Positions 1-64,000 of a stretch of 64,000 nucleotides of DNA are shown here, in pieces. The DNA comes from a virus. Taxonomy: Duplodnaviria; Heunggongvirae; Uroviricota; Caudoviricetes. The stretch lies in the IMG/VR virus record IMGVR_UViG_3300043105_000137. One strand, written 5' to 3'. Below the pieces are notes generated by a model. The model was not told the origin of the DNA, ran no database searches, and saw nothing but the letters and a program-made list of their open reading frames with translations. The position numbers and the translations under genes are program-made. Each line of letters opens with the position of its first letter. Position 1 is the stretch's first letter.

Positions 1-39
1 ACATCTCAATCATCTAAACAAGAAAGAACTTAATAGACT

Positions 40-121
40 GCTCATGTGGCGGAATTGGTAGACGCGACAGACTTAGGATCTGTTGTCAAAAGACGTATGG
101 GTTCGAGTCCCTTCATGAGCA
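40..121 (+). tRNA. tRNA-Leu (anticodon TAG), type II with long variable arm
   Basis: The acceptor stem gctcatg/catgagc pairs perfectly. The D-arm reads gcggaattggtagacgc and the anticodon stem-loop acaga-cuuagga-ucugu. A GGTTCGAGTCC T-loop is present. Confidence 0.8.
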
Positions 122-131
122 CCTAAACAAT

Positions 132-204
132 GTTGACGTACCCAAGTGGTTAAGGGACTGGTCTGCAAAACCATTATTCAGCGGTTCGACTCCGCTCGTC
201 AACT
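132..204 (+). tRNA. tRNA-Cys (anticodon GCA)
   Basis: The acceptor stem is gttgacg/cgtcaac. The anticodon stem-loop reads ctggt-cugcaaa-accat and the T-arm agcgg-ttcgact-ccgct. Confidence 0.8.
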
Positions 205-206
205 CT

Positions 207-800
207 ATGGATTGGACTGAGAACATTGACATATTAAAGAGATATATATTTGTAGATAAACTTTCTTATGAGGAAATTGGTCGTCTATTTGGATGTTCTG
301 GTAACAATATCAAGAAAGTAATGAGGAATAGAGGTTTTGAGTTACCTGTTCGGTCTAAAAACTCAGGAAAACAACCTGTCAATAAAGGTCAAGGTAAGAA
401 AACCTACTGTAAATATTGTGGAAAAGAAATAAAGTCCGGATGTAAATATTGTTCAAATAAATGTCAACAGGACTTTGAATATAAACAGTGGGTGGAACAT
501 TACAAATTAGATAACTCAATCGCTAAGTCAACAAAATGGGGACAATTACCTAAGCAATTACGACGTTATATATTTGAAAAGTTTGATTATAAATGTTGTG
601 AATGTGGTTGGTCAAAAGTAAACCCATATACAAACACTATTCCTTTAGAAATCGATCACATAGATGGAAACTCAGAAAATAACTCTGAGAATAATTTAAG
701 ATTGGTTTGTCCAAATTGTCACTCACTCACTTCTACATATAAAGGAGCGAATAGAGGTTTTGGTAGAAATATCACATGGACAATAAAAGACAAACATTAG
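207..800 (+). CDS. HNH homing endonuclease with an N-terminal HTH
   Basis: The protein carries the HNH core EIDHIDGN...LRLVCPNCHSL. It is inserted between tRNA genes, as is typical of phage homing endonucleases. Confidence 0.7.
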   Translation: MDWTENIDILKRYIFVDKLSYEEIGRLFGCSGNNIKKVMRNRGFELPVRSKNSGKQPVNKGQGKKTYCKYCGKEIKSGCKYCSNKCQQDFEYKQWVEHYKLDNSIAKSTKWGQLPKQLRRYIFEKFDYKCCECGWSKVNPYTNTIPLEIDHIDGNSENNSENNLRLVCPNCHSLTSTYKGANRGFGRNITWTIKDKH

Positions 801-804
801 GTTG

Positions 805-877
805 GGGTCCGTAGCTCAGATGGTAGAGCACCACACTTTTAATGTGGGGGTCGTGGGTTCGAGTCCCACCGGGCTCA
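805..877 (+). tRNA. tRNA-Lys (anticodon TTT)
   Basis: The D-arm is gctcagatggtagagc, the anticodon stem-loop ccaca-cuuuuaa-tgtgg, and the T-arm gtggg-ttcgagt-cccac. Confidence 0.8.
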
Positions 878-976
878 CAATTACATAAATATATTAGATG
901 AAGTAAAGATTCATACCGCAACTTTTTAGTACATAAATTTATATAGGTGGTTTTGATTTTGAATCTTGTTGATTAT

Positions 977-1061
977 GGAGAGTAAACTTTTGAGGTAAAA
1001 GGACGGTCTGCTAAACCGATTGTACGAGTAATCGTATGTGGTTCGTGTCCACTGCTCTCCG
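977..1061 (+). tRNA. tRNA-Ser (anticodon GCT), type II
   Basis: The acceptor stem is ggagagt/gctctcc and the anticodon loop cugcuaa. The variable arm is long. Confidence 0.7.
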
Positions 1062-1249
1062 CATTAATACTAACCTTAAAATTTTCTACCTATGCGATTT
1101 GAAGATGTTACTTTTGAAAAACAGTTGAGAAACTTTACTGACTACCAAATTCGTCAGATGTTAAATGAACCAAATGTAAGTGAAGAAAGAGATTTTAATA
1201 ATTTACATCCTTGGTTATTCTGACCATACACAATATGTAAAACAAACAA

Positions 1250-1810
1250 ATGACAACCAAAGCGAAACAAATTATTGACGCAACTTTAACTATTGAAGGT
1301 GGATATGCAAATGTAAAAGGAGATAGAGGTGGAGAAACTTACTGTGGTATTTCCAGAAAGAATTGGCCTAAGTGGTCTGGATGGAGTATTGTAGATAAGA
1401 ATAAACCTCTAAAATGGAATCAAAAAATAAACAATCTACAATTACAAACATTAGTAGAGGAATTTTATCTCACTAATTTTTATAACACTATGAAGATTGA
1501 TAGTTTTGATTCTTTATTAATCTCAGCTCATTTATATGATCATGCAGTAAATAGTGGTTGTGTAGGTTCAGTTAAATTATTACAACAAGCCATAAATAAA
1601 GTATGTAAGGTGAATATTGTTGTAGATGGTAAGATTGGACAAACAACAATTTCATATGCTAATGGAGTTCATAAAGATGAAATTGCGAAGGAATTAGGTA
1701 ATCAAAGAATCCAAAGATATAAGGATAATGTTGCTAAAAATCCTTCACAAAAACAATTCTTGACAGGTTGGTTAAATCGAGTTCAAGATACAATTAAAAA
1801 ATTTGGTTAA
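1250..1810 (+). CDS. GH108-family lysozyme-like protein with a PG_binding_3-like C-terminus
   Basis: The N-terminus EGGYANVKGDRGGETYCGIS matches the GH108 signature EGGYxNDxxDxGGxTxxGI. The C-terminus contains a VDGKIGQTTIS segment typical of PG_binding_3. Confidence 0.6.
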   Translation: MTTKAKQIIDATLTIEGGYANVKGDRGGETYCGISRKNWPKWSGWSIVDKNKPLKWNQKINNLQLQTLVEEFYLTNFYNTMKIDSFDSLLISAHLYDHAVNSGCVGSVKLLQQAINKVCKVNIVVDGKIGQTTISYANGVHKDEIAKELGNQRIQRYKDNVAKNPSQKQFLTGWLNRVQDTIKKFG

Positions 1811-1819
1811 ACAAATTTT

Positions 1820-1904
1820 GGAGAGGTGGCAGAGTGGTCGATTGCGGCGGTCTTGAAAACCGTTGGCCATTATTGGTCCGGGGGTTCGAATCCCTCCCTC
1901 TCCG
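1820..1904 (+). tRNA. tRNA-Ser (anticodon TGA), type II
   Basis: The acceptor stem ggagagg/cctctcc pairs perfectly. The anticodon stem-loop is gcggt-cuugaaa-accgt and the T-arm ggggg-ttcgaat-ccctc. Confidence 0.8.
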
Positions 1905-1909
1905 CCGAT

Positions 1910-2478
1910 AACCGAGGCTATCTGAAAGGCAATGGATGTGTGTTCTATTCGGACTCTTGGTGAACAAAGTCTGTAAAAAATCATCTTCTGGCAACCCACG
2001 ATGGTAAACAAGGAATTTGAGTTTTTATGAGATGAACAAAACTATAGGAGTACGTTGGTGTCAGCCATAATTTAGTTCACAAAATGAATGGAAAAGAAGG
2101 GGGCGAACCTTTGACTCCTACGGGAGTGGGGTGAGGGTGGAATGACCACCGGAGAAATAAGGTTCAGACCTTGGTTCACCTATTGGTAACAATAGGTCGG
2201 CCTCAAATGGTCTATACCGAATAAGGGGTGTCTTATAGTTGAAGGTATGTGGTCTCATATCAAGATATTTGAACACCTATCACATCTTGGGTTACTATTA
2301 CATGGCAGTACCCCATGATAGGACTAAGGTGTCAAAGGTATAGAAAATCCATTGGGGTTGGGTGCATGGGTGACTGTGTATCACAAGGTTCTCAGGTCTG
2401 TGTGTTTTGTCCCGCTGAGCCTCTCTAGCGTGTTCGAGAACGTTTCTATCAACCGGGCAGGTTATCTCCCATAAAGAC
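1910..2478 (+). ncRNA. Candidate structured non-coding RNA, class unknown
   Basis: About 570 nt contain no plausible + strand ORF. GC content is visibly higher than in the flanks and there are many local inverted repeats. The region ends in an intrinsic terminator. Confidence 0.3.
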
Positions 2479-2512
2479 TGGATTTAATTATCCGGTCTTT
2501 TTTTTGACGATT
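2479..2512 (+). terminator. Rho-independent terminator
   Basis: The stem CTGGAT/ATCCGG has one G-U pair and is followed by a run of eight T residues. Confidence 0.6.
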
Positions 2513-2542
2513 TTATTTCGTAATGTCCATTTTCATCCTTTT

Positions 2543-2563
2543 TTTGTTATGTTTAATATGTAA
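2543..2563 (+). promoter_or_regulatory. Class-2 conserved upstream motif (TTTGTTATGTTTAATATGTAA)
   Basis: This is one of at least 12 near-identical copies in the window. It sits just upstream of the likely true start at 2589. Confidence 0.5.
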
Positions 2564-2588
2564 TTTAATAATTAATACTTATAAAGAT

Positions 2589-3062
2589 ATGGATAATAAA
2601 TTTATAAAGCTCACTTTTGATGACACGAGTATTTCCAAAAAGACTGTAGAAAATCGGACTATTGTATCGGTATGGTCTGGTTTCAAATTCACAAAACTGG
2701 AAGCTGAGTTGGAAAATCTTGGTTTGAAAACACTTCCTGAACCCATTGCAACAATCCTGACTAAGTATGGGTATAAGAGAGATTTCAAGAAGAATATTTG
2801 GAAAGCTAAGTCAACAGGTGTGGCAACTCTTTCTCCTGATGATGAGAACAATGATGTCACAGGTTATCGTATCGCAATGAGTCGAGCTAAACGTAAGGCA
2901 TATATCAAGGCGACTAATTGTCTTAGAGAAATTAGTGGAATTTTTGATGAAGTAAGTGACCTATTCTACTTTTCATCATATCGTCTTGGTCAGTTTGAGA
3001 TTGAAGAAACAGAAGCCATTGAAGATGTAATCGATCATGGTTATTCTGGTGGTAAAAAGTAA
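2589..3062 (+). CDS. Hypothetical protein
   Basis: The track ORF starts at 2523, but that start would place the conserved promoter motif inside the coding sequence. The start was therefore moved to the ATG at 2589 (MDNKFIKL...). Confidence 0.45.
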   Translation: MDNKFIKLTFDDTSISKKTVENRTIVSVWSGFKFTKLEAELENLGLKTLPEPIATILTKYGYKRDFKKNIWKAKSTGVATLSPDDENNDVTGYRIAMSRAKRKAYIKATNCLREISGIFDEVSDLFYFSSYRLGQFEIEETEAIEDVIDHGYSGGKK

Positions 3063-3081
3063 ATCCTAAAATAAAATAAAA

Positions 3082-4224
3082 ATGCAGATATTAGAAAAAA
3101 CAGAGTTAGACTTTTCAGATGTTTTGATTAAGCCTCGTCGTTCCACTATCGCCAGTCGTAAAGATGCAGATATAACACGAGAGTATAAATTCAAATGGTG
3201 TCCTTATACGATTAAAGGAACTGGTATAATGCAGGCTAATATGGGTACAATCGGTAACTTTGATGTGACGAGGAAGATGTTAAAAGTTGGTTTGTTTGCC
3301 TGTCTGCATAAACACCATGAAGTTAATGACCTTATTGACTTCTTCAAGAGTTTGTCTGACGATGAACGAAAACGAACATTTATTTCTATTGGACTAAAAG
3401 ACAATGGTGTTGATAAACTGAAACAACTGAATGAAGAAGTTTTCAGTGGTAAAGACTATAGTATGTCCATTTGTATTGATGTCCCTAATGGTTATATTCC
3501 ACAGGTAAAACAACTGGTCATTGATATTCGTAAGGTATATCCTAATTGTCTTTTGATGGTTGGTAATGTTGTTACTGGTGATATTGTTGAAGACCTTATC
3601 CTTTCGGGAGCTGACATAATCAAAGCTGGAATTGGTGGTGGTGGACAATGTATCACGAGAAAACAAACTGGTGTAGGTCGCCCTCAATTATCAACTATCA
3701 TAGAATGTGCGGATGCGGCTCACCAAGTGGGGGGTATGTGTTGTTCTGATGGTGGAATTACTTGTCCGGGTGATATTGGTAAGGCTTTTGGAGCAGGTGC
3801 GGATTTTATCATGATTGGTAGTTTGTATGCTGGAACAACGGAAGCTGATGGAGAAATAGTTGAAAAGACATACCTCACAAATGAACGAACAACAGAGGTG
3901 GTTAATTATGTCATGGGTGTAGTTAATCATGAAAAAGTATATGAAACCAAAAAGTTCAAGTTGTTCTATGGTATGAGTTCATCACTGGCTCAGGAAAAAT
4001 TTGGTGATGGAAAACGTAAGTATCGAGCCAGTGAAGGCCGTGTTAGTTTGGTACCATATGTAGGTTCAGTTGATGATGTAAATGAGGAATTTCTTGGTGG
4101 ATTGAGAAGTACAATGACATATATAGGAGCAACAAAACTTAAAGATATACCTAAGTGTTGTGTGTTCTATAAAGTGAATAATCAGTTGAACCGTACATAT
4201 GAAGGTTCAACAATAGGATATTAA
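3082..4224 (+). CDS. guaC: GMP reductase (IMPDH/GuaC family)
   Basis: The N-terminus LDFSDVLIKPRRST, the GIGGGGQCITR motif and the segment CSDGGITCPGDIGKAFGAGADFIMIG all match GuaC signature regions. Confidence 0.8.
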   Translation: MQILEKTELDFSDVLIKPRRSTIASRKDADITREYKFKWCPYTIKGTGIMQANMGTIGNFDVTRKMLKVGLFACLHKHHEVNDLIDFFKSLSDDERKRTFISIGLKDNGVDKLKQLNEEVFSGKDYSMSICIDVPNGYIPQVKQLVIDIRKVYPNCLLMVGNVVTGDIVEDLILSGADIIKAGIGGGGQCITRKQTGVGRPQLSTIIECADAAHQVGGMCCSDGGITCPGDIGKAFGAGADFIMIGSLYAGTTEADGEIVEKTYLTNERTTEVVNYVMGVVNHEKVYETKKFKLFYGMSSSLAQEKFGDGKRKYRASEGRVSLVPYVGSVDDVNEEFLGGLRSTMTYIGATKLKDIPKCCVFYKVNNQLNRTYEGSTIGY

Positions 4225-4226
4225 TT

Positions 4227-4448
4227 ATGATGACTTTTGAATTAAACGACGAAGAAGAAAAGGAAGCGTTGGCCTTTATGGAGGAACATAAGAAAGTGTG
4301 TCCTCATTCCTTCGCTAATGGAAACCTCCCCGCAACAGGTGAACATTACTATTATAAGTTCATTCCCGGAGGTCTTGGTTCATCAGTCTTAATCGGATGT
4401 GTTTACTGTAATGTTGAAAAGGACATTACTGATGTTAGTTGTTGGTGA
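4227..4448 (+). CDS. Hypothetical small Cys-containing protein
   Basis: The ORF has an ATGA overlap with the guaC stop. Confidence 0.4.
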   Translation: MMTFELNDEEEKEALAFMEEHKKVCPHSFANGNLPATGEHYYYKFIPGGLGSSVLIGCVYCNVEKDITDVSCW

Positions 4449-4573
4449 TGTATACCTTAGTAAATGTTTATGGTTTAGGTAGTTTTGGGAAGTTTTATGA
4501 TTTAGAGTCAGCGGAGAACTACCTGTTTTCACTTGATGATTGGATTGACTGGATGGTTGAGAAAATTTAACAT

Positions 4574-4604
4574 GAGAGGGGTCGCATGACCTCTCTCTTT
4601 TTTG
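4574..4604 (+). terminator. Rho-independent terminator
   Basis: A GAGAGG...CCTCTC stem-loop is followed by TTTTTT. Confidence 0.55.
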
Positions 4605-4620
4605 TTATGTTTAGGTTATG
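4601..4620 (+). promoter_or_regulatory. Class-2 conserved upstream motif ending in a start codon
   Basis: The sequence TTTGTTATGTTTAGGTTATG has its terminal ATG coinciding with the start of the small ORF at 4618. Confidence 0.45.
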
Positions 4621-4782
4621 AAAAGATATAAGTACAAAATAGTTAGAACCAACAAGGAGGTTTCAGAAGCCCAGTTGAACACACTTGGTAGACAGGGGTG
4701 GGAACTGTGTGGAGTGACCTATGACAATGTATGGGGATTGACATATTACATTAAAAAAGAAATTGAAGAAACGAATGGGTAA
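4618..4782 (+). CDS. Small hypothetical protein (54 aa)
   Basis: The sequence is MKRYKYKIVRTNKEVSEAQLNTLGRQGWELCGVTYDNVWGLTYYIKKEIEETNG. It falls below the 60-aa cutoff of the track. A promoter motif lies immediately upstream. Confidence 0.4.
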   Translation: MKRYKYKIVRTNKEVSEAQLNTLGRQGWELCGVTYDNVWGLTYYIKKEIEETNG

Positions 4783-5362
4783 GATAGTATTTAATTATGG
4801 TTGTATGGGTTCAGGTAAGACATCTAAAATGTTAACCCAATTTGATTCATACAAACGACGAAGAAAAAATCCAATTATTGTAAAACCATGTGTTGACACC
4901 AGAGAAACAACTGGGAATGACACTAAATTCATTGGTTGGGGTGTAACGAAATCACGAATTACGAAAAATGAAGAACCCACATATTATTTTGAAGACCTTA
5001 GAGAATCCTTATCATTACTTGATTTTGGGGTTCTTTTTGTTGATGAAGCTCAGTTTTTGACAAGAGAAGATGTGTTAACTCTATGTGATATTGCCGACAT
5101 TAGAGGTATTGATGTCTTTTGTTATGGTCTAAAAACTGACATTAATGGTGAGTTATTTGAAGGGAGTAAACATTTATTGGCACTTGCTGATGAATTTATT
5201 GAGATTGATACCCCTTGTGAGATTGATAGATGTGATGGAAAAGCTATTTGTCATATTAGATTTGTCAATGGTGAAATCGAATATGGAGGTCCGAGTGTAG
5301 AAATCGAACAAGGTAATGTAACATATAAATCAGTTTGTAGAAAACACTGGCATCATTTGTAA
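4775..5362 (+). CDS. tdk: Thymidine kinase
   Basis: The P-loop is FNYGCMGSGKTS and Walker B is LFVDEAQFL. The C-terminal zinc-ribbon cysteines are present (VCRKHW). The track start at 4763 is a TTG, so the ATG at 4775 is preferred. Confidence 0.85.
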   Translation: MGKIVFNYGCMGSGKTSKMLTQFDSYKRRRKNPIIVKPCVDTRETTGNDTKFIGWGVTKSRITKNEEPTYYFEDLRESLSLLDFGVLFVDEAQFLTREDVLTLCDIADIRGIDVFCYGLKTDINGELFEGSKHLLALADEFIEIDTPCEIDRCDGKAICHIRFVNGEIEYGGPSVEIEQGNVTYKSVCRKHWHHL

Positions 5363-5363
5363 T

Positions 5364-6497
5364 ATGGAAAGAAGTACCGGACTATCACCTATAATTAAAT
5401 ATACTGGTGGTAAAGAAAAAGAATTACCATATATCATTCCCAACCTCCCTGAATTTGATAGATACTTTGAACCATTTGTGGGTGGAGGTTCTGTATTCAT
5501 GGGTGTAGAAGCCAATGAATACTATATCAATGACTTTTCGTGGGAATTGACAGACCTATATAAATGTATTAAAACCTCTGATAATCAATTCTTTGAGTAT
5601 GTTGGAGATATTATTAAGTCTTGGGGGTTAGTAAAACATTTATTTCTCACATCCAAAAAATACTTAGTTGATGGTATATACTCAATATTCTGGAAAGATG
5701 TCATTCGTGAGAGTAGAGTAAAAGATATGATTGATGCTTATTGTGAAGACTATAAAGATAATATTGATTGTATCTGTCCTGATTCATTTAAGAAAACTAA
5801 TTGGACTTTTATTCAAGAACTCAAAACGAATTTATTTCGCAAGATGAAACGAATGAAAAAGTTGGATGAGAATAATACTGAACTTGACCTAATGATGGCT
5901 GATGATAATATACAAACCGCCATTCACTCTGCTCTGTATATGACTTATCGAACTTTGTATAATGATGAGAAACTAACTAAACAAGATAGAACTCTCCACT
6001 GTGCCTTGTATTTTTTTATTAGGAACTATGCTTACTCAGGGATGTTTAGGTATAATGACAATGGTGAATTTAATGTACCCTATGGAGGAATGGGATATAA
6101 TAAAAAATCATTATCAAGTAAAACTAATTATTACAAGTCAGATGAGGTGATGGAACATTTCAATAAGACCTCTATATTCAATCTTGACTTTGAGGAATTT
6201 TTGAAGAAATGTAATCCAACCGAGAATGATTTTATATTCTTGGATCCTCCTTATGACAGTACCTTCTCCACTTATGCCCAGAATGAATTTACAAAGGATG
6301 ACCAAATTAGATTAGCGAACTATCTTATCAATGAATGTAAAGCTAAGTGGATGGTAGATATTAAATATACAGATTTCATTTATGACCTGTATAACAAACC
6401 CGGAATCAGGATTGTGACGTTTGACAAGAAATACCAAGTCAATTTTATGGGTAGAAATGACACGAACGTCACACACATAATGATAATGAATTACTAA
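5364..6497 (+). CDS. DNA N6-adenine methyltransferase (Dam-like, D12 class)
   Basis: The protein carries motif I FEPFVGGGSV and motif IV FLDPPY. No cognate restriction endonuclease gene is adjacent, so this is an orphan methyltransferase. Confidence 0.7.
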   Translation: MERSTGLSPIIKYTGGKEKELPYIIPNLPEFDRYFEPFVGGGSVFMGVEANEYYINDFSWELTDLYKCIKTSDNQFFEYVGDIIKSWGLVKHLFLTSKKYLVDGIYSIFWKDVIRESRVKDMIDAYCEDYKDNIDCICPDSFKKTNWTFIQELKTNLFRKMKRMKKLDENNTELDLMMADDNIQTAIHSALYMTYRTLYNDEKLTKQDRTLHCALYFFIRNYAYSGMFRYNDNGEFNVPYGGMGYNKKSLSSKTNYYKSDEVMEHFNKTSIFNLDFEEFLKKCNPTENDFIFLDPPYDSTFSTYAQNEFTKDDQIRLANYLINECKAKWMVDIKYTDFIYDLYNKPGIRIVTFDKKYQVNFMGRNDTNVTHIMIMNY

Positions 6498-6510
6498 AAA
6501 TTGTAAAAAC

Positions 6511-6540
6511 TCAGTCAATGTTAACTTAAACTTGGCTGAG
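6511..6540 (+). terminator. Hairpin terminator candidate
   Basis: The arms ctcagtcaa...ttggctgag form an imperfect 9-bp inverted repeat, followed by a T-rich tract. Confidence 0.35.
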
Positions 6541-6560
6541 TTTGTTATTTTTATAGTGAA
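6541..6560 (+). promoter_or_regulatory. Class-2 conserved upstream motif
   Basis: The sequence TTTGTTATTTTTATAGTGAA lies upstream of the Thg1-like gene. Confidence 0.45.
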
Positions 6561-6577
6561 ATTCAAAATTAATTGTT

Positions 6578-7351
6578 ATGATTTTCCGAACCCTAAAAGA
6601 AAAATGTGAGTATTACAGAAGTCTGACTGATTATCGACTTCTTCCAAATGGTTACATTATGGTTATGATTGATGGTAAGAATTTTTCCACATTAATCAAA
6701 AACAAATTTGAGAAACCATTTGATGAGCAGTTTATTGAGATGATGAATAAAACTGCGAAGTATCTATGTAAGAATATCCAAAATTGTGTAGGTGCTTTTG
6801 TTCAATCAGATGAAATTAGTCTTGTCATTCGAGACACTAATGAAACCTGTGTACCCTTTGATGGTAGAATGTGTAAACTTTTGTCCATCATTCCCTCTAT
6901 TGCAACATCATACTTCACAAAGTTGATGATTGAATATGAGTTGAAACTTGTCCCCAGATTTGACCACATCTTTGAAATGAAAGATTATGTGTTCGACTGT
7001 AAGGTATGGGTTGTTCCTAATGAGAATGATATGTTAGCTTGGTTCTTATACCGTCAGATAGATTGTATTAAGAACTCAAAGAATCAGTTTTGTCAGACAT
7101 ATCTCTCACACAACACCCTGAGAGGACACAATTCAGATGAACAAGTTAAGTTGTGTTTGGAACAGACTGGAAATGATTGGAATTTGGTTTCTGATGATAA
7201 AAAGTTTGGTCGTTTCATCTACAAATCACAAGTAGTTAAAGTAAACCCAGAAGGACAGGAATATACCAGAAGTGTATGGGATATTGTTTCTTATGAGATT
7301 GCTAACAAAGAAAACAGAGAAGACTTAAAAAATAAATGGTTAAATAAATGA
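6578..7351 (+). CDS. Thg1-like protein (tRNA-His guanylyltransferase / 3'-5' nucleotidyltransferase family)
   Basis: The segments MVMIDGKNFSTL and AFVQSDEISLVIRD align with the Thg1 regions VVRLDGRNFHRF and AYGQSDEYSFVF that contain the catalytic carboxylates. Confidence 0.6.
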   Translation: MIFRTLKEKCEYYRSLTDYRLLPNGYIMVMIDGKNFSTLIKNKFEKPFDEQFIEMMNKTAKYLCKNIQNCVGAFVQSDEISLVIRDTNETCVPFDGRMCKLLSIIPSIATSYFTKLMIEYELKLVPRFDHIFEMKDYVFDCKVWVVPNENDMLAWFLYRQIDCIKNSKNQFCQTYLSHNTLRGHNSDEQVKLCLEQTGNDWNLVSDDKKFGRFIYKSQVVKVNPEGQEYTRSVWDIVSYEIANKENREDLKNKWLNK

Positions 7352-7818
7352 AGACAATGCGAAAATTCATAGTTTGTCTATTGATGTCTTTTATTGGACT
7401 GACATCATGTGTGGTGGCTCAGAGTGTTGACAGTGATTATCGACCAGTTTATTATGATTATGTCATCACCGGACTTATCAATGACCCGGCCTTTGTGAAT
7501 GATGGGTTTTATTCATATCACATTGTGGGAACTATTCCAAGTAATGTGTATTGGGAACTTCTACCTTGTGGTATTGAGGTAGGTCTATATAATCAAAGTG
7601 GTATTTTTATTAGGAATTTTGTCCCAGTAAAGAGATGGATTTTCTACAATCATTCACGACACCATTATTATGATAGGCCTCGTGGATACCAACCTAAATA
7701 TAGAACACAACCTCGACACAACAACCGACCACAAGTTAGACAAAATAAATCTAACAACCGACCACAGGGGAAACCGAATACACAACAACATAATAACGGT
7801 GGTAGAGGCCGACGATAA
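7348..7818 (+). CDS. Secreted lipoprotein with a basic Pro/Gln/Asn/Arg-rich tail
   Basis: A signal peptide with lipobox (LTSC) is present. The C-terminus reads RPRGYQPKYRTQPRHNNRPQ...GGRGRR. Confidence 0.5.
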   Translation: MKTMRKFIVCLLMSFIGLTSCVVAQSVDSDYRPVYYDYVITGLINDPAFVNDGFYSYHIVGTIPSNVYWELLPCGIEVGLYNQSGIFIRNFVPVKRWIFYNHSRHHYYDRPRGYQPKYRTQPRHNNRPQVRQNKSNNRPQGKPNTQQHNNGGRGRR

Positions 7819-7871
7819 TACAATAGAAAGTTGAACTGAAAATGATTCAACTTTCTAATTTTTAAGAAGTT

Positions 7872-8231
7872 ATGAAAAGAAAACCGATAAGTAAAAAACT
7901 CAGGGAGGAAGTTTATAAAAAATACAACGGTCACTGTGCATATTGTGGATGTGAGTTGGAGATGAAAGATATGCAAGTTGACCATGTTGTTTCAGTATAT
8001 CGTTCATATTGGAAAAAAGAAGATATAGATTTGAATGATATAGACAACCTGATGCCTTCTTGTCGTCAATGTAACTATTATAAAGATGTACTGACAATAG
8101 AAGGGTTTAGGAACAAATTGAAAACCCTGATGTCAAGAGTTAAACAACCATTTATTTACCGTCTTGCTGAGAAATACAACATGGTAACAGAGTTGGAGTG
8201 GGATGGTTTATTTTATTTTGAGAAACAATGA
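7872..8231 (+). CDS. HNH endonuclease
   Basis: The motifs CAYCGCEL...VDHVV...CRQCNYYK are present. Confidence 0.7.
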   Translation: MKRKPISKKLREEVYKKYNGHCAYCGCELEMKDMQVDHVVSVYRSYWKKEDIDLNDIDNLMPSCRQCNYYKDVLTIEGFRNKLKTLMSRVKQPFIYRLAEKYNMVTELEWDGLFYFEKQ

Positions 8232-9673
8232 ACAAAACATATCTGAACACAATAGGAGATTTTTCCATTAAGTTACCTTTCAAATTAAATGACCAACAAT
8301 TAGATGCACTCGATGAGGTTGACAAATTCATAAAAGACAACAATCCTGATAATCGAGTGCTCACAATAATGGGATGGGCTGGAACAGGTAAAACGACTAT
8401 GATGGAAATTGTCTATGCTCGTTACTGGACATATCGACCTATCCTATTCGCGGCGACTACACACAAGGCGGCGGCGGTCTTAAAATCAAAAGTGGGTAAG
8501 AAAGTATATACAGTCAACTCTCTATTTGGTATTATGATTGAATATGACCTTGATGGTAATGAGTTTGACGCTTCCAAAAAGAAAAGAACATATGCTGACA
8601 AAGATGAAATCCGAGACCATAGTATTATAATTATTGATGAGGCGTCTATGTTGTCTGAAGATAATTATAAAGATGTCATTGAAAAAAGTGAAGCACATGG
8701 TTGTAAGATTATTTTCATTGGTGATCCTGCCCAGTTAGCTCCTGTGAATGAAGGTGATATTTCTATTGTATTTAGAGATAAGAATAAAAACATCGAACTC
8801 ACAAAAGTAGAGAGAACTGATGATGTCCCTATTTTGGAAGAAGCAACCAAAGTGAGAATAGAAGGAGAACTATCATATTCATCTAAGTATGAGGGAGATA
8901 AAGGTGTCAGATATATAACCACAGGAAATGAACTAATAGAAATTATTGATAAGTATATTGATGGACTAAAAACAGACCCTAATTATTTTAGAATTTTGAC
9001 ATACACAAATAATAATGTTGAAAAACTAAACTCAGTGATTAGAAAAAAACTTGGATATGGTCTAATTCCTGAACCGGGTGAACCATTAATGTCTTATAGT
9101 AATTGGGGTTATCACAATGGAACTTATCGTTTCCTTAACTCTGAAAGTTATACTGTTGATGAAATAATATCAGAACGTAAAGAAAGAGTAAAGGATTTAA
9201 TTCATTCATATTGTGGTGACTTGGAACTTACAATAACAGATATGTATATTTCAGATGCGATAGGAACACCTTTGGAAATACCTTATATAGATGTGAGAAA
9301 TAATCCTGTCAATTATGAGGCTTGTAAAATTGTATGTTATGAGAAAGTTGAACAGTGGCGAAGATATAAAGATTGTGAAACACCTATCCAAAAAGGAATG
9401 GTGTTGAAACGTATCAAAGCACTGGATGAGTTATTGTTTGTAAATGATAATATATATGACCAATATGGAAACCTATTACAAGCTAAGGTAGTTGATTTTG
9501 GTTATGTTCACACTATCCACAAATCACAAGGTTGTACTTTTGGAAATGTACTATTGAATGATATCGACATTTCAAATAAGTGTGGTGATGAAAAAATACA
9601 AAGACAACTAAGATATGTAGGTCTAACACGAGCGAAAGATTTCGTGGCAATTTTGACGAATCATATAAATTAA
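8228..9673 (+). CDS. Dda/RecD-like SF1 DNA helicase
   Basis: Walker A is GWAGTGKTT and Walker B IIIDEASML. The C-terminal motif VHTIHKSQGCTF is present. Confidence 0.75.
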   Translation: MNKTYLNTIGDFSIKLPFKLNDQQLDALDEVDKFIKDNNPDNRVLTIMGWAGTGKTTMMEIVYARYWTYRPILFAATTHKAAAVLKSKVGKKVYTVNSLFGIMIEYDLDGNEFDASKKKRTYADKDEIRDHSIIIIDEASMLSEDNYKDVIEKSEAHGCKIIFIGDPAQLAPVNEGDISIVFRDKNKNIELTKVERTDDVPILEEATKVRIEGELSYSSKYEGDKGVRYITTGNELIEIIDKYIDGLKTDPNYFRILTYTNNNVEKLNSVIRKKLGYGLIPEPGEPLMSYSNWGYHNGTYRFLNSESYTVDEIISERKERVKDLIHSYCGDLELTITDMYISDAIGTPLEIPYIDVRNNPVNYEACKIVCYEKVEQWRRYKDCETPIQKGMVLKRIKALDELLFVNDNIYDQYGNLLQAKVVDFGYVHTIHKSQGCTFGNVLLNDIDISNKCGDEKIQRQLRYVGLTRAKDFVAILTNHIN

Positions 9674-9688
9674 TAAAATAACATAGAT

Positions 9689-10051
9689 ATGGAAAAAGAG
9701 TTACCTAACCATTCACTACTAAGAATGGAAGTTCAAAATCTTCATCAGTTTACGATACAACATCTAAATCAATTCAATGATGAGTTGAACCAGATGATTT
9801 CTCAGGAACTTGATCGTTGGATTGAAACAGGATTGAACGAAGAAATTGTTTCAAGTCTGGATAAACATTTGAATGACATGATTAATCAATTAATTCAAGA
9901 ACAGGCTTACAGTTTAATCTCAACTAAAATTTCAGAGGGAGTGAAGAAATATGTTGATGATAAACTTCCGGAGGACAAAGTAAATGAGATTATTGCGAAT
10001 GTGATGGAAGTAAAGTTTCCTTACATTAGTCTAAACAACCAAAAACTTTAA
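9689..10051 (+). CDS. Hypothetical protein
   Basis: A 120-aa ORF in a compact gene array. Confidence 0.45.
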   Translation: MEKELPNHSLLRMEVQNLHQFTIQHLNQFNDELNQMISQELDRWIETGLNEEIVSSLDKHLNDMINQLIQEQAYSLISTKISEGVKKYVDDKLPEDKVNEIIANVMEVKFPYISLNNQKL

Positions 10052-10112
10052 CAAATTTTTAGCACTTAAAATTTGGAGGACTGAAAAAAAACCTGTATCT
10101 TTGTAGTGTAAT
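10048..10112 (+). promoter_or_regulatory. Class-1 promoter cassette (Bacteroidota sigma-A type)
   Basis: An upstream element TTAACAAATTTTTAGCACTTAAAATTTGG is followed by TTTG, a 20-nt spacer, TAtcTTTG, then tagtgtaa. Confidence 0.6.
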
Positions 10113-10130
10113 TAATAAACACCACTAAAA

Positions 10131-10433
10131 ATGGAAACTAAACAGGAACTTCGAGATGAAATCAGACGTCTAAACAATGAGATGACTGATTTGAAAACTG
10201 AAAATATTAAACTCATCCAAAAACTTGACCAGTTTGACACAGCATATGAAAACTGGAAAACATTAAACGGTCAGTTCTTGGATAGATACATCAAAGATTA
10301 TCTAAAAAATAATCTATCTATTGAAATGTCATATACTGGTGATTATGGTCAAGAATCACAATTATCTAATGTTAACATTTCAATAGATGATGTAAAAATC
10401 ATTTCAACAGACAATTATCCCAGTTATTTCTAA
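10131..10433 (+). CDS. Hypothetical coiled-coil protein
   Basis: A 100-aa ORF preceded by a promoter cassette. Confidence 0.5.
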   Translation: METKQELRDEIRRLNNEMTDLKTENIKLIQKLDQFDTAYENWKTLNGQFLDRYIKDYLKNNLSIEMSYTGDYGQESQLSNVNISIDDVKIISTDNYPSYF

Positions 10434-10445
10434 AACTTAAAGAAT

Positions 10446-11060
10446 ATGTTTAGTTACGACCACAACTACTTAGGTAAATTGTATATAGTTAAGGCCAAGT
10501 GTCTTAGTAAATATGCAAGAAAGTCCCTCCGTTCACCCCTATTCACTGTCCACAATAATGAGGAAGGTGATTTCATAGGACTCACCTCAGAATACTTGGG
10601 TGAAGAATATGATTGGGGTTTGGTAAAAATCACTGAAGATTTTGGTGATAAAGTAAAAGGCATGGTATATCTCCTTGATGTACATTGTTGTTACCAATAT
10701 GGAAATCTTGTCAGTGAAGAAATCATTGAGAAAGAAGACTTGGTTTTACTTAACTGGCCGATGGTTATGTATCTATATAATGTCCTTGGTTGGGATTGGT
10801 TGGTAGATAGTTACCTTCGTTATCTTGAAATCTTCTCAACTGGTCGTTCAGGTATCACATCAGACTGGGCGATTAGAGATTTCAAAACAGATAAGGTTCT
10901 CAAAGAGTTCAAAGACAGAGAGGATTATGATGAAAACTATGTTCCTTGGATGATTAAACAAGTTGAAACACAGATGAACATTAATCAAATCGAAACCGAG
11001 TTAGAAAACAAATTCCCTAAACTTTATAACAACAACTATCATGTATCAAGCCGAAGTTAA
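10446..11060 (+). CDS. Hypothetical protein
   Basis: A 204-aa ORF. Confidence 0.45.
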   Translation: MFSYDHNYLGKLYIVKAKCLSKYARKSLRSPLFTVHNNEEGDFIGLTSEYLGEEYDWGLVKITEDFGDKVKGMVYLLDVHCCYQYGNLVSEEIIEKEDLVLLNWPMVMYLYNVLGWDWLVDSYLRYLEIFSTGRSGITSDWAIRDFKTDKVLKEFKDREDYDENYVPWMIKQVETQMNINQIETELENKFPKLYNNNYHVSSRS

Positions 11061-11218
11061 AGAAGTCTTTAATGACACCCTTCTCAAACCCTCTTACTCA
11101 GGTAAAAAAATGACAAAGGATGACCTCGTTAAGTTTTGGGGTTTGAATGAACCGGACATTGAATGGTATAATCTCTATGAGGTTGACCAAAATGGTAATC
11201 GTAAAATGATGAAATAAA

Positions 11219-12493
11219 ATGAAACTAACATTCAAAGACATAGAAGATAAAGGACTTCTCTTATATCGTTACATAAGGGGTTCACAGGTCTATGGTACCA
11301 ATGTCGAAACAAGTGACGTTGATGAAGGTGGTATCTATATCGCTCCCTCAAATCAACTTCTTGACCTTGGTTTTGATTACCAGAATGAAATCTGTGATGA
11401 GAAACATGATACCTGTTGGTGGGAGATAGGTAAGTTCATGAGACTACTCCTATCATCTAACCCCACTGTATTGGAAGCCCTGTTCGTTCCTGATGATAAG
11501 GTCTTGTATGAACACCCCATCATTACGAATATCAAAAAGTATCGTGACCAATTCATCACCAAACAATGTTTCATGCCTTTTGGTGGTTATGCTGTGTCTC
11601 AGATTAAAAAGGCTCAGGGACAAGATAAGAAAATTCACTGGGACATTGAGAAGATGGTTAGAAAGACTCCCCTCGATTTTTGTTATACTTTTAAGGGACA
11701 GGGTAGTCAAAACATTCAAACTTGGCTCAGTGAACGAGGTCTTGACCAAAGTAACTGTGGATTGGTAAATGTGCCCAATATGCCTAATATGTTTGATGTG
11801 TTCTATGACTTTGGTCAACACATTGAACTAAATGGTATCACAAAAGAATTTTTCACCGACGAAAAAAATCGTAATGACAAATTCTTGAACTATGTATATA
11901 CAACTTTAACATCTAAATTTGACCAGACCGAAATGAAATGGTCTTGGGTAATGAAAAATCTTTATGAAAAAATTAAAACTCCTTTTGGTAAACACTGCGG
12001 TATCATTTCTAATGTGGGTTCAAGTAATGAAATCCGTTTTTCAGAAACATTAAAAGGTTCTACACCTATTTGTTATATGTCTTACAATGAAAATGGTTAT
12101 AGACAACATTGTAAGAAATATCGTGAGTATGAGGATTGGAAGAAAAACCGTAACAAAGCTCGGTATGAAAACAACCTTGAAGGACTCGAAAAAGAAAACT
12201 CAGCGAAGTTCTATGATGCTAAGAATATGTGTCACTGTTTCCGTCTGATTTCTATGGCGATTGAAGTAGCTAAGGGTGAAGGACTTAAACTTGACCGTAG
12301 AGGAATTGATGCTGATTTTCTCCTTGATGTTAGAAATAGAAAATATACTTATGATGAGTTGATGTCTAAACTAACAGAACTTAAATCTCAAATGGATGAA
12401 GAAATATCTAAATCTGTTATTCCTGATGAGATTTCTGTTGATATGGTAAATGACCTCCTGTTATATGCACGAAATAAATTCAACCAGAAATGA
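11219..12493 (+). CDS. Pol-beta-superfamily nucleotidyltransferase
   Basis: The N-terminus carries GSQVYGTNVETSDVDEGG, a match to the GS-x9-13-DxD nucleotidyltransferase signature. Confidence 0.5.
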   Translation: MKLTFKDIEDKGLLLYRYIRGSQVYGTNVETSDVDEGGIYIAPSNQLLDLGFDYQNEICDEKHDTCWWEIGKFMRLLLSSNPTVLEALFVPDDKVLYEHPIITNIKKYRDQFITKQCFMPFGGYAVSQIKKAQGQDKKIHWDIEKMVRKTPLDFCYTFKGQGSQNIQTWLSERGLDQSNCGLVNVPNMPNMFDVFYDFGQHIELNGITKEFFTDEKNRNDKFLNYVYTTLTSKFDQTEMKWSWVMKNLYEKIKTPFGKHCGIISNVGSSNEIRFSETLKGSTPICYMSYNENGYRQHCKKYREYEDWKKNRNKARYENNLEGLEKENSAKFYDAKNMCHCFRLISMAIEVAKGEGLKLDRRGIDADFLLDVRNRKYTYDELMSKLTELKSQMDEEISKSVIPDEISVDMVNDLLLYARNKFNQK

Positions 12494-12699
12494 TAGGATA
12501 TATTTTAGGTATTTTAGTAGCATATTGTCTTGGACTTTATACTATCCATATCATATTGAGTGATTACAAAAAATCATCTCTTAGGTTCAAAAACATACAA
12601 CGTGATTTGATATTTCACTTTATAATGTCACTCTTTTCTTGGGGATCCGTTGTAGTTTATATCATCTTAATAATTCAACTTCACATTTATAAAAATTGA
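12490..12699 (+). CDS. Small membrane protein
   Basis: Two predicted hydrophobic helices. Confidence 0.4.
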   Translation: MIGYILGILVAYCLGLYTIHIILSDYKKSSLRFKNIQRDLIFHFIMSLFSWGSVVVYIILIIQLHIYKN

Positions 12700-12929
12700 T
12701 TATGAGCACTTGGTTAATTATTTTTATCATCTATGTTCTTGGTTGTATAGTTAACTTCTGGTTGACTGGAAAAATCACAAAGAACTATTATAAAACTCGA
12801 CCTGTCCCCTCAAAAGAAACCCTCAGAAAAGACAGATTGATTGACCTTATCCTGTCAATTTCATCTTGGATCGGTGTCATGGCTCTGTTGTTCAGTTCTG
12901 TTTGTTACTATGCAGGAGATGAAGATTAA
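12696..12929 (+). CDS. Small membrane protein
   Basis: Two hydrophobic helices and an ATGA overlap with the upstream gene. Confidence 0.4.
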   Translation: MIMSTWLIIFIIYVLGCIVNFWLTGKITKNYYKTRPVPSKETLRKDRLIDLILSISSWIGVMALLFSSVCYYAGDED

Positions 12930-12942
12930 TAATAAGTAAGGT

Positions 12943-13095
12943 ATGTTTACAGGAATTCATGCTATCGTTTTGATGATTATGTGTTACTGTGCAGGTATTG
13001 GAGCCATTATCTTTGGACTCGAAATCATTATCTACGTTATAACCTACAGTATTCTCGATAGAAAAGAAAAACAATTAGAAAAATGGCGACACTAA
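12943..13095 (+). CDS. Small membrane protein (50 aa)
   Basis: The hydrophobic sequence MFTGIHAIVLMIMCYCAGIGAIIFGLEIIIYV.. falls below the track cutoff. Confidence 0.3.
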   Translation: MFTGIHAIVLMIMCYCAGIGAIIFGLEIIIYVITYSILDRKEKQLEKWRH

Positions 13096-13230
13096 CATTT
13101 TGTATATTATGTTTCTTTGTGGTTGTGGTTGCCTCTCTGTTTTGTTGGTTGATCATTAATGTTTACTTTGATATTTGTGAGAACATTAGGGATATTAAAA
13201 AAATAAACAAAAAATTAAACAAAGAAAAAT
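13081..13230 (+). CDS. Small membrane protein (49 aa)
   Basis: The hydrophobic sequence MATLTFCILCFFVVVVASLFCWLIINVYF.. falls below the track cutoff. Confidence 0.3.
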
Positions 13231-13600
13231 GAAAAAGTTTAAGACAGAAGAAGTCAAACAGAAAGCTCTGAACATTTTATATAATGACAACAATCTCTCT
13301 AAGAAAAATGTTGATAGTTATATAAATGGTTGGTTGGATGCTCAGAAAGAATGTGACCAACCAATGAAAGATGACATTACTGATTTTATAAAATACTTCT
13401 CAGATAAGACTGATAAAAATTCATTCTATCAAGAACTCCAACGACATTATGGATATAGTGGTTATACATCACTTCCCCAAAATGTAAATGTGATTATTGA
13501 TAAGTATGACAAGATATGTGATAAACTAAAAGAAGTTGTCACAATGCTTGATGAAGTCTATTCACTGAAATTACATTCTAAAGATTATGTCGGTCAATGA
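13229..13600 (+). CDS. Hypothetical protein
   Basis: A 123-aa ORF. Confidence 0.45.
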   Translation: MKKFKTEEVKQKALNILYNDNNLSKKNVDSYINGWLDAQKECDQPMKDDITDFIKYFSDKTDKNSFYQELQRHYGYSGYTSLPQNVNVIIDKYDKICDKLKEVVTMLDEVYSLKLHSKDYVGQ

Positions 13601-13677
13601 TATTCTATTAGTGATAGCCATGGCATTAGCTGTCGTGACTATCTGTCTTTTAATATATGTTTTTATAAAATTGTGGG

Positions 13678-14769
13678 ATGAATGATTTAATTAAAGACCT
13701 ATACTTTACGAAAAGTTTCGTCAGTTATTCACATGGTCTAAATAAATGTTTTGGTTGTAAGTATTGTCGAGCGATTGAAACTGACAAATTAAACTATGAC
13801 ATTTTACCAGAAGAAATCAATCCCATCTTCAAAAGTTTTCCGGTTGCGATTAATTTGATGTATGGAGATCCCCTTCTACAAGTTGATGATACTGTAAAGA
13901 AACTTAGGAGATTGGAAAGTGTTGGTCATACAGGCCCAGTTATCATAATCACCAAAGGAGATATATCAAAGTTTCCTATTTTGGAAACTTTTGACTTGAA
14001 CCTTCATTTTGGTTTATCTACTTTTGGTTATGATTCTCCTTATGATGGTAATACATTAAAACGGTTTATTCACAATCTCGATGTCATTTCTCAAAGTAAT
14101 TACAAGTATAACATTGAGTTCAGACCTATCATTCGTGATGTAAATGACTCTGATGATGTCTTTGACTTTGTATGTCGAACTGCTTCTGAATATAAAACAT
14201 CTATTGGGTATTCAGGATTACAGGTCAACCCCTCACTAAAACAATATTTAGAAAGTCAAGATATTCATTTCAAACCGTATGATGGACATGAGTTTGGGTT
14301 GAAGAAATTTATATCTGATGAGAGAGATAATAGACTGAGAGAAATTGCTAAGTCTTATGATGTCCCTATTTTTAGAAAGACTTCATGTTTAATTGCCCAT
14401 ACACATAATCTGGAAAGGGATCCAAATGCACATTATTATAGACCAAATGAGGTTGGTTGTTGGGATTGTCCTATGAGGGATAAATGTATGAGTTATAAGA
14501 AATCCCATGAAACAAAAACTAAACTTGATATTGAAATCCCCTTTAATTATGAGTTAATCCATGATGTAAAATACCAATGTGGTCTATTGAAAGCAGGTCT
14601 ATGTAAATTTCCATCTAATGATTGTTTGAATATATCCGGAACTGTGATTAAAATAGATGATGAGATTACGACGACAGATGTTCGTGCGATAAAATGGTTA
14701 ACCGGATATACAGTCCAAGCCAAATTTCAAGAATTACCCTACCTATCAAAAAACTGGTTAAAACAATGA
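13678..14769 (+). CDS. Hypothetical Cys-cluster protein, possibly a radical-SAM-like Fe-S enzyme
   Basis: An N-terminal CFGCKYC cluster (CxxCxxC) is followed by a Gly-rich MYGDPLL segment. This fit is weak because canonical radical SAM enzymes have CxxxCxxC. Confidence 0.3.
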   Translation: MNDLIKDLYFTKSFVSYSHGLNKCFGCKYCRAIETDKLNYDILPEEINPIFKSFPVAINLMYGDPLLQVDDTVKKLRRLESVGHTGPVIIITKGDISKFPILETFDLNLHFGLSTFGYDSPYDGNTLKRFIHNLDVISQSNYKYNIEFRPIIRDVNDSDDVFDFVCRTASEYKTSIGYSGLQVNPSLKQYLESQDIHFKPYDGHEFGLKKFISDERDNRLREIAKSYDVPIFRKTSCLIAHTHNLERDPNAHYYRPNEVGCWDCPMRDKCMSYKKSHETKTKLDIEIPFNYELIHDVKYQCGLLKAGLCKFPSNDCLNISGTVIKIDDEITTTDVRAIKWLTGYTVQAKFQELPYLSKNWLKQ

Positions 14770-15095
14770 AACCTCAAATTACTGCGAAAGAACTATTGAA
14801 TAATCCCAAATATTATGAGGAAATAGTTAATAAAGTGTACCAAATCATCCTAAAATCTTCAACTTTTGTTAATGTTTATTTAGAAGGACATGAAGTTGAA
14901 ATGATTGATGTAGATTTCAATGGTGAAGGAAGATTTAAGGAAGTTGAAGAATACTTTGAAGATTTCGCAATAGAATATAAATGGATTTGTCACATCTATG
15001 ATGATGCTATGGATATGATTCGTGATAATTATAGAGTTTATGGATATGACAATGACGAATTTTTCTCTTATAAAAAAGATGAATATTATGATTGA
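14766..15095 (+). CDS. Small acidic protein
   Basis: The start was moved to the ATG overlapping the upstream stop (ATGA). The protein is rich in D and E. Confidence 0.4.
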   Translation: MKPQITAKELLNNPKYYEEIVNKVYQIILKSSTFVNVYLEGHEVEMIDVDFNGEGRFKEVEEYFEDFAIEYKWICHIYDDAMDMIRDNYRVYGYDNDEFFSYKKDEYYD

Positions 15096-15339
15096 AAAGA
15101 AAGAAGATTTTACAATTAAAGAATTAAGAGAGTGGATAAGACATGACTTTTTAGATGCCTTGTCTTATGCAGTCAATAATGATGATGATTTATATCTCTG
15201 TCAAAAGTTTCAGAATTATTTTCTTTGGAGAGTAGGTCGAGTACATTGGGGGGGAGTGACAACTGAAACTGCACATTTTTTTAATGAACATAAAGAATTA
15301 ATTAATACAATAGTTGAATTAGTAAATGAAAAAGTATGA
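15088..15339 (+). CDS. Small hypothetical protein
   Basis: The start was chosen at the ATGATTGA overlap. The track ORF begins at 15022. Confidence 0.35.
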   Translation: MIEKKEDFTIKELREWIRHDFLDALSYAVNNDDDLYLCQKFQNYFLWRVGRVHWGGVTTETAHFFNEHKELINTIVELVNEKV

Positions 15340-15634
15340 TAATAGATATAGTGAGTCCGAACTATCATCAGCACGTGAGGATTGTGGAGAGATATGGGAT
15401 GAAGTAATCGCCGAAGTAGCTCAGTTAGTTGTTGATGAGTTTATCAGTTGTGAATCTTCTTGGGAGGTTGTTTCTGAAAAAATTGACAATGGTGGAATAA
15501 AGAAATTTGTATTTGAGTATTTTGACCAGTCGGATTTTGATGAAGATTTTGTTGATGGTATATATGGAAATGTGATGGATAATATTCTTGATGACATTTT
15601 TGATAGTTTGATAATAATGGGGATGGGGAAATAA
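15326..15634 (+). CDS. Small, very acidic protein
   Basis: The 102-aa protein is dominated by D, E, F and I residues. Confidence 0.45.
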   Translation: MKKYDNRYSESELSSAREDCGEIWDEVIAEVAQLVVDEFISCESSWEVVSEKIDNGGIKKFVFEYFDQSDFDEDFVDGIYGNVMDNILDDIFDSLIIMGMGK

Positions 15635-15637
15635 CTT

Positions 15638-15702
15638 TTAACAAATTTTTAGCACTTAAAATTTGGAGATGTTAGAAAAAACCTGTAACTTTGTAGTGTA
15701 AT
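15638..15702 (+). promoter_or_regulatory. Class-1 promoter cassette
   Basis: The sequence is TTTTAACAAATTTTTAGCACTTAAAATTTGG...TAacTTTGtagtgtaa. Confidence 0.6.
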
Positions 15703-15718
15703 TAAAAAACAAGATATA

Positions 15719-16339
15719 ATGACAGAACAAGATTACATAGAATATGCTGAACAAGCCTTCGACAATATAGTTGATGCTCTTGAACAGATTGAACTTGGAA
15801 AGGTAACAATCCTTACAGGTGACAATGGTTCAGGTAAGTCACTTATTAGAAAAGTCCTTGCTTCTGACCTCAAAAGAAAGAACAATGGTGAGAAGGTGAT
15901 TGTTGCGGATTCTTCTATGGATAAACGAACCGGACTTCATAGTGAAATGGGTGGTGGTGGTGTTTTCCTTCGTGACACATCTTGGGTAGCAACATCAAGT
16001 AACACAATGAATGGAATCAAAGGTTTGTTTAGTTGTTCAGATGACCGTTATATCGTACTTGATGAACCTGAAATTGGTATGAGTGCTTCTATGCAAATGT
16101 CATGGGGTAAATATATCAATGACTACTTGACTGAAAATAAGGACAAATACAAAGGTGTTCTTATCATTTCTCACTCAAAAACTCTGATTAATCAACTCAC
16201 AATCGCTGACAAATTCATTAATATCCAAAAGAAAACCAAAGAAGAATGGATGAATGAAGAACCAGAGATGATTGATATTGAAGAATTTGAGAAAAAATCA
16301 AATGCTCTTTATAAGGTGTTGTCAAATCACCTCAAATAA
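15719..16339 (+). CDS. P-loop ATPase (ABC/AAA_21-like)
   Basis: Walker A is GDNGSGKS and the Walker B / D-loop region reads VLDEPEIGMS. Confidence 0.55.
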   Translation: MTEQDYIEYAEQAFDNIVDALEQIELGKVTILTGDNGSGKSLIRKVLASDLKRKNNGEKVIVADSSMDKRTGLHSEMGGGGVFLRDTSWVATSSNTMNGIKGLFSCSDDRYIVLDEPEIGMSASMQMSWGKYINDYLTENKDKYKGVLIISHSKTLINQLTIADKFINIQKKTKEEWMNEEPEMIDIEEFEKKSNALYKVLSNHLK

Positions 16340-16363
16340 GTCTAACCTCTAATTTCAAATAAA

Positions 16364-16543
16364 ATGGACAAATACGACCTCAAAGAAAAATTGGTTCACC
16401 TACATGAAACAATAGATGCAAAACTTCGTGACCTCATGTATAGTGAATGTGATGAAGAAACAGGTGAGATTCGAGATAGAATTTACATCCGCCTCTCTAA
16501 TGAACTCTATAAACTTGAAGAAGAAATTTATAACATCTATTAA
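16364..16543 (+). CDS. Small hypothetical protein (59 aa)
   Basis: The sequence begins MDKYDLKEKLVHLHETIDAKL... and falls below the track cutoff. Confidence 0.3.
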   Translation: MDKYDLKEKLVHLHETIDAKLRDLMYSECDEETGEIRDRIYIRLSNELYKLEEEIYNIY

Positions 16544-16545
16544 TT

Positions 16546-17025
16546 ATGATTGCTGAAAATTATAAAACTCTCGAACAAGCTATCACCATCCTTGAAATTC
16601 TTGGTGTTCCTCACTATGACATGATGGTGTGTGGAAGTATCGCTCTTGATATTTGTGGTTTGTTCCCTGAAAATAGAGACGCCGCCACTGACATAGACAT
16701 TGTTATCCGAGTAAAACATGATGAAATAGAAGCTTATCGTCGACTTATTCTCTGGGTAAACAATATCCAAGAACGTGTAATGGGACAAGAAACATCACCC
16801 GGAAAACCCATGTCACTATATATGAAAGGTGATAAACACATTGATATATGGTTGGTGGACAAAGAAACTACCGACTTTGGAACAGATATTCAATTCCAAT
16901 CAAAGGATCCTGTTGTGACTGGTTTCTGGGTTGAACGACCTATCGACTGTATCAACAAAAAGAAAGAATACAATCGAACAAAAGACATTAAGGATATTCA
17001 ATCAATCGTAAAAAAAATATTATGA
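16546..17025 (+). CDS. Minimal nucleotidyltransferase (pol-beta fold)
   Basis: The segment CGSIALDICGL...DIDIVIRV matches the GS...DxD nucleotidyltransferase signature. Confidence 0.5.
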   Translation: MIAENYKTLEQAITILEILGVPHYDMMVCGSIALDICGLFPENRDAATDIDIVIRVKHDEIEAYRRLILWVNNIQERVMGQETSPGKPMSLYMKGDKHIDIWLVDKETTDFGTDIQFQSKDPVVTGFWVERPIDCINKKKEYNRTKDIKDIQSIVKKIL

Positions 17026-17285
17026 TAAATCTCGCTGATATACTAAGACATTGTAAAAAAGGTATCACACTCTACACTACAGTCTATGGTGAAGTAACAT
17101 TTAATGGTGTTTCTGAATTTGAGACCATTATGTTTTCGTGCGATATTAATGATGATGAGGTCTTTTGTGATGCAACTGATATGTATGGAAAGTTGTTCTC
17201 AAAAGGTGAGTGTATCATTTTCCCAAGCTATGACCGTCTCAAATGGAATGATGTTAAGGAAGTAAATGGTGAACTGTCATGGTAA
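17022..17285 (+). CDS. Hypothetical protein
   Basis: An 87-aa ORF with an ATGA overlap. Confidence 0.4.
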   Translation: MINLADILRHCKKGITLYTTVYGEVTFNGVSEFETIMFSCDINDDEVFCDATDMYGKLFSKGECIIFPSYDRLKWNDVKEVNGELSW

Positions 17286-17797
17286 ATCGAATAAGTGTTT
17301 TTTCACAAGCTGACTTCGACATTAAGATGTGGCGAATGAATATCAGCGATGAAAATGTGGAGAGAGAAACAGACAAGGCGTTCATCTCTATCATTGGAAC
17401 ACCGGATTGTCTTAACAACTATCTCCATGAAGAAACATATCACTGGTTCCAAAAAGATACAGATAATGTGTTGAATATGGAATTTGATGATGTGAATGAT
17501 GACCAATTCCTATACAAAGGGACAACGTTCTTAGGTATCAGTGAAGACCAAGCTAAGAAATGTGTAGAATTTATTGAACGAAATAAAGGTCGTAATTTCT
17601 ATATTCACTGTCGAGCTGGTAAATCAAGATCACAAGCCATCTGTCGTTTCATACTTGATATGTATGGTGAAGAATATGGATACACTGAAAAAGAATCATG
17701 TCTATCCAGTAACCCTCCCAAAACACCTAACATCAGGGTGTTGACTATGTTGAAAAGAGAATTTTATAAACTCCATAATATGTTTGAAGAAAAATGA
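17279..17797 (+). CDS. Protein tyrosine / dual-specificity phosphatase
   Basis: The CX5R catalytic loop IHCRAGKSRS is present. Confidence 0.6.
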   Translation: MVNRISVFSQADFDIKMWRMNISDENVERETDKAFISIIGTPDCLNNYLHEETYHWFQKDTDNVLNMEFDDVNDDQFLYKGTTFLGISEDQAKKCVEFIERNKGRNFYIHCRAGKSRSQAICRFILDMYGEEYGYTEKESCLSSNPPKTPNIRVLTMLKREFYKLHNMFEEK

Positions 17798-18210
17798 CAA
17801 CTATTTTTATTATAACAGGTCTTGTTTTTGTTATATTTCTATTACTATCGGAGATGTATTCTAACTACAAGACGAAAAGATTTCGTAAGTCTATGTTATT
17901 TGGGGCACTCAATCCCAAAGGATATATCGAAAAATGGGAACAAGAACCTGAGACACACCCTCTATCATCAATACAAATCTTGGAAGCATATGGAAGACCT
18001 GATTGTATTGAAATAATAGAAGAAACAGATGCTAAGGTAAGTTATCAAATAAAACCCAAATTTGTCTGGTTTTATAAAGGAAGTGTCAAAGTTTCTGGTC
18101 CGATGTTTGTAAGTTTTGACAGTCAATATCGTGTCATAAAGATAGATGATATGTCTTATACATCAATGGAGAAACCCAGTTACATTACAGATGTTCATGT
18201 AAAAAAGTAA
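17794..18210 (+). CDS. Membrane-anchored hypothetical protein
   Basis: An N-terminal transmembrane helix is predicted. Confidence 0.4.
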   Translation: MTTIFIITGLVFVIFLLLSEMYSNYKTKRFRKSMLFGALNPKGYIEKWEQEPETHPLSSIQILEAYGRPDCIEIIEETDAKVSYQIKPKFVWFYKGSVKVSGPMFVSFDSQYRVIKIDDMSYTSMEKPSYITDVHVKK

Positions 18211-18239
18211 ACAAAAGTTAATTAAATCTCAAATAAATT

Positions 18240-19061
18240 ATGTTTAAGAAGTTTCTATTTTTTGTCATGGCCATTGTTACCATGATGTCTATGTCCTCTT
18301 GTCATATGGTTACTCCTGATGCTGATGAGGAAGCGGTTCTTATTTACAAGCCTTGGTTTTTTGGTCATGGTGGTGTTGATGATACCCCTGTTCAAACTGG
18401 TCTGACTTGGTGTTGTGCATCTACAAGTTCAGAAACATTCAAAATCACACCCCAACGATATGATGTTGATTTTGATGATATTATGTCTAATGATAACACC
18501 CCTCTGGACTATGCGACATATATCACCCTCCAAATCACACCGGGTAAATCTCCTATTCTAATGAAGAACTATGGTGTTGATTGGTTCAAGAATAACATTG
18601 AAGTAGTATATCGTAATTTCGTTCGTGAGGAGATTTCAAAGTATAGTCCTTTTGACCTAATGTCTAACCGAGAAGTTTGTACACAGATTGATACCGCAGT
18701 AAAGAATAAACTGGTGACACATATTCAAAATCTGTCAAAGAAGAAAGAATTTCCTGTTGAAGTTCGAGAAGTCATCACAGGTCGAGCTAAACCTAATGAC
18801 AAACAACTGGCTGAGATGAATAACACCGCCGCCGCAATTCAAGCTCGTCAAACTCAACAACGACTGGCTGAAAAAGAGGAAGCCCGTAAGAAAGCTGAGA
18901 TCGCTCGTGCTGAGGCCGACAAGGCGTATATGAAAGAGATGAACCTATCCCCTGAACAGTTTATCATGTTGAAGATTGTAGATAAAGCCAATCCCAATGT
19001 TGATATTGTTTTGGGTGGTGGAACAAACTCAATGTGGAATATCCGTCGAGGTGATAAATAA
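18240..19061 (+). CDS. SPFH/band-7 domain lipoprotein
   Basis: A signal peptide with lipobox (SMSSC) is present. The C-terminus has the Ala/Glu/Lys/Arg-rich coiled coil QARQTQQRLAEKEEARKKAEIARAEADKA typical of the HflK/C prohibitin family. Confidence 0.45.
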   Translation: MFKKFLFFVMAIVTMMSMSSCHMVTPDADEEAVLIYKPWFFGHGGVDDTPVQTGLTWCCASTSSETFKITPQRYDVDFDDIMSNDNTPLDYATYITLQITPGKSPILMKNYGVDWFKNNIEVVYRNFVREEISKYSPFDLMSNREVCTQIDTAVKNKLVTHIQNLSKKKEFPVEVREVITGRAKPNDKQLAEMNNTAAAIQARQTQQRLAEKEEARKKAEIARAEADKAYMKEMNLSPEQFIMLKIVDKANPNVDIVLGGGTNSMWNIRRGDK

Positions 19062-19122
19062 AATCTGGGAAGGGGAGTGAAACAATCTCCCCAACCCAAT
19101 TAATCTTAAATCAAACAACAAG

Positions 19123-19335
19123 ATGATTATAAACTTTGGTACCTGTGAAGATAAGATTGACCTTTATGGCCGACCTATCAAAAAATATGGATTTCGTTTC
19201 AAGAGATTTAACTACCTTATTGTAAAGGGTTGGAAAAATTATGAGCTCTTTCAATACCCTCTCAAAAATAAAAAAATGATTAGAGGTCAATTCTTAAACT
19301 CAATAGAAATTAAATGGATATGGCAAACAAATTAA
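19123..19335 (+). CDS. Hypothetical protein
   Basis: A 70-aa basic ORF. Confidence 0.3.
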   Translation: MIINFGTCEDKIDLYGRPIKKYGFRFKRFNYLIVKGWKNYELFQYPLKNKKMIRGQFLNSIEIKWIWQTN

Positions 19336-19631
19336 CTCGTGATGAACTTGAACGTCACCTTCTGGAAGTAAACAAACAACTGGAACAAGAACGTATCGAA
19401 CATCAAAAAACTATTGACCAAATTAATGAAAACTATTCTCAGTTACAAAGAGACCGAGAGAATGAGGAATATTATCAATGGGTGGAGAAAAATGGTAAGT
19501 TCCTTAGTAGATTCATTACAGACTTTATCGAGGAAAACCTTCAGATTTCATATCAAAATGAAGATGGATATGCCCATGTAGGTCTTTATTTTGGAAATGT
19601 TGAGATTAGTTATGATAGTGATATAATTTAA
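19314..19631 (+). CDS. Hypothetical coiled-coil protein
   Basis: A 105-aa ORF. Confidence 0.4.
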   Translation: MDMANKLTRDELERHLLEVNKQLEQERIEHQKTIDQINENYSQLQRDRENEEYYQWVEKNGKFLSRFITDFIEENLQISYQNEDGYAHVGLYFGNVEISYDSDII

Positions 19632-19644
19632 TAATAGATTAACT

Positions 19645-19929
19645 ATGAGCACAAGTTGTAAAATAAAGATTATAGATTCAAGAAGTGAGAAACCTGTTGA
19701 GTTATATGTATCACAAGATGGTTATCCCCACTATATTGGACAGAAATTGAAACTCCTTCTTGACAAACCAAAATCCGGTAGAGATTATCTTTGGGAGTTG
19801 TTGTCATCAGGTTTTGAACCAGAATATGACCCTGGTTTTAGTGATGCAGACTTTAATTATATAGTCTATCCTGAAAATCAAAAAATTACATATCAAAAAT
19901 ATAAAAGTAACGAAATTAATGAGTTGTAA
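19645..19929 (+). CDS. Hypothetical protein
   Basis: A 94-aa ORF. Confidence 0.4.
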   Translation: MSTSCKIKIIDSRSEKPVELYVSQDGYPHYIGQKLKLLLDKPKSGRDYLWELLSSGFEPEYDPGFSDADFNYIVYPENQKITYQKYKSNEINEL

Positions 19930-19931
19930 TC

Positions 19932-20468
19932 ATGGCAAAATTAAGTGAAGAAATATTTAATGTAGAAAAATATATGGAGTTTAATTCTGAAGCCACCCTT
20001 GAAGAATATCTAAAACACCTCAAACGTATCGAAAAAGATCAAGACATTAAAACTTCATATGCTAATTGTTGGTATGGTAATTTGGTAGGTCGATATTTTG
20101 TTAAGGAAGATATGAAAACTCCTACTTTCCTGTATCGAGAAATATTCAAAGTTGACCATGTTGACTTGGAAAAACAAGAAGCCTACGCTCAAGAATGTTA
20201 CCAAGCTTGTGCTATCTATGACAAGTATGGACACCCCACTGAAGTACAAACAAATATCCAATATGACTGTGAGGAATGGTTGGAGATGTTTGATAATCCT
20301 TGGTTGGGTAATATCGAGAGAAAAAATGACCCTGACTCTGTGATATATGAAATCTCAAAAGATGATTATATTCGTTTGGTCAAGAAGTATTTTCAACCCT
20401 CTCAACTAAACACAATGGAGTTCTTAAATGAAGATATTGACGTAATTGATGAACAACAACATGATTAA
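19932..20468 (+). CDS. Paralog family A member 1
   Basis: Shares the motifs ATLEEYLKHL, NLVGRYFV, FDNPW and E-I-S-x-D-Y with 20811, 21284, 21771 and 22368. Confidence 0.5.
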   Translation: MAKLSEEIFNVEKYMEFNSEATLEEYLKHLKRIEKDQDIKTSYANCWYGNLVGRYFVKEDMKTPTFLYREIFKVDHVDLEKQEAYAQECYQACAIYDKYGHPTEVQTNIQYDCEEWLEMFDNPWLGNIERKNDPDSVIYEISKDDYIRLVKKYFQPSQLNTMEFLNEDIDVIDEQQHD

Positions 20469-20808
20469 AGTACAACATCAAATTTGGAAAGACCGAACCA
20501 CAGATTTGATTTTTGAAGAAGGTGGTACGGTTCACTTGGATATATATGATGAACCAATTTCTTTGATATATCCGGTTAAGTCTTATATCTATTGTTTGTA
20601 TGTAGACGAAGATAAACGTAAACAAGGTATTGCTACAAGACTTCTACAAAAGGCTGAACAGTTGGCTAAGGAAGCAGGTATGACAGAAGTATATCTTGAT
20701 TATAATAAGGTTGTCCCCAATGACATACTTGAATGGTATATTCGTAATGGGTATAAACCTCTGATGGAAAATAGTGATGATACAATAACTTTAGTAAAAC
20801 AATTATAA
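20446..20808 (+). CDS. GNAT-family N-acetyltransferase
   Basis: The acetyl-CoA binding motif reads VDEDKRKQGIATRLLQKAEQLAKEAGMTEVYL. Confidence 0.55.
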   Translation: MMNNNMIKVQHQIWKDRTTDLIFEEGGTVHLDIYDEPISLIYPVKSYIYCLYVDEDKRKQGIATRLLQKAEQLAKEAGMTEVYLDYNKVVPNDILEWYIRNGYKPLMENSDDTITLVKQL

Positions 20809-20810
20809 CA

Positions 20811-21281
20811 ATGGGTTCTGGATTACAAAAACTTAGAGATTTCCTACAAGATAATCCCAAGGCATCTCTACAAGAATATTATGATTACCTTCAGGAAGAA
20901 AAGAAGGAACGTAACATGAGAAAAATAAAATACAATGCTTGGTTTGAGGAACAAGTAGGTAAATGTTTCAAACTTACTATCCCTAATAAGTATTTGTGTT
21001 ATTTCTTGTTGTCTGCAGTTGACCTTGACACAAAACGAGGATTGACTAAAAAATTGTATGAAGTTCATTTTGACAACTATGATGAACAACAAAGTGTGAC
21101 CGTTACAAGACTGGATAATCACAACGTTCCATTCGATAAGTTTGATAATCCATATGCCCTTATTGAAGAAATGTCTCTTAATCCACACCGATATGTAGAA
21201 ATTTCATCTGATGAGTATATAAAAGCTATGAATGAAATACAAAAAATACAAGCATCATCTGATAAACTTTCACTGTTATAA
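20811..21281 (+). CDS. Paralog family A member 2
   Basis: Carries the motifs ASLQEYYDYL, FEEQVGKCF and FDNPY. Confidence 0.5.
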   Translation: MGSGLQKLRDFLQDNPKASLQEYYDYLQEEKKERNMRKIKYNAWFEEQVGKCFKLTIPNKYLCYFLLSAVDLDTKRGLTKKLYEVHFDNYDEQQSVTVTRLDNHNVPFDKFDNPYALIEEMSLNPHRYVEISSDEYIKAMNEIQKIQASSDKLSLL

Positions 21282-21283
21282 CT

Positions 21284-21784
21284 ATGGAAAAATATTTTAA
21301 GGAACTAAAACAATATCTTTTTATTCATCCAGACGCAACTCTTGAAGAATTTAAACAATACTATGTTAAAACTAAATTTTTTGAAGAACTGGATAACAAT
21401 AGTGAGTATGCCCAGTGGTTTAAGACATTGGTAGGAAAATATTTTGTGATTAAGATTAATGGAGACGCTGAAATTCTTTACTTTAAGGTTGACCATGTTT
21501 CAAATGACACCGCCAAAACTCACACAATATTTAAATTCATCAATCACACAAACCTTGATGGGGATTATCAACAGTCATTAAAGTTTGAATGGGACAAAGA
21601 AATCCCTCTATATATCTTTGACAATCCATATTCAACTGTCGATTTAGATTATGATGTTAATAAAATTGAAGTCTTTGAAATAAGTGAATTTGAGTATTCA
21701 CATATGAGAGAAGAAGTCAATGGTCTTTTGGATGTATTCAATCAAATTGAACATATAGAAACTAAACATATTGAAAATGAATGA
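21284..21784 (+). CDS. Paralog family A member 3
   Basis: Carries the motifs ATLEEFKQYY, LVGKYFV and FDNPY. Confidence 0.5.
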   Translation: MEKYFKELKQYLFIHPDATLEEFKQYYVKTKFFEELDNNSEYAQWFKTLVGKYFVIKINGDAEILYFKVDHVSNDTAKTHTIFKFINHTNLDGDYQQSLKFEWDKEIPLYIFDNPYSTVDLDYDVNKIEVFEISEFEYSHMREEVNGLLDVFNQIEHIETKHIENE

Positions 21785-22349
21785 GAATATTACAATGGAA
21801 GAATTGGCCTATGAGTCTCTAAAAAAACGAGAACCAGAAGAACCAAATTATGAAAACTACACAAATCCTTATCGAGATGAATTAAATGATGATGATGATG
21901 TTCCAGAGGTAATTCGTGAAAATGAACTAATGGAACTCTATCTAAAAGAACATCCCGAAGGTAATTACTCCGGTTTCCTTGAGTGGTCGGATTCATATAT
22001 GTTGGAACAGGATACCGAGAAGTTACATAAACTACGACCTTGGATTAGAGAGGATGATGAATACATAGATAAGTATTACAAACTTATTGATCACAAGAGT
22101 AATACGACTATGGTTTTCTATGTTCCTGAAATCCAAACCCAGAGTTATAAGATTGAAAATGTCTATATCCACTATGTTAATGAAAATGTATTCAAGTATA
22201 GTCCTTATGGTAAACTACGTTATCAAATCTTCCATAAAGAATCAAGAATTAAAGAAGAAGATTATGAAGGTTTGGAAGTTATTGAAATCACCAAAGAACA
22301 ATATAATGAGGTGATTAATGCATTCAACCAACTTGTCTATACTTTTTGA
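21771..22349 (+). CDS. Paralog family A member 4 (divergent)
   Basis: Shares the C-terminal E-I-T-x-E-Q-Y motif and its size with the family. Confidence 0.4.
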   Translation: MKMNENITMEELAYESLKKREPEEPNYENYTNPYRDELNDDDDVPEVIRENELMELYLKEHPEGNYSGFLEWSDSYMLEQDTEKLHKLRPWIREDDEYIDKYYKLIDHKSNTTMVFYVPEIQTQSYKIENVYIHYVNENVFKYSPYGKLRYQIFHKESRIKEEDYEGLEVIEITKEQYNEVINAFNQLVYTF

Positions 22350-22367
22350 CAACTAAAATTATAAACA

Positions 22368-22871
22368 ATGAGTTCACAAGAATTAAATGATGCGGCGGAT
22401 TATTTAGTAGACCACCCTGACGCAACTCTTCGAGATTATTTAGTATATCATCACAGTAAAGAGAAACAATTTAATCTCAGTGATAAAGAGAAACAATGTT
22501 TACAATTCTACAATAACTTAGTTGGTCGTTATTTCGTATTGGAAGACCTTAACAAAAAAGTCAAATCGGTTTTTCAAATAACAGATTATGACGAACCTGT
22601 TGGTGGTTTTTGGACGAAACGATTCTACGAAATTTCTGATGACATTTATATGGAGAATGGAATATTCATGTCAATTCAAACCGAAAGTTTTGTATCTGAA
22701 CAGTATATCGACAATCCTTATAGTGAGAATTTTAACCCTCACCCTAATGTAAAATGTACAGAAATCACAGAAACACAATATAATAGTGTGGTTGAGTTGT
22801 TTGATGAGATGGTAAGTATTCAAAGTAATGTTTATAAAGTTCTATCAAATCACGACAACAAAACTAAATAG
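22368..22871 (+). CDS. Paralog family A member 5
   Basis: Carries the motifs ATLRDYLVYH, NLVGRYFVLED and IDNPY. Confidence 0.5.
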   Translation: MSSQELNDAADYLVDHPDATLRDYLVYHHSKEKQFNLSDKEKQCLQFYNNLVGRYFVLEDLNKKVKSVFQITDYDEPVGGFWTKRFYEISDDIYMENGIFMSIQTESFVSEQYIDNPYSENFNPHPNVKCTEITETQYNSVVELFDEMVSIQSNVYKVLSNHDNKTK

Positions 22872-22895
22872 AATGTTTTTAATATTTTAACAGGA

Positions 22896-22945
22896 TTCAT
22901 TTGGAGAAACCAGATGAATCCTGTAACTTTGTATTGTAATTAAAA
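22896..22945 (+). promoter_or_regulatory. Class-1 promoter variant inside a hairpin
   Basis: The sequence is TTTGG...TAacTTTGtattgtaa. It is flanked by the 10-bp inverted repeat caggattcat/atgaatcctg. Confidence 0.4.
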
Positions 22946-22975
22946 AACAACATTACACAAGATGAAAGATAAAAG

Positions 22976-23042
22976 ATTTAACAAATTTTTAGCACTTAAA
23001 ATTTGGTCAGGTCAAAAAAATCAATTATCTTTGTAGTGTAAA
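22976..23042 (+). promoter_or_regulatory. Class-1 promoter cassette
   Basis: The full cassette is followed by a conserved leader AAAAGAAAACAAAAGTTTAACTCTCTAAA. Confidence 0.6.
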
Positions 23043-23078
23043 AAGAAAACAAAAGTTTAACTCTCTAAACAAAAAATT

Positions 23079-23345
23079 ATGGCAACGAAAACTAAATATC
23101 GTTTATACACAACTGGAAATTATGACTATGAAATCATTAAAATCCAAAAACGTAGATGGTGGGGATGGCAAACTATCAAGACTTATCCTCCATTCAGTTG
23201 GGTTGATGGTGAAGTAGATTTAACTACCAGAGATGGGAATCATCCAATTAGAGAACATGCTGAGAAACTACTCAATCTATTGGAAGATGATATATTGGTT
23301 AAATATCCACCCCAACGACCACTTCTTGAAAGAATCCTTTTTTAA
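23079..23345 (+). CDS. Hypothetical protein (88 aa)
   Basis: Sits behind a strong promoter cassette and the conserved leader. Confidence 0.5.
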   Translation: MATKTKYRLYTTGNYDYEIIKIQKRRWWGWQTIKTYPPFSWVDGEVDLTTRDGNHPIREHAEKLLNLLEDDILVKYPPQRPLLERILF

Positions 23346-23365
23346 TAGGATTACATAAGATAAAA

Positions 23366-23433
23366 GATTTAACAAATTTTTAGCACTTAAAATTTGGTCA
23401 GGTCAAAAAAATCAAGTATCTTTGTAGTGTAAA
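23366..23433 (+). promoter_or_regulatory. Class-1 promoter cassette
   Basis: Near-identical to the copy at 22976-23042, including the leader. Confidence 0.6.
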
Positions 23434-23470
23434 AAGAAAACAAAAGTTTAACTCTCTAAATAAAGAAATC

Positions 23471-23746
23471 ATGACAACCCTTCAACAACTCCGTAAAGCT
23501 CTCCAAACGTCAATCGTTACTTTCACCTACGTCAAAAAGAATGGTGAACTCCGAGAAGCTAAGGGTACCACAGACCCTGAATACATCTCCGAACAAAACT
23601 ACCGCCCACAAGGTGGTTATGGTCCGGGTGAATATGGTTTCAACTCTTACTGGGACATCGACCGTTGTGACTGGCGATGCTACCACCCAAGTTCAGTGGT
23701 GGAAATCAAATCTATTCAACCACTTGAAGAAGAAGCAGAAGTTTAA
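23471..23746 (+). CDS. Hypothetical protein (91 aa)
   Basis: Sits behind a promoter cassette and the conserved leader. Confidence 0.5.
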   Translation: MTTLQQLRKALQTSIVTFTYVKKNGELREAKGTTDPEYISEQNYRPQGGYGPGEYGFNSYWDIDRCDWRCYHPSSVVEIKSIQPLEEEAEV

Positions 23747-23852
23747 ACATTTTAGTCATATCGTTCATTCCCACAGGTGTAATAGTCCTGATCGGTAAAA
23801 GACCTGTGGGAATTTTTTCAAACAAAATCACTAACTATCTAAACAATAAATC

Positions 23853-24377
23853 ATGTCTACAACTTTTACCCAATATACAGTCAAGAAAACATTACCCATC
23901 TTTGGTGAAGACAAACCCCGAAAAGGTGACACATTCTTTTGGGATGACAATACGAAAAGTTATCGTACACGAGATGGTAAAGTTCTCCCAAGTTTTGTAA
24001 ATATAAATGACAAAACCAACTTTACCGAAACCGAACGAACTTATCCTTTTGAATCTGGTTCACACGTTATGTTCACCTACCGAGGGCACAACCAAACCGG
24101 AGTTATTCAAAACCCCATCACTCCTTTTGACACTTATATCAAAATAGATGGTAGTTATGACAATATAGTCCATGTCAAATTGGAGGACATCGAAAAACCT
24201 GTATCTGACTACAAATATTGGTACATCAGTTCGACAGGTCAAATCCGCTCAGCTATCATTGGAATACGTGAATCTGTAGATGAGTTCCGTAAACAATGTG
24301 GTAACTACTTTGACACAAAATCAGAAGCTGAGTATTATATTAAACATCTCCCAAACATTAAAAATTCCGAATCATGA
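23853..24377 (+). CDS. Hypothetical protein with a family-B-like C-terminal module
   Basis: The C-terminus YWYISSTGQIRS...NYFDTKSEAEYYIK resembles the YYYV..G.I....NYF.T.eEA..S.lY module of the 45-58 kb paralog family. Confidence 0.45.
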   Translation: MSTTFTQYTVKKTLPIFGEDKPRKGDTFFWDDNTKSYRTRDGKVLPSFVNINDKTNFTETERTYPFESGSHVMFTYRGHNQTGVIQNPITPFDTYIKIDGSYDNIVHVKLEDIEKPVSDYKYWYISSTGQIRSAIIGIRESVDEFRKQCGNYFDTKSEAEYYIKHLPNIKNSES

Positions 24378-24520
24378 AGGTATCTAAGTTAAAAGAAATT
24401 CTAAATAGTCTTCCTGATGAATGTGAAGATTATGATGTCATCTTTGGTGAATGTGTTATTGGTGACAAAATACGTTCTATCAAGGTTAAAGGAAAGAAAA
24501 TTGTAGTATCTTACGTCTAA
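24374..24520 (+). CDS. Small hypothetical protein (48 aa)
   Basis: An ATGA-overlapped ORF, MKVSKLKEILNSLPDECEDYDVIFGEC... Confidence 0.3.
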   Translation: MKVSKLKEILNSLPDECEDYDVIFGECVIGDKIRSIKVKGKKIVVSYV

Positions 24521-24532
24521 AAATCTGTCATT

Positions 24533-24901
24533 ATGCGAACTTATCAATTTATCAACTCAGTTCAAATCGTAGAAATCAGGTTATTTGGTTCAAAGGAATA
24601 TTCTCCTATTTGTTACCACACAAAACATCATCTCTTTGGTATCTCTTTTCTTCCAGTCATTGGTGGATACTACCATGATGTTTTAACTTCACAAAACATA
24701 CCGGAATCTGAAATAAAAGATTATATTGATGAAGACTTGTATATCCACCCTGACACTAAGTATGTCATGGAGTACCCCAGTGTTGAAATCCACCTCTCCA
24801 ATGATGATGTGATAACTCGACATTTCAAAACATATGAGAGAGCTGATAAGTTCACACATGCCCTTATCAATGAATCTGGAGCTCGATTTTATAAACTCTA
24901 A
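24533..24901 (+). CDS. Hypothetical protein
   Basis: A 122-aa ORF. Confidence 0.4.
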   Translation: MRTYQFINSVQIVEIRLFGSKEYSPICYHTKHHLFGISFLPVIGGYYHDVLTSQNIPESEIKDYIDEDLYIHPDTKYVMEYPSVEIHLSNDDVITRHFKTYERADKFTHALINESGARFYKL

Positions 24902-24947
24902 GTGAGAATCCTGACTGATAATTGGTTAGGATGAAAACCAAAAAAAA

Positions 24948-24967
24948 TTTGTTATATTTAATATGAA
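24948..24967 (+). promoter_or_regulatory. Class-2 conserved upstream motif overlapping a start codon
   Basis: In TTTGTTATATTTAATATGAAT the ATG is the start of the SLT gene. Confidence 0.45.
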
Positions 24968-25472
24968 TCTTCTGCGATTGCAAAGATTTCTATTTATTAT
25001 TTCCCTATTTTTTAATACCGTTTTCACTCTCTATTTTCTCCTTAGACCAACTAACCAAGAAAACACAGTGGAAACGGTTTCTTTAGGTCAAGAAAATAAT
25101 ATAAAGGAATCTGATGACCAAATGTCTGATTGGAATATGTTCACTATGGCTCTGATGAAGGTTGAAAGTGAATATGACTCAACACAGGTATCCTCAAAAG
25201 GTGCAAAAGGTTATTTTCAAATCACTCCAGTCTATGTTAATGAGGTAAATCGAGTTCACAATACAAATTACAGTATGAACGATGTCCTCAGTTTTGACTC
25301 AGCCTATGAAATATTTGACCTTATGCAGAAAGCCCACAACCCGGATTATTCAATGAAAACAGCCATCCAACTACACAATGGTAAATCTTATTGGTATCGG
25401 AAAAGGGTAATGAATGCTTATGAGGATATAAAAAAATATGAAAAATTACGGCGAAAAGTCGTACGAACATAA
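24963..25472 (+). CDS. Lytic transglycosylase (SLT domain), membrane-anchored
   Basis: An N-terminal transmembrane helix is predicted. The segment MKVESEYDSTQVSSKGAKGYFQITP matches the SLT catalytic motif (ES...G.GLMQI). Confidence 0.5.
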   Translation: MNLLRLQRFLFIISLFFNTVFTLYFLLRPTNQENTVETVSLGQENNIKESDDQMSDWNMFTMALMKVESEYDSTQVSSKGAKGYFQITPVYVNEVNRVHNTNYSMNDVLSFDSAYEIFDLMQKAHNPDYSMKTAIQLHNGKSYWYRKRVMNAYEDIKKYEKLRRKVVRT

Positions 25473-25473
25473 A

Positions 25474-25498
25474 TTTGTTTGTTATATTTAATATGTAA
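25474..25498 (+). promoter_or_regulatory. Class-2 conserved upstream motif
   Basis: The sequence TTTGTTTGTTATATTTAATATGTAA lies 58 nt upstream of the OmpA-like gene. Confidence 0.45.
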
Positions 25499-25555
25499 GT
25501 TTTTTAACCGTTAGTTCTTATTAAAACAAAATTTAATAAAAGGAAAAAAGATTTT

Positions 25556-26674
25556 ATGAAAAAAATTATTATGATGTTGGTGATGGTATTTGCCTCACTT
25601 TCAATGTTTGCCCAACAAACCACAGTTGAGGGTTCTAAATTCTTCGATAACACTTATGTTGGTGTTTCTGTTGGTGGACAAGTTGGTATGAATGATATTA
25701 TTGGTCATTCAAATTGGACAGTAGCTCCTGATGCTAATCTCTATCTTGGTAAATGGTTCACTCCTATCTTTGGTATGGAACTTAATGGTGAAGCAGTATT
25801 CCATGATGGTTTCTCTACACGAAACAAATTCGTAGACGCAAGTTATGTTGGACTGAACGCCCGTCTAAATCTCAACAATATCTTTCACAAATATCGTGGT
25901 GAAAGTGACCGAGTAGAAGTAATCCCCTTCGTTGGTGTTGGTTGGCTTCATGCTTATGGTAATGGTACAGTAGAAGATAAAGGTAATGTTCCTACCGTTC
26001 AAGCAGTTGGTCGTAATGCCTTCGCCACTAAAATGGGTATTGACTTGGCCTTCAATCTTGGTGAAACAAAAGCTTGGGTAATTGATGTTCGACCCACTGT
26101 AATGTATGCCCTTTCAGGTTCTAATTACACTGGTGAACCTTACTACAATGTAAACAAAGCACGTGTTGGTCTTGAAGTTGGTTTCACATATAAGTTTGGA
26201 CATAAAAATTCAAAGGGTGTAACAACTCACAACTTCACAAAAGCTTATACAGTTCGTGAATATGATGAAATGGTAGAACGTCTATCTAATGTAACTCCTG
26301 ATACTGTTGTAGTTACTAATGATGTTGTTCGTGAAGTTGTTCGTGAAGTACCCGTAACAAGTTATGTAGTATCATCTCCTTACTTTACAAAGGGTGAATA
26401 TACTTTGGATCCCACTTCAAATAAAGTCCTTGACACTCTCGCAACTCAAATTAAGAGTGACAACAAAGAATATGTAATCACTGGTTGGGCATCTATCGAA
26501 GGTGAGGAAACTTATAACTCAACACTCTCACTCCATCGTGCAGAAGCTGTTCGTAATGCACTTGTAGAACGTGGTGTACCTACTACTCGTCTGTCTGTGG
26601 TTGCTGGTGGTGCTACTCAGCAATTTGGTTCTGACTACGAAAGTAATCGTACGGTAACTGTTACAAGTAAATAA
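25556..26674 (+). CDS. OmpA-family outer-membrane protein
   Basis: A signal peptide is predicted. The N-terminal region looks beta-barrel-like. The C-terminus LSLHRAEAVRNALVERGVPTTRLSVVAGGATQ...NRTVTV matches the OmpA peptidoglycan-binding signature. Confidence 0.6.
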   Translation: MKKIIMMLVMVFASLSMFAQQTTVEGSKFFDNTYVGVSVGGQVGMNDIIGHSNWTVAPDANLYLGKWFTPIFGMELNGEAVFHDGFSTRNKFVDASYVGLNARLNLNNIFHKYRGESDRVEVIPFVGVGWLHAYGNGTVEDKGNVPTVQAVGRNAFATKMGIDLAFNLGETKAWVIDVRPTVMYALSGSNYTGEPYYNVNKARVGLEVGFTYKFGHKNSKGVTTHNFTKAYTVREYDEMVERLSNVTPDTVVVTNDVVREVVREVPVTSYVVSSPYFTKGEYTLDPTSNKVLDTLATQIKSDNKEYVITGWASIEGEETYNSTLSLHRAEAVRNALVERGVPTTRLSVVAGGATQQFGSDYESNRTVTVTSK

Positions 26675-26695
26675 ATTAATTAAACATAAATAACC

Positions 26696-26723
26696 TTGGT
26701 GGTGATGTAAAAGTCACCACCAA
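26696..26723 (+). terminator. Hairpin terminator
   Basis: A perfect 10-bp stem ttggtggtga/tcaccaccaa is followed by an A/T-rich tract. Confidence 0.5.
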
Positions 26724-26759
26724 TAAATAAAATAAAAATTCAATAATAACTAAAAAATC

Positions 26760-26939
26760 ATGAAGAAAATTCTTATCGCGATTGTTGCAGTGTTTGCTAT
26801 GTCATGTGTTGCTTGTACAAATGGTGCAGGTGCTGGTTCTGAAACCTCTACTGACTCTACCGAAGTCGTTGTTGACTCTCTTGGTGTAGATTCACTTGCT
26901 GTTGACACAGTAGCCGTTGATTCACTTGGTATCTAAAAC
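26760..26939 (+). CDS. Small secreted lipoprotein (59 aa)
   Basis: The sequence MKKILIAIVAVFAMSCVAC... has a lipobox, followed by repeated (V/A)DSL motifs. It falls below the track cutoff. Confidence 0.4.
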
Positions 26940-26977
26940 TTACAATACAGTTAATTAGTAAACAGAACTAAACGGTC

Positions 26978-27013
26978 GGGACAAAGTAATTTACTTTGCC
27001 CCATTTTTTTTTG
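26978..27013 (+). terminator. Rho-independent terminator
   Basis: The stem gggacaaagtaa/ttactttgcccc is followed by T9. Confidence 0.6.
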
Positions 27014-27033
27014 TTATTTTTTTTAGTAAAATA

Positions 27034-27073
27034 TTTGGTGGTTTCAATTTTTTCTTGTATCTTTGTAGTGTAA
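27034..27073 (+). promoter_or_regulatory. Class-1 promoter (core only)
   Basis: The core reads ATTTGG...TAtcTTTGtagtgtaa. Confidence 0.55.
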
Positions 27074-27090
27074 TTCAAAACAAACAATAT

Positions 27091-27537
27091 ATGAGAACAA
27101 GAAAAGACATAATCAAAGAAGTTGATGATTTGGTCAACTATTGGAAAGATAAACACGAACTCTTTCATGGTGGTTGTATGTTCGCCGCATCTGAAATCGC
27201 TCGTCATCTCGAAGAACTGGGTATCCCATATAACATTATTGTCTGGGCACCTCGTTTGAAATCAATCAAAACCTCAACACTTAGTGAAATCGTTTATGAT
27301 GGTCTTTGCTATCATGTTGGTATCTCTGTTCGTGTTGGTAATAAAAATGTCGTCATTGGTGGTGAAATAAAATACACTGTTATGTTTGGTCGAGGATTAG
27401 CCAGAATAAAAAGACAATCCACCGCCAAAGAACTACGAAAGGTATATCGTGATGGTGACTGGAATCAAAGTTGGAACACGAAATATAATCGTACGTTCAA
27501 AAAAGACTTGAATAAAATTTTTGAATCAAATATTTAA
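27091..27537 (+). CDS. Hypothetical protein, paralog of 31971-32429
   Basis: The start was moved to the ATG at 27091, downstream of the promoter. It shares the F(D/H)GGC, IIGG and W-N-x-x-W motifs with 31971. Confidence 0.5.
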   Translation: MRTRKDIIKEVDDLVNYWKDKHELFHGGCMFAASEIARHLEELGIPYNIIVWAPRLKSIKTSTLSEIVYDGLCYHVGISVRVGNKNVVIGGEIKYTVMFGRGLARIKRQSTAKELRKVYRDGDWNQSWNTKYNRTFKKDLNKIFESNI

Positions 27538-27543
27538 TTAACT

Positions 27544-28479
27544 ATGGGATGTTTTAATTCATCTGGGTGTATCTCACAAATCCCCATTCAAGAAGGTCAA
27601 AGGGTCGCTGGTATCCTGTGTAAAATTCAATCTGACCTTGACTTTAGTGACGCTATTCTCTGGAATGGTTGTTACTCACTAATACCTATGTGCCCAATTA
27701 TCTATGGTGTTTATAATGACTATGGTTATCTCACTCCTGATGAGGGTATTCTAACTGTTAAAATATTAGAACAGTTTTTTGATGAAGACATTGATGGTGT
27801 TCTATGTTACTTTAACAATCTCACTTATTTTGGTGGTGATGAATGGAAAAGTGAACCGAGTCCGGAAACACAAAAGATGATGAAACTTAGAGATAATGAT
27901 GAAATCCGTCACAAACGATTTTACAACATCCCCAAAAAAGTAAATCTAAACAACCCTTACAATCACTTCTGTCTTGTCTTGGAACATGAGGATGTAGTAA
28001 AAAAGATTATAGACTCTCAGGACTTCAATTACTTCGCTTGGAATTATGGTATCAAAAACAAAACCAAAGCGACATCTTGGAGTGAAATGTATGATGAACA
28101 ACTTGAAATATTTCGTGAGGATGGTCTTGATGACTTTTTCTCAGATGCCGAAAATGACGAAAGAGTTAACATCATAAGAATCCTTAGTTTAGGTTATCCT
28201 ATTTTCCCAGTTCGTCAACAATACCTCAATGTTGGTTTATATAATGATGTCAAAGGCCACCAATATTTTATGGATTTTTTGCGTCATTATCCATCTAATT
28301 TTTGTTATATTTTTGATGAGAGACTTAAAGATGAATACCTCGACACAATCAGGTTTTATCTCGGTCTGACCACTTATCAACTTAAAATGTATCTACGTCG
28401 TGATAGTGCTGGTCAAAATGATGACAGAGAGTTCTTCAAGTCACTCATCGAAACTTATTCAAAGATACTTAATAAATGA
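27544..28479 (+). CDS. Hypothetical protein
   Basis: A 311-aa ORF. Confidence 0.45.
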   Translation: MGCFNSSGCISQIPIQEGQRVAGILCKIQSDLDFSDAILWNGCYSLIPMCPIIYGVYNDYGYLTPDEGILTVKILEQFFDEDIDGVLCYFNNLTYFGGDEWKSEPSPETQKMMKLRDNDEIRHKRFYNIPKKVNLNNPYNHFCLVLEHEDVVKKIIDSQDFNYFAWNYGIKNKTKATSWSEMYDEQLEIFREDGLDDFFSDAENDERVNIIRILSLGYPIFPVRQQYLNVGLYNDVKGHQYFMDFLRHYPSNFCYIFDERLKDEYLDTIRFYLGLTTYQLKMYLRRDSAGQNDDREFFKSLIETYSKILNK

Positions 28480-28706
28480 CAGTATGGTTAATTCGTGGAT
28501 ACCATTACCCAGACGAACACATCGAATATGAGATGTGTCCTTATGACCTCTATGATATGTTAGTCGCCCTACATGGTCACACGATTTATGAAACAATTAG
28601 AAATAGATATAAATTCCTAAGTATTTGTTACTTTAGCGAACGTAAATGTAAAAGAATTGTAAACCAGTTAAATAGTATTACTTATGTTGACGAAAGAAGA
28701 AATTGA
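28476..28706 (+). CDS. Hypothetical protein
   Basis: A 76-aa ORF. Confidence 0.35.
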   Translation: MTVWLIRGYHYPDEHIEYEMCPYDLYDMLVALHGHTIYETIRNRYKFLSICYFSERKCKRIVNQLNSITYVDERRN

Positions 28707-28890
28707 ACTCGCAGATGAAGTTTTTGAACAAGACATCACTGACAACTATCTCGATTATCTTATTGCTGAGTTTGAACAGAATACTCACAACATCAACCTA
28801 ATGTGTGATATTCTAAGAGAAGCAAGACGTGTTGGATATGAGGGTGAACCAATCCCCTCAATTCAAAAATTCTTGGCAAATGGTGACTGA
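28684..28890 (+). CDS. Hypothetical acidic protein
   Basis: A 68-aa ORF. Confidence 0.35.
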   Translation: MLTKEEIELADEVFEQDITDNYLDYLIAEFEQNTHNINLMCDILREARRVGYEGEPIPSIQKFLANGD

Positions 28891-29149
28891 CCTATATCAT
28901 TACCTGTTCACTATCCAACCTGAATTTTATCTTCACCTCTTGGTTTCACTTATCTTGGTTTTATTAATCAGTAAGTTTTTCAAATCAATGGAGAAGATAA
29001 ACCAAGCATCCGTTTCATGTCTTATAACATTGTTCATCGGTCTATGTAAGGAACTCTACGATTATTTTTCGTATGGAGTTTTTGACCAAGTAGATATGTT
29101 ATTTGATGAAATCGGATGCTGGATTGGGTGGGTTTTGTTAATTTTTTAA
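28829..29149 (+). CDS. Membrane protein
   Basis: Two or three hydrophobic helices are predicted. Confidence 0.35.
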   Translation: MLDMRVNQSPQFKNSWQMVTDLYHYLFTIQPEFYLHLLVSLILVLLISKFFKSMEKINQASVSCLITLFIGLCKELYDYFSYGVFDQVDMLFDEIGCWIGWVLLIF

Positions 29150-29162
29150 TTTTATTGTTAAG

Positions 29163-29450
29163 ATGATTCAACATTCAATTTCTGAAGATAATGTGGAAGT
29201 TACAATATCTATCGAAGATTATTTACTTCTGAAAAAATATTACCACTTCTGTCGAAACTGGGCTCCATGTATTGATGTATGTCCCAAATGTGGAGCGTTC
29301 AATCCAAGAGGTTATGTCTGTATTCACTGTAACTATGGTGGTGAAGGTGATGATATAACTCTCGAAGAAAACAAAAAATTCACCGAACATTTTGAAGAAA
29401 GGATTATGGATACTGAAATCCTTGAACCAGAAGACATCGCATTTTGTTAA
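29163..29450 (+). CDS. Zinc-ribbon-containing hypothetical protein
   Basis: The cysteine pairs CPKCGAFNPRGYVCIHC are present. Confidence 0.4.
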   Translation: MIQHSISEDNVEVTISIEDYLLLKKYYHFCRNWAPCIDVCPKCGAFNPRGYVCIHCNYGGEGDDITLEENKKFTEHFEERIMDTEILEPEDIAFC

Positions 29451-30394
29451 TTATGAGACATTTAGATAACCTCACCAGAATGGCCTCCAAAAAAGAATGG
29501 ATAAAGGCTCTTATTAATGACCTTATTAGTGATCGTGGTCAAAATCCTGATACTCGATTTCAAGACCTTTACAATTTGAATTACAACTTTCAACTTCGTA
29601 AAGAGTATGAAATCATTGGTATTGTATTGGATATAGTCTATGATAATGTCGGTCCAAAACCATGTACCCATTTCATCAATCTAACTGTTGAAAAGGTAAA
29701 TAAAATTATCCTCAACCTTATTAAATGTCGTTATATCCTTGAAGATGCTTGGGGATTAACCACCACATTTGAAATCATTACCAAAAATTATTATGAGAAA
29801 TTAAGTGAAGATGAAAAACAAGATATGATGTATGTTGCTCTCACTATTGATTATCTCGTGGACTTGTTTGGTATGATGGATGTATGTGATGTCGTTGGTT
29901 ACAATATCTACCCGGACACATTAGATGGTAAACATATGGATGTACCTTCTATCTTGAAATCAAACTGGGAAAATTATATTGATAAACCATATGACCTGTT
30001 GGGAAACTACTATAAAGATTACTTCCCCGACTTGGTATATAATAAACTTCCATCAATCATTCCGGGTATCATGAAAGATATTGATGAGATGGATGAGATA
30101 AAAGAACAACAACGTATCAATGAAGAAGAGTTCAAACGTATAAGGAAAACAAGAATGAAGAAAGTTATTCCTTGTGATGAGAACCCTATTATTGGAAACC
30201 GCATAGTAAATGATAAAACTTTCGCCATTCGTTTACGTTCATTCCTTAAAGATGTAAATGTATGTGATGAGATGGGACAGGAAGAAAAAAATTACTTGAT
30301 GATGGTCGCTAATAAACTAATTAACTATCAGGCGGCCTCCGTTACTGAACCTGATGAAAAAGACTATTTAACAAGATGTAATATCGAAATATAA
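29444..30394 (+). CDS. Hypothetical protein
   Basis: A 316-aa ORF. Confidence 0.45.
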   Translation: MLIMRHLDNLTRMASKKEWIKALINDLISDRGQNPDTRFQDLYNLNYNFQLRKEYEIIGIVLDIVYDNVGPKPCTHFINLTVEKVNKIILNLIKCRYILEDAWGLTTTFEIITKNYYEKLSEDEKQDMMYVALTIDYLVDLFGMMDVCDVVGYNIYPDTLDGKHMDVPSILKSNWENYIDKPYDLLGNYYKDYFPDLVYNKLPSIIPGIMKDIDEMDEIKEQQRINEEEFKRIRKTRMKKVIPCDENPIIGNRIVNDKTFAIRLRSFLKDVNVCDEMGQEEKNYLMMVANKLINYQAASVTEPDEKDYLTRCNIEI

Positions 30395-30675
30395 TGACTT
30401 CACTTAAAATGACCCATGATTCACTTATTGGTCGATTAAACAACCTACCTATGAAAAGTATCGACCAAGTTTTTAATTTTCTTAATGAGAATTCAATCCC
30501 TGTCTATAATGTTCATAAGACATTAGATAAAGACCTCGGAAAGATGGGACAGGTTATGAAGGTTACTTTTGACCTCTCACAAGATGATTACAAGGGAACT
30601 ATAACTATCCGAGGTATTGAACATGAAAATAGATTTTGGTCTCCGGAAACACATGGTTTTGTCTTAGCTTACTGA
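30394..30675 (+). CDS. Hypothetical protein
   Basis: A 93-aa ORF. Confidence 0.4.
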   Translation: MTSLKMTHDSLIGRLNNLPMKSIDQVFNFLNENSIPVYNVHKTLDKDLGKMGQVMKVTFDLSQDDYKGTITIRGIEHENRFWSPETHGFVLAY

Positions 30676-30816
30676 CCTTTTGACATGGTTGTAACAAAAT
30701 TGTAAAATTGTTGTAAAAAATTTGACAAAATTTGTGAAATTTTTTTTCATAAATATCTACACAAAGATGATACAAATAGAAAAAATTTGAGTTCAATTTG
30801 ACAAAAATCTAACTTC

Positions 30817-30838
30817 TTTGTTATATTTAATATGTAAG
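30817..30838 (+). promoter_or_regulatory. Class-2 conserved motif with an ATG-TAA mini start-stop
   Basis: The sequence is TTTGTTATATTTAATATGTAA. Confidence 0.45.
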
Positions 30839-30880
30839 GTTTTTGAGAGAACAACAACTCAAAAACAATATTGAAAGATT

Positions 30881-30901
30881 TTTGTTATATTTAATATGTA
30901 T
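30881..30901 (+). promoter_or_regulatory. Class-2 conserved motif
   Basis: The sequence TTTGTTATATTTAATATGTAT faces an ORF-free 590-nt region. Confidence 0.45.
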
Positions 30902-31490
30902 CCAATTAAAGTGAATGAACTTTAAGAGTGTATACGATAGGTTGAAGTACCGCCGATTTTAAGCCTGTGGACTACCGAAAGTCAAGGTAGAATGAATCAG
31001 GAAGTTAATAGACAACACCTAAATTGTTTTCTTTTAACATACTATTTACTTGGGGAATGTGTCTTAACCTCAAGTTGGCTCGCGGAGAAATCTTATTGCA
31101 GTCTGTGATTGATAACTGAGGTTTTGAGGATGTGGGAAGTTGGAGGGGTATCCAACGAAAGACACAAATGGAAAAGATGAGACATAATACATCATCGTTG
31201 GGAAATGGGGATGTATTTATAATTTTGGGACTTCAAATTTAATTGTTGAAGTGAGGACTTTTTACTTATATTGATTGATTGATTAGATTATAGTTAATTT
31301 TTATTTTTTTTTTGAGAACGTAGAAATTCAATAAGTGAAGTCCCGAAAATCCTAAACAAGTTTTCACTTCACAACAAAAGGGGAAAATAGATGGTGATTA
31401 TTAATGGTTGTTGTGAAACAACCATTAATTTTTTTGAAAAAGCCGTTGGGAGAAACAATCCCAACACTACATATACAAAATAAACGTTAT
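30902..31490 (+). ncRNA. Candidate non-coding transcript, function unknown
   Basis: There is no ORF longer than 60 aa on the + strand. Two class-2 motifs lie just upstream and multiple hairpins (for example acttcaa...ttgaagt, gtgaagt...acttcac) are present. Confidence 0.25.
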
Positions 31491-31494
31491 TGTT

Positions 31495-31875
31495 ATGAAG
31501 AAATTTATGATGATATGTATGTTGTTGGTTTGCACCCTGATGTCGGGAATGGCAGAGACCACACCCACTCAGGTCGAACACGGAAAAGCAACTTACTATT
31601 CCCAAACTTGTAGGAATATTACAAGTAGTGGAGAAAGACTTCACCCTGAGAAACTAACCTGTGCTCACAAGGTGTTTCCATTTGGTACACTCCTTAAAGT
31701 GACCAACAAGAAGAATGGAAAATCTGTAGTGGTGAAAGTAAATGACAGGGGACCATTTGTAAAAGGTCGTATTGTCGATTTGTCTTGGTCAGCCGCCCGC
31801 GAACTTGATATGTTAAAAGCTGGTGTAGTTGATGTAGTCATCGAGGTTATTTCACTTGGTGATAAGAAAAGATGA
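31495..31875 (+). CDS. RlpA-like double-psi beta-barrel lytic transglycosylase, secreted
   Basis: A signal peptide is predicted. The segment ATYYSQTC...SGERL...LTCAHKVFPFGTLLKVTNKKNGKSVVVKVNDRGPFVKGRIVDLSWSAAREL closely matches the RlpA DPBB domain. Confidence 0.75.
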   Translation: MKKFMMICMLLVCTLMSGMAETTPTQVEHGKATYYSQTCRNITSSGERLHPEKLTCAHKVFPFGTLLKVTNKKNGKSVVVKVNDRGPFVKGRIVDLSWSAARELDMLKAGVVDVVIEVISLGDKKR

Positions 31876-31899
31876 AGTTTCTATTTTTTATAATAGAAC

Positions 31900-31932
31900 G
31901 AGATGTCAACAAAAATTGACATCTCTTTTTTT
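31900..31932 (+). terminator. Rho-independent terminator
   Basis: A 10-bp perfect stem gagatgtcaa/ttgacatctc is followed by T7. Confidence 0.7.
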
Positions 31933-31970
31933 GTTCATACCACCATAAATAAAATAAAACCTATTCAATC

Positions 31971-32429
31971 ATGACATTAGATGTTCAAGATAAATTTGTA
32001 AAAGAACTGGATGACACAACCCAACTATATGACAAAGAATATACAATTTTTGATGGAGGTTGTGCTTGGGTTGCTTATGTACTATCCTCTATTTTGGAAA
32101 GAGCGAAGGTACCTTATACGGTTACTCTATTTGTCCAACCTAAATACCGTCACTTAGATATGTTTAAGTTAGCCCAGAAAGATTTAATCGCACATATTGG
32201 TATCACTGTTGACTATAAAAACAGAAAACTTATCATTGGTGGTGACTTCACTGATACATATCGTCACTATGGTGTTGGTAGTTATGAAATCCCCAATATC
32301 ACATCAGAGGACTTAAAAAATCTATACGAAAACAATTCGTGGAATCCCGGATATGATAATGTGGAACAAGTGAACTCTGATTACAAAGATGATATGGAAA
32401 CTATCTTTATTGATTATTCCAATCTTTAA
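31971..32429 (+). CDS. Hypothetical protein, paralog of 27091-27537
   Basis: Shares the FDGGC, IIGG and WN motifs with 27091. Confidence 0.5.
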   Translation: MTLDVQDKFVKELDDTTQLYDKEYTIFDGGCAWVAYVLSSILERAKVPYTVTLFVQPKYRHLDMFKLAQKDLIAHIGITVDYKNRKLIIGGDFTDTYRHYGVGSYEIPNITSEDLKNLYENNSWNPGYDNVEQVNSDYKDDMETIFIDYSNL

Positions 32430-32431
32430 TT

Positions 32432-32453
32432 TTTGTTATCTTTATAGTAAATG
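32432..32453 (+). promoter_or_regulatory. Class-2 conserved motif ending at the start codon
   Basis: In TTTGTTATCTTTATAGTAAATG the ATG is the start of the ORF at 32451. Confidence 0.45.
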
Positions 32454-32744
32454 AAAAAAGAAGAATACATAGTTTGTTCTGCGATACGAAGACTGTCACC
32501 CAGAAATTGTAAACCCTACCACAACAATAATGATATTTGTGACATCGAGTTGGGCTTACGTCACCATGATATTTTTCAAAGATATATCGGTGAAGTTTCT
32601 AAAAGACCAAGTGATCAAGGTTTTTTCACATCACATGGTAGATTTGTTGGAAGAAAAGAGGCGTACATTATTGCTTACAACGCAGGACAGGTGACTGAGA
32701 AACCATCAGAAACAAGATTACTATTTTCAGAAGATTTATATTAA
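32451..32744 (+). CDS. Hypothetical protein
   Basis: A 97-aa ORF. Confidence 0.45.
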   Translation: MKKEEYIVCSAIRRLSPRNCKPYHNNNDICDIELGLRHHDIFQRYIGEVSKRPSDQGFFTSHGRFVGRKEAYIIAYNAGQVTEKPSETRLLFSEDLY

Positions 32745-32748
32745 AGAG

Positions 32749-33000
32749 ATGAGAAAAGAAAATTTTACAGATTTAGCAGATGTTGTCGAAAGAAATCAAG
32801 AATTTTTTGACAACATGATGACACAAGACACCCAACCTAAAAATATCGGTACATATACTCAAGAAGAACAAGGTGACGACCGTTCTGATTTAGATGCGAT
32901 GATTGATGTATATGACTATGAATACTTCCTCAAGCATGGATGTTTCATGAGTGGACAACAAAAAAGAAAAATGAAAAGACGACTTTCACGTCGAATGTGA
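32749..33000 (+). CDS. Hypothetical protein with a basic C-terminus
   Basis: An 83-aa ORF. Confidence 0.4.
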   Translation: MRKENFTDLADVVERNQEFFDNMMTQDTQPKNIGTYTQEEQGDDRSDLDAMIDVYDYEYFLKHGCFMSGQQKRKMKRRLSRRM

Positions 33001-33009
33001 TTATAATGA

Positions 33010-33033
33010 GCCGAGTTCTATTACTTGGCTCTT
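33010..33033 (+). terminator. Hairpin terminator candidate
   Basis: The arms gagccgagt...acttggctc form a 9-bp stem including one G-U pair. Confidence 0.35.
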
Positions 33034-33145
33034 GTTATATCTGTACGGCTTAAAATAACGAGTTCTGACGGACTTTACTGACTGAGATGAAGAAGTTACC
33101 ATCCGGACTGTTAAAGTGTCTTAAAATCAAAATAAATAAGTAAAT

Positions 33146-33505
33146 ATGAGAAATTACAAAGTAGAAAGGTTGAAGAAAGGTGAAACTATAATCTCCAGAG
33201 AACCGGGAAATTCGATGACACCAATTTTGAAATCCAGAGAACCAGTAATATTAGTTCCCGAAACCGACTGGAATCAATTTAAGAAAGGTGACATCGCTTA
33301 CATTAAAATTCATGGAAACTACTATACTCACTTGGTATATGCTGTTGATAAAGAAAAAGGACTTCAAATAGGAAATAATCATGGACATATACAAGGTTGG
33401 ACAAAGAAAGTTTTCGCACGAGCAATCTTAATCCCCCATGAGTGGACAAACAAAGCCGAAGAATACTTAGAGATATGGAAAACGACCATAAATACTGTAA
33501 ATTGA
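33146..33505 (+). CDS. S24/S26-like peptidase domain protein (LexA/UmuD/signal-peptidase fold)
   Basis: The segment REPGNSMTPIL...KKGDIAYIK matches the G(D/N)SMxP..L and GD core of S24/S26 peptidases. Confidence 0.45.
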   Translation: MRNYKVERLKKGETIISREPGNSMTPILKSREPVILVPETDWNQFKKGDIAYIKIHGNYYTHLVYAVDKEKGLQIGNNHGHIQGWTKKVFARAILIPHEWTNKAEEYLEIWKTTINTVN

Positions 33506-33520
33506 TCGTTGTAAAATATC

Positions 33521-35431
33521 ATGGCTTTTCTTCAAAACAAATTTATAGAAGATTATAAAACCGCCTGTCAAATACAAAAACTATATAAACAAATATATAG
33601 AATTTGTTATAAGATGGGCAACTATTATGTACCAAAAGGTAGTAGAATTGTTACTGTCACTTCAGATGATGGTACAACTCGACAAGTATATAGACCCGTA
33701 TATAACAATAGAATAATTGAGACTGATGGGTGGTATGATGGTAATGAAGATGTAAAAATTCACCCAAATGGTGTTAAATCAATATCTTTAACTCAAAATA
33801 CATATCTTACAATATCACAAATTGAAGATTTATATCTGTATAATAATATTATTCTTGCTAGTTATGATAGTACCACACAAAATGTTCCACAATATTTAAA
33901 AACAGGTGAGCTAAATGAGAAATTCAAATCTATATCTGTCGAAATACAATCATTATTATTCACATTGATTGATTCCGAAGCTCTAACGCCTTTTAGAACA
34001 TCATACACATATTATCCCGTAATGGATGCCAGATACCCCCATGTTCACTGGGCTTATGTTGCGATGAAAAATAATATGAATAAGTCACAAAGACGAATAT
34101 TCTATAACACTTGTATCGGTAAAACACTTCAAGAATATAAACGATTTACCACACACACATTTCCCAGAATATATAAACAACCTTGGGATAGTGGAACTTG
34201 GACACATACAGAGGATGAAACAAATTTGACCGATAGAGATAGAGTAAAAAAGAAAATGTATAAACAATGGTCAAGAACAGATTCAAGTGCTAACTATCTA
34301 ATTCTTAAAGCTGAGGAAGTATTAGAGAAATATGGTTGGCCTGAAGATGACCTTATTAAAACAAGTGAAGTCCCTGTTAGAATTGTTTTCTTTACAGGTG
34401 CGGGTATGAGTGAGGAAAATGGTATCTATACATATAAGAGTGAGGAAGAAGGTAATTTGTGGTATGAGAACCCTATTGATATGATAATGACAAAATCCGG
34501 GTGGAATTCTGACCCTGTTTTCTTGAATAGATTTTTTAATGAATTGAGAGCCAGTTACATTAATAAAAATACCATGCATCTTGGTTATCAAATTATAAAT
34601 AAATTCATTAATGATACTATTGGTGAAGGAACAAATAAACATAATACCTTTGATGTGAAAATCATTACTCAGAATATTGATGACCTACATGACAAAGCAT
34701 TATGTGACTATTTTTTTAGATATTATAACACGTCATATGAACCCCCGATATATGGAATTAGTGATAGTGGTTTTTATAAATATATGAAATTTACCAATAT
34801 TGGAAAATCTATGACAGCGAAAGAATTCATAGATGAACACCTTATACATCTTCATGGTAATTTAATGATTATGTGCAATGAAGATGATGTCGATAATACA
34901 AACTACCATGCTGACTTATCATATTGGACAAAAAGTGTTTCCGAAGATGATAACACAACAACAACAACATTGGCAGGAGTTTCAAAATATAAAAAAGTAA
35001 ATGGTAAGTATGTACAATCCGGAGTTGTAACAATAGACACAACAGAAAGTCATAAAGATTGTGGATTACCAACAGATGCTAAGGTTTGGACTTATTTCCC
35101 AAAAGTCAAACAGACATCAAATGGTAATGCAAAGATGAGACCTTGGATTACTCTATATCACGAAACCGTAAATAGAATGACAGAAGCTATCGAATTGGTT
35201 AGGTCTTGTGACATATTCGTAATGGTGGGAACTTCATTAGAAACTTTCCCCGCAGCCAATTTAATGACTTATGTTCCATCGACTACACCTATCATATATA
35301 TAGACCCAAATCCAAATACTGAAATGATAGAAAAACTAAAGATGACCAGTAGAACAGAAATAGTTAAAACATATGCACCAAATGGTCTTTCTCATGTGTT
35401 AGATGTATATCTTATGGGTTTGAAAATATAG
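33521..35431 (+). CDS. SIR2 (sirtuin-like) domain protein fused to an N-terminal domain of about 280 aa with no recognisable motifs
   Basis: Four sirtuin motifs appear in order: FFTGAGMSEENGI (GAGxS), TQNIDDLH (QNIDxLH), HLHGN (catalytic His) and VMVGTSLETFPAANL (GTSL..P). The canonical Zn-binding cysteine pairs are absent. Confidence 0.7.
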   Translation: MAFLQNKFIEDYKTACQIQKLYKQIYRICYKMGNYYVPKGSRIVTVTSDDGTTRQVYRPVYNNRIIETDGWYDGNEDVKIHPNGVKSISLTQNTYLTISQIEDLYLYNNIILASYDSTTQNVPQYLKTGELNEKFKSISVEIQSLLFTLIDSEALTPFRTSYTYYPVMDARYPHVHWAYVAMKNNMNKSQRRIFYNTCIGKTLQEYKRFTTHTFPRIYKQPWDSGTWTHTEDETNLTDRDRVKKKMYKQWSRTDSSANYLILKAEEVLEKYGWPEDDLIKTSEVPVRIVFFTGAGMSEENGIYTYKSEEEGNLWYENPIDMIMTKSGWNSDPVFLNRFFNELRASYINKNTMHLGYQIINKFINDTIGEGTNKHNTFDVKIITQNIDDLHDKALCDYFFRYYNTSYEPPIYGISDSGFYKYMKFTNIGKSMTAKEFIDEHLIHLHGNLMIMCNEDDVDNTNYHADLSYWTKSVSEDDNTTTTTLAGVSKYKKVNGKYVQSGVVTIDTTESHKDCGLPTDAKVWTYFPKVKQTSNGNAKMRPWITLYHETVNRMTEAIELVRSCDIFVMVGTSLETFPAANLMTYVPSTTPIIYIDPNPNTEMIEKLKMTSRTEIVKTYAPNGLSHVLDVYLMGLKI

Positions 35432-35461
35432 TAATTAACTAAATCTAAATATTTATCAATC

Positions 35462-35497
35462 AACCGAATAGAAGTAAAATCTATTCGGTTTTTTTAT
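35462..35497 (+). terminator. Rho-independent terminator
   Basis: An 11-bp stem aaccgaataga/tctattcggtt is followed by T7. Confidence 0.7.
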
Positions 35498-35608
35498 TTC
35501 ACCACCAGTAGACCGTTTGTTATATCATATAATATATACTCTATGAATACGGATGTTGATCAAATTTTTTTATATTTTAACAGTAAATTAGGGTGAATCA
35601 CTATTTAC

Positions 35609-35630
35609 TTTGTTATCTTTATCATGTAAT
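35609..35630 (+). promoter_or_regulatory. Class-2 conserved motif
   Basis: The sequence is TTTGTTATCTTTATCATGTAA. A related copy, TTTGTTATATCATATAATAT, lies at 35513-35538. Confidence 0.4.
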
Positions 35631-35645
35631 TAATTTAGAAACAAC

Positions 35646-36224
35646 ATGATATTAGGAAGTCATAAATCATTAAGTTATATCACACCTAAGAAATGGTGGA
35701 TGTGGTTTCTTACTCCAATGTATAAACACCAAAGTAAGGACTTAGGACAACAACTCAAAGAAGGTATTAGAGTTCTTGATATTAATGTCCGATTTGATGA
35801 TCATGGTAATGTATCTGTCTGTGATGGGATATATGAAACCAAAAGTTATAATCCCAGAGTATTCACACTACACACTATTAATAAGATAGACAACTTTGGT
35901 GATAAAGATACCGATTATTACATCATTCTCACCCTCGATACAAAAAAGGCGTCATTAATACAAGAAGTGGAATTCATTAAACTATGTAAGGAATTCACAA
36001 GTAGATATTTTAGAAATAATGTTCACTTGCTTGGTTGTAGACGTAAGTTTGATAATGAGAAGGTATATGTTGGTTCACCTGATTTCACTGATATGTCTAT
36101 TATCTCAGCAACAGACCAAAAAGATTCTCGATGGTATGAGAAACTTATCCCTTGGTTCTATGCGAAACGAAAAAACGAAACTATTGAACCCACCTCAAAT
36201 GTAACCCTTTTGGACTTCATTTGA
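35646..36224 (+). CDS. PI-PLC X-domain-like phosphodiesterase (tentative)
   Basis: The segments ILGSHKSLSY and IRVLDINVRFDDHGN resemble the His-containing catalytic segments of the PLC-like phosphodiesterase fold. Confidence 0.3.
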   Translation: MILGSHKSLSYITPKKWWMWFLTPMYKHQSKDLGQQLKEGIRVLDINVRFDDHGNVSVCDGIYETKSYNPRVFTLHTINKIDNFGDKDTDYYIILTLDTKKASLIQEVEFIKLCKEFTSRYFRNNVHLLGCRRKFDNEKVYVGSPDFTDMSIISATDQKDSRWYEKLIPWFYAKRKNETIEPTSNVTLLDFI

Positions 36225-36227
36225 TTT

Positions 36228-36292
36228 TTAACAAAGTTTTAGCACTTAAAATTTGGAGATGTTATAAAAAACCTGTAACTTTGTAGTGTAAA
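36228..36292 (+). promoter_or_regulatory. Class-1 promoter cassette, copy 1 of 3 in tandem
   Basis: The sequence is TTTTAACAAAGTTTTAGCACTTAAAATTTGG...TAacTTTGtagtgtaa. Confidence 0.6.
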
Positions 36293-36325
36293 ACAAAAAG
36301 AACATTGAAAAGATGATTGAAAAAA

Positions 36326-36394
36326 GATTTAACAAATTTTTAGCTCTTAAAATTTGGTCAAGTCAAAAAAATCAAGTATCTTTGTAGTGTAATT
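36326..36394 (+). promoter_or_regulatory. Class-1 promoter cassette, copy 2 of 3
   Basis: A near-identical cassette. Confidence 0.6.
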
Positions 36395-36423
36395 AAAAAC
36401 AACATTACACAAGATGATTGAAA

Positions 36424-36494
36424 AAAGATTTAACAAATTTTTAACACTTAAAATTTGGTCAGGTCGAAAAAATCAAGTATCTTTGTAATGTAAA
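36424..36494 (+). promoter_or_regulatory. Class-1 promoter cassette, copy 3 of 3, with the conserved leader
   Basis: The cassette plus the leader AAAACAAAAACAAAGTTTAACTCTCTAAA lie upstream of the ATG at 36531. Confidence 0.6.
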
Positions 36495-36530
36495 ACAAAA
36501 ACAAAGTTTAACTCTCTAAAACAAGAAACA

Positions 36531-36863
36531 ATGAAAGGTTCAGTAATCGTAAATGGTCAGGTAATGACACAAGAAAAATATAAACAAGCAGTCATTACTA
36601 CCCTCGAAGAAAACAATAACAAATGGATGACTTGTGACGAAATGGTCGAGTGGGCATCTCACCACAACTTATGTGAACGTAAGAACGCATATCGAAAGGC
36701 AATGTCTCACCCCCTCTGGAAAATCATCTCTAACATGATGGAGGAAAAAAATCCGGTCATCACTCGAATGTCAAACATCAACAATGTTTTCATCTACAAG
36801 TTGAAAGTATCCAATGTCTATATTGACAAAAATGGTCGTCGTTGGGTACGTCGTCAAAAATAG
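36531..36863 (+). CDS. Hypothetical protein, paralog of 37892-38233
   Basis: Shares VNGQ..T...Y..AV...L..N.N.WMT..E...WAS...L.E.KNA.R.A.SHPLWKIIS.MM with 37892. Confidence 0.5.
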   Translation: MKGSVIVNGQVMTQEKYKQAVITTLEENNNKWMTCDEMVEWASHHNLCERKNAYRKAMSHPLWKIISNMMEEKNPVITRMSNINNVFIYKLKVSNVYIDKNGRRWVRRQK

Positions 36864-37103
36864 AGTTTTTTGAATTTGTTATATATAAATTGTAAAGAAC
36901 CTCACCGCAATTCATATCAAGAATTTATAAATGAAGTGTAATTATCTTAGGTTCTTGTTAATACAAAAATTAAAAGGTTATGGTACACATTAGATCACCT
37001 TTTGGAAGAGACATTCCTTCAATCTGACCGAGCTCTAAGATTGAAGAACCCCAAAGAGACGTCTTTGGTCTGGGACTTTTTCGCGAATAGTCCCTTCATG
37101 GAG

Positions 37104-37188
37104 AACTCAGTAAGTCTCAGTTGGTCGAGCTATGTTGAATTTCTTTATTGAAACCCATGCGACGAGGGTTCGAGTCCCTCCTGAGTTC
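37104..37188 (+). tRNA. tRNA-like element, possibly a degenerate or insert-containing tRNA
   Basis: The acceptor stem aactcag/ctgagtt pairs perfectly over 7 bp and the T-arm gaggg-ttcgagt-ccctc is canonical. The D-region and anticodon region are irregular (33 nt between the D-arm and T-arm), so it may be a pseudo-tRNA. Confidence 0.3.
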
Positions 37189-37272
37189 CTAAGAATTTTG
37201 TTGAAATGCTTTTTTATTACATTTTTTTCATATTACTATATTTTTAATATTATATAAGTTTTTGATTTAATT

Positions 37273-37292
37273 ATCATGTCGTGAGACATGAC
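37273..37292 (+). repeat. GTGA-tetraloop hairpin repeat, copy a
   Basis: The structure is tcatgtc-GTGA-gacatga. Confidence 0.5.
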
Positions 37293-37351
37293 CATAACAA
37301 ATGAGTTTTAATTGATATTTTTAAAGTTGTTTAAAATTTACACATTAAATA

Positions 37352-37379
37352 ATCATCATGTCGTGAGATAGACTGATTA
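37352..37379 (+). repeat. GTGA-tetraloop hairpin repeat, copy b (degenerate 3' arm)
   Basis: The sequence taatcatcatgtc-GTGA-gatagactgatta abuts the 5' end of the tRNA at 37380. Confidence 0.45.
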
Positions 37380-37452
37380 AACTCCGTAGCTCAGTTGGTA
37401 GAGCGTCTGGTTAAACACTGGAAGGTCGTGGGTTCGAGTCCCATCGGAGTTA
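37380..37452 (+). tRNA. tRNA with a non-canonical anticodon loop UUAAACA (nominal anticodon AAA with C37)
   Basis: The acceptor stem aactccg/cggagtt, the D-arm gctcagttggtagagc and the T-arm gtggg-ttcgagt-cccat are all canonical. The anticodon stem tctgg/ctgga contains two G-U pairs. Confidence 0.55.
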
Positions 37453-37471
37453 CTTTTTCATTTGATGCTTT

Positions 37472-37487
37472 TATGTCGTGAGACATA
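37472..37487 (+). repeat. GTGA-tetraloop hairpin repeat, copy c
   Basis: The structure is tatgtc-GTGA-gacata. Confidence 0.5.
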
Positions 37488-37583
37488 ACCATAGTAAGTG
37501 TTTTTTTTTAGTACATTATTTTTTTTTCATTGTATATAAGTTTTTGATTTATAAATAAATTATTTATTAAGTGAGAGAGAGAA

Positions 37584-37612
37584 AATCATCATGTCGTGAG
37601 ACATGATTGATT
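37584..37612 (+). repeat. GTGA-tetraloop hairpin repeat, copy d
   Basis: The sequence aatcatcatgtc-GTGA-gacatgattgatt ends 1-2 nt before tRNA-Lys. Confidence 0.5.
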
Positions 37613-37613
37613 A

Positions 37614-37686
37614 GGCTTCGTAGCTCAGTTGGTAGAGCAACTGACTCTTAATCAGTGGGTCGTGGGTTCGAGCCCCACCGGAGTCA
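37614..37686 (+). tRNA. tRNA-Lys (anticodon CTT)
   Basis: The acceptor stem ggcttcg/cggagtc contains G-U pairs. The anticodon stem-loop is actga-cucuuaa-tcagt and the T-arm gtggg-ttcgagc-cccac. Confidence 0.75.
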
Positions 37687-37747
37687 CAGAGTTTTTTACT
37701 AATTTTTTTAAATTATTCTTATAGAATTTAAATTTTTACACACAAAT

Positions 37748-37776
37748 AATCATCATGTCGTGAGATAGCATTGATT
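37748..37776 (+). repeat. GTGA-tetraloop hairpin repeat, copy e
   Basis: The sequence aatcatcatgtc-GTGA-gatagcattgatt abuts the tRNA at 37777. Confidence 0.45.
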
Positions 37777-37851
37777 GACTTCGTACGTCTCAGCTGGTAG
37801 AGCGTCTGGTTAAACACTGGAAGGTCGTGGGTTCGATCCCCACCGAAGTCA
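37777..37851 (+). tRNA. Second tRNA with the UUAAACA anticodon loop, with an irregular D-arm
   Basis: The acceptor stem gacttcg/cgaagtc pairs perfectly. The anticodon arm is identical to the one at 37380. The D-region carries 3 extra nt (tacgtctcagctggtagagc) and the T-arm is gtggg-ttcgatc-cccac. Confidence 0.45.
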
Positions 37852-37891
37852 CAAATTAAATTTATTGTAAAATTTCTAAAACATTAAAATC

Positions 37892-38233
37892 ATGGCACGC
37901 AAAGGAAACGTGAAAGTAAATGGTCGTACTTTGACCACAACAGATTACTCAGACGCAGTTGTAGAAGCACTCCGTCACAATGGTAATAACTGGATGACCG
38001 TCAATCAAATCATTGCATGGGCATCTGACAACAAACTGGTTGAGAAGAAGAATGCTCCCCGTCAAGCAGTTTCTCACCCCCTCTGGAAAATCATCTCAAT
38101 GATGATGTATGACACCCAGTACAAAGGTGTTGACCACAATCTTGAACGTCGTGTTGTTCATGGTAAGTATGCCTACCGTTTGAAGAACGCAGACTATGCT
38201 TACATTAATGGTAATGAAATCATCGACCTTTAA
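37892..38233 (+). CDS. Hypothetical protein, paralog of 36531-36863
   Basis: Carries the shared SHPLWKIIS motif. Confidence 0.5.
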   Translation: MARKGNVKVNGRTLTTTDYSDAVVEALRHNGNNWMTVNQIIAWASDNKLVEKKNAPRQAVSHPLWKIISMMMYDTQYKGVDHNLERRVVHGKYAYRLKNADYAYINGNEIIDL

Positions 38234-38431
38234 TTATTAATATTTTATATAAGAACAATCCGGACTGAGTTCTTGCATTTCTTTGAAGTCCTTTATTTTC
38301 AACTATGACAAGACCTCCCCCTGTTTATAGAAAATTTATTGAGATAGGATTATATTTAGAGTATTGTCAAACCCCCAAACAAGTCCACGAAGATGGCACG
38401 AGCCTCCCCTTAATTACGAAATATTATCGTC

Positions 38432-38725
38432 ATGAAAAAAATTTTATTTATTATATCAATCCTTTTTATATCCCTAACCTCGTGTAAGGATGTTAACAAA
38501 CCTGTGGTAGAACATCAACGAGAAGTAGGTTATGAAGTTGTAGATAGAACCAAAATATATAATGTCCCTTTTGATGGGTTTGTTTCATCAATCACTTCAT
38601 TCAAATACAAAGGTCATTCATATATATACTTCGCCCATCAAAAAGGAGGTGGTCTGATACATGACCCAGATTGTCCATGTCACAAAGATCAACCGAAAGA
38701 AGTTGAAGAAATGACAGAATATTAA
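38432..38725 (+). CDS. Small lipoprotein
   Basis: The signal peptide and lipobox read MKKILFIISILFISLTSC. Confidence 0.45.
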   Translation: MKKILFIISILFISLTSCKDVNKPVVEHQREVGYEVVDRTKIYNVPFDGFVSSITSFKYKGHSYIYFAHQKGGGLIHDPDCPCHKDQPKEVEEMTEY

Positions 38726-38734
38726 AGAACTACA

Positions 38735-38797
38735 CAAACTCTAACCCATTAACAGATTCGGCAAGTTAGCTCAGTCACCTACTAAGTTAGAGTTTGT
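38735..38797 (+). repeat. Long hairpin (12-bp stem, 40-nt loop)
   Basis: The arms are acaaactctaac...gttagagtttgt. The 3' arm overlaps a class-2 motif. Confidence 0.45.
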
Positions 38798-38813
38798 TAT
38801 TTTTAGAGTATGA
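38793..38813 (+). promoter_or_regulatory. Class-2 conserved motif ending at the start codon
   Basis: In TTTGTTATTTTTAGAGTATG the ATG is the start of the ORF at 38810. Confidence 0.45.
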
Positions 38814-39448
38814 AAGATATAAATTTTAAGTTAGTCTTTTCAGGAAAGTTATCTTCTTGGACTGACGTTTTTAATATAATCGAACAAGCTGAAGATAACC
38901 ATGATGTTCGTTTCCTAATTAAAGTGGATGGAACAACATATAGTTATTTTTGGTGGAATGAATATACTAAATCTTGGAATATGTTTTTTTCGTATTTCAA
39001 GAATTATGAACTGAAATCAACAACAAAATGGCCTTATTATTGGTGGCCTGATGCCGTAGATGTTTATATGGTAACTGACCCGACGATTTTTATTCGTGAA
39101 CTTCAAAACGATTTACGACATGAGTCTTTCCAAAAATTAACTTATCCTGACTCTAAACTGAGTGTAATGGTGGATATGATTAAACCTATACTTGGCTCAG
39201 TGGTTGAAGTTAAAAATGAGAAAGTATTGTTGTTGGGATTGTCTTATACATTTGATGACTATTATTACTACTACCTGACACAAGATAATAAAATCGGTTT
39301 CACATCTTCGGTAGGAAAAATAGTTCAACATTATGACCAAACACGAGCTGAGTTATTGAAGGAGGACATTGAAACAAAACAACTTGTCCAGAACCTTAGA
39401 TGGGAACATTTCAAAGACGCTCCGGAAATAGAAATAATACACGTTTAA
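38810..39448 (+). CDS. Hypothetical protein
   Basis: A 212-aa Trp/Tyr-rich ORF. Confidence 0.45.
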   Translation: MKDINFKLVFSGKLSSWTDVFNIIEQAEDNHDVRFLIKVDGTTYSYFWWNEYTKSWNMFFSYFKNYELKSTTKWPYYWWPDAVDVYMVTDPTIFIRELQNDLRHESFQKLTYPDSKLSVMVDMIKPILGSVVEVKNEKVLLLGLSYTFDDYYYYYLTQDNKIGFTSSVGKIVQHYDQTRAELLKEDIETKQLVQNLRWEHFKDAPEIEIIHV

Positions 39449-39450
39449 TT

Positions 39451-40311
39451 ATGATAACATTTGTTTTAATTATCTTAGCAATTTTAATACTTCCTTATAT
39501 CCTTCATTTTTTGGGATTGGAAATATCAGAGTATTACAGAAAGAAATATAATGATCGTGAACTGGTCAAGGAATTCAAAAACTATCGAGGTTATATTGGA
39601 TTTTATAACAACCCCAGTCTTATGATTTATTATACACATCATGGAGTTTATACCGACTGTAAATGGGCTCACAAAATTCTAATCTATTTTGGTGGTTGTG
39701 TCTTGTGTTGGCAATGGGGTAATGACTTCAATGAGAATACAGGTCTTGACTATGCTTCTATTTCATACTCTTGGGGTTGGGATTCTATCAATGGTGAAAA
39801 ATGGTGGACTGATTTTAGATGGCGTAACCGTACTTTTTCTAACCCTTTCAAAGCAACCCACTATGATAACTCTTGGATAATCGACTTTAATAATAAGACG
39901 TTAGTTGAGAAAAGACAATTAGATGACATTAATGATTATCCTCTTGTTGATGTTAGATTGAATACCACCTACCGTATGAAGAATGACACAGTTCAAGATG
40001 TTTCCCGTATCCGTTGGTGGATTGAACAATGGGAATGGTCAGTGCCCTTCCTCAATAAAATAGGTCTTGGTAATTATTGTAAGAAAATAAATGTTGACCT
40101 CGAATTCCAATCTGACACTGAACTTGGCGTCAATCGGGATTCTTGGAAGGGTGGTGTAATGGGTGCCACTGTTAGAATTAGTGATGAACCCGAACTTCTC
40201 AAACTTTATCTCGACATCGTTAAACATCAGAAATTGGAGAAGATACCTCTACTCAGAACGGCTATCAAAAACCGTATCGACTATTTTATGAATGAAGAAA
40301 AAAAATATTGA
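39451..40311 (+). CDS. Membrane-anchored hypothetical protein
   Basis: The start was chosen at MITFVLIILAILILPYILHFLG, a transmembrane helix. The track start at 39400 overlaps the upstream gene. Confidence 0.4.
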   Translation: MITFVLIILAILILPYILHFLGLEISEYYRKKYNDRELVKEFKNYRGYIGFYNNPSLMIYYTHHGVYTDCKWAHKILIYFGGCVLCWQWGNDFNENTGLDYASISYSWGWDSINGEKWWTDFRWRNRTFSNPFKATHYDNSWIIDFNNKTLVEKRQLDDINDYPLVDVRLNTTYRMKNDTVQDVSRIRWWIEQWEWSVPFLNKIGLGNYCKKINVDLEFQSDTELGVNRDSWKGGVMGATVRISDEPELLKLYLDIVKHQKLEKIPLLRTAIKNRIDYFMNEEKKY

Positions 40312-40327
40312 TTTATTTGCGATTTAA

Positions 40328-40385
40328 GACACTTTGAGGTGACAGATGATAACTTCTCTATCCTGACACCTCAAAGTCCGTCAGA
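40328..40385 (+). terminator. Strong hairpin (about 15-bp stem), candidate terminator
   Basis: The arms are gacactttgaggtgacag...ctgacacctcaaagtc. Confidence 0.4.
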
Positions 40386-40446
40386 AGTCCTCTAATTAAC
40401 TCCTACGACCATCCTTAATATCTTTTAACAGTAATACGAAATTATC

Positions 40447-40466
40447 TTTGTTATGTTTATAGTAAA
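40447..40466 (+). promoter_or_regulatory. Class-2 conserved motif
   Basis: The sequence is TTTGTTATGTTTATAGTAAA. Confidence 0.45.
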
Positions 40467-40487
40467 CTCCTTAAAAATCATCATCAC

Positions 40488-40649
40488 ATGGACAATACTC
40501 AAGAAAAAATTAGCGACATCATAGACCAACTAATGAAAGAGATGGGTATTCATTCTCTTGAAAACTTGGCTAACACAGATTTCGCTGATAAACTATATGA
40601 CAGATTAATTGAAAAAAATATTATCCCTAAAACCGTTGATAAATTATGA
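40488..40649 (+). CDS. Small hypothetical protein (53 aa)
   Basis: The sequence begins MDNTQEKISDIIDQLMKEMG... and has an ATGA overlap with the ORF at 40646. Confidence 0.3.
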   Translation: MDNTQEKISDIIDQLMKEMGIHSLENLANTDFADKLYDRLIEKNIIPKTVDKL

Positions 40650-40975
40650 CACTCGATGATATGCTCCCGTTCTTATGTATGTTTGTAGCCCCCTTACTAC
40701 TATATTTTATTTGTCTTATAGTAGCTGAGTGGTGGGACTATGACCAAAAATTCAACCCAACGAAAGCTTGGATACATATTAACTTTGATGGTGATATCCA
40801 ACGTTTCCTTTTCCAGAACCAGACTATATTGGTTAGAGATAGGATGGGTGAATATGAAATAGGAACAAATTTTCAATTCGATGACAACAAGAAACTATAT
40901 TGTATGAAACGTCGAGATGGAACATACAAATATTTCTATGTTAACGACTCAATAGATGTAATAGTATTGGAATGA
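40646..40975 (+). CDS. Membrane-anchored hypothetical protein
   Basis: An N-terminal transmembrane helix is predicted. Confidence 0.4.
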   Translation: MTLDDMLPFLCMFVAPLLLYFICLIVAEWWDYDQKFNPTKAWIHINFDGDIQRFLFQNQTILVRDRMGEYEIGTNFQFDDNKKLYCMKRRDGTYKYFYVNDSIDVIVLE

Positions 40976-41229
40976 GAAAATATATATTGACATTTGAAAA
41001 GTATCCCAATGAACCTCTCACTATTCTTGATGATGAGTTGAATTGGGAAGTGACGGATAGTAACGAAACACAATATGGATGGAATAGACAATACTCAGCT
41101 CACTTTACATACAAAGATATTGAGTTGACCTTCCACCAATGGACTAATGAATTTGATTTCGTTGAGTCATATCCGGAGATTGATTGTGATGAACCTGTTA
41201 ATTTTAATGTAGAAGAATATGAAAACTAA
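40972..41229 (+). CDS. Hypothetical acidic protein
   Basis: An 85-aa ORF. Confidence 0.4.
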   Translation: MRKYILTFEKYPNEPLTILDDELNWEVTDSNETQYGWNRQYSAHFTYKDIELTFHQWTNEFDFVESYPEIDCDEPVNFNVEEYEN

Positions 41230-41830
41230 AAAGACTTATACTTATCGAATCAAAGTTACCTGTTATCCTGAGAAATGGAAATATAAAGGTGAACCCCAAC
41301 CATACGTATTCTATATAAATGATGATGACCTCACATTTGAAAAGACACGTGTGGATTTCAAAGATGGTAGTGAAGAATATACCGCTAAGATTGAACTGAA
41401 ACGACTATGGGATCAAGACATCACTATCAAAGTTTCTAAATGGATTGGTGGTAAAAATGAAAATTACTATTATCCCACAGTGTCAAGTAAGGATGCATTA
41501 GTTGAATATAGATGTTGTATTGGTAAATCTTGGATATCTAATAAAGAAATCAAATGTGTGTGTGAATATTGTGGGTACGAAAAAAATCGTCGGTATGACT
41601 TGGTTGATATTAACTGGGAAAATATTCACAAATACTCAGCTAACATTTGGGTTAATCCTCCAATACAAGAGTACAATGGTTGTCTAATATATAAATGTCA
41701 AAGATGTAACAAGACACACATCATTAATTTTTTCATGAACCCCTCAACTTGGACTGTAAAAAATTGTAAAAATGTGAAGGTACAAGATTTAGGTATTTGG
41801 AAATTTGGTGGTGGAGAAATAATGGAATGA
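41219..41830 (+). CDS. Hypothetical Cys-rich protein
   Basis: Contains the cysteine pairs CVCEYCGYEKN and CQRCNKTH. Confidence 0.45.
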   Translation: MKTKKTYTYRIKVTCYPEKWKYKGEPQPYVFYINDDDLTFEKTRVDFKDGSEEYTAKIELKRLWDQDITIKVSKWIGGKNENYYYPTVSSKDALVEYRCCIGKSWISNKEIKCVCEYCGYEKNRRYDLVDINWENIHKYSANIWVNPPIQEYNGCLIYKCQRCNKTHIINFFMNPSTWTVKNCKNVKVQDLGIWKFGGGEIME

Positions 41831-42294
41831 ACATGAAGGAATATATTAATGAGTTTATTGATTGGCTCAGTATCTACTACATTGATAGAGATGATGACCA
41901 AGGTTTTTTCGACATAGGTAGATGTTCAAATACTATACTGAATTGTTGGGTGTCTATTAAAATTCAGACCAACTGTTACAAGAAAACCGACACTTCAGTC
42001 CAAACATGGTGTGACATTTGTGATGCTGTTCTTGATTTTGATGAGGAAAAACCTTATGTGAGAAAATACAAGAACTATATCCAGAAACTAATTGATGAAC
42101 ATAAACTCCACCCAGATGTAGATTATGTTGATTCTACACTTGTCAAAACTGATGGAGGTGATAACTACTTAAAGATAGCTTCCTTACTTGACATACTTGA
42201 ATATAATTTCCAACATCCGGAGACAATGGTGGAGAAATTTAGAGTGGAATTAGTTGTCAAATATCGAGAAATATATGAAACTGTCGTACGATAA
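41827..42294 (+). CDS. Hypothetical protein
   Basis: The start is at the ATGA overlap. The track starts at 41797. Confidence 0.4.
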   Translation: MNMKEYINEFIDWLSIYYIDRDDDQGFFDIGRCSNTILNCWVSIKIQTNCYKKTDTSVQTWCDICDAVLDFDEEKPYVRKYKNYIQKLIDEHKLHPDVDYVDSTLVKTDGGDNYLKIASLLDILEYNFQHPETMVEKFRVELVVKYREIYETVVR

Positions 42295-42814
42295 ATTCAG
42301 TAAAGAAGTCAGGGATATAATTAATAGGATGCCTGATGAACTCGTAGGTGTAAATTTGTCCGCTGATGATAGATATGAACTCCCCACTAATTGTACATAT
42401 TACTTCTGGGTGCAAAGTTATGGTTTACCTAATGTTGAAGATGGTCGAACAGGAATAAACACTGGATGGATAATTGACCAACTCTTGACAACTTACCCAA
42501 ATACAATGAGTGACTGGGCTGATGATTTTATACGAGAGAGATTATTCAGAGACAGTGAAACATATGAGTTCGTCAGAGAAAGGATACCTGATGTGACCAA
42601 TGCTTATGAATATTATCTTTGGTTACTTAGTGTTGTGTTAGACGAAATACGAAAGTTAAGTTTTGAACAGGCTAATGACCTCGACATAAAGTGGGCTAAA
42701 CCTCACACTAAATTGGAGAAATATTTGATTATAGATTATGACCATAGAGTAAAACAAATAGAAGAAATACAAAATGACTTCACGAAACGATACAATCTTC
42801 AAATTACTCAATAA
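42254..42814 (+). CDS. Hypothetical protein
   Basis: A 186-aa ORF. The true start may be the internal Met at 42275. Confidence 0.4.
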   Translation: MSNIEKYMKLSYDKFSKEVRDIINRMPDELVGVNLSADDRYELPTNCTYYFWVQSYGLPNVEDGRTGINTGWIIDQLLTTYPNTMSDWADDFIRERLFRDSETYEFVRERIPDVTNAYEYYLWLLSVVLDEIRKLSFEQANDLDIKWAKPHTKLEKYLIIDYDHRVKQIEEIQNDFTKRYNLQITQ

Positions 42815-43202
42815 CAAATATTCATGTAAAGGTTCACTCCGAGATGACCTTTTGAAATACTCCACATTAGAACCTGAGAACAATCAAACTATCTTTATGG
42901 TAGCTGACATTATTGATGAGTTAACTGGTAAAGGACATAATGAGGAAATTAGAAAGACCATTGATGAGTATGAGGATGAACGTATTGGATTTTGTAGAAT
43001 TAAATATTGTCCGGTTAACCATTACAGAATTATAGACAGTTCAAAAATAATCAAGAAAGATAAGATGGTTTCAGTAATGGTAGCTAATGTAATTGATGAC
43101 ATTAGGGAAATCAAAACAATCTGGGAGAAAACAGATAGAAATGACATGCCGTTTATTTTGACCAGTAAATTTTATACGATGTTAAAAAATATTGTGATAT
43201 GA
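42774..43202 (+). CDS. Hypothetical protein
   Basis: A 142-aa ORF. Confidence 0.4.
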   Translation: MTSRNDTIFKLLNNKYSCKGSLRDDLLKYSTLEPENNQTIFMVADIIDELTGKGHNEEIRKTIDEYEDERIGFCRIKYCPVNHYRIIDSSKIIKKDKMVSVMVANVIDDIREIKTIWEKTDRNDMPFILTSKFYTMLKNIVI

Positions 43203-43618
43203 CTTTTGATGAATGTTCCGCTAAGTATGTGATTGACTTGGTGACTTATAATTTAGATGATAATAATACTTGTCGAGGTGTTGTGTTGGAGAAGAATGAT
43301 GATCCACTTTATCCCTCAGTAATAGGACAACAGTGGACAATCGCAGCTGATGTATTGGACACTATTTTGGAGATTAATACTGTGCCGTTGATAAAGAAAC
43401 ATATTGACCGACTACTTCAAGAGACACCTTCCGGAAAGAAATTCACTTCAAATGTATCCAGAAAGTCATTTAACAATCCAATATATGTAGTGGCTAATAT
43501 GATGGACACGATTGAACTATACCATGAGTTTATTAGTGGTGGTGGTTTTTGTCCCTCTATCTTTTCATTGATATTGTGTGATAAATGGGTTAATTGTTGG
43601 TTAAGTAAACGAAAATAA
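43199..43618 (+). CDS. Hypothetical protein
   Basis: A 139-aa ORF. Confidence 0.4.
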   Translation: MTFDECSAKYVIDLVTYNLDDNNTCRGVVLEKNDDPLYPSVIGQQWTIAADVLDTILEINTVPLIKKHIDRLLQETPSGKKFTSNVSRKSFNNPIYVVANMMDTIELYHEFISGGGFCPSIFSLILCDKWVNCWLSKRK

Positions 43619-43624
43619 ATCGTC

Positions 43625-44173
43625 ATGGAATTAGACAAAAGATATATCACACAGACTGAAATACGAGATGTGGTAAATGAAATCGACAGTCTTTATCAAC
43701 CGAGTGGAACTGTACTGGGTTTGACAGAAAAGGTTATAGAAAGACTCAAACAAAAATATGTCGGGGTTGGAGATGCAGAATTTAAAGGGATGGTTAATTA
43801 TGTCATTGAACTTATTCGTGTCTTTATTAATCCAGATGTAGAAGCCGACTTAAATGACAACATATATAATCTGATGATAAACAATTCAGACAAAAGGGAA
43901 TTGTCATTTAGAACAATCGAACCACAGATGTACACGAACTCAATATACCGTAACTTTTATTATGAGAATTTGGTCAGACTTCTTAATGTGGTAAATGATA
44001 TAGTGATTGACATATTGAAGGGAAGTTGGCACAGAACACCATTTTATCTTCGACTTTTAGACAGTTACCAGATGAGGATGACATATATTGAACATGGGCT
44101 TGTACAATTTCAAAGACATTTTACTATTACGACTGACGAAAAAAATCGTATCATAAAAAATCGAGAAGGTTAA
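43625..44173 (+). CDS. Hypothetical protein
   Basis: A 182-aa ORF. Confidence 0.45.
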   Translation: MELDKRYITQTEIRDVVNEIDSLYQPSGTVLGLTEKVIERLKQKYVGVGDAEFKGMVNYVIELIRVFINPDVEADLNDNIYNLMINNSDKRELSFRTIEPQMYTNSIYRNFYYENLVRLLNVVNDIVIDILKGSWHRTPFYLRLLDSYQMRMTYIEHGLVQFQRHFTITTDEKNRIIKNREG

Positions 44174-44177
44174 CAAT

Positions 44178-44232
44178 AATTAGCTGTTTTTATTTGGAGA
44201 GGTCGAGAAAAACCTGTAACTTTGTAGTGTAA
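44178..44232 (+). promoter_or_regulatory. Class-1 promoter, TTAGCTGTTTTTATTTGGAG subtype
   Basis: The sequence is tatTTGGag...TAacTTTGtagtgtaa. Confidence 0.55.
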
Positions 44233-44243
44233 TCAAAAAACAA

Positions 44244-44765
44244 ATGACAATGAACAAGTCACAAATATCAAACACCTTGGATGAGTTAATCACTAAGAAA
44301 CTCGTCGTCTATCAGGGTTATTCCTTTTCGAGAGTATGTACGGAGGAATTCTATCCAAAACATATCTTAGACTTAGCTCAGATTTTGGATATGATTTACA
44401 ATACTCACAAGGAGAAACAACATATCCTTGAGTATGACCCCGATTATTTCACTCTTTCTGAACATATCGCGGCTTCCTTAATCACACAAAAGTTAATCTA
44501 TAAACTCTGTTGTGATGAGGATAAAACCTACACATCATTGGTAGAACATGAAGTTGGTAAATTAATCCCAATGGACAATGATTATAACTTCAAAGATGTG
44601 AATGTAATGGACATCGCTAAGTTACTTGACCTAATGACAGCGAACAATTTCGTATCGTTTAGGGAAAGTTGGTCATGGGTTATTAAAGATATGAAACGTG
44701 ACCTCAACAAAATAGATGACCGAGATTATTTAGTTAACGACGTATTAAAAGGATTTTGGATATGA
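44244..44765 (+). CDS. Hypothetical protein
   Basis: A 173-aa ORF. Confidence 0.45.
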   Translation: MTMNKSQISNTLDELITKKLVVYQGYSFSRVCTEEFYPKHILDLAQILDMIYNTHKEKQHILEYDPDYFTLSEHIAASLITQKLIYKLCCDEDKTYTSLVEHEVGKLIPMDNDYNFKDVNVMDIAKLLDLMTANNFVSFRESWSWVIKDMKRDLNKIDDRDYLVNDVLKGFWI

Positions 44766-45283
44766 ATACTGTAAATAAAAAATTAATTGACTCTATCTTT
44801 GAGTTGGCTTCTAAAACTGACATGACATTCGCTACCTGTGTTAATAGTTGTTTATATGGTAGGAAACGTCAAGCTCAGGATGTGTCAATCATCAGTGGTG
44901 TGTTGTTGACATTTGAATGGGGTAATTTTGTCACCCGGTTCACACAGATTATCACCACCCTTATGAAAAGAAAAGCAGAGTTAGACACTACATATAAAAA
45001 TGTATATAAAGATGTGTTCGGTTCTGTTAAGGAAGGAATGTATCAAGACCTCAACCTCGAATGTGTTTGTGAGGTTCTTGATGAGTTTGAAGAAATTTAT
45101 CAGTCATTGGAAGTTCTACGTGTTCTTGGACTCCAGCATGATTTTGAAGGGATGAATGAAAACCTCGTGAGTGCTATTAAAAATTACACTTATTATCGTG
45201 ACTTAGCACATGCGAGAGTGATAGGATTTAATGTTGAATTTTATAACTTTCTGAAAAATGGAAATACAAGTAACCACGCCTGA
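44756..45283 (+). CDS. Hypothetical protein
   Basis: A 175-aa ORF. Confidence 0.45.
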   Translation: MDMNTVNKKLIDSIFELASKTDMTFATCVNSCLYGRKRQAQDVSIISGVLLTFEWGNFVTRFTQIITTLMKRKAELDTTYKNVYKDVFGSVKEGMYQDLNLECVCEVLDEFEEIYQSLEVLRVLGLQHDFEGMNENLVSAIKNYTYYRDLAHARVIGFNVEFYNFLKNGNTSNHA

Positions 45284-45665
45284 CCAATCTTCGATGTTGA
45301 TGGTCTTAGGTTTTGATCCCCGAACATCAGACTTCTACTATGATGGAAATGTATTAAACATCGGTAATATTTTCACAACAGATGAGGAAGGTTTGCCGAT
45401 TTATGATGAGTCGAAAGATGGAGATCAGCCTGCTTGGTCAGTTGGTGCCTTGATGAACCTCTACCCTAAAACAATCACTGACAAATATGATGAGGACAGT
45501 GCCGACATTTACATGAGTGTCGAGGTCGGAAAAGGAGTACCAGATGTCGTTATCTATTACCTAAACGGAAAAGAGTTCATCAGATTTCATTGCACAAAAG
45601 GTCTGGTAACTGGTTTGGTAGATTGTTTACATTACTTAGCTATTCATTATAATTTCGTACGATGA
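45258..45665 (+). CDS. Hypothetical protein
   Basis: A 135-aa ORF. Confidence 0.4.
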   Translation: MEIQVTTPDQSSMLMVLGFDPRTSDFYYDGNVLNIGNIFTTDEEGLPIYDESKDGDQPAWSVGALMNLYPKTITDKYDEDSADIYMSVEVGKGVPDVVIYYLNGKEFIRFHCTKGLVTGLVDCLHYLAIHYNFVR

Positions 45666-46174
45666 TGGAAAATGATTATCACTTTGGAGATAAATACGTG
45701 GTTGACTATCTTAATGAGTTCCCCGTTAGTGTTAGACATATGATACCTTTGTGGTGTGATGTGTATGGTGCCCTGAGATTTTATAGTATCGAATGTGAAG
45801 ATAGTCTCCGGACAACTGTTAAAATTATAAAATGTAAAACCGATGATGACAGAATCGTGAAGTTCAATTATCGAGGAATTGCCATGGTTGAGATAAGAGG
45901 CAAGAATTATGAACTGAGTGAAGATGTGTGTGGAGATGTGTCCCTCTATCCAAGTAAAGAGAAACTATCATGGTCGGAAGTATATAAACCACAAGACCGA
46001 GCTAAGAAAGGAAACAGGTATTTCTATATTAATGATTGTGGGTTAGTCCGTCAAGAAGAAGAACAACTCACCCCCACTGATTCCTGTCGTTGGCTTTTTG
46101 GAAATTACTTTATGACAGAAGGGGAAGCCGAGAAATCAAACATTTATTTTGCATACCATCCTAAACAAAAATAA
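45662..46174 (+). CDS. Paralog family B member (C-terminal module only)
   Basis: The C-terminus NRYFYINDCGLVRQ...GNYFMTEGEAEKSNIYFAY matches the family-B module. Confidence 0.45.
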   Translation: MMENDYHFGDKYVVDYLNEFPVSVRHMIPLWCDVYGALRFYSIECEDSLRTTVKIIKCKTDDDRIVKFNYRGIAMVEIRGKNYELSEDVCGDVSLYPSKEKLSWSEVYKPQDRAKKGNRYFYINDCGLVRQEEEQLTPTDSCRWLFGNYFMTEGEAEKSNIYFAYHPKQK

Positions 46175-46176
46175 AA

Positions 46177-48321
46177 ATGGCTGAGTATAAAGTAGGAGAT
46201 GTAGTAAGAATTAAGTCCAAGGAATGGTATGAACAACAAAAAGATAATAGTGGTGACATACCGTTTAAGTTTAATTCACAAAACAACAACCTTTATTTTC
46301 TTCGACCCATGAGTGAATATTGTGGGAAGAAAATGACAATCAGTGAAGTGCTAAATAATGGTCTATATCACTTAGCTGAGGATAATGGATATTTTTGTTG
46401 GATAGACCGATTTTTTGATGAATACGTAAAAGAGATGGAATATAAAAAAGGTCAAAAGGTGCGAATCAAATCTATTGAATGGTTCGCTAATCAACCCAAG
46501 GATATTGATGGGGATGTAGTAGCTTATGTTGGTGAAGAAGATGACCATGAGGTTTATTTCACCAAGAAGATGAGTGTGTATTGTGGACAAGTAATGACAA
46601 TTCAACAGGAAGCTGAAGATGGAGGTTATTATCTTAAGGAGGATATGTTGGATTTCATTTGGTCTCCCGCTTTCTTTGACTTAGCTGACGACACGAATTA
46701 CGAAAGATATAAAGTAGGAGATGTTGTCAAGGTAAAGTCCGAGGAATGGTTTGACTTGTTGCCCCACAATAATGAAGGTGATGTTGAGTTCGAGGATGAT
46801 GGAATTCAATATAAATTTCCGGAGAAGATGTATGATTACTGTGGACAAATAATGAAAATCAATGGAGTTAAGTCTGGTGTTTATACTCTTGATGGTGTTG
46901 ATGAGGATTACCTTTGGTCAGACAAGTTTTTTGATTCCGTTGGTGATAAGATTAAAGTGTGTGTAAAGGTAGCCAAGAAATACTCACCCGGTGATAAAGT
47001 AACTATTAAAGATTGGGATTGGTTTTCACGACAGACGAAAGATGAGTGTGGTGGATTTATCAAGGAACGAGGTGGACTAAAATTTTACTTCACCAAGGAC
47101 ATGGCTCAGTATTGTGGAAGGGAAATGACCATCCAAGAAGAAACATACTACACTGATGGAAACTACCGACTGAAGGAAGATGATCTTAATTATGACTGGG
47201 CACCTGATTTCTTTGAAGGGGGTGTTGAAGACATTATCGTTTACCCTCAGTTCAAAATCGGTGACAAGGTAAAGATACATGACAAGGAATGGTTCAATGA
47301 AATGTCCAAGGGAAAATTGTCAGGTTTAGGTGATGTTGTTGTTCCTACTAGAATTGGATATGCTTGTTTTACCCAAGAGATGAAGGAGTATTGTGACCAA
47401 GTAATGACCATCAAAGCAATCGACTGTAATGGTGATTATTTCATGGAGGAAGATAGTCAGTATTTCATTTGGTCTGATGAGTTCTTTGACTTAGTTGATG
47501 AGGATGAGGAAATATTTGATGATGTTGATGACATTGAAGTTGACTGTGATACTAACTCAGCCGTAGATAAACCGGAATTTGAGGTCAAGGAAGAAGTCAA
47601 ACCGAAACATAAAATTGGTGATGTTGTTCGAGTAAAATCCAAGGAATGGTATGATAAATCCGCTAAGACAGAAATAGGAGATATCGCCATCGATCAACCC
47701 TCCGGACATATTTGGTTCTGTAAAAAAATGACTCAGTATTGTGGACAAGAGTTAACAATTACGTCGGTCACAGAACAAGGTAATTATTTCACAAAGGAAG
47801 CCAATGATTATTTGTGGTGTGATGAGTTCTTTGAAGATGATGAAAATCCATTATTCTGGAAAACAACAGGCATCAACATTGCCAAGATATTGAATGGAAC
47901 ACCCAAGGGAACCAAGTTATATTCGCCCTGTTTTGGATATGTAAGATTTGGAAGTATCAGAAAAGTAACTAATGAAACAACCATATCAATCTTCACTAAT
48001 CCGAACATGGAACTGTCATCCAGATTGTTGTTAAATGAAGATGGTACACTCCAAGGATATGAAGATAATGAGTGTATCCTTTTCCCAAGTCACACAGAAC
48101 GAGATTGGTCTAAATATGTTTGTCCAAAGTGGCGAGCTTATGATGGAGAATTTTATTATGTAGATGCTGATGGAATAGTCAGAAGTGAACAAGACTATGG
48201 TGATGAGGAATATGATGTCAAACCAAGAGTAGAAAGACTATATAACTCTGGTAATTATTTCAAGACCGAAGAGGAAGCCAAGTCAAGTAAATTTTATAGA
48301 ATGTTTAACAACGAAAATTAA
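46177..48321 (+). CDS. Family B multi-repeat protein (714 aa)
   Basis: About seven tandem copies of a roughly 95-aa repeat (YKVGDVVRIKSKEWY...YCGxxMTI...G.Y.L.ED..W...FFD) are followed by the family-B C-terminal module (LYSPCFGYV...ECILFPS...DW...FYYVDADGIV...NYFKTEEEAKSSKFY). Confidence 0.55.
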   Translation: MAEYKVGDVVRIKSKEWYEQQKDNSGDIPFKFNSQNNNLYFLRPMSEYCGKKMTISEVLNNGLYHLAEDNGYFCWIDRFFDEYVKEMEYKKGQKVRIKSIEWFANQPKDIDGDVVAYVGEEDDHEVYFTKKMSVYCGQVMTIQQEAEDGGYYLKEDMLDFIWSPAFFDLADDTNYERYKVGDVVKVKSEEWFDLLPHNNEGDVEFEDDGIQYKFPEKMYDYCGQIMKINGVKSGVYTLDGVDEDYLWSDKFFDSVGDKIKVCVKVAKKYSPGDKVTIKDWDWFSRQTKDECGGFIKERGGLKFYFTKDMAQYCGREMTIQEETYYTDGNYRLKEDDLNYDWAPDFFEGGVEDIIVYPQFKIGDKVKIHDKEWFNEMSKGKLSGLGDVVVPTRIGYACFTQEMKEYCDQVMTIKAIDCNGDYFMEEDSQYFIWSDEFFDLVDEDEEIFDDVDDIEVDCDTNSAVDKPEFEVKEEVKPKHKIGDVVRVKSKEWYDKSAKTEIGDIAIDQPSGHIWFCKKMTQYCGQELTITSVTEQGNYFTKEANDYLWCDEFFEDDENPLFWKTTGINIAKILNGTPKGTKLYSPCFGYVRFGSIRKVTNETTISIFTNPNMELSSRLLLNEDGTLQGYEDNECILFPSHTERDWSKYVCPKWRAYDGEFYYVDADGIVRSEQDYGDEEYDVKPRVERLYNSGNYFKTEEEAKSSKFYRMFNNEN

Positions 48322-48328
48322 TCGTACG

Positions 48329-48820
48329 ATGAGTTTGAAATTACAAGTGAATAGTTTGGAAGCCCTCGAAAAGTTAATTGAAGGTGATGGGGAATTGGAA
48401 GTCCAGATAAAGGAAACAGTCCTCAACAAATTGGCGAACTCCTACATCAAGAAAATCGAAAATGAGGAAGTTGTCAATAAAGTGAAAGACATCATTGAAG
48501 GTTCTGTATATGATGAGAAACGATGGAATGGATATGTGAAAGACCATCTGGGAAAGGAAGTGGTCGAGAAGATTAGACAACAGACAAAAGATGAGGTTGA
48601 CCGTTTGATTGGGAATGAGATATATCAGATGCAAAACAATCTACTGTCTGTCATTAAGAAAGAATGTAAGAGATATGTTGACCAAATTTTCCCGATAGTG
48701 ATGGCTCAGGAATTTTCACGACAGGTTAGAAAGGCCGTAGATGGTGTTGTAAAGGAGGCCACTGAAAAAGCGAGGTCATCAGAAAACCCCAACGACAAAA
48801 ACATCCAGTTCTTTGAATGA
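48329..48820 (+). CDS. Hypothetical coiled-coil protein
   Basis: A 163-aa ORF. Confidence 0.45.
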   Translation: MSLKLQVNSLEALEKLIEGDGELEVQIKETVLNKLANSYIKKIENEEVVNKVKDIIEGSVYDEKRWNGYVKDHLGKEVVEKIRQQTKDEVDRLIGNEIYQMQNNLLSVIKKECKRYVDQIFPIVMAQEFSRQVRKAVDGVVKEATEKARSSENPNDKNIQFFE

Positions 48821-48835
48821 CGAAAATAAATCGTA

Positions 48836-48877
48836 GACTGTGCTAATGAAATTTTTAACATTTTTTTTAGCACAGTT
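48836..48877 (+). terminator. Perfect 10-bp hairpin overlapping the promoter -33 region
   Basis: The arms are actgtgctaa...ttagcacagt with a T-rich loop, followed by ttatttgg. Confidence 0.4.
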
Positions 48878-48920
48878 TATTTGGATATGTTGAAAAAAAC
48901 CAGTAACTTTGTAGTGTAAA
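48865..48920 (+). promoter_or_regulatory. Class-1 promoter
   Basis: The sequence is tatTTGGat...TAacTTTGtagtgtaa plus the leader AAAACAAAGTTAAACCCCAATAAAAC. Confidence 0.55.
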
Positions 48921-48960
48921 TAAAAAACAAAGTTAAACCCCAATAAAACAAAAAAAAATT

Positions 48961-49485
48961 ATGGTACTTTCACATTCTCAAATCGAAGGATTATTAAGTT
49001 GTATGATTGATGAAAAGGTCATATACCCCGGTGAATCATTCAAATCATTATCCAAAAAAAATGGTCGAAGTAATGCGGTCTTAAAACTATGTGAACTTCT
49101 GGACTATTTCTGGAGTGTTGATATGGATGAGGACAAAAGACTTACCGAAAATAATAAACACAAATGGATGGTTGAAAGGTTTCAGGCTGTGTCTGCTGAA
49201 TATGGAAATTTTATTAAGGCACATAAATGTTGGTGGCATGATAATTTTACATATACATACATAAATGACAACTTTTTTGTTCCATTTGACATATTCCCCT
49301 ACCAGACACGTTTAGATGATACGAAAAATATCGCTACATTGATTGATGTACTTTCCGAAGATCCTATTACCCAACCAATGTTTTGTGGTTCATCCAACAT
49401 TAAAAAATGGATGACTAACAAACTGGTTACTAATTTTAAAGAGAAGAAAAGATTTTGGGAAGTCGAAGGAGCTCGTGCAAACTAA
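48961..49485 (+). CDS. Hypothetical protein
   Basis: A 174-aa ORF. Confidence 0.45.
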   Translation: MVLSHSQIEGLLSCMIDEKVIYPGESFKSLSKKNGRSNAVLKLCELLDYFWSVDMDEDKRLTENNKHKWMVERFQAVSAEYGNFIKAHKCWWHDNFTYTYINDNFFVPFDIFPYQTRLDDTKNIATLIDVLSEDPITQPMFCGSSNIKKWMTNKLVTNFKEKKRFWEVEGARAN

Positions 49486-49503
49486 TTAAAGGTCAGTTCT
49501 GTT

Positions 49504-49716
49504 ATGAAAAATGATAAAACATTGTCTGGTGATGTGACAATGGACAGTATCAAAATTAAATTCCTGCAACTAAAAAACCCAAAATCCATTATTGACCGTC
49601 TGGGACATTATGACAAAGAGAAAAGTCACAGTAGGAATTGTCTCGATTTCCTTAATGAGATGGAGGACAACAATAGAATGGTTGAGTTGTTGGAAGAAAT
49701 AAAGAAAGCTGAGTGA
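49504..49716 (+). CDS. Hypothetical protein
   Basis: A 70-aa ORF. Confidence 0.35.
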   Translation: MKNDKTLSGDVTMDSIKIKFLQLKNPKSIIDRLGHYDKEKSHSRNCLDFLNEMEDNNRMVELLEEIKKAE

Positions 49717-49738
49717 CACAACTAAAATAAACAATCAA

Positions 49739-50389
49739 ATGAGCAATCAAGTAATGAAAAAGTTGGCCATAAGGATACTGAATAATTCTTTCTTTGGCAG
49801 TCAGGTTAATCTATATCGAGTAGACAAAGAGGGAATCGCTTGCTTTATCGCCAACACAATCAAACAAAAGGAATATGAAGAACAGACCATGACATTTGAA
49901 GAATATGGTCTGACATATGACTTCCGGAGACCGATACATGACTTAATGGTTGTGATTGATTTCATTGACAGTTTTGATGAGACATTGAGTATAGATGACA
50001 TTACCCACAAGAATGGTTTACCCAAGGCGGTGGAAGTATTTAGTTATCTTATGGAACTTCATTCTACTGAAAATGGTGTCCGAGGTGAAGTGAGCGAGAA
50101 TGATCCGTTGAGGTCGGAATGGCGAACTTTTGAAGATGAGTTACCTGAGTTGCTCGAGAAGCATCAAGGCAAGGAAACCGAATTAGTATCTGGTTGTTCA
50201 GTGATAAATTTCGCACGATTGATGGATTTATTGACAGAGGTTCAATTTGGTTTGACTAAGTTGAAATTCCATGATGAGGGTGTGAATGCTAAGATGAAAC
50301 ACTTGGCCAACAAATTCAACATCCTGAGAATAAAAACCGACAGGGACTATGCAACAATCCCACGTGAATTAATAGAAGGAACATTATAA
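49739..50389 (+). CDS. Hypothetical protein
   Basis: A 216-aa ORF. Confidence 0.45.
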   Translation: MSNQVMKKLAIRILNNSFFGSQVNLYRVDKEGIACFIANTIKQKEYEEQTMTFEEYGLTYDFRRPIHDLMVVIDFIDSFDETLSIDDITHKNGLPKAVEVFSYLMELHSTENGVRGEVSENDPLRSEWRTFEDELPELLEKHQGKETELVSGCSVINFARLMDLLTEVQFGLTKLKFHDEGVNAKMKHLANKFNILRIKTDRDYATIPRELIEGTL

Positions 50390-50401
50390 AAAATACAAGT
50401 T

Positions 50402-50860
50402 ATGAGAAATATACGTTTTCGTGGTAAGACAATGGACAAGCAGTGGGTTCATGGTTATCCCAGTAAAAATGTGTATCAAGACAAGACACAGATTATTGTA
50501 GGAAACCAGAATCACCTTGTTGATGAGAAAACAGTTGACCAATGGACTGGTTTGAATGACATCAATGGTGAGCCGATTTATGAGAATGACATCGTAGAGA
50601 GTATATTCAAATATGATGCTGTTTGTAATGGAGGTGTAATTCCAGATAATGATGCAACCGTCTGGGGTATTGTGAAATTTATAGATTTCAAGTTCGTTGT
50701 GATGATTATTAAGTCTGACAATCCTAAGTTGTTTGAAGATTTGGAATATTTGGACATAGTAGATTATGATGGGTGTTATGAGCCTGAGACATGGGAGGTA
50801 CTTGGAAACACGCATGATGACAATAAGATTTTAATTGAACTAAACGAAAATAAATCGTAA
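50402..50860 (+). CDS. YopX-family phage protein
   Basis: The segment RFRGK...QWTGLNDINGEPIYENDIV matches the YopX signature (FR.W......tGLkDknG.eIYEGDIv). Confidence 0.55.
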   Translation: MRNIRFRGKTMDKQWVHGYPSKNVYQDKTQIIVGNQNHLVDEKTVDQWTGLNDINGEPIYENDIVESIFKYDAVCNGGVIPDNDATVWGIVKFIDFKFVVMIIKSDNPKLFEDLEYLDIVDYDGCYEPETWEVLGNTHDDNKILIELNENKS

Positions 50861-50862
50861 TC

Positions 50863-50998
50863 ATGAAAAAAATCCGACTTGAAGATGCTCTGAAAGATGA
50901 GTATGGTGAAGATGACCTTTCAGATGTAATGGAAATCTTGAACCGTTTCGCTGATGATAAAATTGGCTCAGAAATCGACTTTGACTATGACCTTTAAC
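50863..50998 (+). CDS. Small acidic hypothetical protein (45 aa)
   Basis: The sequence begins MKKIRLEDALKDEYGEDDLSDVMEILNRFADDK... and falls below the track cutoff. Confidence 0.3.
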
Positions 50999-51008
50999 AA
51001 TTAGTGTC

Positions 51009-51725
51009 ATGAAATTTAACATTGGTGAGAAAGTTAGAGTAAAGTCCCACAAATGGTATGTTGAGATGTACCATAACAATATACTGAAATCGAAAGAGAA
51101 GTATATTGGTCAGGTTGTCACTATCGCACGAATTACCGACTGGGGTTATACTATTGTTGAAGATGAGGGTGTTAATGACTGGATGGAATGTGAGTTCGAC
51201 TTGTATGAGTTCGACCTGAGTGTTATCTTGGCTTATGCGAAAGGGACAATCTTGTGGTCTCCGGTCTTTGGGTATGTTGAACTCGTAGATGTACATAAGG
51301 ATACGATAGGTCTTCGTGTGGTGAATAAACAAACCATCATTGAAATTGACAAGTCTGGGCGGTGGCGAGATAACATACCCGGAGAGTGTATTCTGTGGCC
51401 AAGTGAAAAGTGCCGGGATTGGAGTGAGTTTGTGATTCCGAATAAACCTTGGAAAGCGAAGCGACATGACTTTTATTACTATGTGGATTCCGATGGTGAT
51501 ATTAAACATGACATTGAACAGGGAAAGAAATTGGAGTTCACACGTTGGAGGGTTCACAATTATTTTCCCACTATAGATGAAGCTCGGAAGTCAGACATTT
51601 ACAAGGGATTTCATGTCAATGCTCCCAATGATGAGGATTTGATTATAAAATACCAGACATCAATGGAATCACATCCGGGTTGTTTTGATGATTTGTTGTT
51701 TGGTTCTGACGATGACGAAAAATAA
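51009..51725 (+). CDS. Paralog family B member
   Basis: One N-terminal repeat (IGEKVRVKSHKWY...IGQVVTI) is followed by the C-terminal module (ILWSPVFGYVEL...GECILWPSEKCRDW...FYYYVDSDGDI...NYFPTIDEARKSDIY). Confidence 0.5.
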   Translation: MKFNIGEKVRVKSHKWYVEMYHNNILKSKEKYIGQVVTIARITDWGYTIVEDEGVNDWMECEFDLYEFDLSVILAYAKGTILWSPVFGYVELVDVHKDTIGLRVVNKQTIIEIDKSGRWRDNIPGECILWPSEKCRDWSEFVIPNKPWKAKRHDFYYYVDSDGDIKHDIEQGKKLEFTRWRVHNYFPTIDEARKSDIYKGFHVNAPNDEDLIIKYQTSMESHPGCFDDLLFGSDDDEK

Positions 51726-51759
51726 TCGTAAATCAGTAATCAGAAATTGTTAACATTAA

Positions 51760-51812
51760 TTAGCTGTTTTTATTTGGAGAAGTCAGAAAAAACCAGTAAC
51801 TTTGTAGTGTAA
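51760..51812 (+). promoter_or_regulatory. Class-1 promoter, TTAGCTGTTTTTATTTGGAG subtype
   Basis: The cassette is near-identical to 44178 and 58803 and carries the leader AAACAAAGTTAAACCCAATAAAAC. Confidence 0.55.
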
Positions 51813-51849
51813 ATAAAAAACAAAGTTAAACCCAATAAAACAAGAAACA

Positions 51850-52524
51850 ATGAAAAAAGTCAACAATCAATATAGAGTTAAATCCCTTCAGTGGTATGAC
51901 AGTCTCTACAATGGACAATTCAATGGACATATCTCTTTTGATGATGGTAATACGTTTTTCAGGGACATGCAACGGTACTGTGGTCAAATAGTCACTGTTC
52001 GAGAAACCTTTAAAGATGGCACATTTACAGTTGATGAGGATGGTGGATGTTATAGATGGACTGAGGAAATGATGGAAGATGAATTCCTCCCCGCTAACAT
52101 ATATGACATTCTAAAACATGCTAAGAAAGGTTATGTTCTCTATTGTCCTCTTTATGGTGGTAAGGTAAAACTGGAAAATGTGAATGAGGACAAAACCATC
52201 ACTGTTCTGACATCAGATGGAGAAGAAGCAACATTCAATGAGTATGGTCAAGTCACCTTCAATGGAAAAGTGATTGGAACTCAGCCTTGTTTATTCCCAG
52301 ACTCAAAAACAAACACTTGGGAGAATTTCCTTGGTTTCCACAGAAGTGAGCGATATGAAGAGGCAGAATATTACTTCATCGACCAGTACGGAACAATACA
52401 AGGAACAGTAGATAAAACAACAGAACGTGACATTCTCCGTTATGAGGCTTTCAATTATTTCTTCACGAGAGCTGAGGCCTTCCGTAGTGACATTTACCAA
52501 GCATACCATAAACTTCACTATTAA
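51850..52524 (+). CDS. Paralog family B member
   Basis: Carries the N-terminal repeat YRVKSLQWY...YCGQIVTV and the C-terminal module VLYCPLYGG...FYFIDQYGTI...NYFFTRAEAFRSDIY. Confidence 0.5.
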   Translation: MKKVNNQYRVKSLQWYDSLYNGQFNGHISFDDGNTFFRDMQRYCGQIVTVRETFKDGTFTVDEDGGCYRWTEEMMEDEFLPANIYDILKHAKKGYVLYCPLYGGKVKLENVNEDKTITVLTSDGEEATFNEYGQVTFNGKVIGTQPCLFPDSKTNTWENFLGFHRSERYEEAEYYFIDQYGTIQGTVDKTTERDILRYEAFNYFFTRAEAFRSDIYQAYHKLHY

Positions 52525-52564
52525 TTACGAAAACAAATCATCTAATCAGTAAAAAGAAAACGAT

Positions 52565-53242
52565 ATGAATTACAAAGTAGGTGATAGAGTAGTGGTCAAA
52601 TCAAAAAATTGGTATGACACTAAGAAATTCCTGAATGTAGGTGTCACTTGTGGTGCTTATATTTTCACTCCTGACATGGTTAAATTTTGTGACCAGACTG
52701 TAACTATCTCTGATGTGATTGATGACAGTTATTTGATTGATGAGGATGGGGGTGGAAATGTTTGGCGAGATGAGATGTTCGCTGGCTTTGAACCTGTTAA
52801 TATCTTCCAAACAATCTACCGAAACATCAAGGACTATGATTACTTGTGGTGTAATTTTCTTGGCACAGTTTACGTAGAAATGTTGAACCCGGATACTCAG
52901 ACCATACGAGTTCTCAAAAACATGCAGAGTTATGAGTTCAACAGATATGGACAGTTTAATTGTGAACCCAACCATGACAACACTCCACTTCATGTTCCCG
53001 TTTCACTTTTCCCTAATGAAGATGTGAAATCATGGAAAGAACTGGAAGTAGTTGATGAGTGGCCGAGAAAGGACTTTGGATTTTCATATTTCTTTGTTGA
53101 TGAGGTTGGACATATTCAAGTGACCAAGGATTTTCACACCGACGTAGATGACATGAGGTATAAAATCCACAACTATTTTATTAATGAACGAGATGCGAAA
53201 GGAAGTAAATTCTGGCGTATCTATCGAGAAAGGGAAAGTTAA
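52565..53242 (+). CDS. Paralog family B member
   Basis: Carries the N-terminal repeat YKVGDRVVVKSKNWY...FCDQTVTI and the C-terminal module ...FFVDEVGHI...NYFINERDAKGSKFW. Confidence 0.5.
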   Translation: MNYKVGDRVVVKSKNWYDTKKFLNVGVTCGAYIFTPDMVKFCDQTVTISDVIDDSYLIDEDGGGNVWRDEMFAGFEPVNIFQTIYRNIKDYDYLWCNFLGTVYVEMLNPDTQTIRVLKNMQSYEFNRYGQFNCEPNHDNTPLHVPVSLFPNEDVKSWKELEVVDEWPRKDFGFSYFFVDEVGHIQVTKDFHTDVDDMRYKIHNYFINERDAKGSKFWRIYRERES

Positions 53243-53244
53243 AG

Positions 53245-53877
53245 ATGGCTAAATATACGAAATACGATAAAGTTCGTGTGAGTCTCGGTCAGTTCAATTC
53301 ATCAGCTAAAATTATATCTGGAATGGAACAGTTCATAGATGAGGTCATGACTGTTTGTGATGTGAACCCAGATGGAAGTTACCAGATGTATGAAGATGAT
53401 GGAAGGTTCAAATGGTATGATGATTTCCTGATTGAAGAAAGCCGGGTGGACATAAACCACATCCTGAGATATTTCAAAGAAGGGACAATCTTGTATTCAC
53501 CAGCTTATGGATTTGTGGAACTAAAGAATGTAATGGACACTGGTGAGATTTTGGTTTGGGAGGTAGATTCCGAAATAGATATCCGAGCTCACATATTCGA
53601 CAGGTTTGGAAGACTCGACGGAAGTCCCGCTGGTGAATGTCTCCTGTTTCCAGATGCGTACCAGAGAGATTGGACAAAACTGAAAAACATCCCTACAGGT
53701 TGGCGTGCTGAGATAAATCAATCTTACTACTATGTGAATGATATTGGTGATATTGTTTATGTTCGAGATTGTGACAGTTACCAAGACCGACAGAGATATG
53801 TTATTCACAACTATTTTCGCACGAGAGAATTCGCAGAAGATAGTGAATTGTATAAACTATTAAATACGGAACAATGA
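53245..53877 (+). CDS. Paralog family B member
   Basis: Carries the C-terminal module ILYSPAYGFVEL...GECLLFPDAYQRDW...YYYVNDIGDI...NYFRTREFAEDSELY. Confidence 0.5.
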   Translation: MAKYTKYDKVRVSLGQFNSSAKIISGMEQFIDEVMTVCDVNPDGSYQMYEDDGRFKWYDDFLIEESRVDINHILRYFKEGTILYSPAYGFVELKNVMDTGEILVWEVDSEIDIRAHIFDRFGRLDGSPAGECLLFPDAYQRDWTKLKNIPTGWRAEINQSYYYVNDIGDIVYVRDCDSYQDRQRYVIHNYFRTREFAEDSELYKLLNTEQ

Positions 53878-54176
53878 GTATAGTGACCAATGTACCTCTT
53901 GGTGTCGGTCAAAGGCAGAATTACAACTATCAGATTTATGAGCTAATCAAATCCAACAGTGTGATTCAAAACCGAGCCGACGAAATCAAGACATTAATTG
54001 AAGAATACCCAAGTCAAAGGTTCGCTCAGTTAATCTGCAATTATATTTGTCCTGATTACCGTAGCCCTGAACCAAGTGTAGAAACCAAGTTAATCATGGA
54101 TGCTTTCTTTCCGGACTTCAGTGATCCGTTTTTTGAAGAAAGTTACCAGACCTATAATCGACTAAAACATGAGTAA
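53874..54176 (+). CDS. Hypothetical protein
   Basis: A 100-aa ORF. Confidence 0.4.
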   Translation: MSIVTNVPLGVGQRQNYNYQIYELIKSNSVIQNRADEIKTLIEEYPSQRFAQLICNYICPDYRSPEPSVETKLIMDAFFPDFSDPFFEESYQTYNRLKHE

Positions 54177-54645
54177 ATTCAATCTATTCGACACTTTACA
54201 TAGCCGAGATGAACTCCGGTGGTTTCCTACGTTGTTTTGGAGTCCTCTTTATGGTGATATGTACTTCCAGAGTTTTTTAGAGTACCGCCGGCTTCAGTTC
54301 AAGGTCTTAGATGGAGATGAGGTTGTCTTTGATGAATTTGGTCGACCTGTTGATTTTCCTAATAGTGAGCTGATGATATTTCCTAACAAGAGACAACAGG
54401 ATTGGTCAAAATGGTCAGACAAGATTCCTCTGAGGTGGCGAGGTGACGAAGGGGACACTTACTACTACATTGATGAGGTTGGAACGATTCGGGAGGACAC
54501 TGAGATGGACACTACTAAAGACCAAACTCGATGGATGATATGTAATTATTTCCAGACGAAAGAAATCGCACGGTCAACTCCACTATTCCAATCCTACCAA
54601 GTTTTATTATCTGCAATGGAACGACATCAAAAACCGGAAGAATGA
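54169..54645 (+). CDS. Paralog family B member (C-terminal module only)
   Basis: Carries ...MIFPNKRQQDW...TYYYIDEVGTI...NYFQTKEIARSTPLF. Confidence 0.45.
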   Translation: MSKFNLFDTLHSRDELRWFPTLFWSPLYGDMYFQSFLEYRRLQFKVLDGDEVVFDEFGRPVDFPNSELMIFPNKRQQDWSKWSDKIPLRWRGDEGDTYYYIDEVGTIREDTEMDTTKDQTRWMICNYFQTKEIARSTPLFQSYQVLLSAMERHQKPEE

Positions 54646-54875
54646 AATTTTATGTAGCTCGTGATGGAAATGATGTCCTTCACTTATTCAAATCAAAACC
54701 AGCTCGTCATAACCACTATAAAATCTGGTGTGGTCGAGGAGATGTGTTCCAAATTGACTCAGCACTTTGGCCAGATTTAAGATGGATAGATGAGGCACTA
54801 CCGATAGAGATAACTCAATTTCCTGATCCAACCAGAAAGGAATATCAAATTAAACCAAAATATGACATCGAATAA
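54642..54875 (+). CDS. Hypothetical protein
   Basis: A 77-aa ORF. Confidence 0.35.
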   Translation: MKFYVARDGNDVLHLFKSKPARHNHYKIWCGRGDVFQIDSALWPDLRWIDEALPIEITQFPDPTRKEYQIKPKYDIE

Positions 54876-55335
54876 AACAGTAACAACCATCAAACAGTCA
54901 TCAATTCTTCTCGACTGTGGAATTAATCCTGACTCAGCTGACCATCATTGGATATTCAAAGACATGGAGGGAAACTTCATTACGAAAAACGAATATGAAG
55001 AAAGATTTGAAAATAATGAGTATGGTCTACAACGTGAACTACTACCGAACTCAGACACGGATCCAGACATCATGTATCCTGCTTGGTCTCTCTGGTCACT
55101 GATAGATGCACTGAGAATCAACCCCAGTAAATATGAGTTGACCATAATCGTGTACCAAAATCATGAAGTTGACATTACTCTGACACTTAAAGAAACTCTG
55201 GAAGTCATTTTCCATAAATCTGGTGATCCTTTAGATGTTCTGGTTAAGTTAGTTGTCTTGGCCAAGTTTTCAACCTACTGTGAGGGACAACCCACTCTAC
55301 AGGAATTTGTTGATGGATGGGACTCAGCTCAGTAA
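54862..55335 (+). CDS. Hypothetical protein
   Basis: A 157-aa ORF. Confidence 0.45.
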   Translation: MTSNKTVTTIKQSSILLDCGINPDSADHHWIFKDMEGNFITKNEYEERFENNEYGLQRELLPNSDTDPDIMYPAWSLWSLIDALRINPSKYELTIIVYQNHEVDITLTLKETLEVIFHKSGDPLDVLVKLVVLAKFSTYCEGQPTLQEFVDGWDSAQ

Positions 55336-55372
55336 ACATAGATAGTTAAACAATATAAAAATTAGTTAAATT

Positions 55373-55627
55373 ATGATGCCTGATTTTATTACAATTTACC
55401 GTTACGACAAGAAAAAATACTACACCATCTCTATCTTCAAACATAAGGTAGGAGGTAAGTATTCATTCCTCAACATTACTAAGCAACATATCTGCCCTTG
55501 TGAGTTTGACACTTATGAGGATGCTATGAATGAGTTGAAAGAAAAGGAGCAGAAAGGTGAACTCAAAATCATGTCTACTTGGCAACCAGAAGTCCCAGTT
55601 GAAGATGGAATTGATAATGAATGGTAA
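55373..55627 (+). CDS. Hypothetical protein
   Basis: An 84-aa ORF. Confidence 0.4.
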   Translation: MMPDFITIYRYDKKKYYTISIFKHKVGGKYSFLNITKQHICPCEFDTYEDAMNELKEKEQKGELKIMSTWQPEVPVEDGIDNEW

Positions 55628-55880
55628 AACTCTACACCTTATCCTGAAATCCAAATGGTATGAGATGATTGAGTCAGGAGTGAAAAGGGAGGAATACCGA
55701 GATGTGAAACCCTATTGGACAAAACGGTTAGACGATACGAATTACGATACTGTTTGTTTCCATAAAGGTTACACATCAGAAACCTTGACTTTTCAGATCA
55801 CTGACATCTCCATCAGAACCGGAAATCCAGAATGGGGAGCTCAACCAGATGTCCAATATTATGTAATCAGTTTCCAATGA
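55617..55880 (+). CDS. ASCH/DUF3850-like small protein (tentative)
   Basis: The start is at the ATGA overlap. The segment HLILKSKWYEMIESGVKREEYRDVKPYW resembles the ASCH-like beta-barrel signature. Confidence 0.35.
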   Translation: MNGKTLHLILKSKWYEMIESGVKREEYRDVKPYWTKRLDDTNYDTVCFHKGYTSETLTFQITDISIRTGNPEWGAQPDVQYYVISFQ

Positions 55881-56380
55881 TTCCCAGTAAAGAAACCATC
55901 GACCGTCTGATAAATTCTGTCCCAGACTCAGCCATCGAAATATTTGGTGAACTTAATGACAACTATAATAAGATTTCCAGTTGTCGTTGTGCTGACTTCT
56001 TCCTTCGTGGATTTGAAGATGATGAGGTAGTAGATGCCAATGAATGGTTGGTCACTTGTGTGATTGACCGGATGATACTGAAATCTGATGAAGGGGTGGA
56101 ACGATGGATGGAACAGGTTATCAGGGAAAAACAGGACAAAGGTTATGGGGACTTCACATTCATCAGGAAACGCATGCGGAAATACATGGGGAATGAAAAG
56201 TTTTGGATTATTACTGTGATCCTGGACATTGTTTCTGAGATAACCGAACCACATGACTTCCCTAATGTATGCAGTTGGTTGTTATTCCTCAACTACTATA
56301 ATATCTTGGATAAAATTAACGACGAACGAAAGTACGAAAATGAAAACAACCATACTGAAACGACTGAGAAAGGAAGCTAA
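55832..56380 (+). CDS. Hypothetical protein
   Basis: A 182-aa ORF. Confidence 0.4.
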   Translation: MGSSTRCPILCNQFPMIPSKETIDRLINSVPDSAIEIFGELNDNYNKISSCRCADFFLRGFEDDEVVDANEWLVTCVIDRMILKSDEGVERWMEQVIREKQDKGYGDFTFIRKRMRKYMGNEKFWIITVILDIVSEITEPHDFPNVCSWLLFLNYYNILDKINDERKYENENNHTETTEKGS

Positions 56381-56669
56381 GAAAAATGTAAAGTTAGTTC
56401 CTATCTCCGGTAACATCTATGACCCTCAACCTCAGTTTTGTGTCCGGATAAGATATAAGAATAAGAAATATTACCTTTCCAAAGAAATGAAATGGACAAG
56501 GGACTGTTTCGACCGATTCGACTTCTTTGAAATAGGAGCGGCTGTATTTTTGAATGAAGGTCGGAGGTTATATATATTAGAGTATATTGAAGACCTACGT
56601 GACGAAAGACGAAATGAGGAAAACAAAAAAATAAGAAAAAATATTATCAAAAAGTTGACATCTCTCTAA
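56340..56669 (+). CDS. Hypothetical basic protein
   Basis: The start was moved to the internal ATG (MKTTILKRLRKEAKK) to reduce overlap. The track starts at 56253. Confidence 0.35.
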   Translation: MKTTILKRLRKEAKKNVKLVPISGNIYDPQPQFCVRIRYKNKKYYLSKEMKWTRDCFDRFDFFEIGAAVFLNEGRRLYILEYIEDLRDERRNEENKKIRKNIIKKLTSL

Positions 56670-56672
56670 TTT

Positions 56673-56693
56673 TTTGTTATTATTATAATGTAA
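56673..56693 (+). promoter_or_regulatory. Class-2 conserved motif
   Basis: The sequence is TTTGTTATTATTATAATGTAA. Confidence 0.4.
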
Positions 56694-56772
56694 GATAAAT
56701 TAAACGACATCTTACAAAATCAAATAATTTTTTAATTTTTAATTTTAATTTTTTTAAAAACGTTATAGTATT

Positions 56773-57885
56773 ATGACGAAAAATTTCATTGAATCTGCAC
56801 AAGCAGTACATGGTGACAAGTATGACTATTCTAAAGTCAATTTTGTAAACACTAAAACTAAAGTATGTATCATCTGCCCTGAACATGGTGAATTTTGGAT
56901 GACACCGCAGAACCACTTGGAAGGCCTTGGTTGTCCAGCATGTCGAGAAAATCAGATCAACCTCGACAACCAAAAGGAACACACTGAGTTTATTCGCAAG
57001 ACCGAGTTGGAAATGGACAAATCCCAACCTCGTTTCGCTGACAAGATGACAACAACTAAGTTCATTAACCAAGCTCGACAAGTACATGGTGACAAGTATG
57101 ACTATTCCTTGGTAGAGTATGTAAATTCAAAAACCAAGGTATGTATCATCTGCCCTGAACATGGTGAGTTCTGGATGAGCCCGATAAACCACTTGAAAGG
57201 ACTTGGTTGTCCGGACTGTTGGCATAATAAACACCAAATGACAACAGATGAGTTTATTGAAGAGGCACGACGACTGCATGGTAAAAAGTATGACTATTCT
57301 AAAACCAAGTACGTAAACGCAAGAACTAAGGTATGTATCATCTGTCCAAAACATGGTGAATTTTGGATGACACCTAAAGACCACCTCACTGGAAAAGGTT
57401 GTGCTGTATGTCGAAACGAGAAACACAAACTGACACAGGATGAGTTTATTCGCCGAGCCAAAGAAATTCATGGTGACAAATTCGACTACTCTAAGGTGAA
57501 ATATGTAAACTCAAACACCAAGGTATGTATCATCTGTCCAGAGAATGGTGCGTTCTGGTCAACCCCACGACACCACTTGAATGGTTACACTGGACAATCA
57601 GTATCAAACCGAGCAATCAAAAGGTTCATCAATAACGCTGAGAAAGACTTCGACGAGAAACAGTCAGATGAAAACCCCATCCAAGCTGAGCGAGATCGTA
57701 AAATAAGTCAAGAGTATTTCATCAACATGGCCAAAGAAATTCATGGTGACAAATATGACTACTCTAAGGTGAACTATGTAGACATGAAAACTGATGTATG
57801 TATTGTTGATGTCGAACATGGAGAATTTTATCAATCACCTAAAGACCACCTTATGGGGAAAACGATTTCATTCGCACGAAATTAA
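56773..57885 (+). CDS. Protein with six tandem zinc-ribbon (DUF4379-like) repeats
   Basis: The unit HGDKYDYSKV.YVN..TKVCIICPEHGEFW..P..HL.G.GCP.C recurs six times. Confidence 0.5.
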   Translation: MTKNFIESAQAVHGDKYDYSKVNFVNTKTKVCIICPEHGEFWMTPQNHLEGLGCPACRENQINLDNQKEHTEFIRKTELEMDKSQPRFADKMTTTKFINQARQVHGDKYDYSLVEYVNSKTKVCIICPEHGEFWMSPINHLKGLGCPDCWHNKHQMTTDEFIEEARRLHGKKYDYSKTKYVNARTKVCIICPKHGEFWMTPKDHLTGKGCAVCRNEKHKLTQDEFIRRAKEIHGDKFDYSKVKYVNSNTKVCIICPENGAFWSTPRHHLNGYTGQSVSNRAIKRFINNAEKDFDEKQSDENPIQAERDRKISQEYFINMAKEIHGDKYDYSKVNYVDMKTDVCIVDVEHGEFYQSPKDHLMGKTISFARN

Positions 57886-57930
57886 TAGAACTTACTGAAT
57901 GAATTTTTAATATATTTTGGCATGACTAAT

Positions 57931-57990
57931 TTGGAGAATTGAATTTTTTCTTGTACATTTGTAGAGTAAATAAAATTCAATTCTCCAAAT
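57931..57990 (+). promoter_or_regulatory. Class-1 promoter whose -7 element sits in the loop of a 17-bp perfect inverted repeat
   Basis: The arms ttggagaattgaatttt...aaaattcaattctccaa are perfect over 17 bp. The loop carries cttgtacaTTTGtagagtaa. Confidence 0.5.
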
Positions 57991-58011
57991 TTTTCACAAT
58001 CAAACAATCAT

Positions 58012-58761
58012 ATGAAATTAAATGTAGGTGATAAAGTAAGAGTCAAATCTCAACAGTGGTATTTAGAGAACAGAGATACAAACACCAAACAAATCTCGAT
58101 AGGTAAGATTGAACTCCCCTTCTATTTCAAAGAAGACATGAGTAATTTCTGTGACCAAATCGTGACCATTAAAGATAAAATAGACTCAACTTATTTTACC
58201 ATTGAGGAAGATAACAACGTCTGGACTTCCGGTTGTTTCTCAGCTCTCGTTAATTTAGATGGAACTGAAACCCCTATCCTCGACCTAATTCAAATCCTTG
58301 GTAAATGTGAAGAAAATCAAGTCTTCTACTGTCCGATGATTGGTGATGTAGTTGTGGATAGTATGTATGGTGATTGCATATTCCTGAGAAAACCAAAACT
58401 ACCCGGAGAAGAAACAATCCAGAAAAACAAATACTATATCAACAACGACCTGATACTTCATAAAGATGGCACGTTTGATGAGGATGGTGAAATCATGTTA
58501 TTCCCCTCTAAACATAAAAGAGATTGGAATGACTTTAATCCTATTCCTTGGAGGGCTCAACGTTATGGTGTTTATTTCTATGTAAATGAAATAGGCAATG
58601 TGGTCGCTAAGAATGACTATGGTGATGACTTTGATGAGAACCAGTATAAAATCGGTAACTATTTCAGAGTATATGAGTCGGCCTGTCAATCACTATTCTA
58701 CTTCATGAAACATCCAGAGATTGGTCATGAAGATACCACAGAACGACATTTGAAATATTGA
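58012..58761 (+). CDS. Paralog family B member
   Basis: Carries the N-terminal repeat LNVGDKVRVKSQQWY...FCDQIVTI and the C-terminal module ...IMLFPSKHKRDW...YFYVNEIGNV...NYFRVYESACQSLFY. Confidence 0.5.
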   Translation: MKLNVGDKVRVKSQQWYLENRDTNTKQISIGKIELPFYFKEDMSNFCDQIVTIKDKIDSTYFTIEEDNNVWTSGCFSALVNLDGTETPILDLIQILGKCEENQVFYCPMIGDVVVDSMYGDCIFLRKPKLPGEETIQKNKYYINNDLILHKDGTFDEDGEIMLFPSKHKRDWNDFNPIPWRAQRYGVYFYVNEIGNVVAKNDYGDDFDENQYKIGNYFRVYESACQSLFYFMKHPEIGHEDTTERHLKY

Positions 58762-58802
58762 CGAAAATAAATCGTAAATCAGTATTCAGATATTGTTAGC
58801 TT

Positions 58803-58858
58803 TATTTAGCGGTTTTTATTTGGAGATGTCGAGAAAAACTTGTATCTTTGTAATGTAA
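58803..58858 (+). promoter_or_regulatory. Class-1 promoter, TTAGCGGTTTTTATTTGGAG subtype
   Basis: The sequence is TTTGG...TAtcTTTGtaatgtaa. Confidence 0.55.
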
Positions 58859-58892
58859 AACAAAAGAACATTGAAAAGATGATTGATAAAAG

Positions 58893-58958
58893 ATTTAACA
58901 AATTTTTAGCACTTAAAATTTGGTCAAGTCAAAAAAATCAAGTATCTTTGTAATGTAA
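58893..58958 (+). promoter_or_regulatory. Class-1 promoter cassette with the conserved leader
   Basis: A full cassette identical in layout to 22976 and 23366. Confidence 0.6.
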
Positions 58959-58996
58959 AAAGAAAACAAGTTTAACTCTCTAAAAAACAAAAAACA

Positions 58997-59329
58997 ATGA
59001 AACGCATGTTCTTAGGTCTTTCAATGATGGCCGCTTATAATCAACATATCATCAACGGTAATCTTGGTATCGCAGTTCTCATCCTTGGTGGTTTCCTTTT
59101 CGTCATGGGTTTCAGAAAAGTCAGCGAAGCCTACCGTAAATTCAAAAGCAACAAAGACAACGTTGTTTATGAAAATGGTACTACTACCTACAACATCGGT
59201 CAAGACAACTACTACAATTTCATCGCTACTGGTAATGTCAAAATCAATGACAATGTATATACCGACTTTAATGTAGTTGAAACTCCCCTCGAAAACGGTA
59301 CAACCAAAGTGGAACTCTTCCGTAAATAA
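58997..59329 (+). CDS. Small membrane protein
   Basis: A hydrophobic N-terminal segment is present. The gene sits behind tandem promoters and the conserved leader. Confidence 0.5.
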   Translation: MKRMFLGLSMMAAYNQHIINGNLGIAVLILGGFLFVMGFRKVSEAYRKFKSNKDNVVYENGTTTYNIGQDNYYNFIATGNVKINDNVYTDFNVVETPLENGTTKVELFRK

Positions 59330-59360
59330 TCGTCACGAAAATCGTCTAAAAAAATAAACA

Positions 59361-59705
59361 ATGGACAGAACTAATAACCACTTCAAGGTCGGAGACAAAG
59401 TAAAAGTCAAAGACCTATCATCTCTCTCTAAAGTTTGTCCCGGATATGATGAACCTCTGATTATCTGTGACCCTGATGAAGAAGATGAATTATGGTATCC
59501 TCCTTACTCCGACTTCGCTGGTAAAACAGTTGAAATAATTGAAGCTCGGTGGATCAGTGGCGAATCCAGAGACAACAAAGGTAATCCACTCGAAGAAGGT
59601 TACTGGGTTTATCTAATCAATGAAGATGACGGTATCCTTAACTGGTATGACCCCTATTTTGAACAAGAAGTCGTTACGAAAAATAATCGCTCAAAAAAGA
59701 AATAA
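59361..59705 (+). CDS. Hypothetical protein
   Basis: A 114-aa ORF. Confidence 0.45.
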   Translation: MDRTNNHFKVGDKVKVKDLSSLSKVCPGYDEPLIICDPDEEDELWYPPYSDFAGKTVEIIEARWISGESRDNKGNPLEEGYWVYLINEDDGILNWYDPYFEQEVVTKNNRSKKK

Positions 59706-59707
59706 TC

Positions 59708-60070
59708 ATGAATAAAATAGCTACCTCAATTCAACAATCTGAGTTTCTCCTATCTAAAGGTGTCCCTGTTGAAACTGCTGATATGTTCTACTCAGTAACA
59801 GGTAAATATCTCTTGGCTAAACAGGATTACTCGATGGGACCTGATGATATTCCCGCTTGGTCTCTTTCCGCCCTGATGGAATTACACAACGGAATCAGTA
59901 TTTCTTCAGAACCGAATTGGGAACAAATTTATGAAGGTTATGTGGACTACAGTGACCCGAAAACCACTGACGCCGACTTCCAAAAATGTAACGGTCTGAA
60001 TTTCGTTGATGTCGTCTTTAACTGCATCCGTTATCTTCTCGACAATAACATCCCACTGTCCAACATTTAA
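59708..60070 (+). CDS. Hypothetical protein
   Basis: A 120-aa ORF. Confidence 0.45.
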   Translation: MNKIATSIQQSEFLLSKGVPVETADMFYSVTGKYLLAKQDYSMGPDDIPAWSLSALMELHNGISISSEPNWEQIYEGYVDYSDPKTTDADFQKCNGLNFVDVVFNCIRYLLDNNIPLSNI

Positions 60071-60081
60071 CTTTCAGTGAT

Positions 60082-60369
60082 ATGGAAAACATTGATATCT
60101 CTCCATCACTCGTAGAGGTAAATGGTCACAAGTTCTATCCATACGATACCAAATCATGTCCAATCTGTGGCAATGATATGGAACTAATGGATTGTTATGA
60201 TGAATGTCTGTCCGGCCCAAGGAATAGATTTCAAGGTACTTCTTCTCCTTGTCTAACGTCGGCCAAAGTAACTAACCAACCACTTTATCAATTTTTCACT
60301 TATCGTTGCCCTCATTGTGTATCAGAAATAAAATATAAACTAAATGGAAACAGCTTCTACGACATCTAA
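60082..60369 (+). CDS. Zinc-ribbon hypothetical protein
   Basis: The cysteine pairs CPICGN...CPHC are present. Confidence 0.4.
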   Translation: MENIDISPSLVEVNGHKFYPYDTKSCPICGNDMELMDCYDECLSGPRNRFQGTSSPCLTSAKVTNQPLYQFFTYRCPHCVSEIKYKLNGNSFYDI

Positions 60370-60799
60370 TTTTTCCAACACCCCTAAACAATTCGACCTC
60401 ATCATTACGAATACGAAAGGCGAACATGGGAAAATTATGAATGTTGTCACTAAAAGATATAAAGGAGGATACCTATTCCTTTATGAATGTGTCTTCCTCG
60501 ATAAGTTTGGGTTCACATATAATGACACCCTCAATTATAATCAATTCAGACTGTTCGACCCGTTCTTGGTTAACTTCTACTCCAAGGATAAATTCAAAAA
60601 ACTCGAACAGACTCTATATGAAAATGGTTTAGTATCTCTCGATGACTGCATACTGTTCAAACCATCCCCTATTACTACTTCTGCTTCTACCGACGATCCA
60701 GTAAATCTAACCCCGGAAACAGACGCATGTAATGAACCGGAAACTAATTCAGGCATCACGATTAATATCAACATCGAAAACCTGACCATCAACCTTTAG
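60344..60799 (+). CDS. Hypothetical protein
   Basis: A 151-aa ORF. Confidence 0.4.
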   Translation: METASTTSNFSNTPKQFDLIITNTKGEHGKIMNVVTKRYKGGYLFLYECVFLDKFGFTYNDTLNYNQFRLFDPFLVNFYSKDKFKKLEQTLYENGLVSLDDCILFKPSPITTSASTDDPVNLTPETDACNEPETNSGITININIENLTINL

Positions 60800-61099
60800 T
60801 TTCCATCTGTGGTCTTTTCTTCGCACGACTTTTCGCCAAGTTTATGACCACCCTTATTTTGACCATCATTACATATGCTGACATAATCAGACCTTAAACT
60901 AATCATTACACAGTATGCTATTATTGTAAAATGTGCTAACCTAACTTTCTGAATATGTCACACAATCCCTTGGATTTCTTCTGAGGGATTGTTTTTTTGT
61001 ATTCTGACATTTTGTTACTATTTCCTGATTTTTACTTTCATTTTGACACCTCCTGAAGAAAAACTCAGGGGATTTTTTATAAGCATGTAAGTAAATCCC

Positions 61100-61830
61100 C
61101 TCTTTTACTTTCATTTTGTCATCTTAACCCAGTCCCCAGACTCAGCTGACCAGAACTCAACCCATATAACTGTCCATCCCCCTTCCTCAACTTAGCCCTC
61201 TTTACCATTCCTCTCCCTTTCCCTCACGATACGAATGACGAAACTACTACTCATCCACCCCCATATCTACCATACCGGATATATTAACCCCCAGATATAC
61301 ACCCCAGACTTCCAGATACCAGATTCCTCAACCCAGTAAATAACCCCCAGATACATATTAACCCTATTTCCTCTATTTTACCCTTTTTACTATACGAACG
61401 ATTTTACGATTTTTTCCATTTTTACCCCTTTTTTACTTAGCTAATTTTAAGACACATTTTTTCACTATTTTCCATGTTTTTCCCCTTTCTTACTTTTTAC
61501 CTCTTTTTACACTTTTTACCTCTTTTTTACTTAGCTTATTTTATTCCCCCTTTTTACCATATTTTACACTTTTTTGGAATTCTTGGAAATATGTGGAAAT
61601 CTGTGAAAACTACATTTCCGGCCTGTCCTGAGTTGGAGGGGTGGTTTTTCAAAGGAGTAAAATAAGCTAATTTCTGAGGGGGTAAAATAAGCTAATTTTG
61701 GGGTATTTTTAGGATATGTAAAAAAGACTAATTTTGGGGTATTTTTGGCCTATTTTGGGAGGGGGGTAAAATTAGCTAAAATTAGGGTTTTTTAGGGGGT
61801 ATTCAGAATCACTCAAAGAAGGCTAGAACT
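61100..61830. repeat. Repeat-rich, strand-skew-switching non-coding region: candidate replication origin or genome terminus
   Basis: The left part is C/T-rich with repeated AACCCCCAGATA(c/t)A units. At least 12 TTTTTAC(C) iterons follow. After about 61560 the + strand becomes G-rich, with repeated GTAAAATAAGCTAATTT and CTAATTTTGGGGTATTTTT units. Confidence 0.4.
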
Positions 61831-62027
61831 TGGCTCAGTAAATAAAAATAAATAAAAAATAAATTAAAATAAATTAAAAATAAATCGAAACAAATCTGAC
61901 AAAAATGAGTTAAAAAATTGGGTATATATTTTTGAATTTAATTAGCTCAGTATAAATAGATTACAAAAAAATTCGATAATAAAATATATAGATAAAAAAG
62001 ACATAATTTTACATTAATATTACAGAA

Positions 62028-62762
62028 ATGTTAAAAAATAATATGGGAATAAAAAATTGGGTTGAAAAAAGTGGGGGGGATGTCCGTTTTTGTTATGTTT
62101 TAAGTATGAATAGATTTTATTTTGATTTAAGGAAGGAAAACATCTTGAAGGAAGTAAGGGATGTTTTGAGTGAATTAGATCCTCGTTGTTTTGATTTTTT
62201 AGAATTTGACAAGCATTTTCTTAGGATATTGGATATGAATTGGAAAGAAGAAACAGATGTCAAATATAATAAAGATAATGAGAGTTATGAAGATAGTTAT
62301 GGTAATATGTCAGGGTATGAATATTACTGTAAGAATGCACCCTATATTGTAATTGTTTTATACAGTTATTATGGGGGTAATTTTTATGATTGGGGATATG
62401 GACAACGAGATAGGGAATATACTGAATGTCCTGAGTTAGCTGAGTATAGGGAACACATGAATAGTGATTGGCGAAGTATAATAGGAGGACATTTAGGTGG
62501 AGACACTGGATGTAGAGATAGAAAGGGAGAATTGATAGAGGTTGGAGATTTGGTATTTGAATATAATGTCAATAAATTACATAGAGTAGATATAGGGTTA
62601 AATGGTGAGGTTGTCGCAATAGAGATGATGACTGATGATGACTTATACTTAACGGGAATATGTAGTGATTGTATTATAGTAAAGAAATGGGATGAAATAG
62701 GCCAAGTAAAGAACGCAAGAGTAGATGAAGAAAGTTGTGAAAAAATTAGAGCTGGAATTTAA
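62028..62762 (+). CDS. Hypothetical protein (C-depleted coding block)
   Basis: A 244-aa ORF. The + strand is strongly purine-rich with very little C. Confidence 0.45.
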   Translation: MLKNNMGIKNWVEKSGGDVRFCYVLSMNRFYFDLRKENILKEVRDVLSELDPRCFDFLEFDKHFLRILDMNWKEETDVKYNKDNESYEDSYGNMSGYEYYCKNAPYIVIVLYSYYGGNFYDWGYGQRDREYTECPELAEYREHMNSDWRSIIGGHLGGDTGCRDRKGELIEVGDLVFEYNVNKLHRVDIGLNGEVVAIEMMTDDDLYLTGICSDCIIVKKWDEIGQVKNARVDEESCEKIRAGI

Positions 62763-63471
62763 GAGGTGGGGAAATTTGATTCCGCAGTATCATAAGGAGT
62801 ATGGTACAGGATTTCATAGTGCCCCTGTTGAGTGGGGTATTTATGCTTTTCCTCATGGTTTTGTAGAGAGTTTTTTATTAGGTGGAGTTGGGAGTGGAAA
62901 TATTGTGAATGGTCGACGGAAGTTTCTGAAAGATGAGAATGGGAAGAAGTTAAAGATACGACAAGTTGATTTATTTCATGAGTGGTTTGATGATAAGAAT
63001 CAGTATCACAAGGAATGGCGAGGAAAGTACAAGAAGTTATTTAAGGGGATAGATCCATATGATGTTAGTAGGTTTTGTTTAGATGAAGATACACAAACCC
63101 TAGGATGGGAGATGGGGAAGTCTTATGTTGAGAGTAGTTGGGTAATAGAGAATGAGCCGAGGACATTTAAGTATAGTGGAAATATATGGTGTCATTTTGT
63201 TGAAGTGGCGAAGCGGAGTGAGATATTGGCTGAGAGTGGAGGATGGATATTAGTAGATATACGTACCTATAAGAAATTATTGAAGAAATATTGTGACCGG
63301 ATAAAGTATGACAGTCACATATCAATAAATTACAAGTGGTATCGAGAGGCTGGGGTAGAATACAAGCCGAGAGGAAGGATTGGAGGATATCCTTTAAGTA
63401 ATATCAGTAAGGATTGGTTTGAGGTATTCATAGAAGATGTAACGAATAATAAAAAAAGGAAAAAGAGATGA
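62725..63471 (+). CDS. Hypothetical protein
   Basis: A 248-aa ORF that overlaps the upstream gene by 38 nt. Confidence 0.4.
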   Translation: MKKVVKKLELEFKRWGNLIPQYHKEYGTGFHSAPVEWGIYAFPHGFVESFLLGGVGSGNIVNGRRKFLKDENGKKLKIRQVDLFHEWFDDKNQYHKEWRGKYKKLFKGIDPYDVSRFCLDEDTQTLGWEMGKSYVESSWVIENEPRTFKYSGNIWCHFVEVAKRSEILAESGGWILVDIRTYKKLLKKYCDRIKYDSHISINYKWYREAGVEYKPRGRIGGYPLSNISKDWFEVFIEDVTNNKKRKKR

Positions 63472-64000
63472 AGATAAAGATAAAGATAAAGGAAGATTTG
63501 CGAGTATTGAAAGGTGGAACTGAATATGAGTTTGATTTTGAAGGGAAGAGTGAGCCTTTCATATATATTACTGGAAAGAATGGGTGTGGAAAGAGTACGT
63601 TGATAAATTGTGTTCGAGTTCGTCAGTGTGATAATGAAGGAGAAGACAGGAGTGGTTGGGGAGCGAAGTTAAGTTATGGTGATTTGTTTTCTGAGGATTT
63701 TGAGGGGAAGTCGGAAGTAGAGACGGATTTTGAGAAGATATATTTCTTATCGAGTGAATTTGATGACACTAAGAGTTTGAATAACTGTGCGAGTGCTGAG
63801 AGTTATGTAGAGTATGGTGGATATATGAATCGGCACAAGAGTAATGGGGAGAGTGAGTTAAATTTGATAGGGAAATGGTTAGTGGACAACAGGGACAAAT
63901 TTAATGACAAGACTTTGATTATCTTTGATGAGATAGACAAAGGATTATCGTTAGAATGGACTGTTGGGGTAGTGAATATGATGAACAAGTTGCATGAGCA
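63468..64000 (+). CDS. P-loop ATPase (AAA_15/AAA_23 or SMC-N-like), 3' partial
   Basis: Walker A is ITGKNGCGKST and Walker B LIIFDEID. The ORF runs off the end of the window. Confidence 0.5.
   Translation, partial: MKIKIKIKEDLRVLKGGTEYEFDFEGKSEPFIYITGKNGCGKSTLINCVRVRQCDNEGEDRSGWGAKLSYGDLFSEDFEGKSEVETDFEKIYFLSSEFDDTKSLNNCASAESYVEYGGYMNRHKSNGESELNLIGKWLVDNRDKFNDKTLIIFDEIDKGLSLEWTVGVVNMMNKLHE

Follow-up and report, generated by a model that had tools for sequence, protein, structure and literature searches.

Genetic context of the element

The stretch of DNA analysed here (hereafter the window: 64,000 nt, IMG/VR record IMGVR_UViG_3300043105_000137) carries an ORF-free region between the end of a tRNA cluster and a block of nucleotide-metabolism and RNA-repair genes. 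The region begins immediately 3' of tRNA-Ser(UGA), where the first-pass annotation had placed it, and this tRNA is the last canonical member of a cluster with at least 17 tRNAs. Contig L002, which reaches 4.7 kb upstream of the window, has 17 tRNA genes, with HNH genes and a GH108 lysozyme scattered among them. The features of the locus are as follows, L025 being the sister lineage described below.

1820-1906, + strand: tRNA-Ser(UGA), anticodon tga (ARAGORN; Rfam tRNA, 58 bits)
1907-2090, + strand: 5' spacer, GC 0.38, folding z = +0.36, not common to the L025 lineage
2091-2429, + strand: predicted folded core, 13 helices, with a closing helix around a three-way and a four-way junction
2430-2472, + strand: variable linker from core to terminator, with no fold common to the window and L025
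2473-2500 (stem), through the T-run to 2508, + strand: intrinsic terminator, 11-bp stem, 6-nt loop, T8
2509-2588, + strand: AT-rich spacer, strongly conserved, preceding the 157-aa gene
2589-3062, + strand: gene for a 157-aa protein, the next credible gene 3' of the element

The 157-aa protein has 36-41% identity to the product of the equivalent gene in related phages. Both this gene and tRNA-Ser are complete, and neither is interrupted by the element. Further downstream lie genes for GMP reductase, thymidine kinase, a Dam-type methylase, a Thg1-like enzyme, a PIF1-type helicase and an RlaP-type nucleotidyltransferase, the Thg1-like and RlaP-like RNA-repair genes being 4-9 kb 3' of the element.

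Identical locus sequence was found on Logan contigs and on JGI contigs, the longest of 351,598 bp. Since the locus thus occurs on contigs of up to 352 kb, the window comes from an uncultivated jumbo phage. A long promoter consensus that includes TTTG-N17-23-TAnnTTTG recurs 15 times in this phage, always in an intergenic position, and we take this motif to be the Bacteroidota -33/-7 type. On the basis of promoter type, the host would belong to the Bacteroidota; a weak match at the protein level to crAss-like Bacteroides phages is consistent with this host range. The phage would be of the gut type.

The conserved promoter motif is absent from positions 1-2600 of the window and from the 4.7 kb that L002 adds upstream, and no promoter of the element's own was found. 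At 2473-2508 we found a GC-containing stem-loop followed by a U-tract on the transcribed strand, the hallmarks of an intrinsic terminator. The stem has four G-C pairs and an ensemble pair probability of 0.97. The first-pass annotation had put this terminator at 2479-2512; the feature is real, and its coordinates needed slight correction. It is the first strong terminator after one about 3.4 kb upstream of the window, and the only one on the + strand from there to position 4574. With no promoter nearby and no strong terminator since that upstream one, the element would be the last product of a tRNA-rich transcription unit, and the terminator is presumed to form the 3' end both of the element RNA and of the tRNA-cluster transcript.

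Composition and coding potential

The region had been described as GC-elevated, free of credible ORFs on either strand, and dense in local complementarity over some 600 nt. GC content is indeed raised, at 0.431 over 1907-2512 versus 0.347 for the 64-kb window, and it peaks at 0.469 over 2091-2472, which is the highest value of any 382-nt stretch in the 64 kb (top 0.05%). Folding potential is confined to this second part. For 2091-2472 the minimum free energy was -131.7 kcal/mol versus -113.9 +/- 5.5 for shuffles (z = -3.26), and none of 100 shuffles was as stable; the opposite strand gave a weaker result (-104.6 kcal/mol, z = -2.57). The preceding 184 nt, in contrast, fold no better than shuffled sequence, and when the 606 nt of 1907-2512 were folded entire the result was only mildly better than shuffles (z = -1.6). 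The special part of the region thus comes to about 380 nt and the terminator instead of 600 nt: the proposal of a structured, stable non-coding RNA is supported for 2091-2472 and its terminator, by z-score and by the substitution rate and compensatory changes given below, and is not supported for the 5' 184 nt, which are unstructured and not common to the sister lineage.

Within 1907-2512 no ORF on either strand exceeds 52 aa (61 aa from stop to stop), and none that spans the region appeared when TGA, TAG or TAA was read as sense. An 851-aa concatenate of all six-frame open segments of at least 18 aa was searched against 5.8 billion proteins without a match at E<=10. Some relatives have a 264-aa gene at the equivalent position, and tblastn found no trace of it in the region. 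Furthermore, single-base indels in L025 frameshift the two longest ORFs. A degraded or recoded protein gene, the finding that was to have overturned the first-pass proposal, was not found and is rejected on the stop reassignment, tblastn, six-frame search and L025 frameshifts together, and the region is thus shown to be non-coding.

Predicted fold of the core

A consensus fold was computed with RNAalifold from the window and L025, and is thus derived from the same sequences that are compared below. Its elements are:

2100-2105 with 2408-2413, + strand: H1, closing helix (RNAalifold consensus)
2106-2111 with 2159-2164, + strand: H2, abutting H1 and enclosing hairpins H3 and H4
2114-2127, + strand: H3, hairpin with a UACG loop
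2136-2150, + strand: H4, hairpin
2165-2177 (CAGACCU...) with 2388-2400, + strand: H5, abutting H2 and closing the four-way junction of H6, H7 and H12
2178-2197, + strand: H6, hairpin of 8 bp with a GUAA (GNRA) tetraloop, pair probability 0.98
2198-2218 with 2337-2360, + strand: H7, 20-bp helix closing the domain 2198-2360, pair probabilities 0.85-0.97
2226-2278, + strand: H8/H9, inside the H7 domain
2282-2332, + strand: H10/H11, long arm inside the H7 domain
2361-2382, + strand: H12, hairpin of 9 bp with a GUGA (GNRA) tetraloop, pair probability 0.99
2414-2429, + strand: H13, small hairpin

The arms of the four-way junction, H6, H7 and H12, follow one another with zero linkers, and three hairpins of the core are capped by UACG, GUAA and GUGA tetraloops. 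Abutting helices without linkers and UNCG or GNRA caps are typical of genuine structured RNAs. As predicted from the two sequences, the fold is nested throughout and shows no pseudoknot of the P3/P7 type. A single-sequence fold offers in addition a helix closing the 5' and 3' ends, 1907-1913 with 2460-2466; this helix is doubtful because the L025 lineage is without the 5' part and has an altered 3' partner.

Several other local structures were considered and set aside. A decayed tRNA or T-arm at 2158-2173 would have a 6-nt loop that is not T-loop-like, and in L025 this segment changes jointly with 2106-2107, which favors H2. A G-quadruplex at 2122-2140 would lose its third G-tract in L025. A long-range pairing of 2107-2119 with 2327-2339 is disfavored, since the L025 change at A2107 (to U) finds its compensation in H2 instead.

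Conservation in the sister lineage

The sole divergent copy is in L025 (Logan SRR10148553), a sister lineage at 93% identity that is alignable from position 2091 onward. Upstream of that point L025 is unrelated to the window, and its sequence there was matched nowhere else in the compared contigs. At four-fold degenerate sites in seven flanking genes, L025 and the window differ at 67 of 618 positions (10.8%). Over the core, about 2091-2430, there are 17 differences in 340 positions, or 5.0% (binomial P = 1e-4 versus neutral), and this comparison shows the putative RNA core to be under selective constraint, at half the neutral rate. The linker (about 2430-2472) is the least conserved part, with 21% substitutions and two insertions. 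The terminator and downstream spacer (2473-2588) diverge by 1.7% versus the neutral 10.8%, the terminator being the same in both lineages except for the length of its T-run.

The 15 substitutions assigned to the core distribute as follows relative to the predicted helices. Four of them form two adjacent compensatory flips in H2, in which A2106-U2164 and A2107-U2163 both become U-A. Four more, at 2218, 2295, 2376 and 2408, are one-sided changes that keep G-U or Watson-Crick pairing; C2218 to U and C2295 to U retain G-U pairs, the H1 pair G2105-U2408 becomes G-C, and one U-G pair in H12 becomes U-A. In two others, U2233 to A and U2269 to A, an internal loop of tandem U.U mismatches gives way to two A-U pairs, and three, together with a 1-nt deletion, re-register H4, with one G-C pair lost and one U-A gained. 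The remaining two are at unpaired positions. None of the 15 breaks a predicted helix, and the pairs of H5 are invariant across both lineages. Since the four one-sided changes are G-U compatible on the + strand alone, it is the + strand, which also carries the tRNAs, genes and terminator, that would be the RNA. On that strand the substitutions are thus shown to preserve the predicted nested multi-junction fold.

To control for the circularity of the consensus, random substitution sets of the same spectrum were run. The L025 set has a minimum free energy of -121.9 versus -110.2 +/- 5.0 for the random sets, 1% of which equal it. When the random sets were passed through the same alifold pipeline, 0.75% attained the real consensus energy and 2% yielded at least two compensatory pairs, so that the randomisation tests overall give P of about 0.01-0.02 for these two lineages. 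In the covariation check that the first-pass annotation had proposed, carried out here on two lineages, two pairs had changed on both sides, four on one side with pairing kept, and none was broken; the tool's own shuffle control, which is powerless with two sequences, had 132 of 500 shuffles attaining the observed score. A slide control gave 98.7% of cells paired versus 37-45% when slid, a difference to be expected since the fold was derived from the same data. On balance, the evidence for a selected RNA fold is good without being conclusive.

Known RNA families and comparable RNAs

All 4227 families of Rfam 15, which include profiles for ROOL, GOLLD and OLE, were searched against the 64-kb window, a 1.7-kb segment and a 626-nt segment, the last with the most permissive filters and E<=10. 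In the window only tRNAs reached the gathering score. On the 1.7-kb and 626-nt segments, the only matches at E<=10 were sRNA models on the terminator hairpin. No covariance-model match at this level was obtained for ROOL, GOLLD, OLE, raiA or HEARO, nor for RNase P RNA, tmRNA, 6S RNA, SRP RNA or Y RNAs, and ARAGORN likewise found no tmRNA. Group I and II introns were rejected on the same search and because no flanking gene is interrupted, and all riboswitch classes, T-box and leader families were without a match at E<=10. The first-pass failure to recognize RNase P RNA, tmRNA, 6S RNA or a group I intron by eye is thus confirmed and extended to the whole of Rfam, and known RNA families are excluded as far as covariance models can tell.

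The setting of the element recalls ROOL and GOLLD, RNAs of phages and prophages that occur near tRNA islands (PMC5737381, PMC12286853). ROOL (Rumen-Originating, Ornate, Large) is a large multi-junction non-coding RNA of unknown function that is probably co-transcribed with tRNAs (PMC5737381, PMC12286853). The element, which likewise lies in a phage and directly 3' of tRNA-Ser, resembles ROOL in this setting, in its strand logic, and in having an ornate, nested fold that carries GNRA tetraloops. ROOL, however, averages 581 nt, compared with about 340-380 nt for the core of the element. It also has three pseudoknots, whereas the two sequences available for the element support none and predict two main junctions plus inner ones. 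Furthermore, ROOL spans several phyla and forms a nanocage; the element is known from one phage species and, here, from sequence alone. Like GOLLD, the element has a conserved 3' core and a lineage-variable 5' part. GOLLD is nevertheless longer than 800 nt, and neither its full covariance model nor its conserved 3' domain matches the element; sequence and fold are unrelated.

Two RNAs of the Escherichia phage T4, RNAC and RNAD, of about 120-140 nt, have their genes among the tRNA genes of T4 and are processed from precursors that they share with the tRNAs. Compared by description only, their biogenesis is the one that we infer for the element, and they are much smaller. Also designated species 1 and 2, they are stable phage RNAs with a function that is still unknown (PMC9697503).

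In related jumbo phages a second conserved non-coding element follows tRNA-Tyr:

L014, 2165-2567: conserved non-coding element directly 3' of tRNA-Tyr
L015, 162-554: the same element in a second related phage

In this element 15 of 76 alifold pairs are changed on both sides, and it has no Rfam match. As with the window's element, it belongs to the same phage clade, is non-coding, and lies directly 3' of a tRNA within a tRNA array; unlike it, it has further tRNAs behind it, not a terminator. Kinship of the two was rejected, as model R2 misses the window's element, model R1 misses the relatives, and the sequences are unrelated. Y RNAs (YrlA, with Ro60/Rsr) offer another parallel, being non-coding RNAs beside tRNA and RNA-repair genes, and the window phage has Thg1-like and RlaP-like genes. 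A relative, L026, encodes a TROVE-like protein adjoining tRNAs; no TROVE gene was found among the approximately 25 of 73 window ORFs of at least 120 aa that were scanned. The element differs from Y RNAs in being several times larger and in having no T-loop or tRNA-like module, and no Rfam Y RNA model matches it at E<=10.

Distribution

Contigs of this phage, 20-odd in all, show identities of 99.4% or more over the region, the cluster members L041 and L042 being identical to the window in the RNA. A lineage at 90% identity, L038, is represented by a contig that ends at tRNA-Ser. We examined the neighborhoods of GMP reductase homologs at 82, 81, 78, 77, 76 and 68% identity. These relatives share the 157-aa gene, thymidine kinase, Thg1, HNH and the PIF1 helicase, and have the same downstream genes without the element, which was not detected in them by nhmmer or by a covariance model of 2196-2384. 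In L015, for example, tRNA-Ser(UGA) is followed by 168 AT-rich bases and then the homolog of the 157-aa gene. Because the relatives at 76-82% GMP reductase identity do without it, the element is dispensable for the clade, and it would represent either a gain in one lineage or a loss in all others.

No homolog was found by blastn against 50,697 phage records, by protein-anchored searches of IMG/VR, or in GTDB genomes. Exact and gapped DNA patterns gave three matches in IMG/VR, all by chance, and the only three in JGI metagenomes were chance matches in high-GC contigs. The collection-wide scans used exact words and so address near-identical copies, distant homologs being outside their reach. By these searches the element appears restricted to one species of uncultivated jumbo phage, in two lineages; as it is known from one phage species, with no homolog elsewhere, it cannot be called a family.

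Discussion

We give a probability of about 0.55 to the reading that 2091-2508 (approximately) on the + strand encodes a previously undescribed, independently folding non-coding RNA of some 340-420 nt, stable, made at the end of the tRNA-cluster transcript and acting in trans. This RNA would have no promoter of its own and would be made by read-through from the upstream tRNA-rich unit. Its 5' end would be set by the tRNA 3'-processing cut after tRNA-Ser (1906/1907) or by a further cut near 2091, and its 3' end by termination at 2473-2508, where the hairpin would shield it from exonucleases. Such a biogenesis would parallel the proposal for ROOL and GOLLD that they 'could be co-transcribed' with tRNAs. 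The mature RNA may then act in trans, forming a stable particle of RNA alone or of RNA with protein. The likeliest field of action would be the phage's tRNA and translation take-over module, a tie that we infer from position alone.

The arrangement of a structured domain directly 5' of an intrinsic terminator, followed on the same strand by nucleotide-metabolism genes, is also that of a cis-acting leader or attenuator, in the form of a riboswitch, perhaps with a ligand of a new class, or of a protein- or tRNA-sensing leader. Here the fold and terminator would set how far transcripts of the tRNA cluster continue into the 157-aa gene, GMP reductase, thymidine kinase and beyond, and the very strong conservation of terminator and spacer (1.7% divergence) would be accounted for. 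We nevertheless consider this unlikely. Beyond the missing matches to riboswitch, T-box and leader families at E<=10, no antiterminator was found by inspection, the best upstream complements to either terminator arm being 5 nt, and the terminator hairpin has a pair probability of 0.97 in the ensemble. The linker is the least conserved part (21% substitutions plus indels), the opposite of what is expected of an expression platform; the core, at about 340 nt and 13 helices, is far larger than known aptamers; and relatives express the same downstream genes without it. To a non-functional relic, in which foreign or decayed DNA (an old gene, an intron or tRNA debris) has its GC content and fold by accident, we assign a similarly low probability. 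Such an origin would fit the presence of the element in one phage species and its absence from the same site in relatives, the 5' border that differs between the two lineages, the decayed tRNAs that occur in the tRNA arrays of these phages, and the thin formal covariation support. Against it, the core has diverged at half the neutral rate (P = 1e-4), no predicted helix is broken by any of the 15 substitutions, and eight or more of these are coordinated in pairs or compatible with wobble pairing, an outcome that only about 1% of random substitution sets equal. Additionally, tblastn, the six-frame search and Rfam reveal no protein or tRNA remnant, and in GC skew the element agrees with the coding strand of the phage.

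It is improbable, more so than either of the preceding alternatives, that the element belongs to a known class (ROOL, GOLLD, remnants of group I or II introns, or RNase P-like RNAs) and has diverged too far for covariance models to recognize it. ROOL has few conserved nucleotides, so that sequence pre-filters could miss distant members; the genomic setting is that of ROOL and GOLLD; and GOLLD shows the same division into a conserved 3' and a variable 5' part. Even so, the Rfam search of the 626 nt with the most permissive filters returned only terminator-like sRNA matches at E<=10, the core is short beside the ROOL average and the more than 800 nt of GOLLD, and its fully nested fold has no sign of the pseudoknot that defines group I introns. 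Least probable of all, in our estimate, is an element acting at the level of DNA, such as a replication origin, packaging site or recombination hotspot. The ORF-free region of atypical composition does adjoin an AT-rich spacer, and in the short contig L041 the terminator is joined to position 2150 again, a junction expected of a tandem or circular form. There are, however, no iterons or meaningful direct repeats and no turning point of cumulative GC skew at the element, the region 60800-62010 is far more origin-like, and the one-sided changes, which pair only as G-U on the + strand, would be mismatches on the other strand and meaningless for duplex DNA.

Large, intricately folded RNAs of bacteria and phages are rare, and most of those known are ribozymes, ribonucleoprotein scaffolds or, recently, RNA cages; with ROOL and GOLLD, phage tRNA islands are known to harbor such RNAs. 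The element presented here, read as a trans-acting non-coding RNA, is of a familiar kind, a large folded RNA in a phage tRNA island, yet its sequence and fold match nothing described, and its phage group, jumbo phages with Bacteroidota-type promoters, is not that of ROOL and GOLLD. Tentatively, and with a good deal less confidence than in the RNA itself, it may be the first example of a new class of large phage RNAs that have their own activity, such as a ribozyme or a self-assembling particle, in tRNA and translation take-over. If so, several unrelated RNAs of this sort would be expected in the tRNA arrays of Bacteroidota jumbo phages, which would serve as their reservoir, and the second conserved element of the relatives would be another. 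An unrelated RNA in the same setting in another phage group would suggest that the setting itself selects such RNAs; the second element, in the tRNA arrays of sister phages and unrelated to the window's, points in this direction too. The element, at about 340 nt, would offer an independent and smaller system in which to ask what their function is.

Candidate regulatory signals and probable host

Downstream of the terminator, an AT-rich spacer (window 2509-2588) separates it from the gene for a 157-aa protein. Divergence from the sister lineage is 1.7% over 2473-2588, as against 10.8% at four-fold degenerate sites of the flanking genes, which places conservation of the spacer far above the neutral level. 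The promoter or operator that serves the downstream genes probably lies in this spacer, which also has the word TTTGTTATGTTTA in common with a second spacer, at window 40443.

A long promoter-like consensus (...TTAACAAATTTTTAGCACTTAAAATTTGG...GTAnCTTTGTAGTGTAA) occurs in 15 copies in the window, all intergenic and on the + strand, at the following positions:

10072, 15662, 22900, 23002, 23393, 27034, 36252, 36353, 36454, 44193, 48880, 51773, 57930, 58819, 58919

Three of the 15 lie within tandem 101-nt units at window 36227-36504. We take the copies to be of the Bacteroidota type (-33 TTTG / -7 TAnnTTTG), and the motif therefore points to a Bacteroidota host for this phage.

The ORF-free stretch at window 60800-62010 consists of a C-rich half followed by a G-rich half, the two being mirror images of each other about a centre at ~61600. 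It contains short repeats (CTTTTTACCT, 3.6 copies, and two GGGGTAAAATAAGCTAA-like copies), as well as an A/T-rich TAAATAAAAA array, and looks like a candidate replication origin or genome terminus.

Additional tRNA genes

Two additional tRNA genes were recognized by Rfam:

978-1060, + strand: type-II tRNA-like gene (35.4 bits; no ARAGORN call)
37777-37851, + strand: further tRNA (39.8 bits; absent from ARAGORN output)

The former is probably tRNA-Ser(GCU), because its anticodon loop reads GCU, and the latter adjoins tRNA-Phe(aaa) and tRNA-Lys(ctt).

Comparison with related phages

A different conserved non-coding element is found in two related jumbo phages (L014 2165-2567 and L015 162-554), directly 3' of tRNA-Tyr and inside a tRNA array. 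The two copies match each other with an nhmmer E-value of 8e-36, and 15 of 76 predicted pairs carry changes on both sides. No family in Rfam matched it at E<=10; kinship with the element of the window was rejected, none being detected by covariance model. In another related phage (L026), the protein encoded at 1653-3287 (544 aa) matches TROVE (Ro60-like) faintly; its gene comes directly after three tRNA genes, a setting typical of Y-RNA loci.

Many related phages have GMP reductase genes interrupted by inteins (Hint domains, 508-534 aa; P0010, P0014, P0015, P0018, P0029 and others); the GMP reductase of the window (3082-4224) is without an intein.

Other contigs at this locus

In the short contig L041 (JGI 3300048661, 970 nt), sequence of window 2150-2226 begins immediately after the terminator stem and four T's. 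Position 2504 is thus joined to 2150, so that the 3' end of the element runs back into its own interior; possible origins of this junction are chimeric assembly, tandem duplication of 355 nt or a circular form. A contig from a lineage more divergent than the sister lineage (L038 1002-1112; JGI 3300043079) shows only 90% identity over tRNA-Ser and the closing part of the GH108 gene, and stops where tRNA-Ser ends, before the element. The version of the element carried by this lineage would, if recovered, be the most informative sequence.

Follow-up and report, generated by a model that had tools for sequence, protein, structure and literature searches.

Intergenic repeats in the window

The window, which is the whole stretch of 64,000 nucleotides of phage DNA analysed here, carries copies of a repeated 18-mer, M2, ahead of genes of varied predicted function and a tRNA cluster (Table 1). 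A second repeat, M1, is interleaved with it rather than segregated from it. The full M2 pattern TTTGTTATNTTTANNNTG has seven exact matches in the window, all on the plus strand, where shuffled sequence gives 0.00, and 18 matches when up to two mismatches are allowed (3.3 expected). Its 13-mer core (TTTGTTATnTTTA, or GTTATnTTTA) is found 11 times on the plus (gene) strand and never on the minus strand, with 0 expected. These counts bear out the claim of an earlier note on this DNA that the repeat is genuine.

Fourteen copies in the window are convincing. The window is 86% coding, yet every one of these copies lies outside genes or at a gene start, typically 20–30 nt 5' of the start codon. The positions given in the earlier note stand for all but two: the copy placed at 25474 is at 25478, and at 35516, not 35513, stands only part of the motif (TTTGTTATATCAT), the TTTA half being absent. 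Two copies were absent from that list, namely 36875, which has one mismatch and lies 5' of the tRNA cluster, and 62089. Two further sites that resemble M2, at 28301 and 17827, are intragenic and doubtful.

Table 1 Copies of M2 and M1 in the window. Start positions (+1) and leaders are predictions.
Motif	Coordinates	Strand	Associated features
M2 TTTGTTATGTTTAATATG	2543..2560	+	predicted +1 G2560; gene 2589-3062 (157 aa), 29-nt leader
M2 TTTGTTATGTTTAGGTTA	4601..4618	+	predicted +1 A4618 = start A of 4618-4782 (54 aa); predicted leaderless
M2 TTTGTTATTTTTATAGTG	6541..6558	+	predicted +1 G6558; Thg1-like gene 6578-7351, 20-nt leader; hairpin upstream
M2 TTTGTTATATTTAATATG	24948..24965	+	predicted +1 G24965; SLT-domain gene called 25068-25472; hairpin upstream
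M2 TTTGTTATATTTAATATG then TAA	25478..25495	+	predicted +1 G25495; OmpA-domain gene 25556-26674
M2, first of tandem pair 64 bp apart	30817..30834	+	about 590 nt without ORF of at least 50 aa downstream
M2, second of tandem pair	30881..30898	+	
M2 TTTGTTATCTTTATAGTA	32432..32449	+	predicted +1 A32449; gene 32451-32744 (T4_Y16D family), 2-nt leader
M2 TTTGTTATCTTTATCATG	35609..35626	+	PI-PLC-X-like gene 35646-36224, 20-nt leader
Degenerate M2, box TATATATA	36875..36892	+	heads tRNA cluster 37380-37851
M2 TTTGTTATTTTTAGAGTA	38793..38810	+	predicted +1 A38810 = called start A of 38810-39448 (212 aa); predicted leaderless
M2 TTTGTTATGTTTATAGTA	40447..40464	+	gene 40488-40649, 24-nt leader
Variant M2, box TATTATTA	56673..56690	+	HNH/DUF723 endonuclease-like gene 56773-57885
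Variant M2, box TATGTTTT	62089..62106	+	predicted +1 A62106 begins an in-frame ATG, candidate leaderless start of 62106-62762; public gene call uses ATG 62028
M1 (example)	10072..10108	+	canonical -33/-7, TTTGG-N18-TAnCTTTG-TAGTG
M1, other 14 copies (starts)	15662, 22900, 23002, 23393, 27034, 36252, 36353, 36454, 44193, 48880, 51773, 57930, 58819, 58919		

A strong hairpin stands directly 5' of five of 21 M2 copies, where about one is expected; the hairpin before 4601 reaches -19.5 kcal/mol. Confinement to one strand and to intergenic DNA, frequent placement directly after terminator hairpins and the usual promoter distance of 20–30 nt to start codons all support the suggestion, already made in the earlier note, that M2 acts like a promoter.

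Anatomy of M2

M1 is the canonical Bacteroidota promoter class (TTTGG-N18-TAnCTTTG-TAGTG; 15 copies in the window and 18 in the 83 kb of phage sequence examined), and M2 aligns base for base with its 3' half. M2 consists of a -7 box, TATnTTTA, and a TTTG extension that places TG at -15/-14, and M1 has an extra block, TTAACAAATTTTTAGCAC. Both share the box followed by three nucleotides, a T and a purine. The purine at the predicted +1 is present in 21 of 21 M2 copies with a T before it (T-purine at box +4–5), and the 18 M1 copies in the 83 kb all have G then TAA at this position. We infer that transcription begins at this invariant purine, 5 nt past the M2 box; the layout would then read T-17 T-16 T-15 G-14 T-13, T-12 A-11 T-10 n T-8 T-7 T-6 A-5, n n n T-1 R+1. 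Information content 5' of -17 is about 0.1–0.7 bits.

The resemblance to a -7 element with no upstream TTTG, which the earlier note had pointed out, was confirmed: TTTG at the correct -33 spacing, 17–21 nt 5' of the -7 box, occurs at one of 21 M2 copies, equal to the 4% background, and all copies have the extended -10 geometry TTTG-T-TA. Of the eight positions that define the host TAnnTTTG, the M2 box matches seven. The exception is the last, -5, where all 17 core copies of the 83 kb carry A instead of G; across all 21 copies this base is A or T but never G, and M1 has G in 18 of 18.

Alternatively, M2 might serve a DNA-binding repressor or activator as its operator and overlap promoters by chance. 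Conservation is unusually tight across 13–18 bp, and the commonest variant holds a near-palindrome (ATATTTAATAT), as an operator might; however, the symmetry is gone in other functional-looking variants (TTTAGGTTA, TTTATAGTG), and directionality is strict (11 versus 0 copies). With M2 also matching the M1 -7 box and start region position for position, keeping a fixed distance to leaderless ATGs, and showing no separate promoter next to most copies, we consider an operator very unlikely.

Start codons and leaders

The earlier note took the terminal ATG of the motif to be the start codon at four copies. This is partly borne out. At 4601 and 38793, the motif ends with the A of the start ATG, and public contigs of this phage have the same called start. 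At 32432, the ATG lies 2 nt past the motif. At 24948, the longest ORF does begin with the motif ATG; in the public annotation, however, the gene starts at 25068, and the ATG at 24963 is probably outside the transcript.

Where the predicted +1 A is followed by TG, a leaderless mRNA would result, and leaderless or near-leaderless transcripts, which the note had envisaged, are indeed predicted for some copies. The predicted +1 A is the called start A at 4618 and 38810 in the window and at 6558, 9651 and 19322 in genome L167. In L378, it begins the ATG of a 68-aa ORF from our own ORF scan (not a called gene), and M1-type promoters at L168 9751 and L291 2120 also have their predicted +1 A at the start A. 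Such starts, called ones plus the one own-scan ORF, occur in five genomes. The gene at 4618 has weak DUF4177 similarity, and its ortholog in L167 shows the same leaderless-type layout behind M2.

Other copies were previously described as ending in a minimal start-stop, ATG-TAA. This sequence does follow the motif at 2543, 25478, 30817, 35609 and 56673, but it is not specific to M2 because M1 copies carry the same GTAA. GTAA stands at the predicted +1 of all 15 window M1 copies, and xTG-TAA follows 14 of these 15. Over the 83 kb the figure is 17 of 18, with only the copy at 57930 departing (GAG-TAA). The recurrence of the start-stop would suit an element acting in RNA, be it a translation-initiation element, a 5' AUG-UAA that loads ribosomes on mRNAs without a Shine-Dalgarno sequence, or a processing site. 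Initiation 3 nt past the box would give AUGUAA, starts 2–3 nt past the box are known from Bacteroides thetaiotaomicron, and Bacteroidota are without Shine-Dalgarno-led initiation (PMC6847099). However, box +2–3 is not conserved as pyrimidine-purine, and the invariant T-purine, the usual start element (PMC12641261), is at +4–5. Half of the convincing window copies (seven of 14) lack an ATG-then-stop, one M1 copy departs from it as noted, and the strongest conservation is upstream, in the TTTGTTAT part that is predicted to be untranscribed. Judged by the conserved T-purine, transcription of the ATATG-TAA copies would begin at the G, so that their start-stop would not be transcribed as such and their leaders would be about 20–30 nt. 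An RNA-level role, as raised in the note, thus appears highly improbable.

Comparison with host promoters

Primary-sigma (sigma-A/sigma-ABfr) promoters of Bacteroidota reportedly have a -7 TAnnTTTG with or without a -33 TTTG (Bayley et al. 2000; Vingadassalom et al. 2005). Genome-wide start sites have been mapped in this phylum (PMC7366714, PMC9723704). The sigma-A box of Flavobacterium psychrophilum spans -12 to -5 (PMC9723704), and the tabulated start site is the box end + 5. The -33 box has been reported to be dispensable, since only 177 of ~1,100 F. psychrophilum sigma-A promoters have one, with -33-less start sites numbering 808 (SM1) and 110 (SM3), the majority class. M2 shares with these promoters an 8-bp box starting with TA, TTT at equal positions and a predicted start ~5 nt from the box. 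Its predicted leaders of 20–29 nt compare with host medians of 24–32 nt. T-rich, TG-containing 5' extensions such as TTGTTATCTTTG, and also TGTTATnTTTG, are found at mapped host promoters.

Part 1 of the B. thetaiotaomicron start-site table has 15 primary start sites for which a box can be recognised, and there transcription begins 2–6 nt past it, mostly 5–6. Among these data, BT_0074 is leaderless (TTTG-CAGT-A(+1)TG), with the same geometry as the predicted M2 and M1 leaderless sites, and TTTGTTATTTTTA, an exact M2 core, lies directly 5' of the BT_0542 primary start site in uninfected cells. A-ending boxes stand at the mapped start sites of BT_0135, BT_0542 and BT_0769, with the start of the latter two 2 nt after the box, not 5. 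M2 differs from host promoters in that all core copies end the box in A, whereas hosts mostly have G: among host promoters with the same 5' extension, the counts of G against A in the start-site tables are 7 to 0 for F. psychrophilum and about 10 to 3 for B. thetaiotaomicron. The TTTGT extension and the T at -10 are also near-invariant in M2, far tighter than in host logos.

The extended -10 (TGn) sigma-70 promoters of E. coli have a TG one base 5' of the box and need no upstream hexamer. M2 likewise has TG one base 5' of T-12 A-11 and no upstream hexamer, and is similarly compact (~20 bp), but the sigma factor and box consensus differ, and a sigma-TG contact in Bacteroidota is hypothetical. 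The window shows no enrichment of sigma-70 sites of the E. coli type.

Occurrence beyond this phage

M2 is kept at orthologous genes in syntenic relatives of 370–400 kb (GC 0.26–0.33). For example, it lies 27–28 nt 5' of the 159-aa ortholog of gene 2589-3062 in L167 and L168. The promoter class is the same for two orthologous genes over three genomes, and one orthologous gene has M2 in one sister genome and M1 in another. The small integrase-bearing phage L009 has four M2 copies and L006 five. In six Bacteroidales mobile-element loci, no long block other than the 18-mer is invariant. The motif is also present 5' of bacterial genes. Loci outside the family, bacterial and viral alike, were retrieved with the phage's own 18-mer and are therefore biased towards identity. 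The exact consensus had no match in the literature searched. Since M2 recurs in relatives, small temperate phages, mobile elements and before a mapped B. thetaiotaomicron start site, no phage-specific sigma factor is required, and a need for the phage-modified polymerase or alternative sigma suggested in the earlier note is not supported. The search for a phage sigma that the note had advised found no sigma or polymerase gene in 83 kb of the ~352-kb genome; likewise, the called genes of these 83 kb and of ~60 kb of relatives gave no sigma, AsiA, MotA or polymerase family match.

These observations also weigh on a proposal that M2 is a phage-specific temporal class, such as middle promoters, and M1 the early class. 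The reader would be a phage sigma-like factor, or host polymerase with -33 recognition switched off as by T4 AsiA, and the invariant A at -5 together with the TTTG extension would discriminate the classes. The dichotomy is strict, with a -33 box and G at -5 in 18 of 18 M1 copies and neither as a feature of the 21 M2 copies. M2 heads units for nucleotide metabolism, replication and tRNA (an IMPDH unit, thymidine kinase, Dam methylase, Thg1, a Dda-like helicase and the tRNA cluster) and, in relatives, gp32-like and RecA-like genes, and M1 mostly heads small genes of unknown function, a split that resembles T4 early and middle genes. The class retention at two orthologous genes agrees with this proposal, but the occurrence of M2 outside the phage group, the gene that switches class, the lack of factor matches in the sequence covered and the interleaving of M1 and M2 do not. 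We therefore regard a temporal class as possible but doubtful.

T4 has early sigma-70-like promoters, middle promoters with a MotA box at -30, and late promoters (TATAAATA) read by gp55, and T4-like phages flank small early genes with promoter-plus-stem-loop cassettes. The phage studied here similarly interleaves two stereotyped classes, one without an upstream element, in a one-directional small-gene block with frequent terminator-promoter junctions. It also shares gene homologies with T4 (Dda-like helicase and T4_Y16D, plus gp32-like and RecA-like in relatives), but M2 has no conserved element near -30 and occurs outside the phage group. As a T4-type middle promoter, M2 was rejected for want of an activator box near -30 and of MotA or AsiA matches among the called genes of the 83 kb. 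As a late promoter, which would go with a phage-encoded gp55/gp33 pair, it was rejected since its box differs from TATAAATA and the 83 kb (of ~352 kb) has no gp55-like match; TATAAATA itself is not enriched in the window (four on plus, one on minus, two intergenic).

Middle and late promoters of the crAss-like phage phi14:2 have an extended motif of three blocks, parts of which resemble -35 and -10 elements (bioRxiv 10.1101/2020.03.07.982082). In both cases, the promoters are those of a phage of Bacteroidota and also lie 5' of tRNA genes; they are read by host polymerase in phi14:2 and presumably here as well. However, the three-block description fits M1, with its extra block, and not M2, and the present phage, whose longest contig is 351,880 bp, is not crAss-like in size.

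A probable compact host-type promoter

The reading that we favour, and consider reasonably probable, is that M2 is a compact Bacteroidota primary-sigma (sigma-A) type promoter working without a -33 box. This very large phage would have two promoter types, and the one with TTTGTTATnTTTA is most likely read by Bacteroidota host RNA polymerase. The sequences themselves establish the anatomy and placement of M2, its conservation and its presence beyond this phage; from these we infer the start site, the polymerase, and how strong the promoter is and when it acts. TATnTTTA would be the host -7 box TAnnTTTG in variant form, and the TG at -15/-14, in the E. coli extended -10 position, may compensate for the absent -33 contact, so that the host holoenzyme probably uses M2 sites unaided. 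A simple host promoter would not lead one to expect that the missing -33 box goes strictly together with A at -5, and this coupling could reflect a separate recognition mode.

It is conceivable, though we think it rather unlikely, that M1 and M2 are kinetically or temporally distinct, with the missing -33 box, TTTG extension and A at -5 freeing M2 from sigma region 4 and upstream contacts, and M2 staying or becoming active after a phage protein shuts off early M1. If true, M1 and M2 would form a Bacteroidota counterpart to the early-to-middle switch of T4, one also exploited by small temperate phages and mobile elements. As a host-type promoter, M2 would, together with the stronger-looking three-block M1, punctuate a one-directional early/accessory gene block into short transcription units, with transcription often restarting just past terminators. 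M2 would then be a tidy but fairly ordinary regulatory signal.

Strand bias, placement and anatomy of M2

The full pattern of M2, a compact repeated element with a -7-like TATnTTTA box and a TTTG extension, has seven exact matches, all on the + strand, against 0.00 expected. Its core, TTTGTTATnTTTA, occurs 11 times on the + strand of the window and never on the - strand, and copies at 36875, 56673 and 62089 are added at one or two mismatches. The positions listed in the earlier note were recovered, except that the copy placed at 25474 lies at 25478 and the one at 35513 is a partial copy at 35516. Coding sequence makes up ~86% of the window, and the convincing copies are intergenic or at the extreme start of a gene; look-alikes at 28301 and 17827 fall inside genes. 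A strong hairpin stands directly 5' of M2 in five of 21 copies (about one expected), which fits transcription restarting past terminators. An Rfam search returned tRNAs only, and a literature search for the motif sequence itself returned irrelevant matches only.

The second class, M1 (TTTGG-N18-TA(A/T)CTTTG-TAGTG), is present in 15 copies in the window versus one on the other strand and is a canonical Bacteroidota -33 TTTG / -7 TAnnTTTG promoter. E. coli-type sigma-70 sites are not enriched in the window (72 found, 88 expected). Together, these two observations support a Bacteroidota host for the phage. A scan of IMG/VR with the M1 pattern was non-specific, with many Bacteroidota phages among the matches listed. 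Eight M1 copies carry an extra conserved block, TTAACAAATTTTTAGCAC, ending ~7 nt 5' of the -33 TTTGG (8 matches against 0.35 expected), and several copies stand in tandem (see table).

M2 matches the 3' half of M1 position by position. With two flanking loci of the same phage, the readable sequence comes to 83 kb (0 mismatches in the 11-kb overlap in a base-by-base comparison). Across it, the final box base is G in 18/18 M1 copies, with G-TAA four bases later in all 18, and A in 17/17 M2 core copies, where G is found in none; among close relatives, one of 11 M2 boxes ends in G. After the M2 box, T is invariant at position 4 and a purine always occupies position 5. A -33 TTTG at the correct spacing accompanies 1/21 M2 copies in the 83 kb, which equals background (4%) and agrees with the earlier remark that no upstream TTTG was properly spaced. 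The coupling is strict: boxes with a -33 box end in G and those without one end in A. Strand bias, intergenic placement and the alignment with M1 bear out the promoter reading proposed at the outset and, as judged from sequence, M2 is a real, well-defined promoter class.

Predicted start sites and leaders

The sigma-A box of F. psychrophilum spans -12 to -5, and in its start-site table the start position is the box end plus 5 (PMC9723704). In an excerpt of the B. thetaiotaomicron table (PMC7366714), 15 primary starts with a recognisable box lie 2-6 nt past it, mostly 5-6, and the starts in that excerpt include that of leaderless BT_0074 (TTTG-CAGT-A(+1)TG). T followed by a purine is a general bacterial "start element" (PMC12641261). 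Because of these host distances and this element, we place the predicted +1 of M2 at the purine 5 nt past the box. Under this numbering, the TG of TTTG would fall at -15/-14, one base ahead of T-12 A-11. Extended -10 promoters, in which the upstream hexamer is not needed, have this geometry.

An A at position 5 with TG after it would give an mRNA beginning with AUG. At 4618 and 38810 the gene calls of public contigs begin at the predicted +1 A, so that the leaderless mRNAs envisaged in the earlier note would hold for some copies; at 62106 this A begins an in-frame ATG, the gene caller having picked 62028. The 32432 copy would give a leader of 2 nt, and the remaining predicted leaders, at 20-29 nt, are near the host medians of 24-32 nt.

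Copies ending in ATATG-TAA had been read as a minimal start-stop. Their predicted +1 is the G of ATATG, so the start-stop would lie outside the transcript. An xTG-TAA likewise follows 14/15 M1 copies in the window and 17/18 in the 83 kb (the exception is GAG-TAA), which points to GUAA being a preferred initial transcribed sequence and not a mini-ORF. An action of M2 at the RNA level, whether as a start-stop or as the translation-initiation element once suggested, is unlikely, since conservation is strongest in the predicted untranscribed TTTGTTAT half, positions 2-3 past the box are not conserved, and there is no conserved dyad to argue for RNA structure. As for the regulator-binding option, M2 has a partial symmetry, but this is gone in several variants, no dyad is conserved and the motif is directional, making an operator improbable.

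Conservation of M2 in relatives

With the Thg1-like protein as query, over 100 protein clusters were recovered; they are 53-66% identical to it and lie on contigs up to 473 kb. Two syntenic relatives, L167 (369 kb contig, GC 0.26) and L168 (397 kb contig, GC 0.33), have M2 at orthologous positions. In 3/3 genomes (the window, L167 and L168), M2 precedes both the 157-159-aa gene upstream of IMPDH and the small DUF4177-like gene upstream of thymidine kinase; the latter is predicted to be leaderless in the window and L167 and to have a 12-nt leader in L168. An orthologous 81-84-aa gene, predicted leaderless, has M2 in L167 versus an M1-type promoter in L168, which suggests that the two classes can replace each other, the A of the ATG staying 5 nt past the box. 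Further predicted leaderless cases lie behind M1 in L291 and behind M2 in L378, and other family members have M2 ahead of gp32-like, RecA-like, FKBP and IMPDH genes. M2 is absent from the loci of two Thg1 relatives, L169 (473 kb contig) and L290. In single-protein searches of viral contigs, the OmpA-like protein yielded only 28%-identical relatives, without the motifs, and Thg1 yielded no relatives.

The IMPDH-family gene is intact in the window. L167 and L168 each have two IMPDH-family genes flanking a NUMOD3 homing-endonuclease-like gene, the first part with an added Hint-domain (intein-like) match.

M2 outside the phage family

M2 is common to other phages and mobile elements. The exact 18-mer (the full M2 consensus) was searched in IMG/VR, at one match per stretch, and its 13-mer core was then counted in the matched loci. 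The core occurs 2-7 times, on a single strand, in contigs unrelated to the phage. One of these loci (L009), encoding a tyrosine integrase with a Bacteroidota-type arm-binding domain, small and large terminase and portal, has four copies, one ahead of the small terminase gene; a small phage with a Terminase_3-type large subunit (L006) has five. Two metagenome contigs, L320 and L400, carry M2-type promoters in tandem, three to four per array at a spacing of 78-90 bp; the arrays sit inside repeated units, 5' of small genes. Generic Bacteroidota phage loci (1.09 Mb) contain only six core copies.

In genomes and metagenomes the 18-mer has at least 120 matches, mostly chance ones in AT-rich DNA, and only recurrent or multi-copy contexts were used. 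In six Bacteroidales loci it is the sole long invariant block in otherwise diverged DNA, 5' of an HTH_17/MerR-like gene, and these loci look like a conserved regulatory region of a mobile element. In five of the six, a conserved hairpin-bearing leader, (A/G)GGTTAAG..TTGGAC..GTCCAA, follows the 18-mer; the downstream gene, where an ORF was found, is 87-111 aa. Flavobacterium loci were dropped as proof of selective conservation, being too closely related.

Which polymerase reads M2

In published start-site tables, several genes of F. psychrophilum and B. thetaiotaomicron have TTGTTAT(C/A)TTTG at the place of their promoter, and TTTGTTATTTTTA lies directly 5' of the BT_0542 primary start site in uninfected B. 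thetaiotaomicron. In F. psychrophilum a -33 box is confined to the 177 strongest sigma-A promoters and is missing from most. The earlier note had invoked a phage-modified polymerase or alternative sigma and recommended a search for a phage sigma; no sigma or polymerase family is recorded among the called genes of the 83 kb of phage and ~60 kb of relatives. Because M2 also occurs in other phages, in Bacteroidales loci and at mapped host promoters, including that of BT_0542, such a dedicated factor is not supported or needed, and the unaided host polymerase would be the simplest reader. M2 thus appears to be a version of the known Bacteroidota -7-box promoter that is tight, does not depend on a -33 box, carries an extended-type TG and has A at -5. 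The B. thetaiotaomicron "PM2" was rejected as its identity: PM2 includes elements at -10 and -30, and M2 has neither.

In host promoters that share the 5' extension, the box mostly ends in G (7 to 0 in an excerpt of one table, about 10 to 3 in an excerpt of the other), and two A-ending B. thetaiotaomicron examples in the excerpted table have their mapped start 2 nt past the box, not 5. The strict coupling of box and final base in the phage might mark an early/middle split like that of T4, in which a shut-off of -33-dependent initiation would leave M2 unaffected. M2-headed units do tend to nucleotide-metabolism, replication and tRNA functions, and M1 stands mostly ahead of small unknown genes; however, the two classes are interleaved and are swapped at one ortholog, which argues against a rigid split, and we regard this scheme as possible but rather doubtful.

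The phage and other features of the window

The window has a GC content of 34%, seven tRNA genes and every credible gene on the + strand. Public contigs as long as 351,880 bp also encode proteins of the window, which is therefore part of a very large phage. Annotated genes include IMPDH, thymidine kinase and a Dam-type methylase, Thg1, an RlaP-type nucleotidyltransferase, a Dda-like helicase, Sir2-domain, Acb3-like and SLT-domain proteins, and homing-endonuclease-like genes; the majority are small and without known family. A nucleotide search of GenBank phages with an 8-kb stretch found no match. By protein, the nearest named relatives are crAss-like cr50_1 (Dda-like helicase, 34%) and Lak megaphages (RlaP-like protein, 40-42%). 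Since 50 kb of Lak-A1 contain neither M2 nor M1, assignment to the crAss-like or Lak group was dropped and the phage is filed with neither.

Several further features were observed (see table). The stretch after a tandem M2 pair, for which Rfam gave no match and the fetched relatives no similar sequence, may represent a long leader or a non-coding RNA of the phage. The hairpin repeats of the tRNA cluster may be processing signals, and the stretch without + strand genes could be a module boundary or origin-like region.

Anatomy and locations of M1, M2 and other features (window positions unless a locus is named)
Feature	Location	Details
M1 anatomy		upstream ..CTG; box TAACTTTG; next 4 nt TAGT; next base G, then TAA
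M2 anatomy		upstream TTTGT; box TATATTTA; next 4 nt ATAT / TAGT / GAGT; next base G or A
M1 cassette	10048-10108	long, three-block
M1, 14 further starts	15662, 22900, 23002, 23393, 27034, 36252, 36353, 36454, 44193, 48880, 51773, 57930, 58819, 58919
M1 in tandem	22900/23002, 36252/36353/36454, 58819/58919	~100-bp spacing
M2 arrays, L320	about 297-450 and 5137-5315	reverse strand orientation
M2 arrays, L400	476-630, 9379-9566
Bacteroidales 18-mer genome contigs	L189, L195, L225, L279, L284, L286
tRNA-/RNA-related and anti-defence-like set	6578-7351, 11219-12493, 33521-35431, 39400-40311; L164 18511-19961	Thg1, RlaP nucleotidyltransferase, 636-aa Sir2-domain protein, Acb3-like protein
SmpB and DHH phosphoesterase	L164 18511-19961	just outside the window
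IMPDH-family gene, intact	3082-4224
IMPDH-family genes, split	L167 645-3280; L168 955-3599
Stretch after tandem M2 pair	30899-31494	~590 nt without ORF of 50 aa or more; relatively G+C-rich; ends in terminator-like hairpins (31400-31429)
Non-coding stretch after tRNA-Ser	1907-2314	G+C-richer, apparently structured; no Rfam match
tRNA cluster	37258-37860	third tRNA (37777-37851) found by Rfam only, not ARAGORN
Small hairpin repeat (C)ATGTCGTGAGACATG	37276, 37358, 37473, 37591, 37755	five copies, three 22-23 nt 5' of a tRNA gene
Stretch without + strand genes	60800-62027	1.2 kb; C-rich first, G-rich after; GCTAATTTTGGGGTATTTTT-like repeats; only place with public calls of small - strand genes

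Implications

The two discrete classes, with their predicted start site, make up a workable promoter grammar for 350-470 kb Bacteroidota phages, a large and uncultured family, and would improve gene-start calls, for example at 62106 and 25068. They also flag conserved predicted leaderless mRNAs, which are rare in Bacteroidota: ~3.7% of 5' UTRs are <10 nt in B. thetaiotaomicron, and leaderless mRNAs make up ~5.5% in F. psychrophilum. The compact 18-bp element, common to phages, mobile elements and host genes, could be a short portable promoter for Bacteroides/Flavobacterium engineering. The Bacteroidota sigma factor is unusual, and the 3' end of its -7 box is where M1 and M2 differ; the A-versus-G split at -5 is a testable handle on how the factor reads that end.

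Follow-up and report, generated by a model that had tools for sequence, protein, structure and literature searches.

A bacterial-type Thg1-like protein encoded by a Lak-related gut megaphage and its replaced NTP-binding triad

Introduction

The question raised by this locus is what a large phage that carries its own tRNA genes would do with a Thg1-like protein (TLP). What bacterial-type TLPs do in vivo is an open question in the field, and large phages that have tRNA sets of their own provide a natural setting in which to examine whether translation is protected by 3'-5' repair in the course of an infection. Bacterial TLPs are known to act on 5'-truncated tRNAs of many different identities and to repair them (PMC3701042; see also PMC3061083), and a 2019 review of the field covers this repair activity in vitro with no mention of phages or viruses (PMC6471195). 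TLP genes of phages have been annotated and discussed previously and the repair idea is not new: a repair role for them was proposed from comparative genomics by Aravind's group in 2010 and 2021 (PMC2904730, PMC7824862), and the suggestion that such repair may also serve to counter host defence, which was made again in the initial annotation of this locus, has been published before for jumbo phages (PMC7824862, PMC2904730). No biochemical or in vivo work on phage TLPs was found in the literature searched.

The TLP gene examined here is part of a window of 64,000 nucleotides (the whole stretch of DNA that was analysed), the relevant features of which are listed in Table 1. Based upon sequence comparisons, we consider it most likely, with a probability of about 0.65, that the encoded protein is a repair or quality-control enzyme of RNA 5' ends that acts by templated 3'-5' addition.

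Table 1. Features of the window that are relevant to the TLP gene.
Feature	Position	Strand	Remarks
tRNA array, distal end	40..1906	+	ARAGORN, Rfam; array continues upstream of window
tRNA Leu-UAG	40-123	+	first tRNA array
tRNA Cys	132-205	+	first tRNA array
tRNA Lys-UUU	805-878	+	first tRNA array
tRNA Ser-GCU-like	978-1060	+	first tRNA array
tRNA Ser-UGA	1820-1906	+	first tRNA array
TLP gene, bacterial-type, 257 aa	6578..7351	+	ATG start, stop included; ORF, Pfam, PHROG and fold
codon of R14	6617..6619	+	position of BtTLP E12 (ScThg1 E13)
motif M30-I-D32-G33-K-N-F36	6665..6685	+	D32 is the first metal-binding carboxylate, aligned to BtTLP D30
motif F74-V-Q-S77-D78-E79-I-S-L-V83	6797..6826	+	includes the second and third carboxylates, D78 and E79
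codon of K142	7001..7003	+	aligned to BtTLP R131 ('DxR' arginine, strand 4); FDCK vs FDGR
156-aa ORF	7348..7818	+	start overlaps TLP stop (ATGA); no family match
RlaP-family pol-beta nucleotidyltransferase	11219..12493	+	PF10127 2.7e-19; PHROG 388 6.3e-48; 3.9 kb downstream of TLP
candidate minimal nucleotidyltransferase	16546..17025	+	GS...DID motif only, seen in translation
cysteine-phosphatase-like protein	17279..17797	+	HCRAGKSRS signature; weak assignment
second tRNA cluster	37380..37851	+	ARAGORN, Rfam
two Lys-like tRNAs	37380-37453, 37777-37851	+	odd anticodon loop UUAAACA
tRNA Lys-CUU	37614-37687	+	second tRNA cluster

Results and Discussion

Family Membership and Catalytic Residues

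The Thg1-like identity that was initially assigned to this protein was borne out by Pfam, PHROG, PDB, fold and catalytic-residue matches. The Thg1 profile PF04446, a search with which had been proposed, matched it with an E value of 3.3e-29 (101.9 bits vs a cut-off of 29.2), and PHROG 4717 ('tRNA-His guanylyltransferase') was matched at 6.3e-48. The other proposed profile, PF14413 for the Thg1 C-terminal domain, gave no match at E<=1; nonetheless, in a profile search the C-terminal half of the protein could be aligned to the TLP of Bacillus thuringiensis (BtTLP) as part of a full-length alignment. The TLP family profile matched BtTLP (4kgk) at 1.5e-80, with residues 4-255 aligning end to end with residues 2-238, and in sequence searches six Thg1/TLP sequences from the PDB were matched, the top one being 4kgk at 2.3e-18. 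In Foldseek searches with an AlphaFold (AF2) model of the protein (pLDDT 92.7), the top 32 PDB matches were all Thg1/TLP structures, and the model aligned with 4KGM at a TM of 0.88, both the Thg1-type palm fold and the C-terminal extension being present. No NCBIfam match was obtained for the TLP or for the RlaP, phosphatase-like and 156-aa ORF products, and in 10 long homologues (347-476 aa) that were searched for fusion partners Thg1 was the only Pfam domain.

Eukaryotic Thg1 (yeast, human and Candida; 3OTB, 3WBZ, 5XOX) shares with the phage protein the palm fold, the carboxylates and, by homology, the two-step chemistry. However, the family profile matched fungal Thg1 more weakly (3e-33), and true Thg1 contains HINNLYN, a eukaryote-specific anticodon-recognition motif (PMC6471195), in place of which the phage TLP has DCIKNSKNQ. 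This segment resembles DASKNSISM of BtTLP, the two having the motif DxxKNS in common. Due to the much stronger match to BtTLP and the replacement of HINNLYN, the gene product is, as judged from its sequence, a bacterial-type TLP and not a eukaryotic-type Thg1. Its homology with BtTLP (4KGK/4KGM) extends over the full length and includes the fold, the three carboxylates and the lysine and serine of the activation step. In contrast, the two proteins are only ~28% identical, the phage TLP has W144 where BtTLP has F, its segment ~118-136 is longer, and it is encoded by a phage whereas BtTLP is encoded by a cell.

Both of the signature segments that had been claimed were found (Table 1). D32, D78 and E79 align with D30, D75 and E76 of BtTLP and with D29, D76 and E77 of hTHG1; D32 and G33 are kept in 69 of 70 diverse homologues and S77, D78 and E79 in all 70. 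Neither a missing profile match nor a missing catalytic Asp or Glu residue counts against the assignment. The lysine and serine of the activation step (ScThg1 K44 and S75) are present as K46 and S77, K100 is kept at the position of ScThg1 K96, and Q170 occupies the position of ScThg1 N161 and BtTLP M158. The catalytic core is intact and, as part of the 5'-end repair reading, the phage TLP is predicted to be catalytically competent.

A Replaced NTP-Binding Triad in a Phage Clade

In BtTLP the incoming GTP is held by a salt-bridge triad consisting of E12, R28 and R131, of which R28 (ScThg1 R27) is reported to be important in nucleotidyl transfer, and E13 of ScThg1 bridges two arginines (PMC3701042). 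Sequence alignment and covariation tables showed that the phage TLP has R14, M30 and K142 at these positions. In terms of ScThg1, R27 is replaced by M30, R133 by K142 and the bridging E13 by R14. As canonical members invariably have an arginine at the position of M30, and this residue is reported to be important for nucleotidyl transfer, full activity cannot be assumed.

The change in the triad marks one clade, comprising 61 cluster representatives, and it was present in all 12 of the phage or phage-like loci that were examined, in none of 75 cellular TLPs and in none of three TLPs from cultured phages. Within the clade a sub-branch has Gln-His-Lys in place of Arg-Met-Lys. The members seen here were phage or phage-like contigs only (gut and rumen megaphages of the Lak type and their relatives), and 37 columns are invariant across 55 aligned sequences, which indicates strong purifying conservation. 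TLP homologues are present in at least 143 GenBank phage records. Those of cultured phages (PHROG 4717) are similar in family and size and likewise come from large, tRNA-rich phages; however, gp378 of Bacillus phage G, g142 of Yersinia phage fHe-Yen9-04 and gp67 of Bacillus phage TimeGriffin, which are 28-33% identical to the phage TLP over the full alignment, retain E/R/R, whereas the latter and its Lak relatives have R/M/K. The departure is common to the whole clade and gives no grounds for excluding the protein from the Thg1/TLP superfamily. The new detail of this TLP is that three conserved residues, which hold the incoming nucleotide in BtTLP, are replaced together, as a unit, in the clade.

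R14 and K142 would still offer two basic side chains to the triphosphate of the incoming NTP, an arginine having in effect been relocated from strand 1 to the N-terminal helix, and nucleotidyl transfer may be kept, perhaps with altered NTP handling. We tentatively suggest that this is a phage or phage-like-only TLP lineage with a rebuilt nucleotidyl-transfer site and that, if its use of NTPs or RNA ends has changed, it could constitute a functionally new branch, a possibility to which we give a rather low probability. If true, this would be a new branch within the only known 3'-5' polymerase family, for example a TLP acting on ends from the Tpt1/KptA-ligase pathway, and phage infection would, for the first time, place a prokaryotic-type TLP in a physiological setting. 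The clade-wide swap of the residues that hold the NTP is a ready-made experiment on nucleotide binding by a reverse polymerase, and it may be of interest to groups that engineer TLPs as RNA 5'-labelling tools (PMC11404450).

The remodelled triad, together with the sister relationship of Thg1 to the palm domains of GGDEF and Cas10 (PMC2904730), could also be taken to mean that this palm enzyme has departed from RNA repair and now synthesizes a nucleotide signal or decoy in the manner of GGDEF or mCpol, or that it is an inactive remnant. This is extremely unlikely, as BtTLP is matched both in the fold over the full length and in the C-terminal half that binds tRNA, every metal ligand and activation residue is kept, the clade is under the purifying conservation noted above, PADLOC gave no match, and in Foldseek GGDEF and Cas10 structures were matched only at E>=7e-3 with a TM of ~0.25. 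The lack of a PADLOC match also spoke against the TLP being a member of a defence system; RlaP and the SIR2 and Acb3-like proteins likewise had no match in this search.

The Phage Genome and its tRNA Genes

The phage origin of the window, which had been claimed initially, is confirmed by the presence of an identical protein on a metagenomic contig of 351,598 bp and by the finding that the nearest GenBank relatives of the TLP (45-47% identity) are from Prevotella Lak megaphages. The genome that carries the TLP gene is that of a Lak-related gut megaphage of ~350 kb. No near-identical DNA was found among GenBank phages. A recoding of TAG to Gln, as in Lak phages, was considered and rejected: TAG is rare (5 of the 82 ORFs with 100 aa or more), but since reading through it adds only 0-25 codons, code 11 holds.

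The count of at least eight tRNA genes in the window proved correct by ARAGORN and Rfam. Six were detected by ARAGORN, to which Rfam added those at 37777-37851 and 978-1060, the latter with 35.4 bits under permissive filters. In the same genome (locus L002) 10 further tRNA genes, including one for tRNA-His, are located just upstream of the window, and 15 tRNA genes are found within the 10 kb that precede the TLP gene. The proximity is not a conserved feature: no tRNA gene was detected in the 10 kb flanks of the TLP gene in the related loci L005 and L006 or in the 15 kb flanks in Lak-A1 and Lak-B2.

As the Thg1 family is named after the addition of G-1 to tRNA-His, the phage TLP might be dedicated to this task, adding or restoring G-1 opposite C73 on phage and/or host tRNA-His for charging by HisRS. 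The phage has its own tRNA-His(GUG) with C73 ~8 kb upstream of the TLP gene (L002 2001-2076), the related locus L007 has a tRNA-His gene ~10 kb upstream, and bacterial and archaeal TLPs are described as able to add G-1 opposite C73. However, reading of the sequence showed that in L002 G-1 is already encoded (g2000), along with C73 (c2073) and CCA, and the tRNA-His gene of L007 likewise encodes both G-1 and C73. Bacterial tRNA-His genes are arranged in this way, G-1 being left in place by RNase P. As the phage tRNA-His genes already encode G-1, its addition is not obligatory, and with C73 present the non-templated addition of G-1 opposite A73 is not needed. The phage TLP also lacks the HINNLYN motif of true Thg1, and enzymes of the BtTLP type kinetically favour 5'-truncated tRNAs of any identity (PMC3701042). 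Dedicated maintenance of G-1 is hence considered unlikely.

The location of the TLP gene beside a dense tRNA array, with spacers of 6-8 nt, could similarly point to 5'-editing, in which mismatched 5' nucleotides encoded in the phage tRNAs would be replaced, as is done by DdiTLP3 in amoebozoan mitochondria (PMC6471195). However, in the 15 tRNAs of L002 and the window tRNAs detected by ARAGORN, positions 1-3 are fully paired (Watson-Crick or G-U) with one exception, viz. an initiator-like tRNA-Met(CAU) with U1xU72. Editing is disfavoured by these paired acceptor stems and is very unlikely.

RNA-Repair Genes in the Window and in Related Loci

The initial annotation had suggested that the TLP may belong to a tRNA 5'-end toolkit with two pol-beta nucleotidyltransferases and a CX5R phosphatase. 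Of this set, the RlaP-family protein, which belongs to an RNA-ligase-associated family of RNA repair, is solid and the rest is loose. The second nucleotidyltransferase is a candidate at the level of a motif; it had no Pfam or PDB match and belongs to PHROG 12854, of unknown function. The phosphatase has the expected signature, but its match to DSPc (E 4.8e-5, 23.6 bits) falls below the cut-off of 33.5; its PHROG (5614) is of unknown function, its PDB matches are marginal, and the synteny of its gene is kept in L005 and L007. A Pfam scan of 54 window ORFs revealed neither an RNA ligase nor a polynucleotide kinase, and a tblastn search of the window with the ligase, KptA and kinase proteins of relatives found nothing. 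The predicted site of action of RlaP is at 3' ends, beside ligases, and the set is therefore not a '5'-end' kit. The other neighbours encode a Dam methylase, an HNH endonuclease, a RecD/Dda-like helicase, a thymidine kinase and IMPDH.

The RlaP gene keeps its position 4-5 kb downstream of the TLP gene in the window, L005 and L007, and in the unrelated Yersinia phage fHe-Yen9-04 a RlaP homologue is found 3 kb from the TLP gene. In Lak-A1 and Lak-B2 nothing related to RNA repair is located within 15 kb of the TLP gene and RlaP is 98-190 kb away. A general linkage of TLP and RlaP, which holds in the window lineage and the Yersinia phage, thus fails in Lak. In other relatives, different repair genes are found beside the TLP gene: two RNA-ligase genes and a Tpt1/KptA gene, the last directly upstream of it, in L006; KptA (1e-38) in L014; an RNA ligase (6e-12) ~200 bp downstream of it in L015; and a metallophosphoesterase and an HD + AAA_33 kinase in L016.

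The last four loci also suggest a different role, in which the TLP would work with a ligase, Tpt1/KptA and end-healing enzymes on breaks in cleaved tRNAs or other RNAs rather than on acceptor stems, either by restoring nucleotides to the 3' fragment at its 5' end or by making a 5'-adenylylated (App-RNA) end for sealing. Ligation via 5'-App was suggested by Anantharaman et al. (2010), who noted neighbourhoods with PNK, Macro and ligase genes (PMC2904730), and DdiTLP4 is active on non-tRNA RNAs (PMC6471195). However, an anticodon loop offers no template strand for templated addition, no TLP is known to have such an activity, and genes for a ligase and KptA are absent from the neighbourhood of the phage TLP. 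Break repair of this kind appears improbable for the present protein.

The 5'-end repair reading is supported by the proximity of the tRNA array and by the repeated occurrence of RNA-repair genes near the TLP gene in relatives. The mixed neighbourhood in the window, the lack of a ligase or kinase in the scanned ORFs, the Lak loci without nearby repair genes, the poor conservation of the adjacency to tRNA genes and the replacement of an important arginine by M30 count against it. According to the 5'-end repair reading, the TLP, a two-metal palm-domain enzyme, would begin by using ATP or GTP to activate an RNA end that bears a 5'-monophosphate; 3'-5' addition of nucleotides would follow, for which the acceptor stem would provide its 3' strand as template. 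Phage and host tRNAs, and possibly other broken RNAs, would be its substrates, and it would be one part of a dispersed RNA-repair repertoire of the phage that keeps translation running during infection. It is by comparison that we infer these substrates, this in vivo role and a possible link to host anti-phage nucleases. The characterized anti-phage tRNA nucleases cut in anticodon loops or at 3' ends, and we know of none that trims tRNA 5' ends.

Phage T4 heals and seals anticodon-loop breaks without a 3'-5' polymerase. Its Pnkp and Rnl1, and the repair sets of jumbo phages (Iyer et al., 2021), resemble the present case in the proposal that the restoring of damaged tRNAs sustains translation, and the jumbo-phage sets have counterparts in the RlaP of the window and in the ligase, KptA and kinase beside the TLP gene in relatives. 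Unlike in T4, the scanned ORFs of the window yielded neither a ligase nor a PNK. Apart from its triad, the TLP is the kind of auxiliary gene that one would expect in a megaphage.

The 156-aa ORF whose start overlaps the stop of the TLP gene is probably co-transcribed with it. The N-terminus of its product resembles that of a lipoprotein and the tail is basic and of low complexity; in relatives other genes occupy this position. A scan for sigma-70 promoters around the TLP gene, with a tool that does not contain Bacteroidota promoters, gave results no better than those for shuffled sequence. Following the 156-aa ORF, a palindromic hairpin of 13 bp is present at 7824-7857.

Family Affiliation of the Phage Thg1-Like Protein

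The initial annotation had described a Thg1-like protein (TLP) on the basis of two signature segments, both of which are present in its sequence (M30-I-D-G-K-N-F36 and F74-V-Q-S-D-E-I-S-L-V83). Of the two Pfam families named there, Thg1 (PF04446) was matched with an E value of 3.3e-29 (101.9 bits versus a curated cut-off of 29.2), and PF14413 was not matched, despite which the C-terminal half of the protein could be aligned with the TLP from Bacillus thuringiensis (BtTLP). The protein also matched PHROG 4717 ('tRNA-His guanylyltransferase') at 6.3e-48 and, in a sequence search of the PDB, six Thg1/TLP entries with BtTLP (4KGK) at the top (2.3e-18). The best 32 Foldseek matches of its AlphaFold2 model (mean pLDDT 92.7) in the PDB were all Thg1/TLP structures, the first being 4KGM (E value 1.5e-19, TM score 0.88 on the target). 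Residues D32, D78, and E79 align with D30/D75/E76 of BtTLP and D29/D76/E77 of hTHG1 and, together with S77 and K100, they are retained in 69–70 of 70 diverse homologs. Neither a lack of profile matches nor a loss of the catalytic Asp/Glu residues, which had been named as grounds against the assignment, applies, and the presence of a Thg1-like gene in the window is confirmed.

A profile of these 70 homologs placed BtTLP (4KGK, 1.5e-80, residues 4–255 covered) far ahead of eukaryotic Thg1 (3e-33) and an archaeal TLP (2e-28). The HINNLYN motif, which is specific for eukaryotes and touches the tRNA-His anticodon (PMC6471195), is replaced by a BtTLP-like DCIKNSKNQ. These observations make the protein a bacterial-type TLP. 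In contrast to the tRNA-His-specific guanylyltransferases, the bacterial-type TLPs characterized so far repair 5′-truncated tRNAs of many identities by templated 3′–5′ addition (PMC3701042).

Phage-borne Thg1 homologs are not new, as they are encoded by at least 143 GenBank phage records, many of them annotated as such, and PHROGs already contains a Thg1 family. One caudovirus and one mimivirus copy were noted by Anantharaman, Iyer and Aravind (2010; PMC2904730), who also described bacterial neighborhoods with PNK, Macro, and RNA ligase genes and proposed a role in RNA repair. Iyer et al. (2021; PMC7824862) counted Thg1, together with CCA-adding enzymes and RlaP, among the RNA-repair components that occur sporadically in jumbo phages and counteract attacks of the host on tRNA. 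The earlier interpretation of a tRNA-maintenance role thus restates a published hypothesis; in its core it is supported, and we infer the mechanism from homology and context. Our literature search turned up no biochemical work on phage TLPs; the Lak phage paper does not mention the gene, nor does a 2019 review of Thg1 mention phages (PMC6471195).

A Remodeled NTP-Binding Triad

The arginines R28 and R131 of BtTLP, which are both salt-bridged to E12, touch the GTP triphosphate in the nucleotidyl-transfer site; the corresponding residues of the yeast enzyme (R27, R133, and, for E12, E13) matter for activity (PMC3701042). The equivalent residues of the window protein are R14 (for E12), M30, and K142. 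When 150 sequences, each representing a 50%-identity cluster, were compared, E/R/R was found in 68, R/M/K in 45, and Q/H/K in 10, with a few intermediates (e.g., R/M/R), and the three positions change together. The 61 non-canonical members of a neighbor-joining tree of 131 near-full-length sequences formed a single clade containing no canonical member, and the only strongly discriminating core columns were the triad and W144. This pattern can be read as an arginine having shifted to the N-terminal helix from strand 1, while two basic side chains are kept.

The R/M/K form is also present in the Prevotella megaphages Lak-A1 and Lak-B2 and in two other related loci (L006 and L007), whereas the TLPs of Bacillus phage G, Yersinia phage fHe-Yen9-04, and Bacillus phage TimeGriffin have the canonical triad. 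In a survey of species-representative prokaryotic genomes, 75 of the 80 TLP loci recovered, from many phyla, have R30 and R142, with position 14 being E or unaligned (two have K or H). The other five, which are the closest loci (44–62% identity), carry R/M/K. These lie on GTDB MAG contigs (L013–L017: JBGVNW010000068.1, JAFRDD010000067.1, CATEWF010000001.1, JAGCWQ010000230.1, and JBGVIL010000178.1), one of them 360 kb long, that were binned as Bacilli, Clostridia, Mycoplasmatota, and Paludibacteraceae. Their flanks look phage-like, with low G+C and numerous small ORFs on the same strand, and include KptA and ligase genes that have homologs on a 473 kb contig. The five contigs probably derive from megaphages and were binned wrongly. 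No earlier description of this clade-wide change was found, and it would make the finding a new variant only if function proves to be changed.

RNA-Repair Genes in the Window and in Related Loci

An identical TLP was found on 17 metagenomic contigs, the longest of 351,598 bp. Its closest GenBank relatives are from Prevotella Lak megaphages (45–47% identity), and the phage collection searched contained no near-identical DNA. The window has a G+C content of 34.7% and, unlike Lak, uses TAG as a true though rare stop codon. The genes directly around the TLP encode a Dam-type methylase, an HNH endonuclease, a RecD/Dda-like helicase, thymidine kinase, and IMPDH/GMP reductase. The hairpins on either side and the ATGA overlap suggest that the TLP gene and the following 156 aa ORF may form one transcription unit (see table).

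The tRNA toolkit proposed earlier holds only in part: one of two pol-beta enzymes (RlaP) is confirmed; the second could not be verified, its best candidate showing only a motif, and the CX5R phosphatase has its signature but is a weak assignment. Neither an RNA ligase nor a polynucleotide kinase was detected among the 54 window ORFs scanned or by tblastn with the ligase, KptA, and kinase proteins of relatives. A 363 aa ORF nearby had no Pfam or PHROG match.

RNA-repair genes recur in the neighborhoods of the TLPs of this clade in differing arrangements, and in the unrelated phage fHe-Yen9-04 an RlaP homolog lies 3 kb from the TLP. The arrangements that include ligase or KptA genes bear on the alternative that the TLP takes part in a ligase/KptA break-repair pathway. 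In the Lak genomes, RlaP and TLP are 98–190 kb apart with no relevant RNA-repair gene within 15 kb of the TLP, which speaks against a tight module.

Coordinates and characteristics of the TLP gene and other features (window positions unless a locus is named)
Feature	Position	Characteristics
tRNA-Ser(GCU)-like gene	978–1060	Aberrant D-arm; 35.4 bits with permissive filters
IMPDH/GMP-reductase-like gene	3082–4224	Intact
Same gene in relatives	L005 645–3280; L007 955–3599	Two ORFs around NUMOD3 homing-endonuclease gene
Upstream hairpin	6510–6553	9 bp, then T-rich run
TLP gene	6578–7351 (+)	ATG start, 257 aa ORF
156 aa ORF	7348–7818 (+)	Overlaps TLP stop at ATGA; lipoprotein-like signal (LTSC); basic tail rich in Q/N/R/P
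Downstream hairpin	7824–7857	Perfect 13 bp palindrome, 3′ of 156 aa ORF
RlaP-family pol-beta nucleotidyltransferase	3.9 kb downstream of TLP	PF10127, 2.7e-19
363 aa ORF	13678–14769	N-terminal CxxCxxC cluster (CFGCKYC), more Cys pairs; between RlaP and phosphatase-like genes; kept in near-identical copies L001, L002
Cysteine-phosphatase-like protein	~10 kb downstream of TLP	HCRAGKSRS; DSPc match below threshold
ABC/OLD-type ATPase fragment	15719–16339	206 aa
Second pol-beta candidate	16546–17025	GS...DID motif
SIR2 protein	33521–35431	636 aa; SIR2 domain, 4.3e-15
tRNA cassette	37278–37851	Three tRNAs, GTCGTGAGA ahead of each
tRNA-Lys-like genes	37380–37453; 37777–37851	2-nt insertion at D-arm of second copy
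Acb3-like protein	39400–40311	303 aa; CBASS inhibitor family Acb3, 3.5e-7
tRNA-Met(CAU)	L002 1772–1846 (upstream of window)	U1xU72 mismatch, initiator-like
tRNA-His(GUG)	L002 2001–2076 (upstream of window)	Gene-encoded G-1, C73, CCA
TLP neighbors, L006		RNA ligase, second RNA-ligase-like gene, then Tpt1/KptA directly ahead of TLP
TLP neighbors, L014		KptA (1e-38) ahead of TLP
TLP neighbors, L015		RNA ligase (5.9e-12) directly 3′ of TLP
TLP neighbors, L016		Metallophosphoesterase and HD + AAA_33 kinase, flanking TLP on its two sides
TLP neighbors, window, L005, L007		RlaP 4–5 kb downstream

tRNA Genes and Proposed Function

The earlier count of at least eight tRNA genes holds, with six detected by ARAGORN and two (37777–37851 and 978–1060) added by Rfam. 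The first five are the end of a far larger array, and 15 tRNA genes, among them tRNA-His(GUG), lie in the 10 kb upstream of the TLP in the same genome. Adjacency of TLP and tRNA genes is not conserved.

Maintenance of G-1 on tRNA-His is one alternative role, but because the phage tRNA-His gene already encodes G-1 (that of one relative likewise has G-1 and C73), adding this nucleotide could serve at most as a back-up. Mitochondrial-style 5′ editing would call for encoded 5′ mismatches, of which the phage tRNAs show none except that of the initiator-like tRNA-Met. General 5′-end repair and quality control of tRNAs is therefore the best-supported function, with a non-repair role as a further, much less likely alternative. 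The enzyme would act within a dispersed phage RNA-repair repertoire, and other RNAs may also be its substrates.

The tRNA-Ser(GCU)-like gene was not called by ARAGORN or by Rfam with gathering filters. Its anticodon stem differs from that of the near-identical genome (L002 4399–4484) by a double compensatory change (GG/CC versus TT/AA), which argues for a functional gene. The GTCGTGAGA motif occurs five times in the tRNA cassette and nowhere else in the window (0.24 expected by chance). The two genes with tRNA-Lys-like bodies have the same odd anticodon arm, whose loop UUAAACA gives a nominal anticodon AAA with an unmodified-type A34 and, at position 37, a pyrimidine. Such genes could be pseudogenes, decoys, or decoders of an unusual kind.

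Possible Counter-Defense Genes and Mobile Elements

The SIR2 and Acb3-like proteins, both without a PADLOC match, are candidates for NAD+ or cyclic-nucleotide counter-defense. The short ATPase fragment resembles N- and C-terminal pieces of the defense ATPases PtuA, GajA, and AriA (PADLOC E values 1e-8 to 1e-4), and such a truncated phage-borne copy could be a decoy or inhibitor. Lastly, the split of the IMPDH/GMP-reductase-like gene around a NUMOD3 gene in two relatives, where one of the ORFs has a weak Hint_2 match, points to insertion of a mobile intron or intein.
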